Assembly (NCBI GenBank): GCA_003971905.1
Contig: RSEE01000014.1
Location: 496,001 to 560,000, forward strand
Reading direction: 5' to 3'
Source: Moniliella sp. 'wahieum'
Taxonomy: Eukaryota
DNA: 64,000 nucleotides
This document shows, one piece after another, positions 1 through 64,000 of the stretch. Position 1 is the stretch's first letter, and every line of letters starts with the position of its first letter. A model generated the notes under the pieces. It saw nothing but the letters and a program-made list of their open reading frames with translations. It did no database searches and was not told the origin of the DNA. A program made the position numbers and the translations under genes.

Positions 1-650
1 ACATGTGCACTGCATGTCATCCCTCTGGCCTCTCTATGTTTACAGCGCAAGACAGTCTATAGATGGGAAGACCCAATACATAGCCCTCTCTTCCTTTTCC
101 TTTTTGCGGGTGTGTGGGCCCCCAGAGGAAAAGAAAGATGTGCCCGCCGATCTTTGCGAAGAGGATGGCTGGGTAACTGTTCTAGGCATTTGCAAAACGC
201 AAGCAGGCACGTCAAGCTCGTCAAGCCAGTACCTGGGACACATTCAAGATCGTTCTTCCTCTGACTATGGCGATACTCGGGGTATCTAAACGACGCTCTA
301 TAAAATAGTTGAACACACCGGAAATACTACCTGCGGAGAGTCTCTCATTGTGGAGATGGTTCGTCGCTCATATCCGCCACGCTCTTCCGCATCGAGTCGC
401 GTTGCATTCGATGCAGAAACGAATGAAGGTAGCCTTTGCCTCCTGATTGGGTGGGCGCTAAGCTGAACTCAAACGCCCGAAGAGGGAGTTTGAGAGGCCT
501 CCCTGAGGGGCCTGATGATTCGCTTTTCGCAAGTCGGCCACAACACTTGCAATGGCAACGTAATCATTTTTGAACTGGCCCAGGGCGTCCACCGATGTCC
601 ACCTGATAGGGCGGAATGGACGGCGACCATTCCGCTGCGGGCCTTGGGGT

Positions 651-678
651 GTTCAACGTTCAACGTTTCACGTTCAAC
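651..678. repeat. (TCA-ACGT)n heptamer array upstream of PRP21
   Basis: gttcaacgttcaacgtttcacgttcaac. Confidence 0.75.
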
Positions 679-752
679 TACGAAAGTCGTCAATGCCTTT
701 CGTCGTCCATTCGGCCTTCCAGCCTGCCCATCACCATCGCAATCTCTTGTCC

Positions 753-3014
753 ATGGCGTCCACCCTGTCACTGCCACCGCCCCAACATGGTGCACCGGAT
801 GATGCGGACGGGGCGCCGCCGCTCCCTCCCCCGCATCTGCTGCGCAACGCTTTGCCGCTGGCCAGCTCATCCTCCCGCCTCCCAGCATGCGCACCCTGAT
901 CGACAAGACTGCCACTACATCGCCCGCAATGGTCCTGGCTTCGAGGAATCCCTGCGAAAATCTGATGCCGAAAAAAAGGAGAATCGCCTCCCATTTCTTC
1001 TCCCAACTGACCCATACCATGCGTATTTTTCCCACACACTTGACCGTATTCGCCGCGGCGAGCCTCTCGATCCAGTCGGCATTCCTGGCGCGCCTGAGGG
1101 GCAGGTCTTGCAAGACCCCTCCGCTCTTCAGCAACAGCAGCAGACGGAGGACGAGGATTCCGAGGTTCCTCCACCTCCTTTCCTCTTTACGTCTGACATC
1201 CCGACCACCACAGCGCTCGACTTGTTAGTATCAGCTCCCTGTCCCCCGGGTCCCCACATTCCGCGTTCTCAATTGCTGACCACTGTTTGGATTGGAAACA
1301 GAGATGTGATCAAGCTTACTGCGCTTTTTACTGCGACGCGTGGACGCGAATTTGCAACTCATCTGCTCCAAACGGAGAACCAATCATACCAGTACGAATT
1401 TCTACTCTACGCCCTCCCACTCGCTCCACCCGTTCTACAATCGCTTGGTGGAACAGTACCAGCTCGTCATCGACGCGCCTAGTGCTATCCAACAGTCTCT
1501 GCGCGATGTGCCCCCAGGTGCGCCCGAGGACACGCCTGTAGATGCCGTCAAGGACCCGGCGCTGGTGGACAGCGCTCTCTTCTGCTCGCCCAAGTCCGCG
1601 CTCGCACTGCATGGGAGCTCAAGACGAGGGAGCGAGCTCGAAAGGAACAGGATGAGGCCGCGCTGGAGCGTGAGGAGTTTGAAGTGGTGGACTGGCAAGA
1701 CTTTGTGGTTGTCCAAACTGTTCGACTTTTCAGCGGAACCGAGGATGACGAGGAACTTCCCCCTCCGTTGAGCAAGCGCGATCTGGAAAACATGACTCTG
1801 GCCAGAAGAAGTTGGCTGCCATGGTGGGCGAAGAAGCTGCGGAGGAGCCGGGCACCGCGGTCGGCCGCGAGAAAGAGGATGAGGCGATGGAGATGAGAGA
1901 GGAGGAGGAGGAGGAGGAGCCGTCGTCGAAAAGTCGCCCGGCTTCCGCACCATCTGGTCCTCCTCCCCCAGGTCCTACGGCCCCTGTCGCCGATTCTGCC
2001 AAGGGACGCACCCAGGTTGTCAAGACAGCTTTCTCAGGTCCCATCCGTGTTCGGAAAGATTACGTCCCTGGCGCCAAGCAACCCCCAAGGTGGAGCAGGA
2101 CACGATTTGTCCTGTTTGTGGGCAACGTGTTCCCCTCGACGAAATGGCGGAACACGTACGGATCGAGTTGCTTAACCCTCTCTACCGTGAGCAGCGTGCA
2201 TCGCTTGAAGCGCGCCAGGCACAGCACCAGACACTCCAGTCGGGCGCTGATCCTGTGGCTGCGCTCAAGGATTTTGCCGGGCAGCGCACCGACATCTTTG
2301 GTGAGATGCCGATCCAGAGGCTGAACTGAGGAGGCAAGAAGCGGCTGCCCAGCGTGAGCGCGAGGCGCGAGACCGGGAGGCATTGGCCTACGATGGCCAT
2401 TTGGGTAGCAAGACGGTGATTATGGAACGAGCCAAGCAAGCGGCGAAAGTGGAGGAGTCCCGCCGGACTGCGGCTGTGCCTTCGGCACCAGCTGAGATTG
2501 GTCCTCGGATTGGTCTGCCTGCCCGCCCGCAATGGGGTTGCCCCCGAGACCTGCCGACCTGCCTCCCAAGCCTCTCGACCTTCCACTTCCAGGAGCCAGT
2601 CTGCCTCCGGCGCCTGTGCTCGGCAAGCACCTGCCGACGGCCCAGCTCTGAATGAGCCCCCGGCCCAACGCCCTGTGCCTGCTGCCCCCAACCTGCCCCT
2701 GGTACGTTGCTTGCAGAGGACATGTGGATTCAGATGCATCCAGAAGCAGTGACAATTACCGTTCGGATGCCTGTTGCCCGGCCGAACATGAAGGGGTGCC
2801 GGCTTGCGACGGGCGCACGATTGCATTGGACCCTCTGCCGCCCCAGGCGACCATGTCGCAGGTCCGGCAAGTGCTGTACAGTCTGTCCTGCATGAGGCGA
2901 TTGGTATTGCCCGCATCCGCCTGTTTGTCCGTGGAAAGCCCACTACGCTCAAACAGACCTTGGCCCATTGGAACTTGACGGATGCGACGAGTGGCGGTTG
3001 TGATCAAATGGTGA
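753..3014 (+). CDS. PRP21: Splicing factor 3A subunit 1 (SURP/SWAP domains, PRP21-like region, C-terminal ubiquitin-like domain)
   Basis: Motifs joined across frames: MRTLIDKTA/YIARNGPGFEE..DPYHAYF (SURP1), DVIKLTALFTA..SHSLHPFYNRLVEQY (SURP2), VDWQDFVVVQTV, CPVCGQRVPLDEMAEHVRIELLNP, and the UBL-like TLKQTLAHWNL. Intron 1224-1301 (GTTAGT..CTGAC..CAG). Several frameshifts. Confidence 0.9.
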
Positions 3015-5111
3015 GATGGGGCGCAAGTCCTTATATTCAGGACCGGTTTACCGGGCACCCTCCTGCCCTCGAGACCCCCTTCGTGGTCTCAGCATGCCAG
3101 CGAGGCTTGATGTTACTCACACGCATGTACGGATCGGTCTTCCCGATGAGGCCTCCAAATACGTTGAGAATACACATGCTTCGATCTAGTCCCCAAACAT
3201 CGTCATCCGACATTCACTCGCTAACTAGTCCGAACAGCCAGCAGAGCGTCTCCAGTCCCTGCTACGTGTCACGTAATTATCCTTCCCTCCAAGCAGCCCA
3301 AAACCCAAGGACTTGAAAGTGGCATACGATAGGCAGATGCTATGGAAGCGGAAGCTGCAGGGACACATGGACTGGTTTAGGGAATTGGCCTACATGAAGC
3401 GAGTGTTAGTATTGGAGCGGCGCCCGTACTACTACTTTTGGCGTTTGCTCAGTGCGAGTGCCTCGTCATGTATGTGTGGCTGTCCCAGTGTATTCAACAG
3501 CGCTCCGCTCCCTGCGGGGAACTAACCCCAGTGGTGTGGATACCAACTAAAGTGGCAGCTTCGGCCCATCAAAACCAAGATCGGTATCTCATGCTGGACA
3601 ATGAAGAGCACATTGCGGCTTATCGTAGGAGTCGCATGCCTCTCCGTGTCGCAAGCTGCAGTACCGAACCGCACCCGGTTGGGACTGGGCTGTGACGCGT
3701 TGACGCCTAGAAGGGGAGATATTTCCTCACACGCTGTCCTAATGGCATCCTTGCAGAGGACTGTAGTTTTGCAGGCTACAAAAAAACCTACGCGCTATAG
3801 GACTACTATATTAGTCAACCCCCACAGTTCGACGGGGGGGGAGGTTAATTGTGAGCTTGCGCGCATTTCTGGCCGCTCCTGTGCGTTCTGGAGTGGCGTG
3901 GAGGAAAAGGAGATGATCGATGATCATGATTGCACCCTAGGGGTGATCGCCTGGGGTACACCCAACACACAGGAGCAGAGTGGGGGAAACCTTGGCACAA
4001 GTGATCGGGTGTTTCTTAGGGGGCCTCTTGCCGACAGGCACAAGAATAGCATGCAAGAAAGGGTGCGGTGACGAGGAGCTTGGCCAGCTATCGGCTATCC
4101 GAGACAATGCATCCTGTCTTAGCACATGCATCACCGAACAGTGTCGCGTAGCCATAATGCATGCCTCCCAACGCAGCCAGCCCCCGTTCGATGCGCCATG
4201 CATTGTGGGTGGAAGGCGTTGGAGGGATTTTGTTTCGGACGAGGGCCTGCGTTACATTGGTCGCGGGACCAGGCTATACTCGTGGCCGCATGAGTTTCTT
4301 CCAGCAGCAGTCGAGGCGGGGGCAGAGGTGTGGCGGCGGAGGGGCAGGGGAGGAGGAGGCCAGCAAGCAAACCGTGACCCGGGGACGAGCACAGAGCCCA
4401 TGCGGACGAGACCCAACACGGGCGGGTCCGGAGAGGAGCGGAGGGCGGCGGCTGGGTAAAGCGCTCAGCGGCTCAAACTTTGGGGTGGGCGGAAGGGTGC
4501 GCAGCAGCACACGCACAGCCGGGCGGAATGGCGCGGCGGAAGCGGAAGGCGGGCGGGCGGCGGCCGTGGCTGGGACGCAGGCGAGCAGGCACACAACTAA
4601 AGGATGCCGCTGGGACGTAACCCTCCGGAGGCCCAAGCCCAGCCTGAGTTTTCGGTTGGGCTCCGCCGTTCGCGGCAGCAGCTGCGACATGCAACTTTCA
4701 AACGCGGCGCTGTTGGGAGTGCTGCACGGGGCATCGGGGCGCAGCGCGTGGCCCGCCGACACGGGCAGTGTGTGGCGCGCCGCCCGACGCATTGGGGCCG
4801 TGGGTGTATGCGTTTGGTTTGTATTGGGGCCAGCACGCTGGGGCCAGCCCCCCCTCCGTCGCTTGGCCCGCCCTCGCCACGCCGGGCTCCCAACCTCGGC
4901 TGCTCGTCGCTGGCCCATCCACGCTGTATAACCCCCACTCGGCCTGCGATGCGCTGCTCCTGCTCCTGCCACCACCACCACCGCCCCTCCTCCCCCCCCT
5001 CTCGCCCATCCACTCCCCATGGCCCACATCCCGGTCTGACGGCAGCTACGTCCACCTCGATCACCTCTACGACTTCGACCTGCCCACCACGTCCTCCCCC
5101 GTCCCCGCCTC

Positions 5112-8100
5112 ATGACAGCCGCCACCCGTCCCCTGGTCCTCCATGCCGCGGCGGCCACCGCCGCTGCCGAGCCAAGCGCCACGGTTGCCATTCCCGTGCC
5201 TGTCGCCCCCTACGAGATTTGGATGGTGGCCCAGGCCCTCAACGAGCAGTTTGCCCGTCTGCCCCCGTCCATCGTCTGCCCGAGGGCACCGACGCCCACG
5301 ATGCTCAGGTCGTGCTCTGCGCCAACTTCCTCCGCTTCCTCGCCGACACACCATCCCACGCCCAGCGCGGCGCCCAAGCCGCTGATGTGCCTTCCGAGGT
5401 CAAGGTCCTGCAGCATGCTTGGTTTGCCTTCAACACTACCTTCCTGCACCTCGCCCCCACGGGCCAACCGGGAATGCAATCGGTCGACGTGCACCACCTC
5501 ACCGCTTCCCTCGACGTCGATGCCCGGACTGCCGTACTGCGCGCCTACCTCGACGCCTATGTCCTCCTCGACGCATTCAAGAACAAGGACCCGGCTCTGC
5601 GCGACATGCAGCTCCCGACACCGCTTCTCTTGCGCCTGGCTCAGCAGGACAAGGCCAAGGTTTTGGCGTCTTTGGTGGCCAAGGCACCAACGAGGTACGT
5701 CGGCTTTAAATAACTGCCCTGCCTCTCTTACTAACGTTATACCCTCCCCCTTTTCCAGATCTACTTTGCCGAGCTTCAAGCCCTCTTTAACACGTACCGG
5801 CCACTCGTCGAGCCCGTGGTGCGCGATGCATCTGCCCTGCTTGAGACACTCGTGGATGAGGCGCGTCAACAAGGCTTTGCGAACTTTTACTCCCAAGGCC
5901 TCGATGTTGCTGGGTGGTTGATGGGCACCACGCCCCAACCCGACAATGCCTACTTTGTCCCTGCACCCGTGTCGTTGCCGTTGATTGGTATGACGCAGCT
6001 GCTCCAGTATCTCGTTGTGTGCCGTTGCTCGGGATTGAGCCCGGATGAGTTCCGTCGGACTTTCGTGGACACTACCGGCCACTCGCAAGGTATCATCTCG
6101 GCCGTGGTTCTGTCTTCGTCCGATACGCCTGCTGCGCTTCACTCCAACATTGTGGCCGCCATCCGCTTGTTGTTCCACATTGGAAAGCGGGCCAAGCGGC
6201 CTTCCCCTCGACCACGCTGGAGCCCAAGTTGGCCGACGACTCGGTTGCTGGCGGTGAGGGTGAGCCCACACCCATGTTGTCAGTATCCGGCCTGGGGCGT
6301 GAGCAACTGGAAAAGCACATTGAAATCACAAACTCGTTTTTGGAGGCCGACCGTCACGTGGCCATCTCTCTTTACAATGGCAAGCGCAACTTCACGGTCA
6401 CGGGTTTCCCGCGCTCGCTCTTTGGTCTTGTTTCGTCTCTTCGCGAGATTCGTGCCCCAGAGGGTGCTGACCAGACGAAGGTGCCATTCAGCCAGCGCAA
6501 GCCTGTCTTTAATGTTCGCTTCTTGCCCATCTCGGTCCCCTACCACTCGGGTTACCTTACTGGTGTGACGGACACATTGATCGGCGTTGATTACGCCCCC
6601 AATGAAGCTCCGTTTGAGCCTTCCAAGCTGGCGGTACGTGTAAGCAACACAGACGACGTTCGGATCTCCGTTCGCTCAAGGATGGGAGAGCCTTGCTTCG
6701 CTCCCTCTGCGATCAGATCTTCACCCAGCCCATCCACTGGGAGACGATTGTGCCCCCCGCCCCTGCCGTGACGCACCTGATCGACTTCGGCACGGGCGGC
6801 ATGTCGGGCATTGGCGTGCTTACAAGTCGCAACCTGGAGGGCAAGGGCGTCTATTCGCTCTTCCCCTCGGGACGTCATGCCAAAGCGAGTGAACTGTACA
6901 ATTTGACTCGGGTGGGGCGGGAGGTTCGGTGGGCCCAGGCGTTTGCGCCTCGGTTGGTCCGTACGCGTGAAGGCAAGTTGTTGTTGGACACGCCGATGTC
7001 TCGCGTGCTGGGCAAGCCGCCACTGATGGTGCCGGGCATGACGCCCACCACGGTTCAAGCTGGTTTCAACATTGCGACCATGAACGCTGGTTACCACATT
7101 GAGCTCGCTGGTGGTGGACACTTTACTCCGCAGATGCTCCGTGAGAAAGTGGAGGCCATCTCTTCGGCCACCCGTGCTGGCGAAGGGCTGACGCTCAACT
7201 GTCTGTACATTAACCAGCGTCTGTGGAACGTCCAGTTCCCTCTCTGGCAAGAGATGCGTCGTGAGGGCCTGCCTCTCCAAGGCTTCTGTGTCGCTGCCGG
7301 TATTCCCAGCCCCGAGAAGGCCAAAGAGATCATCGACTCGCTCGCGCGAGTGGGATTGAGCATATCAGCTTCAAGCCTGGCTCGGTCGATGGCATCAAGC
7401 AAGTGTGCACTATTGCGGCAAAGAACCCGGACTTCTCGATTCTGCTCCAGTGGACTGGTGGCCGTGCTGGTGGTCACCACAGCTGTGAAGACTTCCACCA
7501 ACCCATCTTGGCAACCTACGGCCGCATTCGTCAACACCCCAACCTTGTTTTGGTCGCCGGCTCTGGCTTTGGTTCTGCCGACGATTTCTGGCCCTACCTC
7601 ACAGGCGACTGGTCGCGCGATCAGTTTGATGCCGAGCCCATGCCGTTCGATGGTGTCCTCTTTGGCTCCTGGGTCATGACCGCAAAGGAAGGCCACGCCA
7701 ACGACGAGATCAAGCAGCTCATGGTTGAGGCCAAGGGTGTCGAGGACAAGGAGTGGGAGGGCACCTTTACGCACCCCACTGGTGGAATTGTGACTGTCAC
7801 TTCGGAGCTGGGTGAGCCCATCCACAAGATTGCGACGCGTGGCATGAAGCTCTGGGCTGAGTTGGACAAGAAGTGCTTCACCCTGCCCAAGGAAAAGCGT
7901 CTGGCCTGGCTTGCCAAGAACAAGAACTGGGTTATTGAGCACCTTAATGCTGATTTCCAGAAGCCCTGGTTCCCTGCTTATCTTGATGGGGAGCCAGCCC
8001 AAGGGGTGGAGGACATGACCTACGAGGAGACGATCCGTCGCGCTCTTCGCCTTCTCTACATTCAGGCCAAGCAGCGCTGGGTGGATGTGTCCTTGCGCAA

Positions 8101-11100
8101 TTTCTTTGGCGATTGGCTGCGGCGAGTGGAGGAGCGTTTTGCACCACACACGGGCCAGCAAGCCTCTCTCCTGCAGTCCTACAGCCAATTGGACAAGGAC
8201 CCAGCTGCGTTTGTCGACAAGTTTATCAGTGTCTTCCCTGAGACGACCGACATGCTCCTTTCGGCTGAGGATGTTGCGTACTTCATTGTGCTGTGCAATC
8301 GCCCGACGCAGAAGCCCGTGCCCTTCATCCCCCTGTTGGATGCCAACTTTGCAGTGTACTTCAAGAAGGACTCGCTTTCGTACTCGGAGGACCTTGACTC
8401 GGTCTTTGACCGTGACCCTCAGCGGGTTGCCATTTTGCACGGCCCTGTCGCTGCTCGTCAAACACTCGTGCCAACGTCCCTATCAAGGAGATGCTTGGTG
8501 GTGTAGAGGACAAGCTTGTGGAGCTCATGCTTCAGCGCTTCTACGGCAACGACAAGAACAGTGTTCCCCAGGTGGATTATCTGGGCAAAGCACCCCTGGG
8601 TATTGATCTGGCCGAGCTTGCGGCGGCCCACAATGTGCGCGTTGACCAGGCGGAGAACAAGGTGGAACTTGCGTTGCCGTCCGATGCCAAGCAACTGCCT
8701 GAGCCGTCGCAGTGGTTGGATGCGTTGGCCGGGCAAGAGGCTTCTTGGCTGCGTGCTCTGCTCACCTCGGTCAGCTTGGTCCGTGGGCGGGGGTACATTG
8801 ACAACCCGCTCAAACGCCTGCTCGCTCCCCGGGCCAACCAGGTGGTGCAGCTTGCCCACGGTGCTGATGGCCCTGAACGCCTGACTCTCTTGGGTGCCTA
8901 CCGTTCCTACGGTCCGTCAGACAAGCACACCCCCATTGTCGACATCACCTTTGCGCCGGCCACCAAGGCCATCACTGTCGTTATCAACGAGCTTCGTCGC
9001 GGCGAGCTTGTGCCGCTCACGATGGAGTTTGTCTACCACCCGGAGCAACCGGGTGCTTTGATCCACGAGCGCCTCGAGGGGCGTGAGCGTCGTATCAAAG
9101 AGTTCTACTGGAAGTACGTATACATTCATTCCGAAGCTACTCTTATCTTGATCATCTGCTGACTTACCATTTCTCAAGGCTCTGGTTCAACGAAGACATG
9201 CCCTCCTCGTCGGCTCTCGCTAGCAAGGAGGTGTTCTCCAATGAGCCCAAGACGCTCAATGGCGAGTCCATCCAAAAGTTCTGCCAGGTCGTGGGCAACA
9301 ACAATGTTGTCTACCAGGTGGGTGGGCAAGCGCCCATGGACTTTGCCATTGTGGCTGGCTGGGAGGCCATCATGCAAGCTTTGACGGCGAAGATCGACGG
9401 TGACTTGCTTAACCTCGTACATCTTAGCAACAGCTTCGAGATGGTTCCTGGCGCCTCTGGCCTCCGGGTGGGAGACAAGTGCAAGGCTGAGGCTCGGGTG
9501 CTGAGTGTCAAGATCTCCGCCACCGGCAAGTCGGTTTCAATTCAAGGCAAGGTCCTGCGACAGGAGGGTGAGGAGTGGAAGCCCGTTATTACGGTCGTCT
9601 CCTTCTTCTACCGTGGCAAGTTCAGCGACTATGGCTCCTGCTTCGAACATCAGCGTGACCGCTATTCGTTTGAGATCAAGTCCAAGGCTGAGGCTGCTGT
9701 TCTGATGGCCAAAGATGGTTCTCCTGGACCGCCCCCTCACCCCTCGAGTCGGGCACGGTGCTGTATTTCGATGTGGACAACACTATGCGCTACAAAACGC
9801 TACGACCTTCGCTGATGTGCAGGCTCACGGTGGGTTTATATCAAGGACTACAAGGACGACCTTATCCAGGTGGGTGTGGTGGAATACGAGGCCGACTCGA
9901 TCAGCTACGGCAACCCCGTTTCTGAGTACATCAAGCGCGTCGGTGGCAGCTCTCAGATGCCGCTGCGCCTCGACCATGGCTACACCCTTGAGGCAAACGG
10001 CCCTGCGAGCAAGTTTACTGCTCCGGCGACCAACGAGCCCTATTCCCTGGCGTCGGGTGACTTCAACCCCATTCACATCAACCCCTACTTTGCCGACCTG
10101 GCTTCGCTCCCTGGTACCATTACCCATGGCCTCTTTTCGTCGGCGGCCACGCGCCGATTTGTGGAGGATATGGCGGGCGAGGGCCATCCCGATCGTGTCC
10201 TCTCTTTCAAGGCCCAGTTTGTCGGCATGGTCCTCCCCGGCGACGAGTTGACGGTTACTTTGCGTCACATCGCTATGCACGGCGGCAATAAGGTCATTTC
10301 TGTCCAGACCGTCAACCAAGCGGGAGAAGGTGCTCGAGGGTGAGGCTGAGGTGGCCCAACCTCCTACGGCCTACGCATTTACTGGGCAAGGCTCGCAGGA
10401 ACAGGGGATGGGGATGGACTTGTACTCATCTTCGGACACGGCCAAGGCGCTCTGGGATGAAGCCGATCAGCACCTGAAGGCCACCATGGGCTTTAGCATC
10501 CTCGAGATTGTGAAGGACAACCCCATGAGCAAGACGGTGCACTTTGGCGGTGTGCGCGGGCATGCGATTCGCGACCGGTACCGCAGCATGATGTACGAGT
10601 CGACGGATGCTGAAGGCAAACCGGTCACCCTCCCGCTTTCCCTGAGATTACGCTGCGCTCGCAGAGCTACACCTTCCAGTCGCCCAAGGGGCTTCTCTAC
10701 GCTACTCAATTTGCGCAGATTGCGTTGGTGCTCGTGGAGCTGTCTGCCTACCGCGATATGAAGGACCGTGGCCTGATCCGTCCCGACTCGGCATTTGCCG
10801 GTCACTCGCTGGGCGAGTACGCTTCCCTGGCCGCTGTGGCCTCGGTGCTGCAAGTTAAGGACTTGGTCGATGTGGTCTTCTACCGTGGCCTGACCATGCA
10901 GCGTGCCGTCAAGCGTGACGCCGAGGGTCGCAGCTCGTATGGTATGATGGCCTGCAACCCGACTCGTGTTGGCCCCTCCTTCTCGGACGCGGCCTTTGCC
11001 GAGGTGGTGGACTCGATCGGGCGCGTGTCGGGCAAGTTGATCCAAACTGTCAACTACAACGTCTCGAGCCAGCAGCTGGTCGTTGCTGGTGAGCTGGTTG

Positions 11101-12830
11101 CACTTCTGACGATGACCAACGTGCTCAACTACATCAAGCTGCAGAAGATTGATCTCAACCGCTTGCTGGAGACGATGAGCCCCGAAGAGGTGCGAGAGAA
11201 GCTGGAGGAGATTGTCTCGATGGTGTTTGCTGAAGCGGAAAAGGAAGCTGCTCAAGGCCCTCTCCAACTTCAACGCGGGTTCGCCACCATCCCTCTGCCC
11301 GGTATTGATGTGCCCTTCCACTCGCGCTACCTTATGCCGGGTGTGGCCCCCTTCCGTGCCTACCTCTCCAAGCGGATCAACGTGGATGCCATTCGCCCTA
11401 ACCTGCTGGTGGGCAAGTACATTCCCAACTTGATTGCCCAGCCGTTTGAGCTTTCCAAGGCGTATGCGGAGACGATTGTCAACCAGACGGGCTCGGGTCG
11501 CTTGGCCAAGGTGGTCAAGGAGTGGGAGAAGGAGGGCTGGGCATCGCCGGAGAAGCAGCAGCGGCTGACGACGTTGTGGTTGTGGAGCTCTTGGCTTACC
11601 AGTTTGCTTCGCCGGTGCAGTGGATCAAAACGCAGGAGCTGCTGTTTGGCAAGCCCTTCCAGATGGAGCGCTTTATCGAGTTTGGCCCCAGCCCCACCCT
11701 GGTAGGCATGGCGGTGCGAACCCACAAGGCATTCTACAAGGCGTCGGACGAGGCCCGTGGACTGCGCCGCGAGCTGCTTTGCTCTTCTAAGGACAAGGAA
11801 GCGCTCTACTATGCCTTTACCGACCCCGAGGCGGACGAGGCGCCGGCTGCAACAGAGGAGGCGGCCCCTGCGCCCGTGGCTGCTGCACCTGTGGCTGTGG
11901 CCGCTCCCGTCGCCGCCGCCCTGCTGGTCCTACGCAGGAGGTGCCTGACGAGCCGGTCAAGGCAATCGAGACGCTCATGTCCATCCTGGCTCAGAAACTG
12001 AAGAAGCCGCTCGACTCGATTCCCAAGGACAAGGCCATCAAGGAAATGGTCGGAGGCAAGTCGACGATGCAAAACGAGATTGTATCGAGCCTGATCGAAG
12101 AGTTTGGCGTGGTCCCCGACCGTGGAGAAGAACTGCCTGGGAAGAGCTGGGCGCCGCGCTTCAGATTGGGTACAAGGGGACTCTGGGCAAGTACACCTCG
12201 GGCCTCGTGTCGCGGTTTGTGGCGTCCAAGATGCCTGGTGGCTTCAACCTGTCGGCCGTCAAAGCGCACCTGTCCAAGTCGTGGGGGTTGGGTGCCGGAC
12301 GGAGCGAGTCGGTGCTGCTGGCGGCTGTGGCTGACGAGCCGGCTAAGCGGTTGGGGTCTGAGGGCGAGGCGAAGGCCTGGCTCGACTCGGTTGTCCAGGG
12401 CTACGGAAGGCGGTCGGGTGTCTCCTTGAGCCAGGGCGGCGGTGCGGCGGGTGGTGGTGCTGCGACGGGCGGGGCGGCAATCTCGTCGGAGGAGCTGGAC
12501 AAGCTGCGCGATGCAGAGCACCAACATGCTCGGCGGCAGATTCAGCTGCTGCAGCGCTACCTGGGTGTGGACGCGCGGGCCGAGGGTCGCGCTACGGATG
12601 CGGTTCGCTCGGAACTGGCGCAGGCCCAGGCTGAGCTGGATGCGATTGCGGCCGAGCATGGCGAGCTGTACACGAACGGCATCCGTCCCAAGTTTGATGC
12701 GCGCAAGGTGCGCACCTACTCTTCTTCGTGGAACTGGAGCCGGCAGCAGGCGCTCCTGCTTTACTATGACATTCTCAAGGGCCGTCTGGGGCTGGAGAAT
12801 GGGCGGCTGACGTCGCTGGAGCACGAGTAA
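5112..12830 (+). CDS. FAS1: Fungal type I fatty acid synthase, AT-ER-DH-MPT-ACP chain
   Basis: FGGQGTNE and GHSQG (AT); GMTPTTV and GGRAGGHHS (ER); SGDFNPIH..GTITHG (DH); FTGQGSQ and GHSLGEY (MPT); an intact ELLAYQFASPVQWI at the MPT end; MVGGKSTMQNEI (ACP serine). Introns 5695-5758 and 9114-9178. Many frameshifts. An alternative start exists at 5019. Confidence 0.95.
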
Positions 12831-13420
12831 GGCGGCTGCCCCTTGTGGCAGCGATGATGGGTTTCGACGTGTGGTTAGGAATATCATGGCATGTGGTTCG
12901 GACTGCTGGAGATGTTGGATAGAGGTGGGATCTCAGGTAGGATGTGGCTTCGAGCCAAGGGAAGGCAAAGGGAACAGGAAGGCAAGTGAGCGAATGGGAC
13001 CAGCTTCCAGCTAGTCAAACTGAATAACCCAAGTGGGAGGTGTAGTGTAGTGGGAGATGTGGAGAGGACATATGAGGCTATGGCGTGGGGGCCCCATGGC
13101 CTCACGCGGTGAATCGGGTACCCCGCCCTGCGCAAGCCGGCACGCACGGTGGGTGAAACGTTGAAAACAAAGCCAGTGCAGAAGGATTAGAAATGGCACA
13201 CTGCCCCCCCGGCAGCCGCCCGTGCAGACGCACCCCCTCGCTGCAGAGGGGCACAGCGCCTGTGTGGCCTGCTGCGTTCCCAGCACCGGCTGGGGAGCAG
13301 TGTGCCAGCCCAGCGGCCGAGCCGGGTGGGGCCGGGCCAGGCGGCCGGACGGATAGCCGCTGCTTGGGCTTCTGCGTCGCGCTCCACCACCCCCTCCCCA
13401 CCCTTCTTGCCCCCTCCAGC

Positions 13421-14125
13421 ATGAACTCGATCCGCACCGTTGGTCTGTCGCACTCGATCCTGGCGCGCCGCGTGCTTGTTGGGGCTGGTGCTGGGGCACG
13501 TGTGGCCGCCGTGCGCCCGCTCGCGCTGGCGCCCCTCTTGGCTCGCCCGCTCGACCCAGACGCCAGCCAAGAAGCCCATTGCGATCCAGGAGTTGTCCCC
13601 GGCCCAGGAGCTGGAGCAGCTCGATGGCCAGCGCAACCGCCGTCCCACTTCGCCTCATCTCGATATCTACCAGCCGCAGCTGACCTGGCTCTTGTCGGGT
13701 ATGCACCGTGCCACGGGTTGTGCGACTGTTGGCAGTACGTCCTGCTTTCCTCCTTCTCTTTGGCGGGCCTTGCTGTTCTCCTGTGCCTCTGCCTCCCCCC
13801 CCCCTCCCTAACCCCCATGACTAACGTTACCGTTACTTCAGTTCTGTACGCCTACTCGATTGTCTATGGCTTCTCGCCGCTGTTTGGTGTGCAGGAGTAC
13901 GTTTCGCCGGCGGAGGTGGTTGCGATTGCGGGCTCGCTGCCGTTCTGGTTCAAGACGCTTGTCAAGGCCCCGCTGGCTGCCGTGGTGAGCTTCCATGCGT
14001 TCAACGGTCTGCGCCACCTGCTGTGGGACACGGGCCGTGCCCTGACCATCCCGGGCGTGTACAAGACCGGCTACGCGGTTCTCGGCGCCACGGCGCTGTC
14101 GACGATCGCTTTGCTTTTGGTGTAA
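13421..14125 (+). CDS. SDH3: Succinate dehydrogenase cytochrome b560 subunit
   Basis: Mitochondrial presequence-like N-terminus, [38 protein letters not shown]. Intron 13735-13841 (GTACGT..CTAAC..CAG). One frameshift. Confidence 0.93.
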
Positions 14126-15440
14126 AGTCGTGCGTCGGATGGTATGGTATGCCCATGTGATCCATGAATGTGCGCAAGGGATCTGTAGAGCTCCATACGA
14201 CACGTTCCCCGTAGGTGCCGATGGCTGTCGACGACGGTGGCGCTCATGATGCCTGCGAGAGATTGAGCCCCGGGGCTAGCCAAAACGGACCTGCATGGCA
14301 GGGCTGGCGGTACGGAAGCAGAGGCTAGTGGGCATTTCACACCTCGGACGAAAGGGAGAGCGAGACGCGTACGAGAAAAACGTGGAGGGATGAACGGAGC
14401 AGTGGGGTTGAATGGGGCAAGCGGTGCCAACCTGTTTCCCAAGTCTTGGGCATCGATGTGATGGGGTAAAAAAGATGTTGGTTGGAGGATAACGTTGCTC
14501 GTGGCTGCTGGCCCTGCACGTACTCATCTGTCGCCGCTGGATATTGAATGGTTTTTTCGCCATAGAGGCTGCCCTCCAAGTCTACTGCACAGTGACAAGT
14601 GGCATGTGCCAGTTGCAATCCTGTATGCTGAGAAATGCGCTTCACCCGAGGGAGAGTTCGCGACGGTGAACAGAGGGAGATGCGAGAGAGCAATAGATGA
14701 GAGATGATACGTCGACGTGGGTGAAGCATTCCATCACGGTACCGCAGATAGATGAACGACCTTAAACGACGTCTCGCCCGGGCCAGTACGACTTTTTAGA
14801 AGTAGTAATAGGTTCCGGTTCCACTGGCTTTCAAGATTGTTGTTGTGTCCTTTGTTTCGTCCTTGTTTCGTTTGGTTCGATGAATTGAGATTGGCTTCCT
14901 CTAAAATATACCTTTTAGGTCTGCGATAGCGAACCATAGCAGGAAGCCATAGTATGGCAAGCAACAATGTATACACGGAGCGATATCGCAGACGGTATGC
15001 GCTGTTCTCTATCCTCGCACGACCTGAAAGACAGCCAAACACATCCGTGGCACCACTTTCCTGATGGTAAGCAGCCATATACCCTCTGAGGTCAGGACCC
15101 TCTGAGGCCTCCCTTTCGCTTCCAAACCGGATGTAAGTGGTAAAATGTAGTGCGAAGAGTGCGTACCAATGAGCGTGGAATAGACCTGCATGTGAGCGAG
15201 TGCGCGCTGTTGGGCGATCAGAACGAACCATCTCCTGGCATGCCATATTCATCGCATCAATCCCACCGGGTGCATCAAAATCCTCTTTTTTCCCAGCTGC
15301 TTGTTCGCGCGCTATCTATATAGCCTTCTTCGCTCGTTGGCCTGGCCTGAAAACCACCGCACGAACAAGTGTAACATGTAACACAGCACGCACCCAGTAT
15401 CCCAGCCGTATGTGTGGCGGCTGTCAGGAAAGTGCCTACG

Positions 15441-15571
15441 TGACGCGTGACGCGTGAGGCGTGAGGTACCTGGCTGCTTCCGTTCGGCATTCGATGTTCG
15501 GCGCGGCAAGCATTCAATATTCAACTGAACGTTGTTCAAACGTTCAACGTTCAGAACGTTCAGAGTTCAAA
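15441..15571. repeat. Heptamer arrays TGA-CGCG, TCA-ATAT and TCA-ACGT
   Basis: tgacgcgtgacgcgtgaggcgtgagg; tcaatattca; tcaacgttca. Confidence 0.75.
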
Positions 15572-16206
15572 TCCGGGAAGGCCCGCTGGGGGAACGGGTG
15601 GGCTGGCCCAGTGCTCCGTTGGAGCGCGCAGTCTCCAGCCTGGCACTGTCCAGCCTTGCCCAGCAGGTGCCGGGAAGCGGGGCAGACACGCTGTCAGCCA
15701 CCCGGCAGACGCCCCGGCGCTGGGCGGCAGCGGGGCTTGGCACGCTTCCACAGGCGCCGTGCGCCATGCGAGCGCATGCGACCCAGTCCTCCCCTCCGCG
15801 GTCCGTCTGGTGTGCTGGGGCGTGCAGATCACACAGTGCGCAGGCAGCACACAAGCACAGGAGCAGTGCCGAGCATGCTGCGCGCGGATGCCTCGGCTGT
15901 GGGCGGGCTGCGGCACAGTCACTGACCAACTGCAGGAACTCGCGTCGCAAAGCACAGCGCCAGCGCGCCCACACACTGCTCACGTGCGGCACGCCGCTGC
16001 CTCCTGCCCCCTGCATGTGCCATTGTACCCCGCCCCGCCTCGCCCCGCCTCGCCCTCGACCCCGCACCTTGGCCTCCATCATCCCCCTCCCGGCGTCTGC
16101 CTGCCTACACCTCCTCCCTGCCCATCTCCCTGCGCGGCTGGCTGCTGGCACCTGCTGCTCCTCCTTCCCCACCCTCTTTTCGCTCCTTCCCCCCTCCCAT
16201 CCACCC

Positions 16207-19200
16207 ATGCGCCTCAACTGGCGTGTCCCGGCCCACCCCCCGCGCCGGCGACGCCGCCCCCCTCCAAGCGCAGCTGCGGCCGCATCCCTCCTTCTTTTCG
16301 CCCTTGTCCCTGCACCCGTCACCGCCCAGGTCACCCTCACGCCTGCCCCCACCATCAATGGCATGGCGTCCGGCGTGTCGCCTCTGCTCGATGCTACGTT
16401 TATGGGTGTTGGGATTGAGCCCAGCAATCTACTCTCTTTTACCGGCGTGGACGCCCCCAACCCACTCACCAACCAGCTTTTGAGCAACATTGCTGGCTAC
16501 ATGGGCGCCCCACCTCATATCCGCATCGGCGGCAACAGTGGCGACAATATGCTCTACGATGCCTCCAACGCGTCGCTCGCCATTGTCAACAACCCCAACG
16601 CCGTTGGCCCTGGCAATCCTGGCTCCAAAACTGACAGCTGGACGTATGGTCCTGGGTACTATGCTGCAATCGACAATTTTCCCAAGAGCACACCGATCAC
16701 TTTTGGCCTCAACCTCGCTTACAATGGGGCCGACTCCATCCCACGCGCAGTGACGCAAGCTCAGTCCCTGTTCGATTCCTTGAAGAACGTGGTGATCAAC
16801 TCGCTCGAGGTGGGAAACGAACCCGACTTGTACATTGTCAATAACTACCGCCCTTCGTCCTGGTCCACAACCGACTACGGCAACGAGTGGATCGCAAAGG
16901 TGGATGCTGTGTACCAGCAGGTACTTAAGCCGCTCAAGAAGCCCCAGAATATATTCGAAGCTGCCTGCACGGCCACCACTGCGACCAAATCGGGCCACGC
17001 CTACCGTATCGCCAACCTGATGGACACTGGTGTTGCTTCGGCCAATGGCCAGTACCTACGAGGCTGGAATGGTCATGACTATTATTGTACGTTTATGCCC
17101 CCCAAGTACCTAAGTTTGGTCCTGACCGTTCCTTTGTGCCGGAATAGACTATTCGGATGTATCCAACTTCAAACTCACCATCGACCCTTGTTGAATCTGC
17201 CCCTGACGACTCAACAGTTCTCCGAATGGACTAACCAAGTGCAGCAAGCTAACCAGTCTGGCAAGGCTTACTACCTTCGCGAGATGGGATCCGTGGGACC
17301 GACGGGCATCCAGGGAATCAGTGATACTTTTGGTACGTACTCTTCTCTTCGCTGCGGTAACTGTAAAAGTGCGGATGATGCTGACTAGAATTACCAGCCA
17401 ACACGCTCTGGACGCTCAATTTTTTTCTGTTTGCCTCCACTGTGGGCGTGTCGAGTGTACAGATCCACATGACCGATAACTCGTTTGGCTCACCCTGGCA
17501 ACCCAACGTGCAGAATGGCGTCGGTCCTCATGTTCGCTCTTCCTACTATGCCTTTGCGGCAGTAAGTCAACTGCTGGGGACTGGGTGCAACACCAACTTT
17601 GCTCTGCTCCAGCTGGGCAATGTCCCTAGCCCATACAGCAACCGCTTGGCTGCGTACGCTGTGTACCGTCAGAACACGCTCCAGAGTATTGTGTTGATCA
17701 ATTCCAACCCCACCGGTGCTGATACTACTGTTGCCCCCCGCAACGTCGCTCGCATCGTTCCATGGGTATACATAGGCGCCAATCGACCCCTACGGTAAGC
17801 TTCACCGTATCGGTTCCCAAACTGGCAGGAAAAACATTCTTCCTCTCCACACTCTCTGCACCCCTCTCTACCTCGACCACCAACACCACGTGGAACGGAA
17901 TTGAGTACGAGTCTAGCGGCGATGGCTCTCCTAACCTGGCCAACGCCACCAATGCCCAACAAACGGTTCAAGTTGGAGCTGACGGATCACTCCTCGTCAC
18001 TGTGGCCGACAGTACGGCTGTGGTGGCCAATCTCAATGTCGTGCTGGGTGGGGATGATGGAAGCAAGAGCCTTTGTGTTGGGAATGGTTCCAGCGCCGCC
18101 AATGCACCAACGGCACCGGGTGCGAACCCCCCACTGGCTTTACGGGCTCAATTTCTACATCCCATTCGCTCTCCAAAACGGCCATCATTGCCATTGCGGC
18201 TGGTGGAGGTGGAGGTGGAGCAGTGCTGGCGGTGATCGTATTTGCCGTGCTACTTGCGTGCATCCGCAAGCGCCGCCGCGCCAAGGAGCTTGATGTTGCC
18301 GTTGCAAGCGCCAAGATGGGTCATTTCGACAATGCTAAAACCAAAGCGGCCGCCACTACACTGCGTATCCCCCGTGGATATGACGGACGGGATAATCTCG
18401 CCTCGCCAAGTCACGAGCATCTCATGGACGGATACGCCATGTCGGATCGTCCACGATGGGGTGCTTCGACGGGCGCAGTGGCGGCGGCAGCTGGATACCA
18501 GTATGCCAGGACTCACAGCAAAAAGATGTCGAACACCTCGATGAGTTCGATGGAGAAGGACCCGATGGAGAGCTTCCCGAGCCAGCACAAGTTCGCTCAC
18601 AGGCATACCCATTCGGCAGACACATTTGACTCGCGTGGCATGCGGGACGAGCCATACGCCTACGACGAGGCGGCTTGGGCTCAGATGCGCCCGTCTGCGA
18701 GCGCAGGGAGGCGCGCCTATGGCTATCCTGAAGGCTATGGCTCAGGCCAGAATCCCACCTCCTATGGCGATGGATACGGCTCCTATCCCGACACTCGGTA
18801 CGGTAATGATCCTACATGGGGTGGGGACGGGTCAAACCAACGCACCCGAGGCTACGATGTACAAAACGATCCGGCGTACACGTCATACAACTATGTCTAT
18901 CAAGACAACCGTGGCCGCTCGGCCAGAGCCCTACCGCACCGCAATCAATGCTACCCCAGTCTTCTCAATACGGCTACAATCCAAGTTCTGAACCGCCCTC
19001 TGGTCGCACTCTTTGCCCCTGGCCAATCCCGCTCTGGCGACGGAGTCGGTGCGATCGGAGCCTTGGTTATGGACAGCTCGGGATTGTCCAACGCGTCGAG
19101 TACTGACGCCCGCCCGCGTCGGGGAAGAGCACGTGAGGTGGACTTGGCGGATGTACGACCGGACATGCAAGCTCCCAACTGGGCCTTGGCCACGGCCCCA

Positions 19201-19871
19201 CAACCCTCCGAGGGTTCCGCCACCCCACGAGCGCGCCCACGGTCCCTGTCGCAAGGCGCCTTGGACCTAGACCCATCGAGGAGGAATGTGTCTCGGGATG
19301 TTCTGCGTGAAGTTCGTGCGGCAGCGGCGAGCCCAGCCGCTACCCCAGCGTCGCTACGCCCGGCAGGGCGGCAAGAGACATGGGAGGCAGGCACGACAGG
19401 GTCGAGGCAAGCGACGCAGGCGGAGCGTCCTCGGTCCTATTCTGCCTCTCGCATTACCCCCGTGCGCCGCGACACGGGCGAGCGCGCGGAGCGGCAGGCG
19501 TATGCGGAGTGGTATGCCCAGCACTACGGTTCGGCCGACCAGGCCGAACGCGCTTCGTCGGGAACTAGGGCCGGGGCGGCGCCGAGCTCCGCTGGGGTGA
19601 CCTTGCCCCTGGCAACTACCCCAGCCAAGAGGCGTACAACGACGCGTACACCAGTACTATATGCCCAGTACTACCAAGCCCAAGCTCGTGCGGCCTCTAC
19701 GGCGGGTCAGCCGCGCGGGGGCCAGACGGCAATAGCGGCCCCTTCTACCGGCGGATACAATAACAGTCCCCACCAATACGCACACGAAGAGGCAGGTGCA
19801 CCGCGCAATGCCCGGGATGCAGTGCGCCAAGCGCGCGCCGGAGCTCAACGGGCGGCCGGTCCCCTCGCTGA
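16207..19871 (+). CDS. GH79-like glycoside hydrolase with C-terminal transmembrane helix and long low-complexity tail
   Basis: Hydrophobic signal SLLLFALVPAPVTAQ, PHIRIGGNSGD, LEVGNEPDLY, YYLREMGS, SDTFANTLW, TM helix AVLAVIVFAVLLACIRKRRR. Introns 17087-17147 and 17333-17397. The 3' end is inferred from the TGA just before a pyrimidine-rich tract. Confidence 0.75.
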
Positions 19872-20590
19872 GCATTCTCGGTGGCTCCTGTCCTACTTCC
19901 CTTGCCTTCCTTTGTTTTGTTTTGCTTTGCTTTACTTTGCCTTGCTTTGCTTGATCTCGTTGCTCTGTACCCCACATTCTTTGACTCTCCTTTTGTCTTG
20001 CGATCTCCCTCCCTGCCCCACCCTACTTTTTCTTGCACTTTTCTTATCTCTCGCATCTTCCTTTTGGTCTATCGTATTGCAGATCGCATCGATCTTCCTG
20101 CGGTGGTCTTTGTAACTTTACTCCAAATTGCATATGCCCTTGGTACCCCCCGCCCTTTGGGACGCAATGTGTGTGCCCTCGGCCTTTTCTCTTTTCTCTT
20201 GCCTGTTTCCTTTTTGCCTTTGCGTGTCTGCCTCCCATCTACTCTTCTACGTGCTCTCAGCGCCTTCTCGCGGCTTGCTGTCCCGCACGTTCGTTCTTAT
20301 CTGTCTTGCACGCCAAAACACGCTTCCTTAACGAGAAACCTATACGGAGAATAAAGGGCAACGTGATGGAGGGATGGATCGCTGTTGCCATGGACCACAG
20401 CGGCCTTGCCGACCAACGATGGTCTCTTTGAGAGCTGGTGTCCGCACTACGGATGCTACAACCGGACCAACCCAGAACCAGAATCCATCTCCCATCTCTG
20501 AAGCTCACTAGTCTCTTTGCCCGCACTTGCATCATGAGTACTGAGTAAAATGTATAAATAGGGGGGAGGTAGAACGGGGTCACTGACCGA

Positions 20591-22767
20591 TCACGGTGTT
20601 GCCGGCGCCAAGACGAGGGCCGGACTGGGGGAGCGGCTCCACAGTTCTTGCTGCGCACGAGGCAGGGAAGGCGGCAAGTGCTGTTCAGGGGAGGGGTCAG
20701 CCAGACGGAGGGCATGCTGGGAGGGAGAAGGGGGTATCATGGGCGGCGAGGAGCTGGAGCCTTTGGCGGCCACGTCACAGGCGGGGAGGAGGTTGGGAGT
20801 ACAGGGTGTGGAGACGTAATGGAGGAGAGGGGAGGGGGGGGAGTAGGCGTTGTTGAGCCGATAGGCGGCTCTCGATTGGGGGTGGAGGGGTGGGACGGAA
20901 CGTGTGCGAAGGGGCGATGGGTGCTTGAGAAGGAGGGGGAATGTGAGAAACACGTGGCCGTGCACAAGGTCCCACACCTAGACCGAGGGCAGTATGGGCG
21001 AAAACAGAGTCGGTAGCTATCCGGGCCAGCCTTGTTGGGGAGGACAACGAGGAGAAGGAAAGAGAGAGAGCGGAAGAGGGAGGGGAGGAGCCAACAAGTT
21101 CTTGGGACCCCCCCAGGCTTCTGGGCAGGCCAACTTGCCCACCCGCGCACGCATCAGAGGGAGCAAATCCAAGTGGGTCCAATCGTACTTGTCGCTAATC
21201 GTCTCATCAGAGACTGCGTACCCGCCATCCGGATCGTGTACCTCATCCGAAAGGGTGGGGACGTCGTTGGGTCGATCGTTCAACGTTTTGGACGCAAACA
21301 GTTTCCGCATCGTCTTATTCGCCCCAACTCGGGAGGAGCGGGGTCGTTGCAGGCGCGTCATCTGGCCCGCGTGTAAGGTCAAAGGGAAAGCACCCCCGGT
21401 CGAGGTAGATGCAACTGGCGGGGTTGAAGAGCCATGGTTCTCCAGGCGTGATGCGTTGGGGGGGTGGTTCTCTTTGGTCCCCATGCTCTGTTTCATAAAC
21501 TTGGCCGCCAAACTGCTCAGCTTGTTTCTTCGGTAGGGCATCACGGCGGCCGGCTTAACGATGCGTTCATACATTGTCCGTTGCTCAAACTCATGGTGCG
21601 CCGCCTTGGCTGCATTCTTCTCCAACCGGGAGAGCTCAAGGCCAAGCATGATCATGACAGTGTCCACGTCGAGCGGACCGGAGGAACGGGTGACAGCACA
21701 CATGCTCAGATGCACCTTTCGCCTGGCACGGGGGCCAAACGGACGAAAGCAGATAGGGCACGATAATAAAGGAGCAAGAGAAGCCCTCTCGATGAAGCTT
21801 AGGTCCAACGCTTGCACTCCGGGCGGAAGAACTGCACCCGCATTAACAATTGGTCCCGTGAGTAACGCTTTACGCTCTCGTTCTTGCTGTTCTTGCTTTT
21901 CAGCCAATGCGAGCTCTCGCTTGCGCTGTGCGTTACGCGCTCGTTCTTGCTTTTCAGCCAATGCGAGTTCTCGCTTGCGCTTCCGGCTCTCCTTGCTCGT
22001 TGTGGATATACGCGAAGTGGCGATGGGTCCTGGGAGCAACGTCTTACGTTTTTGCTCTTCGGTGGCGGAGGTCCGAACGCTCAAAGGCTTACCCTTAGAG
22101 CCCGACGACGAACAGGTGCGGTGGATACCCGGACGCGAGACGGAAGAACAGAAGATGATGTGCTGCCTTGTCGGGCAGCCACCGTTGTTTGGGAGCGAAC
22201 GGGAGCAGTCTGGCACCGGAACCGAGAAAGGTTGAGCGACAAGGTAGGCGGCTCAGGCTCTGGTTCCGGCTCCGATACAAGCTCAAGGTCCGATACAGTC
22301 TCAGGTTGGGTCCTATCGGAATCCGTATCGGACACAGCAGGGTCAGTGGGTGCGGGCCGGATCTCCTCTTGCTAGCAACCGCTCGGAATTGGAGAGGCGA
22401 CTGAAGAGTGGGGCATTGAGCAGTCCAAGGTCGGCTGATATCGTTGGCTCGGAGGTGCTGGGACCCACACGACAGGTAGCGGGGTCATATACGCCGTTGG
22501 AGAGGGGGGGGCGAGCCACTGGTCCGATGTATCCATTACCTCTTCCTCGCTATCCGAGGGGGGCACGATGGGCTCGACCGCCGCTGAGCCGGGCGGGGAG
22601 AGGAGCGGTCGCGAGAGCAGGGCAGGAGCATTGCTCATGAATGGCACGAGAACTCCGCCGCCACTCAGATGCATCGCTTTCTGCACACGGTCGAGAACGG
22701 GGGCGGGTAGGAGGCTTTCAAAGGGATGGTGGATGTTGGCGGAAGTAAAAGGCGGAGAGAAATTCAT
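20591..22767 (-). CDS. Ser/Pro-rich protein with a C2HC zinc finger (Slx4 N-terminal-like, tentative)
   Basis: Chained minus-strand ORFs 22372-22767, 22081-22335, 21017-22216 and 20591-20977. Motif CPICFRPF..RKVHLSMC followed by DTVMIML..EL..RTMYERIV. Both ends uncertain. Confidence 0.4.
21889..21981. repeat. 39-bp direct duplication (54-bp period) encoding RKRELALAEKQE twice on the minus strand
   Basis: gttcttgcttttcagccaatgcgag(c/t)tctcgcttgcgct at 21889 and 21943, with one mismatch. Confidence 0.9.
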
Positions 22768-23015
22768 GTTTATTCAAGGGAATTTCGCGACCCATTTTGG
22801 GTTAATTATTAGCCGAGTCCTGGGTCCCTCGCCCACTTCCCATCGCACGCCCCCATACGGCTGACAGCCACGCCTATACGTTGATCATCCACTTCCCTAG
22901 TCTCGTCAACGCGTCAACCCAGTCTGAAGCGATTTTGTACATGACCATTCTCATTTTTGCGCATAGCGATGCAGCAGTACGGCGCTGCCCACCCCAGGGA
23001 CCGGTCGTCAAAAAT

Positions 23016-23504
23016 TTACCTGCCGCGCCCGCGGCCACGCCCGCCCGCCCTGCCTCGGCCACGATCCGCCTTCTTGGCAGCATCGCGGCGGCGACCCTTG
23101 GACTTGGGTGTGTCATCGACGAGAAGCATGTCGAGCGGAAGCGAGTCGGGAAGAATCCAGTAGCGAACCGTACTGCCGCGGATGGAGAGCGTGTCGAGTG
23201 ATTGGGGCTCTTGGCCCTTGACTGTCATCTTAACTGTCTTGAGGTGGGTGTTCATCTTGACGTCCACACCTGGGGAAAGAATACAGAGGTCAGTACCAGG
23301 GAGTAGGGAGCAGAATACCATAGAGAAGAAATGCCCAAAGCGGACGCACCTGTGACAGTACCGTGAACCACAGTGCCGTTCTTGAGCTCGATGGTCACCG
23401 TCTCATTGTTCAGCTTCATCAAGAAGCTGGGAAAAGACGTGTCAGTCGGGCACGAGCAGGAACAAAAGGCAAGCACACCAAGACACGTACCGAATGAGCT
23501 GCAT
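23016..23504 (-). CDS. SMD1: Small nuclear ribonucleoprotein Sm D1
   Basis: [60 protein letters not shown] with an RG tail. Introns 23427-23490 and 23270-23349. Confidence 0.96.
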
Positions 23505-23685
23505 GGTCGGCCACCTGTCCTGGCTACTACGCGACCCACGAGGAAAGCAGTGATGGAGGTGGGAATGCCGATGTCGTCGCCTGGACACTGGACTGCAAGC
23601 AATCCTTGCCCAACTTGCCGTCAGCGGCGGAACCATGGCTCATTCCGCCCAGCATTAACCCTACCATACTGCGATGCATCATTCG

Positions 23686-23716
23686 TCACGCGTCACGCGT
23701 CATGCATCATTCATCA
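23686..23716. repeat. Mixed-core TCA heptamer array
   Basis: TCA at 23686, 23693, 23700, 23707 and 23714. Confidence 0.85.
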
Positions 23717-24228
23717 GTGCATCAGTACGAACAGCAAGGATTGATGGATTTCAAAAGCCTGGGTAACCGGTAAACACGCTTGGCAGCATCATGCATCACC
23801 GGCCATCACCGATCACCTGACGCGTGTGGCGCCCAGGTCGCCACGTGACGACAGGGCGCTGGCGTGCTGTGCTGAGCCTCAGCGCTGACGAGCAGCCTCT
23901 GACTAATCGTACCTCCCGCCTGCTAGCGTCCGAACCACAACCAAAAAAGCACTGGCTCAGCCACAGGCCTGCCTCCGGCCTGCTCAGGCGCTCAGGCGGC
24001 AAGCAAGGTGGCAGCGACTGGCAGCAGCCCTCGGCGCCTCAGCGCCCAGCTGAGCTCAGCCTGAGCCTGAGCATCCCCACGTCCGCCTCGCCTCCTCGAT
24101 TCGCCCAGGCAGCCCTGCTCAGTGCCACCACCAACCCCTCTCGGCCTGAGCCACTCACTACTCAGCGTTGACACTGGGCGACCTACAGCCTCAACCACCT
24201 CCGTCCCGCCCGTCACTGCCATTGCCAA

Positions 24229-25564
24229 CATGGACGTCTCCCCGACTGACGGTGGCGTCTCCTGCTGCTAGCCCGTCGCAGACACGCTCGTTTTGCCATC
24301 GATGGGTTCGACCCCCCCCCTCGCACTGTTGGGCCGATGCCATCAGCTTCGCACAGGCCCCTTCCCCCTCTGTTCAACCATATTGCAACAGACCTTTCAA
24401 CCTGAATCGTCGCCATAAGGATCGACCAGAGATGTATTCGCCAAAGTTTTGGCTGCTGGCAAAGCACCACTCACTTTTACTGTGCTTGTGCACAGCCAAG
24501 TCCGTCCCCGAACGGGCTGTCCGCCATGTGGGTCTGGTCGCGCAGCAGCTCCAGATATATCGATCCCATGAATGGTGAGTGCGACGGGTATCCTTCGACC
24601 CCCACGGGCAACTCTATGGAGATGATGTTCGAGGTCCTAGGAGAGTGGGTTTCGATCGATATGGCTCAGCAGCTTCAACACGGCTATGCTCTACGATGTG
24701 TCGCACTGCTTATGCACATTGCCGTCAGGTGTGCCATAACAAGAGCCAGTGCACCTGTCTCCCGATGGGGCTATTTTCGAGGGCGTACGCGCTTATGGAG
24801 ATGCTGATGCCAAAGCCTAAGCAAACGAGCTATCTGGATGCTGTGGCAGCAGTCGCTATCATGTTGTGTCGCCGCCATACAGTCATCCTCGATGCTTGGA
24901 CCAGCGTACTCGGATCCGGAGAGGAGCCAGTGCATGGTGTGCTACGAGGACTTCGATGTGAGTATCCTTTCCTTGATTCAGTTGACCCAACTGAGGGCAG
25001 TTGATGGCTACTGGAGAGCTGACCGCCTATGCGTTTCCGACGACCATGCCCGCAGTCTACCCATTCTACCCCCACTGTTTGGTATAGACCTTGCCGTCTT
25101 GATATGCGTTCCCCATTCTGTGTCCAACGCCGTCTGGATCTGTCTGGATCAGCTGTTTACTTGCCTTCTTCGCTGTGGAGAAGTGGGCACCCGTCTTCTC
25201 GTTATGCGTTACACGGCGTGCATCATTCCTCCGAGCCAAGATGGTTCCCACGGACATCAGCCCGAATCAGCCCATCCATCAAGAGTGCGCCGCCATCTGG
25301 GAATCACGTGTCGACGTTGTGCGTCCCCCAACAGCCCGTTTTTTTTTCTCGACCCCCTTCTTGGATAGCGATGCGCATTTTCTCAGGGGCCATTCGCCGA
25401 TCCACCCAGCCTGGTTGGTGGATTGCTGGCAGCGAATGGGCCAGACGACAAGGCAATCGGAGTGGAGGCGACTCTCTGTGCAGTGGTGCGCACTGGAATT
25501 CCAACTACCCCATGCGTGTCCCAGATGCCTGCAGTGGAGTGGACAGGAGCGGCCTGGAGCCTAG
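24229..25564 (+). CDS. Possible multi-exon RING-finger-like protein
   Basis: Fragments CMVCYEDFD (followed by a GTGAGT donor), PCPQSTH, HQECAAIW and CPRC, plus several splice-like signals. No clean model could be built. Confidence 0.25.
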
Positions 25565-25912
25565 GGACTAGTGACTAGTACCTAGTAACTAGTAACGCGT
25601 AACGAGCAAGAATGGGTTCGATTCCTCCACGCCAAATCTCTCCTGGGGCCTGGTGCGGCAGGCAGCCGGCCAGCCCACGCGGGAAGCGCCCAAGCCCAAC
25701 CGAGCAGAGCGCGCTTTAATTTGGCCATTTGGGGGGGTTGCCCCTTTGGGCGGGGGGCGTGTCTCGCGTGCCTGCTGCAATATGCACCTGAGCCCTGGGC
25801 CTGATGCATGATGCATGATGCTGGCGCTCAGGCGCCCAGGGCGCCTGCGTCACGCGTCAGCCATGCATGTATGGCATGTTCATGTTATGCATCATGCATC
25901 ATGCATCATGCA
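25561..25912. repeat. CTAG/CGCG and TGCA heptamer arrays
   Basis: CTAG every 7 bp from 25561; (TGATGCA)n at 25802; (TCATGCA)n at 25892. Confidence 0.85.
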
Positions 25913-26117
25913 CCCCCCAGCATTCCAGCGCACAGCGCTCGCCGTGCGCCACACTTGCACCCTGCCACCCACTGCTGGTCGGTTTCCGTGTTGCGGACAT
26001 GCGCGGTGGGCCAGCTGGGCCTTTTTGCCGCGTGTTCCGCGGAAGCGGCTGCGGGCTGCGGCCTCCCCCCATCCCCAGCCGCCGGGAGCCCTTCTCTCTC
26101 CTGGCCAACTCCTCTCC

Positions 26118-27884
26118 ATGGGCGACCTCTACACCGAGCTCACCCAGTCGGCCTCGACCGACATCGGCGTGCTGCCTGTGTCCGCTACGATGCTGCTCTG
26201 CCGGCCTGGGCCGCCTGGGTGCGCTCCCGCCTCCTCGCCCGTCTGGCGGGCGAAAGCGCATGGCTTGCCGCCCACCAGCGTTCCATGCGCGCGCGCCTGG
26301 GCCGCAAGGCGACATCTTCTTTGTCTACACCTCCCTCCTCGGCACCCACAGTTTCTTCCTCATTTCCTCCCGCTCACCTTCTGGCTCGGCGCGCCTTACA
26401 ACGGCCGCGGCCTGGTGGCTGTCACCGCGCTTGGGTGCTGGCTTGCGTCCTGGGTCAAAGACCGCCTCTGTCTCCCACGCCCCTACGCCCCGCCTGTGCG
26501 CCGGCTTGCTCTCGGCACCCACCACCACGAGTTGGTTTCCCCTCCACCCACACTGCCAATTGTGTGGCCATGGCCTTGTACGGCTGGTTCCTCCTTCGTG
26601 ATCGCATCCACGCCGCCTTGCAGCCCGACTCTGTCCTCCCCATTGTCCCTGCGTTTATCCAGCCTGTGCTTGGAGTTGCGCTTTTGCTGTACTCCTTGAG
26701 CGTCAGCTACGGTCGTCTGTACGCTGGAATGCACAGCTTGATGGATGTGATCGGTGGAGCAGTGGTGGCTGTGTTGGTGGTTGTGCTGCAGCGGGTTGGC
26801 CAGCCCTGGCTCGAGACGCAGCTGCTGAATCCCTCCTTGGCTGTTCCCATTCTCCTCAACGGGCTTACCCTCTTGCTCATCTCGCTACATCCCCAGCCGG
26901 TGGATGATTGTCCCTGCTTTGAAGATGCAGTCGCTTTATGGCCGTTCTGGCAGGGGTCAACACAGGACGATGGTTTGGCCTTCGCGCGGGCTGGCTTGCC
27001 TTGAATGACGACCCGCTTTTGATGCGCAGCAAGATGGATCTCTTTGAGCCGCGTACCAATTCTCGTCTACGTGGGGGGATAGTATGGTGGCGCGTATGAT
27101 TGAATACGCTCTTGATCTGCCGCGTCACTTGTTCAACCCCCTTCTGGGTGTCTCTTCTCAACTTGGGGAGCCTTGGGCCGAACGAGCGTATACGCTGGTC
27201 CCCATCCTCATCTTCCTGTTGGGCACCCTACACCTGTTGGTGGTACGTCTGGTCGTCAAATCCCTCGCCCGAGCGATCCTGCCTCCACTCTTCCACCGCG
27301 CTCAGAAAGCTACCCATGGTCTCATCGTCTTGCACCGCCGCCGTTACTACGTCCCGGCGCGCGAGTACGGAGGTATGGTGCCCCCCCAACCCCTGAGCCC
27401 TACCCCGTCGATTATGTTGGACGAATTCGAATGGCGTGCGCCGACACCGGTCCCTCCCACCAGTCCTCCTATGGACTCAGTCACGCCTTCTCCCACCCCA
27501 TCTCCCCCACGCTTCTCTCTCTCTCCCCTCGCGCCCAAGGGCACGACTGAGGCCCAGGCCGAAGGCGCTGAGGGCTTGCGCAAACGACACCCCAGTCCCC
27601 CCGCAGTACTGCGGGGTGCGAGCGACAATGCGGGTGCCGAACCTGAGCTCGAACCCAAGCTCGACTCGGAACAACCTACTGTGCCACACTACGATGTCGA
27701 TGGTACGTATCTATCCATCACGGCTTCCTGCTTCCTGCTTGATGGCACAATTGGAGACTGATACTGACTTGTCGGGAATGGACTAGTGTTGATCAAGTAC
27801 CTTACCTATGTCTCTATTGGCTTTCATGCCGCCATGGTGGTTCCCGTGCTTTCTCAGCGCTTTGGATGGCTACCACTGCCCTAG
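26118..27884 (+). CDS. LCB3: PAP2-family sphingoid base-1-phosphate phosphatase (LCB3/YSR3-like)
   Basis: SLLGTHSFF, KDRLCLPRP, GFPSTHTAN, YGRLYAGMHS, HPQPVDDCPCFEDAV and HYDVD|VLIKY. Intron about 27703-27786. Frameshifts present. Confidence 0.88.
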
Positions 27885-29443
27885 CGGCATCGCCTCGGAC
27901 ACTAGCTACCGGACACTCATGCATACTGCTGTCATCGATCATCGTGAGGATGTGGGGACGCGCTCGGTAGTGTTTGTAGCAGCACCAGTAGACCTGCAGC
28001 GCTCCTGGCCTCTGATTTCTGGCTTCTGCTACTGCTATTAGCGGTGGAGGCTCCGCGGAACTCAATTAGCTTCTGTGGCTTGCCGGCCATGGGTCTGTGA
28101 AAGAATCGGGCTGCCAGAGAGCAATGCACGTTGCAGTATAATGATCGATGGGTGAGGCCGAGTAGCGGTGGATCACCGGTGATCGCGCAGAGCCGAAACC
28201 GCAGTTGTCCATCTAAGCTGCGAGGACAGCTACGCTTTCCTGGCCATTATTAGGGCGAGATATGCACCTGTGCATGGCGGATGCTGCCACTTACGCCTTA
28301 CGGGCGACGGTGGGTGTTCGAGCCCATCCTCCCGCCTTGTCTCCCTTGCCTGGGTTAGGGCTACGTCAAGAGTAGGCTGTCGTGTCTGAACGATGAGCAA
28401 ACCTGCGCTCCGTTGGGCCCAAACGAAGCATATATGTTCCAACTAGGAGACCGAAAGCCCCTTTCGTATGGCTGAGGCAGGAGATCCATGCGTGGGTTTA
28501 TGCAAATTTTATCCTACTTCAATTATTTGGTCTTTGGCCTCGAACGCAAATGTGCTAAGTTGAGCTGCGGGGAGACTGGACGTTCAGTTTCTCGATCTGA
28601 GCGTCTCGTTCTTGTAGTGAGATTATCTCCTCGCGCCTTTTTTCTCATTTCTCTGTGGCTGAGAACCGAGAACCTTCCCTTAATGTTGGGCTTTTCTGGC
28701 TTTGACTGTTCCCGTTCCTGCTTGAGTGTAGAAACATTTCCTTACTTGTTTGTGCTCCTTTCTCCTTTTTTCGGCGGTCTATTTTCTTTATAGATCCTGC
28801 CTGTATGACCCCTGGTACATGTTCCTTTCCACCTAGCGGGTCATTTCTCGTCTTCTTCGTCCACATCCTAATCATCCCTTCCATTCTCGTCTTTCGTCCT
28901 TGCACAACATCCCTTGTGATCGGCGGCCGATGGTAGCAGGCACAGTCCGAAACATGGGAGGTACTCAAAATCTGCATGAGAAGGGGAGGGAGAACAATAA
29001 GACACAATGAGATGCAAGTATGGAAGTAAAGGGAGACAGGTAGGTGCTGGCGCAGCCAGATGGCCAGTACGAGAAGGGCTCATAGTTCACAAGCTGAGCT
29101 CTGGCCTCAGGGATGGTTGTGATGAGCCGTTCATCAAGCAGTCCATGAGCGGCTATGGTGAATCCAATCTTTAGGACGAGCCAATCAAACAGGCGATCGG
29201 GGGAAGAAGATTCTAGGTGGACGTCCAACGTTCAACGACGTATGTGGAGGTTGGCATTGAGGAGGAGTAAAAGTCAAGATGAAATGTAGGCTGAGATGAG
29301 GGAAAGGGTAACTGAGTACTGACTGACTCCTGCAGCAGCTCGATTTCGGCTGCTACAGCTCCCCATCCCCCCCTACAAAACTCAAGGGGCGGAACGTCGA
29401 GCGCTGACCTCAGCCAGCAATTTCAGTTCTAGGCTCGGTTGCC

Positions 29444-32400
29444 CTAGGCTCCCTTGATGACAAACCCGACCAGGTAATAGAGCTGGCCACAGAACTTGAA
29501 CGCTGCCAAGCCTGCAACCGACCAGAGCAACACGCCCATGTACGTTAACTGCACCTTCGTCCCACCAACGTTGATGATGCAGACCGCGAGAGCAATGTTG
29601 AGGATGAGCCAGGCGAGGAGCACGTTGGTTCGGACAGCGGCATAGTAGTCCTTTTGCCGAGCCTCGTGGTCGACCTTGGGCGTCTCGGGGGGCGGCTGGG
29701 AACGCAAGACAGTACAAGCATCCTCGTACAATTCGTCAAGGTCCTTGGGATCTGTTGGAACGGCCACTTCCACTGTGCCTCCGGCGCTGCCCTTGACCAC
29801 ACCCAAGTCTGTTGCAACAGAGTCGGAGCCCTTGGTGCCCCAACTAAAAGAGAAATGGGAGGTTAGAGCCGCCACACAGAAAAGGGGGGGTAAGGAAGAG
29901 ATAGGTAACGCACCTCACATCATGAGTGTTGGAGAAAGCATACACGTTGATCACGTTGATCATCGACGGCGCCATAAGGACATACTGAACCAAGGAGGTG
30001 AACATATGGAACGGGTCAAGCCACAGCAGGCTGGCCAAGAGCCAAATACCGTAAGTAGATGAGAAGGAAACGACCACGTCGATAAACACCATGCTGGACC
30101 CTAAGGACTTGTGCTCCTTATTCAGCTTGACAATGCTCAGAATGGCCAACGCAATGGCAGCAGCTGTCATGTAGGCAGTTAGAACCGCAAAGACAATCAT
30201 AGCGCCCATGTAGGCCCACTTATTGCCCCCGGCCGGTTACCAAGGGACAAGATGAAGCAGAACAGGAGCACGGCGAGGTACACGTAGGTGAGTGATGTTG
30301 GGTACCTTCAATCCATGCACCTCCTCGCTCACCGCCCGCGTGAGGATCCAGAAGGCAATGAAAAATTGGAGAGGGAAAGAAAGAGAAGAAGAGCGTAATG
30401 GCCTGGTAAATCATCTCAATGTGGAGGAAGAACTTGCGCCAGAAAGAGTGGGCCGAGCGATAGATGTAGTAAAACTTGACGATCGAGTGGAGACTGGCGA
30501 AGAAGGAACCGTTGAGCCAGCGACGCCGCTGGCCAATCAGTTCCGCGACGCTGTCAGGCACATCCGTCACGCCCTGGGCAGTCTTGACATAGTGCAGGAT
30601 CCATTGTGAGCCCCGTTTGGCGACTAGTTCCCAACACAAGATACGATCCTCCGCCAAGTACATGTTGCTTGTGAAAATGTCGGCATCGGCGTCGCCCCCA
30701 TGCAATGTTTCGCCTTTGAAGTACTCCTTCAGCGGGCCCGCACCTGTCTCGTCGTTTTGCAGGGCCACATACCGATAGGCGGAAAAGGCGCCCGGAAGGA
30801 CTGTAATGTACCCGAAAGCAGATTCGAGCGGCTTATCCAGGATGTTGCTCATCTTGTACTCTGGTTGTGAAGAGTCGTTAGAATGGTGCAAAGGTAGGAA
30901 GAGGAATGACCGACGTACCAAAGTTCTGAGTTCCTACCAAGGGATTGAGCAAAGCACTCCAATATTTGCCCTTGAGAGCAACAATCTCTCCGCAAGCTCC
31001 CCCCACATTCTTGTTCACATCGAACGCTTTCCAAAGGTGATAGATGGAACGGCTGCGAGGCATGGTTCCCACATCAATCAAAATGCATACACTGGGCTCA
31101 AGCACGCGGCCGAATGCGTTGAAGAACCAGCGATGTGAATTGATCTTCTTCTGGTTGCGCTCCTTGAGGCAGAAGATGATCTGGACGGGGACGATTTTGT
31201 TCTCGGAGGTCCTAAAGCGAAGCTTCTCATCGATCGAAACCTGGGTGGTGTACTCGTAAATATGAGCAGTGACAGGCTTGCCGTTGACCACGTTCTTGGC
31301 TACGCCTTCTTGATACACCCCCATGGCAGCCAAGACAGCGAGGGTGCGCGAATTGATTTTCTTTCGGCCATCGCTGACAATGCAGACCACCACCTTCTTC
31401 CATCCGCCGGACCCCATGTCTTAGAATTCTACGGCTGCACAGATGCGCAATGTTCTCCATCACGTGGTGCATGGTGCGCGTAAAGAGCACCTCGTCCTCG
31501 TTGTACATGGTGAGGCAGATGAAAATTCCGTCTTACGGGCAGGCTCGTACCGATTGGCGCAATTCGTACAACTCATTGGAAAAGTTGTCCGGCTCGCAGG
31601 TGGCGGCTGTATAGCGCATGCGAGTAAACTCTGCTGCCTTATCATCGGCACACCGGGCCAGAAGCTTGGTGGGCACGCGCAGTCAAGGACCAGATTTCCC
31701 TGGAACAGATCGACCTTGCGCATCGTCTTGTACCGTCGCGGCACCCTTGCGGATGCGGCCATAGCGGATACCGCCGGTCTCCTCTCCCTCTTCCATAGCC
31801 ACCGGGTTGTACGCGCCAGGTACTTGGGGACCTTCCTCTTCATCTTCCTCCTCTTCCTCCTCTTCTCAGAAGGTGTTGAAGCACGCCCGCCCATGGGGTA
31901 CTGGTGATACTGGTCATCATAGGGTTGATTCAGGCTCTGGCGGTCGGCTAGCGTATGAAGGTCATCGTCACCATAAGGCTTGGAATACGCCTCATCACCG
32001 CCATAATCGTACTGGAGCGGGTCGTGGATAGATTTGGGCGAGGGGGGCATAGGAGAGGTGCCGAGGCAGGCTGGGTGGCCGGAGGAGCAGTATTATCGTA
32101 AGCATGGGTTTGGTACTGAGCTGCGTCGTACGGCTGGGCAAAAGGGTCGTCGTAGCTGTAGCTGGACACGGGCCTGGGGGGCTCAGCGTCATAGGGATTA
32201 TTCAGCTGGACAGAGGGGGTGGAGTACGGGGCGACGGGAGCGACGGGAGCGACGGGAGCTGTTGGGGCTGGTGCGGGGGGCTGTGGAGTGGCCGGGGCCG
32301 GGAGGGGGGTGTAGGGGGGCTGGTAGGGGGCATAGGCCGCTGGGGTGGGAGCCGGCGGGACAGGGGTGGGAGCCAGGAAATGCCGGCCGTGGCGGCGGCG

Positions 32401-32593
32401 GAGCGTAGGCGTGGAGGATGCCGAGTGGCTGGCTCGATGCGGCGCCGGCGGGGAGCGGTGCTACGGTGCCGGCGCCGGAGACCGGTGGGCGGGGGCCGGG
32501 CAGGCGTGAAGGATGCGGGTTCTGGCTCCGCCCCGGGCGCATCGGCGAGCGGGGGGTGGGCAAGCGCGGGCCCGTGCGGCCGTAGTGGGACAT
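29444..32593 (-). CDS. CHS: Chitin synthase (division 1, class I/II-like)
   Basis: [75 protein letters not shown]. Introns 30861-30918 and 29844-29913. The Pro-rich N-terminus from MSHYG at 32593 is inferred. Confidence 0.93.
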
Positions 32594-32610
32594 GGGAGGG
32601 GATGGGGGGA

Positions 32611-32633
32611 TGGTGGTGGTGGTGGTGGTGGTG
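32611..32633. repeat. (TGG)n microsatellite just 5' of the chitin synthase start
   Basis: tggtggtggtggtggtggtgg. Confidence 0.85.
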
Positions 32634-35600
32634 TGGCGGGGGCGCCAGTGCCGGTGGTGGCCGGTGCAGAGGAGGGCGATGGTTCCGAGATCTGGATGCA
32701 GGATACCGGATACGACGCGCAGCCAGGAGGCATCCAAGGCACCTGGGCGCACCGCACGGGAGCGCACCGCCCCACCGAAGCCGCTGCTTCTCCGCAGCCA
32801 AGGCGAGTGCAGCGCCGTGCTGGCTGCGGCGGCCGTGCGCATGCATGCGGCATGGCGCCAGTGTTCCCGTGGTTGGCTGCTCCAGGTGGAGCAGCCGGAG
32901 AGAGGGGGAGACGCTGCGAGGCGCCCCGCCAACCCCGCCGGCCGTTCGCTTCAAATTCAAATTTCAGTCGGGCGGTCCGGCGCGGCGACATGCCGTAATG
33001 GCAGCGCCTGCCCCAACGCGGTGGGCGGCGCACAGACCAGCACTGCTTCCGCCATGCTGCTTCCACCGGCTACCTGTCGCTATCGGTTGCGATGCCACAC
33101 ATGTGCTGCCGAAGGTGAAGAAGGCATGCCTTGGTCAGCGCTGAGGCTCAGTCCCACCCCCCAACCTCCCACTCTCTGCTTCTGCACACACCCAATTCGC
33201 TTCAAATTCCCTCATTCTGGTTTCGCGAGGTGTTTTTGGCAAATGCAACGACCTGGCCACGGATGCTGCCGATTCGCACACTCGATGAGAGCGCCAAATC
33301 AATATTGGCGCAGCCGGCTTTTTGTCTGGCAGGTACAACTGCGATACCTGACGGATATTGCCGAAGAACAGCCAGTTTCTCCTCCTCCACATGGTCCCGA
33401 ACGTAGGTGTTGCAGAGGGAGTGGCTACGTCGCCAGCAGCCAAGCATTGTCGGCCAAAGCTCGACGGTTCCTCTGGCCACCACAACATACTCTCGGCATT
33501 ACATATGCTAGTATAGGCCTCTTTGCCGCAGCTTCAATTACATTGGTATCTCGCTGATGGCAGGCTGCCTGGTCAGAGAGAACATTACATTTCCCGAGTA
33601 ACAAAGCCACAGGAGGTGCTCCAAAACCACCGGCAAAAGCTGTAACCCACAATGGAGATACCATGAATACTAGTCCCCGATGATAATCTTCTTCAGCCAT
33701 AGAGGCCGACGGAAGATGCTTCGTCCTCTTCAGAGCATCTCTCACCTGTGGACACAGTATGCCACTCGCCAGCTCCATACAGGCCCAAACAGGATGTCCT
33801 GCCCTCCCTTGACGTTGTACTTTTCCCCTGTGCAATCATAATTTGTGCTTTTGCGTTGGGAAGTTGTATTCCCCCCTACCCCAGATGGTGTTGTCATGGA
33901 GGGGGCCCGAGGTGGGACCCCCCCTATAGTTTAGAGGTATAAACCTTTGGGCAGGTCAATCAGTGTCTCGTACGTTAGGTCTGCTCCAGATCCTGGTTGA
34001 ACCGAGCGGGTGTAGAGGCGAGGAGAGACCCTCTAGTTTGGGTGGCTGCCTGCGTTCAAATGCCGCTGTCCAGACCCTCCGAGGTAGGAGCCGCGTACGT
34101 AGGTCGTTAGACCAGCTGAAGGGGCTAGGAGCTCCGAAGTTACGCTATACCTCGCAGCGTTACCACACTGGGTACACTGTAGTAGGCGGGAACAGACAGA
34201 GCCTAAAGCAGAGCAAGCGCTACTGTGAGAGAACCGCAGCGTGGTGTACTCGACGTAAGTCGTAACTTCGTAAGCGAAAGGTGGTATAACGTGGAAGGGC
34301 TAGAGAGGAACTGGGTATCGGGAGACCAAAGACAGGTGACAGGATGGTCGACAAGGACCCGCAGCGAGCAAGCCTCTGAAACATGGCTGCTATATGCACA
34401 GAAAAGGAACCAGGTCTCAGGTGCCTCAGATGCATGACAGGTATAGACAGAATGCGGGGCACTTTCCAGAGAGGTAAATACAGTATTAATGCACAACCCT
34501 TGCTCTCCAGACGCTCACGCCTGCGCGTATTCGGCCCCACCTGATGCTGCGTAGTCGGGCGCAGCAGGAAGGGTTCTGGCAAGACTGGACGCAATGGGCA
34601 CAAACAACGTACCGCTCGATGAGCCCATGCCACCACGGCGGGCCGCGGATCAGTGATATCCGCACAGCATATAATGGATAAGTAGTGTCGTCTGTCTCTC
34701 TCTCGCTAGTCTAACAGGACTGACGTGTTGAGCGCTGAGCTGAAATATCTACGACATGCGGGGCTCAACGAACGGATAACCGGAGCGCACTGTAACAGGT
34801 GTGGGCCGTACGATAATGAAAGAGCCTGTATCAGAACAACCATATCATTTTACCTCTCGAATTGGAGGAGCTGGAAAGAGCGATTCTCCTCCCTCTGAAA
34901 TTGAGCTCCACATTCCCTGTAGCGGCAGTGGAACAGCTCACACACTGTTGGAAGCAAGGACAAGAACCCCGCAAAAGTGGACCAATAATGACATAATGAC
35001 AGATCACGCCCACATGATAAGCTTCATTGACTGTCTATATCCCCCGATGCCTCTCTCCCCCATCATCACGCACTTTCTGTTTCCTCTGTACGTTCATGGT
35101 ATGTAAGACACCTGCCCATCAAAAGCCTGAATGAATACCACAGGGCAACACGAATGAGAGAGGGGACGCATGGCACACCCAAGACCCGTTTTAACCCCTC
35201 TATATAACCGTAAGATTCATGAGTGACAAACCATGAGTATACTATGACACCAAAAAGGCTACTAAAAAAGACATTGATGGCCATCTAATTTGATATAGCC
35301 GAACGCGAACTGCAGCAAATGCGCGATGAGGGATATAGGCGAAGCATTTTCCCCATACCTCTCTGCGTTTACTATAATGCTCGCCACAATACTATAAAAG
35401 ACAGGATCAATGAAGAGGGGATCATCAGTGTATATCCTCATTAATACGCTCTGGATAGTAAAACGAAAGGGGAGAGGAACAAAAGGAGCCAGCATGTGCA
35501 AGCCCGTTCTGGTGTGGGAGCAACATCGCCAGAACAAAAAAATCGAAAGAACGTAAATGAGAGACATGTAAGGACACCAGCATCAGATACGAGAGTCCTG

Positions 35601-35635
35601 CGCTCGATCTCCCGAGAACCCAAATGGTGGGCCAT

Positions 35636-37574
35636 TTAGAGGTTCTTCCAAGCCTGGAAGAGGGAGTACCCAGACCGGAGGCCGGTCCCAGCCCTTCTTC
35701 GCGGGAAGTAGAGAGTGTCGTCCTCGCCGCACCCACCAGTCTTGCCCGTGGTAAGGTCGGTCAGAGCCGAAGGGTTGCTGTACAGCTTGGAGTGGAACCA
35801 GCCCACGCGGCCCTTGCCGTTTTGCTCGCGGTAGTTGTTGAGCAGGGCAATGTGGGCGGCAACAATCGGAGCCGCAGCGCTGGTACCGCCAACGGTCGAG
35901 TCTTGACCAGAGACGGTGATCTGAACGTTGAGGCCAAGGGCAGCCAAATCGGGGAAGGCGCGGCCGTTGGGGTTGAACTTGCCACTGTCCAGGTTGCCAA
36001 TAGTGCTCAAGTACGCCTTGACTTGGCTCGCCTGTACGAAGGAGCGTCAAAGATGTTGGAGAAACCAGCTCCGCTGTGTTCATCCGTGTCAGAAGAAACC
36101 ATGGCATAGCGTCAAGAAAATGGGAAATAATGGGAACGTACCTCCAGAAGCCGCTCTGGGTGCTTCCATCCACGGGCACCTCCGGGCTCGTGTTCTGGGT
36201 TGCACCAACCGAGATGTGTAGGGAGCAGACGGGAAGGTGGGGTTGAAGGAGGAGTCACAGGTCTCACCCGACGAAGCCTGTATTCGTTCAAGGAGAAAAT
36301 AGGATGGGTCAGTAACCAATCGGGTTGAGAGAATTGGTGCAGGAAATGTGGACGCTGGACTATCAAGGGAAGGAGACATTGAATAAAAGAACGAACCTGA
36401 TTTGAGTTGACACCGTTGTCACCCGAGGCAAGCACAACCGTCGTACCACCAGCGGTCAACTTCTGGGCAGCCGTGCAGAGCGAGTGAGCGTCGCCGTTGG
36501 AGAATTGGACTCGTCGTCGCCGTACGAAATGGTGATCACACCGGCTTGGTGCTAACGGAGTAAGAAAATATAGGATAAAGTCAGTTTTATTCGAACAAAT
36601 AACACAAGGAATGGGGCAGAGGAAAACAGCACTCACCTCTGGCCAAGAACGTAGTCAAAGCTGTCAACGAAGAAGTCGTCGTTGGAAGGGTTTGCGCTCC
36701 CGTAAGAAAGGAATGTGGTGGCAAGCGGGGCGCTAATACCGCTAACCATCTCAACATCGAGCATTGACTCGGTACCCGGGTTGCTGGGGTCATTGGTTCC
36801 ACCACCCGCAGTCTCGATGTTGACCTTGTACGAACCTTGGTTGGTTTGGGACTGCATAAACGAGCTGAGGTCGCTCTGCGAAACGTACTGGCCAATGTAG
36901 CCATAACCAATGTGTCAACAGTCCCACTTTTGGGGGTGGGAGTGTAGCTATCCGAATTGTACTGGGACTTGATGCAGCTGATGGAGATCGCGTCGTCGTT
37001 GCAGCCACCGGCGCTTGCAGTACGCTCGATCATCTTCTGGGTCTGAACGGGGGCAGAGCGGCGGACGTTGTTGAACGAAGTGAAGGGGTGAACGTTGACA
37101 ACGGCATCTTGCAGTTCATCCGGGACAGTGTATTGACTGGTCCGCAAGATCTTGTTACCTGTACCGGATGAGTAAAGGTGGATAGGTTGGCGTTCCAGGC
37201 CGCGTTGGCCTCCTTAGCCGAGTGGGTGACAGTGATCTTGTCGCCCCACTTGTTGAGCTGCATCTTCTTCCCGCCAAACTTGGTCAGTGAGCCTTGACGG
37301 ACTGAATGTGGGCGTCCGAAGCACGAGTGTACCCCTGAAGTTCTTCATCAGAAAGCCACTGGCCATCCGACTCGGCAATCTCAATCATCTTGGCGTCCAG
37401 CGCCGCCTGACCAGCAGCCGAGAGCTGGACCGAGTAGGTTACCTCAGTGGAGGGGTCGACTGGGGTACCCACCGAGTAAACATGGGGAATTTGCTTGGGA
37501 GCAACAAGGCGCGCCTGCGAGCCGGCTGCAGCCGCAATCACGAGTAGAGAAGTGAGGAGGTTCTTGCTGAACAT
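35636..37574 (-). CDS. Secreted S53 (sedolisin/tripeptidyl-peptidase) protease with prodomain
   Basis: Signal peptide MFSKNLLTSLLVIAAAAG, YTVPDELQDAV, ESMLDVE, LASGDNG, GRAFPDLAA, VGGTSAAAP, GWD..SGLGTP. Several short introns and frameshifts. Confidence 0.88.
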
Positions 37575-39115
37575 GAGGAAGTTGTCCAAGGCGGGAGGGT
37601 GGGTGGATGGGATTCTGAATTGCTGGGGCCAGTGTGCATCCATTATACCCCTGTGACGGCCGCAATATGTTGATACCCATGTCATGATCATCCATGAGGA
37701 GAATGTGATTATCATCTGCCCCCAACCCCTTCTTTGTCGTTGTGGTCTGTGCACCTACTATCGCAGCCACTGGTGATTACGCAGCGAGAGGTGGGCAGGA
37801 TTCAAGGATGGCACAACCGAAGGCTATACCACGCGGATAGACGATAGTTAGATTGTCCGAGTGCACTTTGACACTAACCACCATATGATTAGGACGAAGA
37901 GAAGCGTGGGCGACGCGTAGCGCCGAATGCAAAACACAGCTATTAGGGCATGGGTGACATGAAGGTTAGTGGAGTCAGGCCTCAGGCTAAGAGGCCCAAA
38001 ACAAGGTTGCGAAAGCGCAGCCATGGCCATCGCGGTATGCAGTTCCATCCCCATCCTGCACCATATGGTGCATGCATACTACAGGATGACATGCTTGACA
38101 TGATGACATTCTGAGAGGCTTTGGTGCCCGATATCGTGACGATCGATGCCGATGGACCCCCCATTAATGCATGCGGCATATGTATTTCACAGCGTTAAAA
38201 GCGTGTATAAACACGTTCAAGGTGAGATGATCGATTAGTGTGGGAACGAGACGGCGTATTGAGACGCGGTGACCGTATGAATGAGGCGCGGTGCATGTGA
38301 TGTATGCTGCAGATGGCAGGTCCTCGCTGCGGAACAACGCGGCGGCCACCACACGGCTGTCCTGCCCAAGCGGAGAAGCACGGTGGGGTGTGGCGCTCGG
38401 GGACCGAGCAGGCCGAGCTGGCGAGTTGATCACGTTGATCATTGCTAGCACAAGGGCAGTGTCCTCCTTGAGGGGTGAACGATGATCATGCGGTGAACCA
38501 TGTGGCGCCTCTCAGATGCTCATGTGCTGACGCATCGTGTCATGTGGCCTCTAGTATACACTGTGCGATTCGCCTCCAGGCCCCATGTGCAACAACGCGC
38601 CAAGCCCTCTCCTTGGCTACCCGAGCATATGCTCCTGTCCTGTTTCTCCATATATCTCCTGCGCCCATCCCACACTCTATTACCCTTGGACGCCCCGCTG
38701 TTGCGTCACTCTCAAACTTCGACATCTCATCGATCATCATCGAAATAACGAGATGAATATACTTCTACAATAAGGTTGGAATGGCCGAAGCATACGGAGA
38801 ACTGAGAGGACGCATCGTTCGGAGTTCCAGCTATCAATAACTCGCTTCAAGCTCCAATCAGTCTCAGACTCTCTTGGAGATCATCTTATAGGTCTCAACA
38901 CTCACCCTCTTATCCATCGTCGATGATCGATGAGAGCACAAATGGCGTTCAGGTCTCCAACTCTCGCGGCCTAATCGATATCGATCACAATCCGGGGGTG
39001 TTGTGTGCCACACACACACACTTTCGCTAATAGATACAGCCATTGGGAACTTAATGAACTGCGCACAACACAGTAACAGACAACTGTTACATGTTACAGC
39101 CTCACGGATGCTGTT

Positions 39116-39162
39116 TCAAGCTTCAAGCTTCAAGCCTCAAGAGCTTCAAGCTTCAAGCTTCA
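39116..39162. repeat. (TCAAGCT)n array
   Basis: tcaagcttcaagcttcaagcctcaagagcttcaagcttcaagcttca. Confidence 0.9.
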
Positions 39163-39801
39163 TAGCCGCGAGCTTCAACATGTGGCTGGCACATACCAGC
39201 GCACGCCCAGCACCTGTGTCCATATGCTAAAGAGCCCGCGGTGGAACAAAGGGGCATATCACAGATCTGTGCTGCTGCTGCGTGTGCCCATACCTAAGAT
39301 CATGCCAGAGCTGAAGGCACCCTCCTTTTCATTTTAGCCTCCTTCACGACGTTCGCGGCGCGAACGCCGGTCAAGTCGCACGACCGAACCAAAGAGGGGT
39401 TAACCCGGTTAACCTATAACACACTGTACCAGACATAATTTACCCCTCTTGTTGGCGTTCTCTCTTGTGTAGTGAGCATGCTGCATTGGTAAACATCGCG
39501 CTGACCCAGGGATGTCATGCATGTCATGCACCATTCCGACAAGCATGCAGCATGGTTGAGCCTCTGATGACCCGCATGGGCGCACCTCTCTATACGACGA
39601 GCACGGGATATTACGAGCACTGAGTATTGAAGCGAGTAAACGAGCAAGTCAATTGGAAACTTGGATGTGTGGCTCCTTCGCTAGCGTATACAGGAAGCGG
39701 GAGAGATAGGGGTGAATGGTGTAGGACAGAGGGGGAATTCAATTGCTACCCGCCGGGGAAGCGTGCACTCAGGATGCTGCAAGATGGTTTGTGGGCCAAA
39801 G

Positions 39802-42545
39802 TTACGCGACAAAATCCTGGTCCCCAATCCGATCCCAAGTGCGCTCCCGTTCTTCCGGCTGAGTCTCGTCCCAAAGGGCACTACCCGATCCTTTCGAGCT
39901 GGCCCCGACGGTGGTCGAGCCAGCGCGGCCGTACATTGATTTTTTCCAGACGATGGGCTGTGGAACAAGACCGAGAGGGTTAGCCAACGATTATTGCGGT
40001 CAGGGAGGAGACATACCTTGAGTGTCTTGAGTGCCCCACGAATGGGCTTGACAAAGGGCCGCAATGTAGCGGCACGTTCTTTATCTTCGTCCTGATCAGG
40101 ATTGTAGTAGTACCACGGTTCGAGTGCATTGCCCGCCGCATCCTTTCCAGCTCGCTCAATCGCATCAAACTGAGGAAGAGACTGGAGAAGGAGGATCAAG
40201 TACTCGGTCCATGCTTTGCGTTGGATCAGGGCCTTGCGTGCCTCCGATACCCCCTGGGCTACAGGCAAGGACCAAAGGGGTGAGCATCGCCTTGCTTCAT
40301 CCCCACCCGCTCTGCCTGCTCCCCGGCTTCACCTTGCAACAGACCCGCAGTCCCAGCCAATACTTGACGACAAGCTTCTCCGCCTGCCATGGTGGCGGTG
40401 CGGTGGAACACAACCACACCCGCCAAGAGACCAGGAAGGTCATACGTGGGCGCCAGTGCCCGTACCGCCTCCCGGGCCTGGTCCCTCGCCATCAACTCAT
40501 TTGCCTCACCCTTCGCGTCGGTCGGAGCGGGGGCTTCCTTACCGCCCCCACGGGTCGAACGGCGAGTTTTGGTCGATTTGGCTCGCTTTGAGGAAGGCAT
40601 GCTCTCGCGTTCACTCTCCCTGCCACTCATAGACTCATCTTGGCTGCGTTTCTTGCTCGAATCTTGGGAGGAAGCGGATAAGGGGTTTGGTAGATTGCTT
40701 GCCTTCAGCTGGAGTAGAAGTAGTAGGCGTTTCGCTCCTCTTGCGATTAGATTGTTTCGACATCTTAGCTGCAGGGGAAGCAGGGGGTTTGGTCCCTGCA
40801 GTGACGAGACGCCGAGGTACGGTCTTAGTAGTCAAAGTCACCGCTGGAATCTTGGAGCGGAAATTGTGCTTGACTGATCCATTCGGAGCATCAACCCGTT
40901 CACCTTCAAGTGAGTTTTCTTTAACGGGGCCCTTGATGGCAGCGGTGCGGTCACGGTGGAGCCAGAATTAGCGGCAGCAGGGTGTTGGATTGGTTCTTGA
41001 GAGGGTGCGATCGCCTGTTCTTTGACAGCCTGGCTGGTCGTGGGAGCGGGAGCAGGCTCCTGGCAGGGCTCTGCAGATGGGATGGGCGAAGAGCGGGTTG
41101 CAATTTCCGTCAGGTCACTTGAGGGAACCTCCACATCGGCTTCAAGTGTCTGGCACGGGGCGGGGGCAGGTGCCATCAAAGAGGTCTCCATGTCTGGAAC
41201 AGGAAGAGTAACATCAAGCTCGGTGTCCGACTCGAGCTCTTGGGCTTGCACTGCATCTCCTCTTGTTGTCCAGGAACCGGTGTAAACCGGCGCTGAGGAC
41301 TGGGGCACATGCTCACCTCGCGTTCCGGCGATTCCCGCACAAGAGTAGGAGGAGATGAGGGAATGGCAAGACCAAGCGGGGGCGAGGACCGCAGCGCAAA
41401 CGCGTCCGGACAGGGCGACGAGCTGCGCACCGAACAAGGTGGGGAGGAGGAGTTGTGTCCCCCGCGGCTGCGTGAGAATGGGAAGGATACGTGTCCATGT
41501 CTTCATCCGAGCCAAGCTCAAGTTCCTGCACTTCGGGCAAGGAGCGAAGCACCTTGAAGGCCTTGGAGATGGCTCGATCGCGTCGCTAGAGGGCACCAGA
41601 GTCGTATCGGATTTGAGCTCGGTGTCGTACAAGGGAGACGAGGCCCGCATTTGCACATCCTTTTGTGACTGATCGAGATGGGCTTCTTGCACACCAGGGA
41701 CAGAGAACCGAACGCGGGCAATACGACGGATCGCCTCGTCCTCGGTCTCAGTGTCGTCATCGTCGATTGGGAGGACAACAGGTGCGCGGTCATCGTCGAA
41801 AGAAACTGGGAAAGTCTTGTGCTGCTCGACGGAAGTGCAGGCGACGGTCGGTAGAGTCGGGGCTGACACCTCTGAGGCCTTTGGTGCCTGTGGGCGGACA
41901 TTGGGAAGGTGCTCGACAACATAGACGCGGATACCGAAAAAGTCCAACTCGGTTGCAGCAGGAAGAGAAAGGTGGTCTTTGGCGTCAGAGAGCACGTTGG
42001 GTTGGGGACCCTCTTCGACCTCAAAGTCAAGTTGGTCGAAGAGATTGGCAACTTGGTCTTTGGGCAGCTCCAGGGTACCGAGGGCAAGGCGATGGGAGGT
42101 GCGGGGACGGCAGCGAGTGCCATCGATCAAAAGTCCGTTCTGGCCCACAACACGAATAACCCAATGACCTTTGGGGCCGATTTGAACCCACTCCACGACT
42201 GCGTGAGCGCGACTCACATGACGCGCCTCGGCGGGGAGGGCAATGCTGCGTGACACGACATCGTTCGTGGACGCGGTAGGACTGCCAGCAACGGCGCGCG
42301 ACCGAGGGTGACATGCACGCCACGAGAGACGACAAGCAGGTAGCCGGGGCGTCAGATGAAGCCGAGGGTGCGTTGGGATGGTGGCGTGCGCGCGTTGCGG
42401 GAACGATGGCGGACGGAACGCGGTAGAGCGCCGCCGAGGGCGAGGGCGTACGCGCGGAAGGCAGGTCGGGGTAGTGGTAGGCAGATGTGCCGATCTTGAT
42501 GGGCGAGGTCCCGGGGGCAGCAAAGCCAGGGGAAAGGATAGCCAT
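39802..42545 (-). CDS. FHA-domain protein, Tos4/Plm2-like
   Basis: ARHVSRAHAVVEW..VVGQNGLLIDG (FHA) and the C-terminal AGKDAAGNALEPWYYYNPDQDEDKER. Intron 39958-40016 leads to PIVWKK..FVA*. Confidence 0.75.
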
Positions 42546-43360
42546 GGCTCGATGATGGAGGAACGGCGAAGGCGGGAGGGGGGGCTGGTGGGGGCGCAGA
42601 GAAAAGAAAGCTGCACGCGTCTGGCCCACGCTCGTGTCTTCTGCGTGCACCCTGCTGGCGGACAGAACCCTACGCGCTGCGCGCCGCTGTCGCATCGCGT
42701 CGGGCAGACATGGCACGAGCCACCGGTTTGGGCGGAAGGCGGAATGGACGCGCCGGCCGGTGAAAGTTGCAAGTCGGTGGCTGGCCGCAAGCAACGCGCT
42801 TTCAATTTCAGCCCAAGCTCTGTTCGTTTCAAATGTGCCGCCGGCTACAAACGCGACGGGTGGGGCTGTCACAAGCCTGGTGTGTCCTGGGTGCGCTGTG
42901 CGGCGTCGTGCCGGTCGGGGCAGCTGCAATCCCGCGCTGTACCGCCGCGCCTGCCGCTGCATGCCGCCCTGCTGTGACCGGCAGACCTGTTCTGCCTGGT
43001 TTAAAAGCTCGTGACATGTGACAGCCGGCAACCCTAATACTCTGCAGGGCCCCGTGCCTGTCGTTGCCGTCAGAATGCAACACACGCGCCTCGTGCCGGA
43101 TGAATGGCCGATCCACGCATTCCAGGCGTCTCACCTCGCCGCCTGGCGCCTGAGCGCCAGAGCAGTACTGTGCCAGACATCGAGTTTAGTGTGCTGCAAT
43201 CCTAATTAGGCCTTAGGACTCCCATCGTATCCGCCTTGCACCCCGTCGCAGCAACCCACAAGTTTTGCCCTCCGTGGGCCCTCTCACCTTCCTCCCCCAC
43301 AACCTTCCCTTGCGCTCCCTTCTCCTCCTGCCTCCTCCACACTCTCTTCAGCCGCCGTCC

Positions 43361-44691
43361 CATGCCCCTCAATCTGGCTGCGGCCCATGCTGGCATGGCT
43401 CGCTCTTTCGCCTCCCTTCCGGCCCCATCGCTACCTACATCTACACGGCCGCAAGCTCACTCTGCTAGGCCCTTTGGTCATCCATCCAATGCTCCGACAC
43501 CTGTCACTTTTCGCCCGCCAGGCTGCGGCGACCGCGGCAGTCGCGTCCTCTTCCCTCTCCTACTCCAGGCACTCCAATCCACTATTTTCGGGTACCGACC
43601 GACGTGTCATTCAATCCGAGATCAAGACTATGCACGCGGATCAACTGCTGCGTTTCGACAACAGTTCTAGCATTACCGTAAATGCCATCATTGCGGTGGT
43701 TGTTGTTTTGGGTGGTGTCTTTTTGGCTTGCATCTCGTGTCTGCCATCCTGAGCAAAACCAATGCCCCCCGACACGAAGCCTTCCCGTACGCCCAGGCGG
43801 CAGGACCACCATCAATGTACCAGCCTAGTGCATCGAGGTCTAGCTCGAAATTCTTCAAGCACCCCACTACTTCGGAGCTGGACTACCCCGCTCACCTGTT
43901 TGAATCGGGAGCTGCGCCGGCTGGTGACATTTCGCAGCACAGGCACTGGATCCTCAGCCTTGAGTTTGTCAGGTCTAGCTATGCCCTCCCGTCGCAGTAT
44001 CAATTCCGGGCCATCTCAATCGTACCAACCTCCAGGTAACCCAACATTGCCGTCGGCAGCAGGCTCTGGGAGGGTTCATTACAATGGCCGTGAGATGACC
44101 ATCAACATGGCGGGGCCTGATGCCAATGCTGAAGCGAAGCGTGCGGCCGAAGAGCGTCTCAATCGTGAACGGAATCGCCGCAGCACCATCATTCGCGGCC
44201 CTCCTCCCATGACTGATGGGAAGCGTGCGAGTCGATACAGTCGGTTGTCGATTGTTGCGAAACAGCCGCAACGCAAGCGCCAACATCGCGTTTCCATCCA
44301 CTCTACCTCTGACGCCATCGAGGGCACGAAGGGAAATATTTCTGCTCGCAGGCGTGGCGTCACGTCTACCGGTGCTGGTATGGTGCGTACTCCCAGTAAC
44401 GGTGGAAAGGCGATGACGAGAGCAGCGGCTACGCGGGCCGTCGCGGGAGCCCTCACAAATCCACTCGCGCGTACCGAGGCGCCCATCCAACCCGGTCGCC
44501 AAAGTCCATCGCCTTTTGACACTACGGCGGTCAGTATGATCTCGGCTGATTCGGATAGAATGTATGATGCGATCTCGGCTTACGACTCCGTCGAACCCGA
44601 ATGGAGTGCTGCCACACCAGAGTCCCAGGTTAATCTGCTGGACCCGCTCCAGACTCATGGGCCTGGTCCCTTTGTCATCGCCCATGGCTAA
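43361..44691 (+). CDS. Hypothetical single-pass membrane protein
   Basis: Hydrophobic segment NAIIAVVVVLGGVFLACISCL followed by a long Ser/Arg-rich ORF ending at 44691, then a pyrimidine-rich 3' region. Frameshifted; start uncertain. Confidence 0.45.
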
Positions 44692-45645
44692 AGTCGCATG
44701 CATTATTTTTATTGAGGAGGAGAGTGCCGATATTCTTCCCTTCCTCGTCGTTCTCTTTCACTTATTGGCTTTCCCACCACGATTCTGCCCTATGCCCTTT
44801 TCGCGTGCCCTGCTTTCTCAGCTACCTTGCAACTCTCAGGCACATTACCTATGTGTGCTGAGTCCTGATTGAGTTGGGCGCTTTTCGGACTCTTTTCTCC
44901 TTTTTTGGGGTTTTGTTCTCTACCTTCGTCTTTCGTTTGCGAGATATCCGAGAGGTCCCACCTCTCTTCTTGTCAGACTGGCCCCGAAAACTTGGTTCTC
45001 TATTGCTTTCATGCGGTAAACGGGGTCGTTTTTTTGCCCTGGTGCGGTGCACCTTGTGAAAATTTCCCTCCCCGGTCGTCTCCCCGACTTGATGTATTAT
45101 CTCTTCCCCTACTCCCTCTCGTCTTTGGGTTCTACTCTCCTACTCCGGTTATGAAACGCTACCACCCCCCACTGCTACCACATCGTGACGGGATACGTAG
45201 TAGAGGGATGCTTTCTTTCTCACGTGGAGTATATTCGGTGGACGTGGCGGGCTCCTTTCATAGTCTGCGGGACCAATGGTGTCCTCAAGACGCTGATGAC
45301 GGTGACGGTGCTAGTATTCTTTCGGGTTTCGCGCGTTTACCGGATTATCATCAAAAACCGAACATTAGCGGAACGAGGTAGATTTGTGCTGTTTATAGGT
45401 GCGCCAAAGTGATGCGTGGACTTGATCACTGAGATCACCCACGCTCGATGATGCTTAGCTCAGCTCCTCACTCGGACATGGTATGTGTAAAAGCGGTAGA
45501 AGCGGAGAAAACACTGGACGGCGACCGAAATGGCCGGTCACGCGTCACGTAGGCTGTTGCCAGTGAGCATTACCAATAGGCTCCCCTTGCACTGCTCCTG
45601 TGCCACGTGGTTTATCCCCATGGTTTTGTTCGGACTTGACACGCC

Positions 45646-45700
45646 TCATGCTTCAAGCTTCACTCACCGGTCACCGGTCACCGGTCACCGCTTCAAGCTC
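45646..45700. repeat. (TCAAGCT) then (TCACCGG)3 array upstream of LEU1
   Basis: tcatgcttcaagcttcactcaccggtcaccggtcaccggtcaccg. Confidence 0.9.
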
Positions 45701-45837
45701 CAAGTTTCAGAGCATGTCTTCTCCGCGCCTTCCCCTGCGCCACTATTTCCGCGTCGGCTTTTCAATGCTGCCTCCAAGACGACACCTTTTCCACCCTTCC
45801 ACCGTCTGACACTTCCTTTCCCCCTCCCATCTCCACC

Positions 45838-48138
45838 ATGGCGCCGCGCACCCTCTACCAGAAGATCTTTGACGACCATCTCATCCGGGAGGAGGAAGAT
45901 GGCACCTGCCTTATCTACATTGACCGCCACCTTGTCCATGAGGTAACTTCGCCGCAAGCATTCGAAGGCCTGCGTCTCGCAAATCGTCCTGTGCGTCGCA
46001 CCGACTGCACTCTCGCCACTGTCGACCACAACATCCCTACTAGCAGCAGGAAAAAGTACGTGAATACGGCCTCGTTTATCGAGGAACCCAGCTCGCGCAC
46101 CCAAGTCGTCACCCTCGAGCACAATGTCAAGGAATTCGGCCTTACCTTCTTTGGCATGACCGACGATCGACAAGGCATTGTCCATGTCATTGGCCCCGAG
46201 CAGGGCTTTACCCTCCCTGGTGCTACAATTGTCTGCGGTGACTCGCACACCTCTACCCATGGCGCCTTTGGTGCGCTAGCCTTTGGCATTGGTACCTCCG
46301 AAGTGGAACACGTCCTCGCGACGCAGACCATCATCCAAAAGCGGGCCAAAAACATGCGCGTCCAAGTCGATGGCGAGCTTGCGCCTGGAGTCAACTCGAA
46401 GGACATTGTTCTCCATGTTATTGGACTTATTGGTACCGCGGGGGGTACTGGGAGCGTGATTGAGTTTTGCGGGACGACAATCGAGAAGCTGTCGATGGAG
46501 GCGCGCATGTCGATCTGCAACATGTCTATTGAGGCGGCGCACGTGCCGGTCTTATTGCTCCCGATGAGGTCACGTTTGCGTACTTGAAGAACCGCCCGCT
46601 CGCTCCCAAGGGCGAAGAGTGGGAGAAGGCGGTGGCATACTGGAAGTCACTCCCTTCCGACCCGGACGCCAAGTACGATGTGGTGGTCAAGATTGATGCT
46701 AAGGACATTCCTCCCACTGTCACCTGGGGCACCTCGCCTCAGGATGCGATCAGTATTACCGCATCGGTTCCCGACCCGGCCAAGGCTAAGGACGAGACAC
46801 AAGCTGCTGCCTGGAAGCGCTCACTAACCTACATGGGTCTTGAGCCTAACACGCCCATGGAGCAAATCAAAATCGATAAAGTTTTTATCGGTTCGTGCAC
46901 CAACTCGCGTATTGAGGATCTGCGCAGCGCCGCTCAGGTGCTCCAGGGCCGCAAAGTGGCGGAGGGAGTGTACGCCATGCTCGTGCCCGGATCGGGCTTG
47001 ATCAAGAAGCAAGCCGAGGCTGAGGGCCTGGACAAGGTGTTCAAGGCGGCTGGGTTTGACTGGCGCGAGGCTGGCTGCTCCATGTGTCTGGGCATGAACC
47101 CGGACCAGCTCGAGCCTGGGGAACGCTGCGCCTCTACGTCCAACCGTAACTTTGAGGGCCGGCAGGGACCTGGGGGTCGCACTCACCTCGTCTCTCCTGC
47201 CATGGCTGCCGCTGCGGCTGTGACGGGGCATCTGACTGATGTGCGTACTCTCCTTGCCGGCTCGCCCAAGACTACCGCGGCTTATGCCCAAGTGGAGATC
47301 CTGGACGGCAAGACCTTCCTTCCCCCTGCGGAGGCCCCACCCACCCCACAGCCGGAGGAGCCGCAGGCTCCTGTGGATGCACCCCCGAGTCAAACTGATG
47401 AGGACCGTTTGGAGGATGTACCAATCAGTATGGAGACCACGGCAGGCAGTGGACTCAAAACGTTCACCACCCTCTCAGGCATTGCAGCCCCGATTGAGCG
47501 GGCCAATGTGGACACGGACTTGATTATCCCGGCCAAGTTCCTCAAGGTGATCACTCGTTCGGGTCTGGGAGGAGCACTGCTCAATACGCTCCGCTACAAC
47601 AAGGACACTGGGGCGCCAAATCCCGATTTTGTCCTCAATCAAGAGCCCTGGTCGCATGCCAAGTTTATTGTGGCCGGGCCTAACTGGGGCTGTGGTTCGT
47701 CGCGTGAGCATGCGGCCTGGTCCTTGCTTGACTTTGGCATCCGTGCCGTCATTGCGCCTTCAATTGCCGATATTCACGCCACCAACCTGTCTAAGAATGG
47801 GATTGTGGGTGTTGTCCTTCCCCAAGAACAAGTGGACCGGGTTATGACAGATGCCAAGACTGCCAAGACTGTGAAGGTGGATCTACCGAACCAGGTGGTG
47901 GTACTCGAGGACGGTTCTAGTTTCCCCTTCTCCATCTCGCCATTTACCAAGCACTGTCTTATCAATGGTTTGGACGACATTAGTCTCACCCTCCAGCACG
48001 AGAAGGCTATCGAGTCCTTTGAGAAGACGCGCTCTTCGAAACCCTTGGCTCAATGGCGTGGGCTACAAGGGCCCCGGCCCCAAAGCTATTCCTATCATCT
48101 CGGGCGACGCTGTCAAGAAGCAAAAAATTGACTGGTAA
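45838..48138 (+). CDS. LEU1: 3-isopropylmalate dehydratase (fused large and small subunits)
   Basis: [72 protein letters not shown], terminal IDW*. No introns seen; frameshifts near 46540 and 48040. Confidence 0.97.
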
Positions 48139-49473
48139 AGCAGTCTCACTATGTCATCTTGTTGTTATACGTCGGCCCGGTTATGCATGGTAACACCGCT
48201 CTTTTTTCTGCAAGCACTTTTCTCTGGACATAGTATTTCTCGATAGATAGTCTCTTAGTTTGTTTGTCCTGCTAGCACCTCATCGACGGTGTCATTCTTC
48301 CGAATGCAACTCTCGTTTGCAGTGGACATCGCAAACTCAACTAAGAGCTGCCTACCTCACTCTGAGAGATCGACCCGAAAAGCATGCAAAGTAATACAGC
48401 CACTACGTCGGAGATCATGCCCGGGACATTCGAGGACCTGAGAGTCCCCCTGAGGCTGTTGGCCGTATTGCGGTGATTCGATGTGGATCAATATGTTTCC
48501 GGAAATGCCTGGAAAGGCGCCTGAGGCCTGACCCTCTACCGCGACTTGTGTGCTCTCAATATGCGTGGGCCTGCTGTGCTAGCATGTGATGCTCGCCACT
48601 CCCTCATCGAGTCATGCGCATCTCATATCTCTTCTTTTGTGCACAGTTCTGAGAAAATATTAGCCGCATCCACAGAGCCGCGGATTTGCTTCTAGATGAA
48701 GCCGTCGATAGCCCGCCACCGTGGTGTCAATGTGTCAACAGGCATGGTGTGCTTGCTTCTGGACTTGTTCCATCTGCATAGAAAATCGGCGGCTGACGAG
48801 ATGACGCGGCACTCCCGTATTTTGTGTGGAGTCACAAGTGTCATACTCGAGCCCCCGCAGCGGATGCTATATCCGCGTTTAACGTTTGCCAGTCGCAGTT
48901 GGCCAGTGGAGGGTGACCGGTGAGCGAAACGTTGAAACACGATCAACTCCGCACTCCGGAGTAAGTTGATCGTTGACGCGTGAGTGAGGCGGGGTCGATG
49001 ATCCGGCCCGACCCGACCATCGATCTGAAGCAGTCTCGTCCGCCTAACGCCCGCCAGCGCACCGCTCGCCCAACCACATGGCTGGCGACCGCTGTGACTC
49101 GGGTCACCGGTGAGCTGCCACAATGACCAGTGAACGGGTTAGTGTATTTTTTCGCCACCATCGCAGCTCAGCGTGTGGGTGCTTGCAGCTACGCCCCCAC
49201 CATCTCCCCCGTCGCCGCAGTCATCCTCATAACCAGCACGGGACCCCGCCACAACCTTCCAAGCAGCCCCCCTTGTCTACATCATTTGCGCGCCCGCCCA
49301 CCTCTCAATCCTGGTATCCGGCCCCGCCTGCGTCCAGGTATGCGCGCCAGCCCCCACACTACTGTCCCATCTGTCGAGTGCAAAGGACGCCAACTACTCA
49401 GACTGAGTGCTGACCATCTCTTCTCTATTTCCCGGTTCAACAGCAGCCTTCCCTCTCCTCATCATTGTTTTGA

Positions 49474-51111
49474 ATGAGCAACTCGCCACGAGGTTTCCAT
49501 GATCAAGCTACTGCACAACATATAACGACGGACCGGATTGCAAGGCTGGAGGAGCGGGCGGCTTTTGGAGTAGAAGCGGATTCCTGCATGCCTGCGATGT
49601 ATCCCACCTTGCCCCGTTCGCGTCGTGATTCTCCTCGGGAACCTTGCAGGGCACTTGCGATGGAATCTCCCGCTTCTTTCGACATAGAGGAGCGAGGAGA
49701 TGAAGAAGGCCCTCGCCGCAAGAAGCCCAAGCTCGGTCCCCTTTCTTCTTCCAGCCACGGCTTACCCTCGCGCTGCACTCGTCATTGCAAGCCTGAAGGG
49801 GCTTCTGAACGCAAGCGTTCCTATAAGCTCCTCGGTTCATTCACTTGTCCCATTTGTCTCGACGTGATAAAAAATGCTGTGGCTACCCCTTGTGGCCACA
49901 TGATGTGCGGTGAATGTCTCTTCAACATCTTCAAAGCAGATGCCTTGACGAAGCAAGAGAAGGACCGTGGTCAGCAGCGTTTGGCGGTGCTGTGTGATAT
50001 GGCTCGAGGGGTACCGGAAACTCCAGTGTCTCCAGCTCTTTCCGGCTCGAGTACCCAAAGCCGGGCCCTCTACTTTCTATCTGCCCAACAAATCGCCAAC
50101 GTCCTCGAATCCGCCACTCGATCCACCACTCAATACTGGCTCATTCGCTTTATTGAGAATGCTCGGACCAAGGTGGGTCATAGGGCCCACCGATCTTGGT
50201 CCAACTTCCTCTGTGAACTTCTTCGTATGGCTATCTGCACCGGGAGTATCTCTAGCGAGGGAGGGGCCACCTCAGGGTCGGTTCAAGATATGGGTGTATT
50301 CCTCGCCACGGCCTCCTCCTCTCACCTGGCGTCGTTACTCTGTTCCACCCGGGCACCCAAAGGCACTATCGAGCAGGCCGCCCTAGATGCCGGAATCAAG
50401 CTTTCCGCCAATCGATCGGTTGATCTGGATCTTCAAACCTGTAACTCATCCCTTGGCGCCTTACCGGTGATTTGGTCCTTGTTCTCCACCGCTGCACCCG
50501 ACTGGGTCCAAGTATTTGACCAACTTAAGAGCGCCACTGAGTTGATTGAGGTGATACGGAAGACGGGCGTGCGCCTGTCGCTACAAGAGCCGTTGGCCCA
50601 GGGTTTCTTACCCAATGCGTCCTCTGACGGTCTGTCTTTAGTATCGGTACTGGACATTGCCCAAGCAAACGACACGAGCCAAGTGCTTTCCTCAGCCGAT
50701 GCTCCGAGCCCAGCTGTGTATCAAGTCCTGGACCAGCTGTCGGCCTGTCTTTGGACACTGACGGATCCTACCCGGACCTTCGACGAATTTCTTGCTGCGG
50801 CGCAAAGCCAGCGTGCCGATGCATTTAGACGTCGGGATCCTCACAGCCCCTCACGTTTCCGTCTCACTGCGGACGAGTTGGACCCTTTGCTCGGTACGCC
50901 TTGCCCTGTTTGTCGGACCTCCATAGCCGGTGGCTTCTTTGGCAAGATCCAACGGCAAGGAGTGCAAGGCCTCAAATTCAAGATGGGTAAACCGCTTCAG
51001 GACGCTGCTTCTCCAGTTGCCGGTGGCAGTCACCCATGGCTCAAAAGAGAGCCGACAGTCGCCACAACACCTACTGATGGTCAACGAGAGCTTCCCCTGC
51101 CATCATCGTAA
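49474..51111 (+). CDS. C3HC4 RING protein (Slx8/RNF4-like, tentative) with a long insertion inside the RING
   Basis: Uninterrupted 545-aa ORF. CPIC..TPCGHMMCGEC at 49846-49917; CPVCR at 50902; C-terminal VQGLKFK. Confidence 0.7.
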   Translation: MSNSPRGFHDQATAQHITTDRIARLEERAAFGVEADSCMPAMYPTLPRSRRDSPREPCRALAMESPASFDIEERGDEEGPRRKKPKLGPLSSSSHGLPSRCTRHCKPEGASERKRSYKLLGSFTCPICLDVIKNAVATPCGHMMCGECLFNIFKADALTKQEKDRGQQRLAVLCDMARGVPETPVSPALSGSSTQSRALYFLSAQQIANVLESATRSTTQYWLIRFIENARTKVGHRAHRSWSNFLCELLRMAICTGSISSEGGATSGSVQDMGVFLATASSSHLASLLCSTRAPKGTIEQAALDAGIKLSANRSVDLDLQTCNSSLGALPVIWSLFSTAAPDWVQVFDQLKSATELIEVIRKTGVRLSLQEPLAQGFLPNASSDGLSLVSVLDIAQANDTSQVLSSADAPSPAVYQVLDQLSACLWTLTDPTRTFDEFLAAAQSQRADAFRRRDPHSPSRFRLTADELDPLLGTPCPVCRTSIAGGFFGKIQRQGVQGLKFKMGKPLQDAASPVAGGSHPWLKREPTVATTPTDGQRELPLPSS

Positions 51112-51762
51112 CCCCACGTGAGACCTTCCCTTCCGGTGGAATACGCGGTTCTTTCCCCCAAGGAAAGAGGGTGATTAAGCGGGAGGTGTATTATGTATGA
51201 GTTTGCCCCTTTACTTGGCGGCAGACGCGTGTGGAATCATCATCATCTTTAATTCAAAAAGGATTGTTGGTATCGGGGCGAGTCGTCTAGCTTCGATAGA
51301 GAACACAGATAGTAGAACACTGCTTCACCGACTCGATCTTTCGGTGCATGCACTTTCGTTGGTCGTTGATGAACGAGTTGACTATAGAGCTCGTTGGCAA
51401 AGCATTGTGGTGTGCTTGAAGGAATGAGATGAGTATTGGTGTTTCAAGCAATACGCTTTACGCGCGCGTTCCGGCTCATCCTGTTTGAGGTTGGTTGAGC
51501 GGAGGGACTTTTTGGTATACTTGCCTCTCACGGTGCCTATCCAATGCCTATATGGGACGCTTGCCGAACACACGTCAAGCAACTGTCGCGCCGTGGGAAC
51601 CTGTGACCGAAAACAGTGCCCCGACTAATAAAGCTGGGAGGTCGATCATGACCACCGAGGTGGAAGAAGATCGAGTGGAGGTAGTATCGGTCGTCGAAAG
51701 AAAATACAGGGGAATAGCCAGGAGGAGCATAGAAGTTCGTTCTCTCGAACGAGCCACCAGCT

Positions 51763-52180
51763 TCAACCTTCAAGCTTCAAGCTTCAAGCAACTTCAAGCT
51801 CTTCAAGCTCTTCAAGCTCTTCAAGCTGCTTCAAGAGCTTCAAGTGAATCCCGGCATGCATCAGGTCACGCGCTACACTTTTAAGTCGCGAGGACTTGGT
51901 GACGCCGATAACGCATGACGCGTGACGCGTGACACATGTGACACCTCACGTGTGAGGCCTCAGCCCCTCAGCGCTCAGCGCCTCAGCCTGAGGTCAGGCC
52001 GTCAGAACTCAGTTACTCAAGTACTTAGTCACACTAGTCACTGCCACTGTGGGACAGGTTCAAAATGTTCAGGAGACGTTCAGGCCCTCAGCGCCTCAGC
52101 GGCGCTCAGCCGCTCAGCTGAGCCGCTCACGCTCAGGCCAGGTTAGGCCATCGATCATCGACGTCATCGAATCGATCCTC
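51763..52180. repeat. Mosaic of TCA/TGA-palindrome arrays (AGCT, CGCG, GGCC, GCGC, TCGA cores)
   Basis: Direct reading; see findings. Confidence 0.85.
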
Positions 52181-53396
52181 CGGCCTGATACACTGCTGCA
52201 GATGCCTCGGCGCCAGCCATAGCTGCACATAATGGGGGTACATACATGTTAGGGTCAAACGGGCGAACTCGTGTTTCTTCACACAAAACAGGAGTAGCCC
52301 TTACCAAAGGCTCGAGATCGAGAGCAGTTCCGGGCCCACATTTTTTGGTTCAGTGTACGAAGCGCTTCAAGCTGCAGCGCACTTGGCACACTTAGCGCTC
52401 AGGCTGAGCTCCCCTCAGGCCGCCGGCCACGACTCCTTCTTGGGAATACGGGGGCACTGCAAATCCATGTATCGCTTGCCTGGCTGTCCACACACTCCGC
52501 AGCTTCGTCAAAAAATTCAGCGATTTAGCTGTGCATGAGTACCATGAGTGCGGGCTCAGCCTCAAGCTCACAGGCCGAAACTGGTCCAGTGCGCTCTCAG
52601 TACTCAGTATGAGTTCAGACGTTATTCAGAAGAGCTTGAAGCTTAAGAGCGCCGTTTAAGTGCTTTTGAGCGATAGACGTTGAGGCCTGAGGCTGAGGCG
52701 CTGAGACTGGTCAAAAAAGCTATTTACTTATGAGGTCATCGCCGTGCTCGCATCAAAACACATCCCACACACAGGATTCCTCCTCTTTCCGGCTTGGAGA
52801 GGTCTGGAATAGGGTCTTGGAGCGTGGGAAGAGCAGGGCATCGTAGTTATGACGTTTTTATACACACGAATGGGCCTTCCACATTGGTGATCGGCCAAAT
52901 ATGCACGACACGATCCCCATTGCAGGCAACTGGAGGACTGCGCCGTACTGCCCAGCACCATCTCTGTCTATCTCCTCCCCCTCCCCCCGCGGGAGTGAAC
53001 CAGTCGCCCCCCCCCCCCCCCCACAACCATTCAATATCGAGCCGAGGCCCTAGGCCTCTGTACTCAAGTTGCACTCAGCACTCAGCCTCAGCGCTCAGGC
53101 TCAGTGCCCTTGCCCCCCGGATCCCTATACCAGTCCATGTGACTCCACAGATATCGTGGCCTGGTTCAGATCGAATCTCACTGGGGTTCGCATACGCGCC
53201 TATCGGTTCACCGAGACCGCGGATGTATCGTCTCTTCAACAGCTCTCTTCAGATTGTGGGTATTATTCTCTTTCCTTCCTCCCACCACACCCTTTTCCTT
53301 CTCATCTCTCGTCTGGCTGAGCCTATCGACTTTTGGTGAGAACACCGCCCGCGCTATCCCCTCGCAATCGCGCTTTATCTCGACTATCTGGACGAC

Positions 53397-56300
53397 ATGG
53401 CGACAGGAGACAATCCCGTTGGTCTGAACCAGTCATCTACTGCTGGTAACACTTCGTTACGGGCGCCGAATAGCCCAACCGTCAAACGCAAACCCGTTCC
53501 ACCTAGACTGCAAACTGCCATTGGCGCGGATGTAGACGGGCCACCCCAACAAAGAATGCCAAGATTATGTCGATACAGACTGCCTCAACCACAGTGCCTT
53601 CTCCACCTCAGGCATTACGGGGGGGGCATACAGCAAACGCGCCAGAGCACACGGGACCTACCACTGGCACAAATGTTTCTACTGCCGGATCTCCGATCAG
53701 AAACAACTCCATCAAGCACCCAGCTACCCTCTCGTCTGGTCAAGTGCGCCGTGGTGGACATGGCCGCACCCCGAGCAGCAGAAAGTGCTAAGGGGCTACA
53801 GAATTTTGTCTTCCCCAGTCAAGGCCGTGTTACACCCGCTGACATGGGTGGGCGGAGTACTCCGGGATCTATGAATGCTGCCCCTGGCACGACGACCTGA
53901 GCCTGGCGCTTACTTCACCCCGCCTCGGAGTGCTGCAGGATCGATAAACTCCTTTTATGACGCTCCCACTCCGGCCACTCCCGGAAACGGAAGCCGTCCA
54001 GCTTCTGTTGTTGCCCCAAGCAGCCCCGTGTCTCCGTCTATCAACTCTAAATTCTCTCCTGCTTCTCCCACCCGGACCATTTTCCCAACTTCACCTGGCT
54101 CCCCATCGTCATTGACCCGGCAAGCAATCAATCGGAACGCAAATGTTGCTCGCAGCGCCTCTTTGGGACATGGATTCCACCGTCCTCGCCACTCATCCGG
54201 TACAGGTCATATGCCTACGGTTCAAGAGGGTTTAAACCGTGCACGTAGTCATGGTCATACCCGCCGCGTCTCTCAGTATGATGACCCGGTGAACCACGGT
54301 CTTATGAGCTTGATCGGGTTTGATTCTGCCTATCCCTCCCCTGCCCTCAATGCGCACACATCCACCAAACGGATAGCCTCGACGCACGGCGGTTCTGCCG
54401 TGCCATCCCCCATTCTTCAGTAACTGGCTCAAGCGACAAACTCGACAGCCCATTTGCGGGAGAGCTTCCCCAACCTGGAAGCCAGAAGGTGAGCAGCAGC
54501 GGCTCGGGCAGCGGCTCGGTGCATCACAGTTATGGCCACGAAGACCATGGTACAGGCTACTCCTCTCCTATCCGATCCAGCATCAACTTAAGTGGTGGAC
54601 CACACTCCAACACTCTAGTCGCCTCTTCTGATGGGAGTACTTGTGGCAAGTACCACCCCATTACACGTGATGGAACCGGGAAGATGGGTTTCCGTGACAT
54701 TATCGACATTGCAACCATGAGTCCTCTGTCCTTCGACCGTCTGGATGAGGTGGAATCGGACGACGACCTTCACGACCCTGAAAAACTAGAGGATGCGCTC
54801 CACCGAAAGATTTCCTTGCGCAGTTGGCGCAAAGGCCGTCGCAAGACCGGACATGAATATCGTGAGGCTATCAAAGCGGAGGAGAATCGGGCCGAGAAGG
54901 ATGATGTCGCCGGCCCCCCTCCTGGCAAAAAAACTGAGGCAAAGAGGGTGGGAATTCGGGCCTTCCTCAATGTTGGAAGCATGCTGATCGTGACGCTGGG
55001 CGTACTCATGCTTTTTGCTGGCTACCCAATTTACAGTCACTACAAACTGTACACCTATCACAAGTACGGTGCTTACCAGATTGGAGGTACTAATGCATCG
55101 GGCCAAGTGGGGCAAGTCCCTGGCATTCGCACTACTCTCATCGACCCTGACACTCCCAAAGATGCCTACACCCGCGTGGGGCAAGATGGTGTTACCAAAT
55201 ACGAGCTGGTGTTCTCGGATGAGTTCAACACCCCGGGCGCAGTTTTTACCCCGGAGATGTAAGTCAATCATGGTTCAAAAGCGCAACCAGAAGCATTATA
55301 CTGACACGATTTCTTTCCCAGGATCCCTTTTGGGAAGCCGTCAACCTGCACTACTGGCGTGAGTACAGCTTTCCCTGCATATACCCGACTCGAACACGAT
55401 ACTAACCTATACCTCGATTGCGAACAGAAACGAATAATTACGAGTGGTACGACCCGGCGGCGGTCACTACCCAAGACGGGGCACTTTCCATCACTCTCAG
55501 CCAACACCCGGACCACAACCTCAACTTCCGTGGTGGTATGATCCAATCGTGGAACAAGTTCTGCTTTACTGGCGGAATGATTGTGGTTAGTGTTCGCCTT
55601 CCTGGCCAGGCTGGTGTTGGGGGGCTATGGCCCGCCATCTGGATGATGGGTAATCTGGGACGTGCCGGATACGGTGCATCTCTTGACGGCACCTGGCCCT
55701 ACACTTATGACTCGTGCGATACAGGTACCCTGGCAAACCAGACAGATCCGGCTACTGGTATGTACCTCTTTTCCATATTTTAGCCCACCACGTGCCTTTC
55801 TGACATTCAAACCACTCTTTTACTACAGGTTTACCCAACAGCACGACTCTTGGAGATTGTGGTTTTAACAGTCAGTTCGGAAGCAAGGCCTTAAGCTATC
55901 TGTCCGGCCAGAAGCTTTCTGCGTGCACTTGCCCTGGCGAGGACCACCCTGGACCGCGGCACAAGGATGGTACCTTCAAGGGTCGTGCTGCACCTGAACT
56001 TGACATTTTCGAGGCTCAGATCAGCGACACACATGAGATGACCGTCAGCCAGAGTCTGCAACTGGCTCCCTTCAACGCCTATTACAAGCTATCGCAGCCA
56101 GCGGAGCTGTTCAGCAACGCTTCTTGGGTCAACACCTATACCGGGGAGCTGACGCAGCAAGCAGCCTCCGGTATTACTCCAACGGACCAGACGGCCATGC
56201 AATATCTTCCCGATGGTTCCCTGGGCGGGTTTCTGAGTATGGTGTTGAATATCTTCCGGGGTATGACGGATTTATCAAGTGGAACGCCGGCGGAAAACCT

Positions 56301-56844
56301 GCATGGATGATCAACTCAACCCAACTCGAGGCCGACCCCTGGCTGGTATTTCGCGTCGACCGGTACCCGAGGAACCATGTACATTATTATGGTACGTCTC
56401 CCTTCTTCTGTGCCGCAAACTGGACTGCTGACAGGCTCTTTCAATCGCTGGCAGAACCTGGGTATGAGTTCAAACTTTGGGACGATCAACTGGGACCAAC
56501 TCCGGTGGCCAAACCGGATGGACATCGACCATGTGCGTGTTTATCAGGAGCCCGGCAAAACCAACGTTGGTTGCGACCCAAAGGACTTCCCCACACGGGA
56601 CTATATCAACCGGCATATTGAGGCATATACGAACCCCAATTTCACCCTCTGGGGCAACACACGCGAAGAAGGTGGTTATGGGAAGGATTGGCCTCGGAAC
56701 AGGCTTTATCCTGGCGGATGCAATGCTCCTGCGTCCACTTTCCCCGGTAGTGTGTTGCATCCAATGCCTCGTGCCAAGACATATGAGGGCTGGCAAATTG
56801 GCCAGGACCCGTCCCTCTGTGCAGTCCCCAACACCAAGCAGTGA
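53397..56844 (+). CDS. KRE6: Beta-1,6-glucan synthesis-associated GH16 protein KRE6/SKN1
   Basis: DDDLHDP, TM helix LMLFAGYPI, LIDPDTP, LVFSDEFN, QSWNKFCFTGG, MGNLGRAGYGAS, GRAAPELDIFEAQ (ExDxxE), EAYTNPN. About four short introns, e.g. 55259-55321. Confidence 0.92.
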
Positions 56845-57360
56845 TATGCGCGCCTTCCCAGTCTGGACGTACTACATCTACTTGCATCCCTCCACCTGCC
56901 GGCTCTCCCTTTTTTTCTATGTGAACAACTTCTACCAGCACGTTGATATGGTGTACCATCCCCCACTCCCTCCTCTTGCACGATTGCGTTGCCTTCGGCA
57001 CGCGCTATTGCCTTTTTTGCATGTGAAACGCTTGTTTCTCAGTATCATTTGTGTGGTCTACACCTACCTATAATGTTCGCCTTTGTCCCTGTCTCTTTGA
57101 GCTTCTGTGAATAGACACACGGGCGACTCAATTAGCATGTTGAACTCATCGAACTCATCTGTGGGCCGTAGTGACAAAACTATATAAGCTTACTCTTTTC
57201 CGTTATCAGGGGCGTAAAGCCCTGTTTCTTCTAGGTGTGAAGACATGAGGCCGGCTCAGACCTAACCACCACCATCGCCATTGCATTGCTCCTCTCCAAA
57301 GGTGTCCACGCCCAATTCCGTCTGGGGTTTCTTCAGGCTTGCATCCAGACCTGCAGTGGT

Positions 57361-58493
57361 TCAACCTAAACGGGTGGCTTGAGGACGGATCACGACCTTG
57401 ATCCCACTCCATCCGTCCTTGTTTTTTTAGTGCAAGCTGGCGACCGTTGAGGCCGCCAGGGGTTACTTCAGGACGGTTGGGAAAGAACTCTCCACAGCTC
57501 AGCCAGCCGCTGACGGCGGCAACAAACTTCTCTGCCAAGGGGCGCAACTCGGGCGAGTGGCCAACGCCCATCACTGGCTTGAACTGGATCGCGGGAGTGG
57601 CCTCCGCTGCCGCCTTGAGGCTGGGCTCGGTAGGGGGCAAGACTGTGAGAATAGGAAGCACGGTGGTGCTGTTGGTCACTTTGTTGTACTTCTTGATAAT
57701 CTCCACCGCCAAAGCTTGCGAGTCATCGGTGGAGACAGCGTCCGAGGTGGCGACCAGAGTCTTGCCATCTAATGCTTGCACAAAGTCGTTCACGGTTGCC
57801 GTGTGACGATCAAGAACAACATCTGCACCCAACTTCTTGAGCCACGCCGTGTGGGCAACGGACGAGTTGGTGATCACGCGGAAGCCTGACAGACGAGCGA
57901 GCTGGATGGCGTATTGCCCCACGCTCGACGAACCACCAAGGACGACCACTGCCTTACCCACACCTGTCTGGGAACCGCCCTGATCCCAAGGGGCAGGAGA
58001 GATAGCAGCACCTTGCTCAGCATACAGTCCAGTCCAGGCAGCGGCAGCCGCCAAGCAAATCCCCGCCGCTTCGTCGTCCGAAACGTTGGATGGGGTACGA
58101 GCCAGGAGGGATGCGGGTATCGTGACGTATTGCTGGAATGTGCAGCGCTCAATGTTGCCGAGGAGGCCCTGGAAAAAGACGCGGTCGCCAACCTTGAGAA
58201 GAACAGAATGGGTCAGCCTCGAGTAGTCGTAACTAAAATGTGCGTACCTTCAATTCTTTCACGTCTGCGCCCACTGCAACGATCTTGCCCGCCGCGTCAG
58301 AGCCCAAGACGGTGGGAGGAGTGAGTAACAAACCATGCTCTACGATTTTCCAGTCAGCCGGGTTGATCGCAGTGCTGGTGACAGCCACCAGAGCCTCATC
58401 GGCAGCGGGAGTAGGAACAGGCCGGGTCTCAACCACAGGCGGGACGCCTTTCTGTTTCCAGACAGCTGCGAGTTGCTGAGCAGGGACAGCCAT
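57361..58493 (-). CDS. Medium-chain dehydrogenase/reductase, enoyl-reductase-like (GroES + Rossmann)
   Basis: AINPADWK, VLGSDAAG, K|VGDRVFFQG, VLGGSSSVGQYAIQLARLSG, LKKLGAD. Intron 58193-58247. The C-terminus GIKVVIRP lies in a shifted frame. Confidence 0.88.
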
Positions 58494-58844
58494 AGTCTTG
58501 TGAAGTTACTTCAGAGGTATGGTTGGAGAGAGAGGTCGGGGGCGAAGTTGGAGAGCTTGAAGGCTGGAGCCTTTCAGGTCGACGCCCTGAGGGTGACACG
58601 GGTGATTCGTGTGCAGGGGGTGGTCATGGCGTCGAACGTGGCAGGCGCATGTGGAATTGCTTAAAATCGGTGTCTTTGGTTGCCGGTCGACGATCTTCTA
58701 TCTCTAAGTTCCATATCGGAGGGTGCAAAGAAAATGTGCAACCCTACTGCACCCCCCCACCTGCACGTGACGGCTGGGGGCTGGCTGTGCCAATCATCGG
58801 GCATATGGCAGAGTCGCGTCGACGCGTCCCTCCACCCACTTAAA

Positions 58845-59207
58845 ATGCCCCCTACCCGTACTCCCCGCCGGTGCCCCCATTGCGACACCGACGCTCACAC
58901 TCGCACACGGTGCCCCTTCAATCCACGCCCACGGTTGTGCCCCCACTGCCGTCGACCTGGCCACAAGGCTGCCGCGGAGCGGTGTAGCAAGTTGAAACAA
59001 GCAATTGCGACTCACGGGCTACCTGGTGGATCCGAGCGAGGAAGAGAAGCCTTTGGGCGTGAAGCCGAGGCGGCTGCACGCGTGGCAAGGCCGCGTATAC
59101 GCCGGCTGGAGGGTAGTAACGTGTCTGAAGCCTCCGGGGCTGAGCGACGGGTAGATGCAGTGGAGCGGACAGACACTTCCAGGGCTGAGGCATGGCAGTG
59201 GCTGTGA
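58845..59207 (+). CDS. Small protein with tandem zinc knuckles
   Basis: CPHCDTDAHTRTRC (CX2CX4HX4C) and CPHCRRPGHKAAAERC (CX2CX4HX6C). It may continue past 59207 in another frame. Confidence 0.45.
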   Translation: MPPTRTPRRCPHCDTDAHTRTRCPFNPRPRLCPHCRRPGHKAAAERCSKLKQAIATHGLPGGSERGREAFGREAEAAARVARPRIRRLEGSNVSEASGAERRVDAVERTDTSRAEAWQWL

Positions 59208-60374
59208 AAGGAACCCACGCGACATGCTGAGGTACGGAGAACCGACACGGCTGATGGAAGGCTCGCGCGACTGGGCAGATGGAAAGATAGAGTGCGACCT
59301 GGGAGCACTCGCGATCCTATGGATGAGTTGCAAAGCAGCCTTCAGACAGGCGTGAAGGCAAAGGTGAGCCACAAGTCTTCAGGCAACATCGAGTTGAAGG
59401 GAAGGAGACAGGAGAGAGAGAAGGGAAATGAAGCGAGCAGGGCGCGTGCGCCCTGCGAGCGGAACTCTTCCGCGATCCACCGAGGGCCGTGCAAGGGAAC
59501 CCCAGCACTACCCTCCAACAAAAGCTAGCGGAGGCTGCGAAGGGACTAAGAATGTCATCCGATAGCACTTCCTCGTAGGTCGATACTGGCTTGTAGGCCT
59601 CAAGGCTAATTGATATTGGGTGCGCCGGGGTTTACGCGTGGCATATATCGCATCATCGACATCATCGCATCTTGTGCACATCAGTTCGTAGTACATAGGG
59701 ATGGAGATATATGCGATGGGCATATAGGGCCAATGTGGTCGCCAGGCGCCCCACTGCTGGTCGAGAGCAGTGTGGGGAGCGGGGAGCGGAAGGCGGGCAA
59801 GAGAGGTCAGCGGCCGGTCAGAGCGTACCTCAGCGCCTCAGCCCTCAGCCCTCAGCCTGAGGCTTCAATGACTTCAGCGGCTCAGGCGCTCAGCGCCGGT
59901 CAGCCGAGCAACAATGCGCGACGATGCCGGGCGAGCTAGCGTCGTCTCCAGGGGCGGACCTGATGTTTGGGGGCTGTGACTACGGGGGCAAGATAAGTGT
60001 ATGTGATGGTACTAAGAAGAAGAAACAAAAGGGACATGGGCGGCAAGCACGGTAGAAGCCAAGATGGTGCTCACATTTAATAGCTCTCGTAGTGGGGGAT
60101 ACATTTCTGCCTTCATGGGGAGAAGACACTGACGCTCACGTCGTGAAACTGATAAAGGACAGATAGAACTGAGGCCCTAACTGGCACTTAGTGGGCACCT
60201 ATGGCCCGTTGGGCGTGACAGGGAGAATGCGGAGGGGGGCAGTGTAATGTGCACAGCCCGGTCAATCCATATTCATTGTTTAGTAGTGTGGTTCCTGCTG
60301 CATAATGCTTAAGGTACTACCCGCTCAGCTGGACCGATGAGAGACCGGCGACATCTTGCGGAATCCCAGGTTGT

Positions 60375-62082
60375 TCACATCACAACGCACTTCTTGCTAT
60401 TGCATCGGGACGGGGTCGGACGAGGTTGTGGACGAGGGGTGCGGGAAGCCTGCGGCCCAGGGGTCTGCGGTGCTCGCTGTCCTCCTTGTCGCGTCCCGCC
60501 CTGCTTGTACGCCGACTGTTTGGCGGGCGAAGCCTTCACGGACGCGCCGTACTCTTCCGCTTGGAGACTCTGAGCCAACTGAGCATCCGTTTGCATCGAC
60601 GTCAACAGCTTATTGGGGCCCGAAGAATGGGACGGTGACTGAGTTTGTGAGGCTGGCGGAACCGCGGATGGGAAGGGGCCGGGATCCTGACCAGATGGAG
60701 CGTGTCGATCGACCGGATTTTTTGGAGGTTTCCGGCGAGCGACGTTAAAGCTTTCATCAAAGAACTCACTACCCGCCTGGTCCACATCCACCAAGCTTTC
60801 CCACACCACAGAAGAGTGTCTCAGCAAGGCAGCGTCTGTAGCCAAAAGGTACAAAGGTGGCCCTTGCTGCATCCCCTCATCCTCCTTCTTGCGGTAGATA
60901 ACCGAGACATGAGAGTTGCGGAAGAGGCAGCAAGCTCGCCAGGACGAAGGGATTCGGTCAACGCGAATAAACCCGAGTAGGTCAACTGCGTGGGAGAGCG
61001 ATCAAAAAAGTCTTTCAGGGCCAAAGCTGGGGGGAATCCTTAACGTCAACAATTCGCTTGTATAAGAGACTGCAGGCATCCACATACCATCATCCACTTG
61101 TTGCTTTTGCTCTTGGGTTAATGATTTCCCGCTTTCGGCACCAAGCGCCTCAGGGGTGAATTGAAAGAGCGCACCCGAGGAAAGGGAGTCAGCTTGAGCA
61201 ATCAATCATCATAGCAGAGTCGTAGTCTGCTGTACGCTGCGTCGCTTTAGCACCCGCTCGTCCGCTTGATCAGGCAGCCATCCATGGACCAAACGCACTC
61301 CCGCTAATTGGAACAAGGCGCGCGCTCCATCCCCATTTTCGTCGAATCCGAGAGCGGCAGGGGCAAATGAATCGCACGTATCAAATTGAACATTGACCGC
61401 CAGTCCAGTCTGCGTCGAGGGCAAGGCAGTCAAGGCTGCCATGACGTCCGCCTCGGCATCAGGACCTTGCTTAGCTGCGCGCGCAAGCAAATCGTTGGCC
61501 AGTAGTGATGAGAGGTACTCATAGGTTGCAAACGTTTTGGTAGGTGAGATGGTGATTTCGCCCCTCAAAATCAATACGTTGGCCAATGCAAAATGGAGCA
61601 TGGGCCATTCACGTTCTGTTAAGCCAAAGGAGAAGCGATTCAGGAACTTGAAAATACGTTAAGGATACTCTAGAGCGCATACGCACCTGCGTTAAGATCC
61701 TCCTCGGCTGGCCAAGCCAGGTCACCTCTTTCAAATCCCACTGGAGCTCAGGTTGAACCGCCACTTCGCCTGGCGCCGACACGTGATGAGGGTCGTCAGG
61801 CAACAGCTGAGCCTGAGGTTCGGCGAGCGGAGAGGCATTTGGGGGTTGTACATCGAGTGGGTGTGATGCCTGCACCCCCGAGCCGGACTGCTCCGTGGCC
61901 GCGCCAGATGGGCTGAGGGATGAGGAAAGAGTGGGAGGATCATTGCTGTGTAAGGCATTCCGCCTTACAGGAGGCGTGTCAGCACCAGTGGGAAGGGAAG
62001 TTGATAGAGAAGGATGAAGAGTGGAGTGTGCAGCTGGATCCTCGGTCGAGACGGGCAAGGCAGATTCAGAGTCCTGTTGCAT
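60375..62082 (-). CDS. MINDY-family deubiquitinase (MINDY-1/2, yeast MIY-like)
   Basis: RRILTQ|NVNGPCS..LANVLILRG, LVHGWLPD, TQLTYSGL, FRNSHVSVIY, LYLLATD, VVWESL, DAQLAQSLQAEE (MIU-like), terminal CVVM*. Confidence 0.88.
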
Positions 62083-64000
62083 TGCTGGTGTGGCTGTTGG
62101 GCAGATGGTTCGAGTGCATGCTGAGGCTGAGCAGGGAATCAGAGACAGAAACGGAGACGGCAGCTGACGCAGCAGCGTCTTGCGCCTTGCCGAGGGGGGT
62201 ATCGGATGACATGAGAGCGTGAGCCTTCTCGTGGGGTTGTGCGTGAGGCGCGTGAGGCGGGGAGGATGCTGCGGACTGCGAGCGGTGGTGGCCGTGAAAC
62301 GCTGCAGTGTGCTGGGTCTTGTCCTGTGACGTGTGCGAAGGGTGTTGCCCATCCCAATCTCTATGTCTGAGATCACTTGGTCTGTCTGACATCTCACAGC
62401 ATGCAGCACGGATGCTCAGACTGAGCCCTGCGGCTGACGTACTGACATGCGCTCCAGCGCGCGCATCCCACGCAAGATGCAACAGCCGTAGCTAAACGTT
62501 AACGTAATTACGCGCAACGCGTAGCGCATAACGCGCAAGGATAGCTACTCGTATCTACGCACGTGACGTCGCGACGTGTGGTGATGATGCGGTGAAGCTG
62601 GAGCGTTTCAACATTGAATACATCAGCCCAGACGCGCGGACGTCTGACGCTGTACTCTCTCGTCACGCGCGTCACTCGCCTCACACGCGTCAGGCCCCCT
62701 GTATGGCCTTCAGCTTCATCGACTTCATCGAACATCCTTCCCTGGCTGCACTTAACCGCCTAACCCCCCCTAACCCACCAAGCCTGGTCCCATCACCCAG
62801 TAGCCCGTACACTCGGATTTCTTTCCCTACAGAGGTTACTTTTCCTTCTTCACAACTTCTGCTAAAAAAAACGTGTCGAGTGTGTGTACAGCGATATGGA
62901 ACTAAGGAGGACCGGATAGTGTAGGTTAATATTATAGTTGAACGTATATATCCTTCAACCACATCGCACAACATTCGCGCCATCTTTTGGAGGCTCTCCT
63001 ACCGTGTAGACGCCCTCCTCGATATCAATAAAACAAAAGAGACGTAAGTGATTGTCGTTATTGATCGTCGATGGAGAACCAGTGCGTGTGCATATGGAAG
63101 GGCGTATAGTCTACTGCAAGTAAGACAACCGTTACATTCCCCTAGCGGGAATAAAAATCACCTACGCACGTCGAACTAGATGACTGCCATGCGTATAAGG
63201 CGGGGGCTGGGCTTTGAGTCACCTTCATGGTCCATCCTTCCATGCCCGCAGAGGGCATGGGATGAGAAGAGGGTTACGCGTAGTCTCATAGGCAGTACTT
63301 TGGTCTGGTAACTCGGAAACATTGACATGGTTCACACGTCACAATCTAATAGAAAGAAAGTGCGAGCACTGGACGGAACGAACTGATAAATCTCATTGTA
63401 GGTGTGGTTCGTATAGGTCACATGTCTATCACGCTCATTCGTCTCCACGAGGACTACAATGACGGGTTTGGAAGCGAATGACGGGAGCCAGATGGATCCT
63501 GATTTGAGGGAGCCGGGTAGGCGCAACGCTTCCTTGTCCCATCCTTACGCTCTGTAAATGATGCTATGGGTCGTACAGTAGGGCATTATGCTTGAGAAGA
63601 AGTTCTGCGTACTAGCTGTTTAGGGATGGGCTCTACTGGCCGGCCGCATACATAATTTGTCATTGTTTGGCTCTGCAGTTAGCGTTACAGTTTGTATGAA
63701 GGATGTTGACTATGAACTGAGGAAAGTAGGAGAGTGGCTTCCATTGCCGAAAGAAAGGCTATTACTGTTTGTCCAGAGCTATATGCTCCGTCTGTTCAAA
63801 TGAACCTTCAGGTGAATGGAGTCCCAACTGTGCGATGCTGATACACTCTATGATACCGTCTTCTGCTGATATTTACACCTACGTTCTGCGACTGGGTCAG
63901 GATCTTTTCCACCACAACCACCTGCAGCTCCACTATCTGTCGATGATCATAGCCCTGGGTATCTTCTTTTAGAGTGACGGCGCTTACGAGTCCAGGCCTA

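Follow-up and report, generated by a model that had tools for sequence, protein, structure and literature searches.

Palindromic 7-base scars at TNA sites in intergenic DNA of Moniliella sp. 'wahieum': probable footprints of transposon excision

What process writes short palindromic units of many different sequences, all built in the same way, into the intergenic DNA of a fungus? The question is raised by a stretch of 64,000 nt (the window) from the smut-related fungus Moniliella sp. 'wahieum' (GCA_003971905.1, contig RSEE01000014.1, positions 496,001-560,000). A preliminary description of the window had proposed that a TNA triplet followed by a self-complementary 4-base core recurs between genes under one symmetry rule. 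Palindromic cores in TNA-N4-TNA were found 63 times in the window, against 6.4 ± 2.1 expected from a Markov-3 background (the maximum of 40 simulations was 11), and nonpalindromic cores occurred at chance level (91 versus 94.8 ± 8.4). The excess is thus confined to palindromic cores, as proposed. All 16 palindromic cores were present in a 794-kb sample. In this sample, the TCA/TGA junction was counted 642 times versus 19.6 expected and the TAA/TTA junction 145 times versus 2.3; the next-best junction reached 81 versus 17.8. Enrichment was detected in 11 of 11 contig samples (36 to 122 per 100 kb), and across the whole assembly four TSA triplets spaced 7 bp apart occurred 7,521 times per strand, compared to 1,554 for the reversed pattern. 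The ratio of palindromic to nonpalindromic cores was 18.3 in this genome; in 839 kb of metagenome sequence (80 loci, for the most part bacterial) it was 1.02. Scanning metagenomes with LEU1 gave mainly bacterial hits and none from a close relative. These results confirm that the units, hereafter scars, are real and genome-wide. Extrapolation from 787 scars in 794 kb gives about 65,000 in the genome. The density is about 1 scar per kb of genome.

The sites listed in the preliminary description were largely recovered, with TNA-core-TNA and the core within 1 base of its place at 23 of 24. For the CTAG core listed at 25572, the sequence at that position is TGA-CTAG-TAC, and the CTAG array proper lies at 25584-25604. 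Two other statements did not hold. What had been called arrays are mostly single 7-base units (one unit in 513 of 597 perfect runs). The arrays had also been said to read almost the same on both strands, but the junctions mostly face the same direction, making them direct and not inverted repeats: the centre was the same in 787 junction pairs, complementary in 95 and other in 67, and perfect inverted products of the type TCA-core-TGA are a minority.

The assembly contains haplotype pairs, and the partner of the window, C19, was assembled separately. In a haplotype alignment covering 193 kb, indels of 6, 7 and 8 bases numbered 50, 68 and 28, a peak at 7. Thirty of the 68 seven-base indels fitted one rule exactly at TNA sites, and 7 further indels fitted with one mismatch; simulated plain duplications, used as a control, fitted in 3.2% of cases. 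In the unit event, a site abTNAcd gains 7 bases to become abTNAcd-d'c'-TNAcd or, in mirror form, abTNA-b'a'-abTNAcd. The exact events comprised 13 of the left and 17 of the right form, all 30 had even symmetry, the site before scarring was nonpalindromic in 26, and 21 were other than plain tandem duplications. Rarer 8- and 9-base forms retain more of the second copy. Among 25 nine-base indels, 6 were a whole 7-mer duplicated around two mirrored (P) bases, one of these 6 having a P base from each flank. One haplotype pair alone gives no direction (gain or loss) of an event. Multi-copy repeats that include an unscarred copy do, and there the scar was limited to a single locus in 5 of 6 listed cases, for example 1 scarred versus 8 unscarred copies; these scars are derived, and the events are gains.

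The census agreed with this rule. The leading T of the triplet is required (901 versus 85, 33 and 21 for the other bases), T and A are both required in the TNA centre, and other symmetric centres gave counts of 8 to 24 versus 901. The mirror bases came from one flank in 373 of 571 cases, from both in 91 and from neither in 107. The number of duplicated bases between the two P bases and the TNA was 0, 1, 2, 3 and 4 in 457, 77, 57, 2 and 1 cases, respectively, indicating that the duplication ends at 7. The complete form, a 7-mer with central TNA on each side of two P bases, was found 64 times versus 0 expected, and at length 8 only 6 times. The 8- and 9-base classes likewise hold a 7-bp duplication symmetric about N. 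Even-centred classes were in strong excess (655 versus 42.5 at n = 7; 120 versus 5.5 at n = 8), whereas the odd-centred Ac-type class showed a small one (77 versus 51.5 and 28 versus 9).

The scars are probably footprints left on excision by a cut-and-paste transposon whose 7-bp target is ab-T-N-A-cd. Several findings count against this reading, among them that 33 of the 68 seven-base indels match neither the scar rule nor plain duplication, and that a clear case with one P base from each flank was seen only once in the census and once among the polymorphisms. Three other origins were rejected. If the units came from an odd 7-bp palindrome (xyT-N-Ay'x') that slipped, neither the one-sided flank extension nor the mostly nonpalindromic ancestral sites would be expected; a Harbinger-type 3-bp TNA duplication provides no cd to mirror; and a 2-bp duplication, as made by the young EnSpm-like family, would flip the centre base.

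The preliminary description had suggested a mutational or repair process outside genes that builds palindromes by repeated fold-back synthesis. The process stands, but its proposed form does not, since the event duplicates a fixed 7 bp in direct orientation and adds two inverted bases taken from a single flank. Known processes include short-range template switching and ab initio palindromic synthesis, and the nearest relative of that idea is a polymerase whose nascent strand copies 2 to 3 bases of the opposite strand and re-primes 4 to 5 bases back. Such fold-back needs no element and yields an inverted patch with a direct repeat, and slippage is clearly active on arrays. Nevertheless, it gives no reason for T-N-A over A-N-T, C-N-G or G-N-C, would not end at exactly 7 duplicated bases, would not yield two copies of a 7-mer separated by one P base from each side and would have to make a palindrome without a loop, so that it is improbable as the source. 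Slippage acts on finished arrays, as multi-unit indels of 14 to 36 bases show. A new unit made by slippage is a plain copy of neighbouring bases; this fails for 21 of the 30 events and holds for later array growth.

That the pattern is an artefact of an error-rich long-read assembly, arising in sequencing, amplification or assembly, is hardly credible. Single- and two-base indels are indeed numerous (1,646 and 527) and some genes are frameshifted, but scars avoid coding DNA, obey a sequence rule at both 7 and 9 bases and are common to separately assembled haplotypes; an artefact is unlikely because 25 of the 53 window scars recur identically in C19. The host genes of the window and C19 differ mainly by synonymous changes (pN/pS 0.07-0.26). 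Between the haplotypes, 30 exact scars stand against 5,762 substitutions, about 1 per 190.

The two haplotypes differ at several places along the window. Sites unscarred here and scarred in C19 are AATGAAG at 3595-3610 (a 7-base scar in C19), GGTGAGG near 28151, and 52613 and 53175, within the group at 52534-53190 that also holds scars at 52534 (9-base), 52595, 52679 and 52692. Scars missing in C19 are 23762, where C19 has the site GGTAAAC, in the cluster of CGCG, TGCA and CCGG cores at 23684-23800; CGTGACA-TG-TGACA at 43010-43023; and 48520, in the group at 48520-48925 that includes 48876 (an off-consensus site with 3 P bases) and 48912. The group at 37973-39528 comprises scars at 37973 (one extra in C19), 38425, 38725, 38922, 39085, 39114-39178 (a CTTCAAG array), 39398 and 39513. 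C19 also has, at 45562, a 9-base scar to which each flank contributes one P base. An empty TT target at 58449-58450 is occupied in C19 by a 9.2-kb EnSpm-like element with a 2-bp duplication, which is not the scar source.

The rarity of the units in coding DNA, noted by eye in the preliminary description, was corroborated as an approximately 38-fold depletion. Predicted coding DNA of the sample (245 kb, from a codon model that under-calls coding DNA) contained 9 scars, and the remaining 549 kb contained 778; a nonpalindromic control was depleted only 2.3-fold. The 9,345 Pfam-matched bases of the window contained none of the 53 scars, versus 7.7 expected. This rarity may be attributed to frameshift selection, in which 7-base frameshifts are purged. 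Scar density was 1.58/kb between divergent and 0.71/kb between convergent gene pairs, and 53% of scars have another core no more than 100 bp away.

In the window, a GTTCAAC array (651-678) lies upstream of a PRP21/SF3A1-like (Surp) gene; a cluster of CATG, CGCG, ATAT and ACGT cores with 8- and 9-base classes (15370-15571) upstream of a GH79 gene; clusters of CTAG, CGCG and TGCA (25567-25912) upstream of a PAP2 gene; and a cluster of CGCG, AGCT and a CCGG array with three more units than in C19 (45536-45690) upstream of LEU1. In the densest cluster (51759-52136), CTTCAAG is spaced at 7 and 9 bases and followed by CGCG, CATG, GGCC and GCGC units; runs like its three consecutive 9-base units (51792-51825) are better read as slippage. 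Other scars are a lone 7-base scar at CATGAGT (20533-20546), a TCGA scar at 27930 and a GTAC scar at 29311 (both within 27930-29324), a scar adjoining a solo LTR end (34727-34740), scars of the 9- and 8-base classes at 59651-59894 and 9-base scars at 62242 and 62714 (62242-62729). A 9-base scar with a full 7-bp duplication of CGTCAAG and two P bases lies at 210-225, beyond the span of the preliminary description.

The noncoding location, the higher divergent density and the clustering are also what a selected cis-regulatory or chromatin code would give, in which a factor reads TGA/TCA at 7-bp spacing; TGA and TCA are bZIP-like half sites. Selection of this kind had been the second suggestion of the preliminary description. 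As the origin of the scars it is very improbable, given that nonpalindromic cores are at chance, the flank rule is one-sided and scars are gained quickly between haplotypes and inside dead LTRs as well. Individual scars may nevertheless have come into later use as binding sites.

If the scars are excision footprints, insertion would duplicate the target 7-mer, and excision would close each flank as a blunt hairpin. A host nuclease would open the hairpin close to its tip, at a distance of 2 (or 3) bases, leaving short palindromic 3' overhangs, and end joining would retain one overhang and trim the partner end. Two outcomes would be indistinguishable at TNA sites: two P bases where ab is lost, and three P bases with one T:A microhomology base. 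The scar would be a new, perfectly symmetric site d'c'TNAcd whose opened ends would be cohesive, so that a repeat event would add one exact unit; slippage would later alter the copy number. Open promoter-side DNA would be struck most.

The search for the causal element gave no resident copy, which counts against the footprint reading. A combined TIR and TSD screen of about 0.9 Mb detected no element with a 7-bp TNA duplication, and there was none with a scar-type target duplication in about 1.3% of the assembly. The large haplotype insertions examined were LINE-like or solo LTRs, none with a 7-bp TNA duplication. EnSpm/CACTA is the sole DNA-transposon clade found in the genome, with several Tnp2 lineages, one of them young. 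The young EnSpm-like family (90 matches on 45 contigs) had 2-bp duplications (TT, TA) at both copies checked. The Tnp2 profile PF02992 had 3 genome matches, 1 above the cut-off, and Tnp2 is at most a candidate for a connection to the scars; the Tnp2 loci C17/C62, C34, C127 and C131 showed no TIR and no 7-bp duplication. Domestication of the Tnp2 at C17/C62 was rejected because this gene drifts neutrally (pN/pS 0.6-1.5). Genome matches were zero for the hAT profile PF05699 (its control matched nowhere), the MULE profile PF10551 (its control matched in 3 prokaryotes), the KDZ profile PF18758 (searched without a positive control) and Plavaka. These negatives are weak, since the young EnSpm transposase likewise escapes Pfam. 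A search for a longer protein with P0123 found none, a protein library search returned 437 distant relatives in an alignment unusable on this genome, and the pattern CATCAACCAC, a duplication with a guessed CAC end, occurred at 262 places and was uninformative.

Dozens of polymorphic scars with no resident 7-bp-TSD element in the 193-kb haplotype alignment and the screened DNA, together with the extreme uniformity of the product, would also suit transposase chemistry without lasting insertion. Here an orphan, domesticated or hit-and-run enzyme (the last acting immediately after strand transfer) would make a 7-nt staggered cut at NN-TNA-NN, and the ends would be filled, hairpinned, opened and rejoined, acting as a promoter-biased mutator. 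This is unlikely, as purifying selection was seen on no candidate (the only one examined drifts) and about 1 scar per 190 substitutions should be attainable with few active copies. A broader proposal, offered only tentatively, is a promoter-biased, genome-wide mutator: a hitherto undescribed transposase of the CMCT type, with RAG-like blunt hairpins and the 7-bp target NN-TNA-NN, perhaps acting in hit-and-run fashion or with no element left in place, may have produced stereotyped palindromic 7-mers by the tens of thousands, which would self-seed tandem repeats and supply transcription-factor-like sites to promoters. That supply, if the mutator exists, would be steady. A literature search, largely without subscription papers, found no description of the scar pattern, and a likeness to intergenic 7-bp repeats in Ustilago maydis was not supported.

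Footprints are usually too variable for counting, and here there is one readable signature. On the footprint reading, the genome would be a record of tens of thousands of past jumps, in both target preference and repair outcome, from which the stagger (7 bp) and geometry of the transposase could be deduced from scars alone. It would offer a natural in vivo readout of how a fungus opens hairpins and joins the ends, in parallel with the coding joints of V(D)J recombination, a concrete route for short tandem repeats started by transposition instead of slippage, and a source of promoter differences between haplotypes that can be measured. Caution is needed, as motif finders would label scar palindromes as regulatory sites.

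Among known systems, slippage microsatellites resemble the scars in the copy-number change of finished arrays, but the first unit of a scar has two bases not copied from the neighbouring strand. Being blunt and even, the symmetry of the scars suggests Kyakuja or the Transib/RAG/EnSpm (CMCT) side more than hAT. The Transib TSD is 5 bp, whereas the scars carry a 7-bp duplication. Flank hairpins are formed by hAT, Transib, RAG and MULE, according to PMC5499845; the same paper reports that excision of the MULE Muta1 in yeast is more than 90% precise, and mostly precise excision fits the scars poorly. EnSpm/CACTA elements such as CNIRT6 of Cryptococcus are alike in clade, Tnp2 being present here, but their known TSDs are 2-3 bp (10.1101/2025.05.19.654958), versus the 7 bp needed. 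In hAT elements (Ac/Ds), short palindromes of P nucleotides likewise join the duplicated target, and a few footprints dominate at each site (PMC5873905, PMC12730594). The Ac/Ds palindrome is odd and centred on the complement of the element-adjacent base, whereas the scars are even. Basidiomycete hAT7 and Kyakuja have 7-bp TSDs (PMC12730594); hAT7 of rusts thus matches the scars in duplication length, and Kyakuja (KDZ) of Agaricomycotina matches in length only and is described there as being without TIRs, hence invisible to the TIR screens used here. Natural rice footprints were clean in 8 of 94 cases (PMC4423477); the scars are far more uniform, which counts against the footprint reading. Hairpin opening by Artemis takes place mainly at 2 nt from the tip and leaves overhangs of 4 nt (PMC2175297). 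The coding joints of V(D)J recombination and the excision of Transib (PMC5499845, PMC2175297) share with the scars an even palindrome from the last bases of the flank, a dominance of two P bases as with the +2 opening by Artemis and a trimmed partner end; the scars differ in being a TNA-centred 7-bp duplication with one dominant product at about 1 per kb.

Short 7-bp arrays between genes, built from a T-N-A junction and a self-complementary 4-bp core, had been claimed in the preliminary description, and 23 of its 24 listed sites were confirmed on re-inspection. Palindromic cores between T-N-A triplets occurred at ten times the third-order Markov background, and non-palindromic cores at chance level. 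The excess recurred in all 11 contig samples and in the whole-assembly count, with all 16 palindromic 4-mers present, and was absent from 80 metagenome loci (mostly bacterial, few fungal). Junction enrichment was 33-fold for TCA/TGA and 63-fold for TAA/TTA, followed by 4.5-fold for the next triplet. The reported rarity in coding regions also held: the 7-base units, here called scars, were 38-fold rarer in coding DNA as predicted by a rough codon model for which scars were masked during training, and 0 of 53 window scars lay within Pfam-matched bases. Scars were clustered, and gaps between divergent genes were about twice as scar-dense as those between convergent genes. The signature is real, rule-governed, genome-wide and mutational. 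A search by listings in a limited literature collection found no description of it.

The window occupies positions 496001-560000 of contig C14 in an assembly (G000) of 69.5 Mb in 223 contigs. Its genes (PRP21-like, fatty-acid synthase, chitin synthase, LEU1, KRE6 and others) are fungal. The LEU1 protein is 69% identical to that of Tilletiaria anomala, the best named match, and 82-86% to other database proteins, indicating a smut-related Exobasidiomycete host. Frameshifts are frequent in genes, in the pattern of an error-rich long-read assembly. Four haplotype pairs were found (C14/C19, C13/C69, C40/C7 and C17/C62); host-gene differences within them are mainly synonymous (pN/pS 0.07-0.26 in five stretches), indicating real alleles. 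LEU1 is present as three pairs, C14/C19, C13/C69 (83%) and C40/C7 (~70%), and the C13 region is syntenic with the C40 region, but neither is syntenic with the window. This could reflect hybridity, an ancient duplication or a sample of mixed origin. The fatty-acid synthase gene (~5100-12900) has AT, ER, DH, MPT and ACP domains; its Pfam matches end midway in the FAS_I_H domain, an SDH3-like gene comes next, and the synthase may be split, in contrast to the single-chain form known from smuts. A sedolisin (TPP1-like) gene (~35600-37750, minus strand) has a 79% paralog on C127 (stretches L098 29-2644 and L100 7868-10000), duplicated there in inverted orientation along with part of a Tnp2 transposase gene.

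Other repeats were also noted. A multi-copy LTR family is represented at 33889-34717 by a solo LTR (TG..CA), with unequal 5-mers on its two sides and nearby insertions of 0.2-0.45 kb that vary between haplotypes. At ~58700-59580, LTR-like pieces matching C1, C13 and C40 are inserted relative to C19, the flank being partly duplicated. A young LINE-like family, truncated at the 5' end and variable at the 3' end (L057 7606-7997, L058 8957-9343, L066 1-1130, L002 1660-2905) is polymorphic between C13 and C69.

Over 192,917 bases of haplotype alignment, indel sizes peaked at 7. Of the 68 seven-base indels, 30 followed exactly the change abTNAcd to abTNAcd-d'c'-TNAcd or abTNA-b'a'-abTNAcd, where primes denote complements and the primed bases are mirrored (P) bases; another 7 of the 68 matched with one mismatch, and 33 of the 68 matched neither this rule nor a plain duplication. 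Among simulated plain duplications, 3.2% matched the rule. Nine exact events separate the window from its other haplotype, C19 (3602, 23762, 28151, 37973, 39115, 43011, 48519, 52613 and 53175). The starting site was non-palindromic in 26 of the 30, and 21 were not tandem duplications. Six listed scars lie in multi-copy repeats that also have an unscarred copy, and five were restricted to one locus or haplotype pair, which marks the events as gains. In one case a single scarred copy stood against eight unscarred; the sixth, an array on an array, gave no direction information.

Slippage of a symmetric 7-mer, our first reading, was dropped because the repeat extends one-sidedly and ancestral sites are mostly non-palindromic. 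In 571 two-junction units, a two-base continuation of the repeat was one-sided in 373, two-sided in 91 and absent in 107. Multi-unit indels (14-36 bases) and period-9 runs indicate that slippage acts too, and single-unit runs made up 513 of 597. An array of 11 TGTGAGC units with a non-palindromic core (L063 6765-6875), represented by one unit in haplotype C69, is pure slippage adjoining rule-conform scars.

In a genome sample, 0 to 4 duplicated bases between the two P bases and TNA were counted 457, 77, 57, 2 and 1 times; this collapse beyond 2 indicates that the duplicated word ends at ab. The first T is obligatory (901 against 85, 33 and 21), and the A is likewise required. Six of 25 nine-base indels retained both complete 7-mers around two P bases, which at 45562 are one per flank. 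Two off-consensus events require three P bases, or deletion following mutation. On the mirrored side (794-kb sample, n=457), cd was AG 70 times, TC 67, AA 1 and TA 2, a bias that may reflect hairpin opening or target preference. Composition opposite was nearly flat, and an A/T bias was seen 3 and 5 bases beyond the site in the same sample.

The scars are probably P-nucleotide footprints of a blunt-hairpin transposase, since a symmetric 7-bp duplication of constant length, joined through mirror bases that enclose no loop, is the expected product of insertion followed by excision via flank hairpins. The states before and after are seen directly, and we infer the steps from insertion to joining. 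An inserting element would duplicate its 7-bp target, and excision would leave the flanks as hairpins. Opening near the tip would produce 4-nt palindromic overhangs, one kept and the other trimmed by 4, 3 or 2 bases, giving the +7, +8 and +9 classes. Every scar would build a fresh symmetric site with cohesive opened ends, which would produce same-direction arrays; junctions shared the same centre in 787 cases versus 95 complementary.

Counting against a footprint origin, no causal element was seen by Pfam searches or among the Tnp2 loci examined. Searches of the genome for hAT, MULE, KDZ and Plavaka gave 0 matches, a weak result because Pfam also misses the transposase of a resident young EnSpm-like element. 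The same chemistry, acting element-free or by hit-and-run, is the chief rival and appears unlikely. A PF02992 (Tnp2) search gave three loci. The Tnp2 of C17/C62 is dead, and element ends were not found for the loci on C34, C127 and C131. Eight scars lie within 411 bases immediately upstream of the dead C17 gene (L092 3030-3440), several missing from C62; this promoter still gains scars.

The young element traced from the PF02992 loci is 9,233 bp long, with 21-bp terminal inverted repeats (CACGGGCGGGTGTGAAAAATT), CAC..GTG ends, ~23-bp subterminal repeats and a Tnp2-like ORF. Matches number 90 across 45 contigs, and five copies are nearly identical. One polymorphic insertion is in C19, with its empty site at window 58449-58450; copies of the element run from L055 1073 to L108 1305 and from L026 5342 to L109 4138. 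This element was ruled out as the scar source because both copies checked had 2-bp target-site duplications. It bears three scars itself.

Transib duplications are 5 bp, and the RAG nick falls exactly at the border. Among basidiomycete groups, hAT7 and Kyakuja are described with 7-bp duplications (PMC12730594), and EnSpm CNIRT6 with 3 bp and KDZ1 with 8 bp (10.1101/2025.05.19.654958). Flank hairpins are reported as demonstrated for hAT, Transib, RAG and MULE (PMC5499845), and Artemis is described as opening hairpins chiefly at a point 2 nt from the tip, yielding 4-nt palindromic overhangs (PMC2175297). In the rice transposon footprints described, 8 of 94 were clean (PMC4423477), whereas the scars here are far more uniform, which counts against the footprint reading. 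Ac/Ds palindromes are described as having the complement of the neighbouring base at their centre (PMC5873905), but those here are even, and Ac-type products were just slightly over background. The signature fits none of hAT, Transib or canonical EnSpm, and it was filed under none of them because each fails one tested feature.
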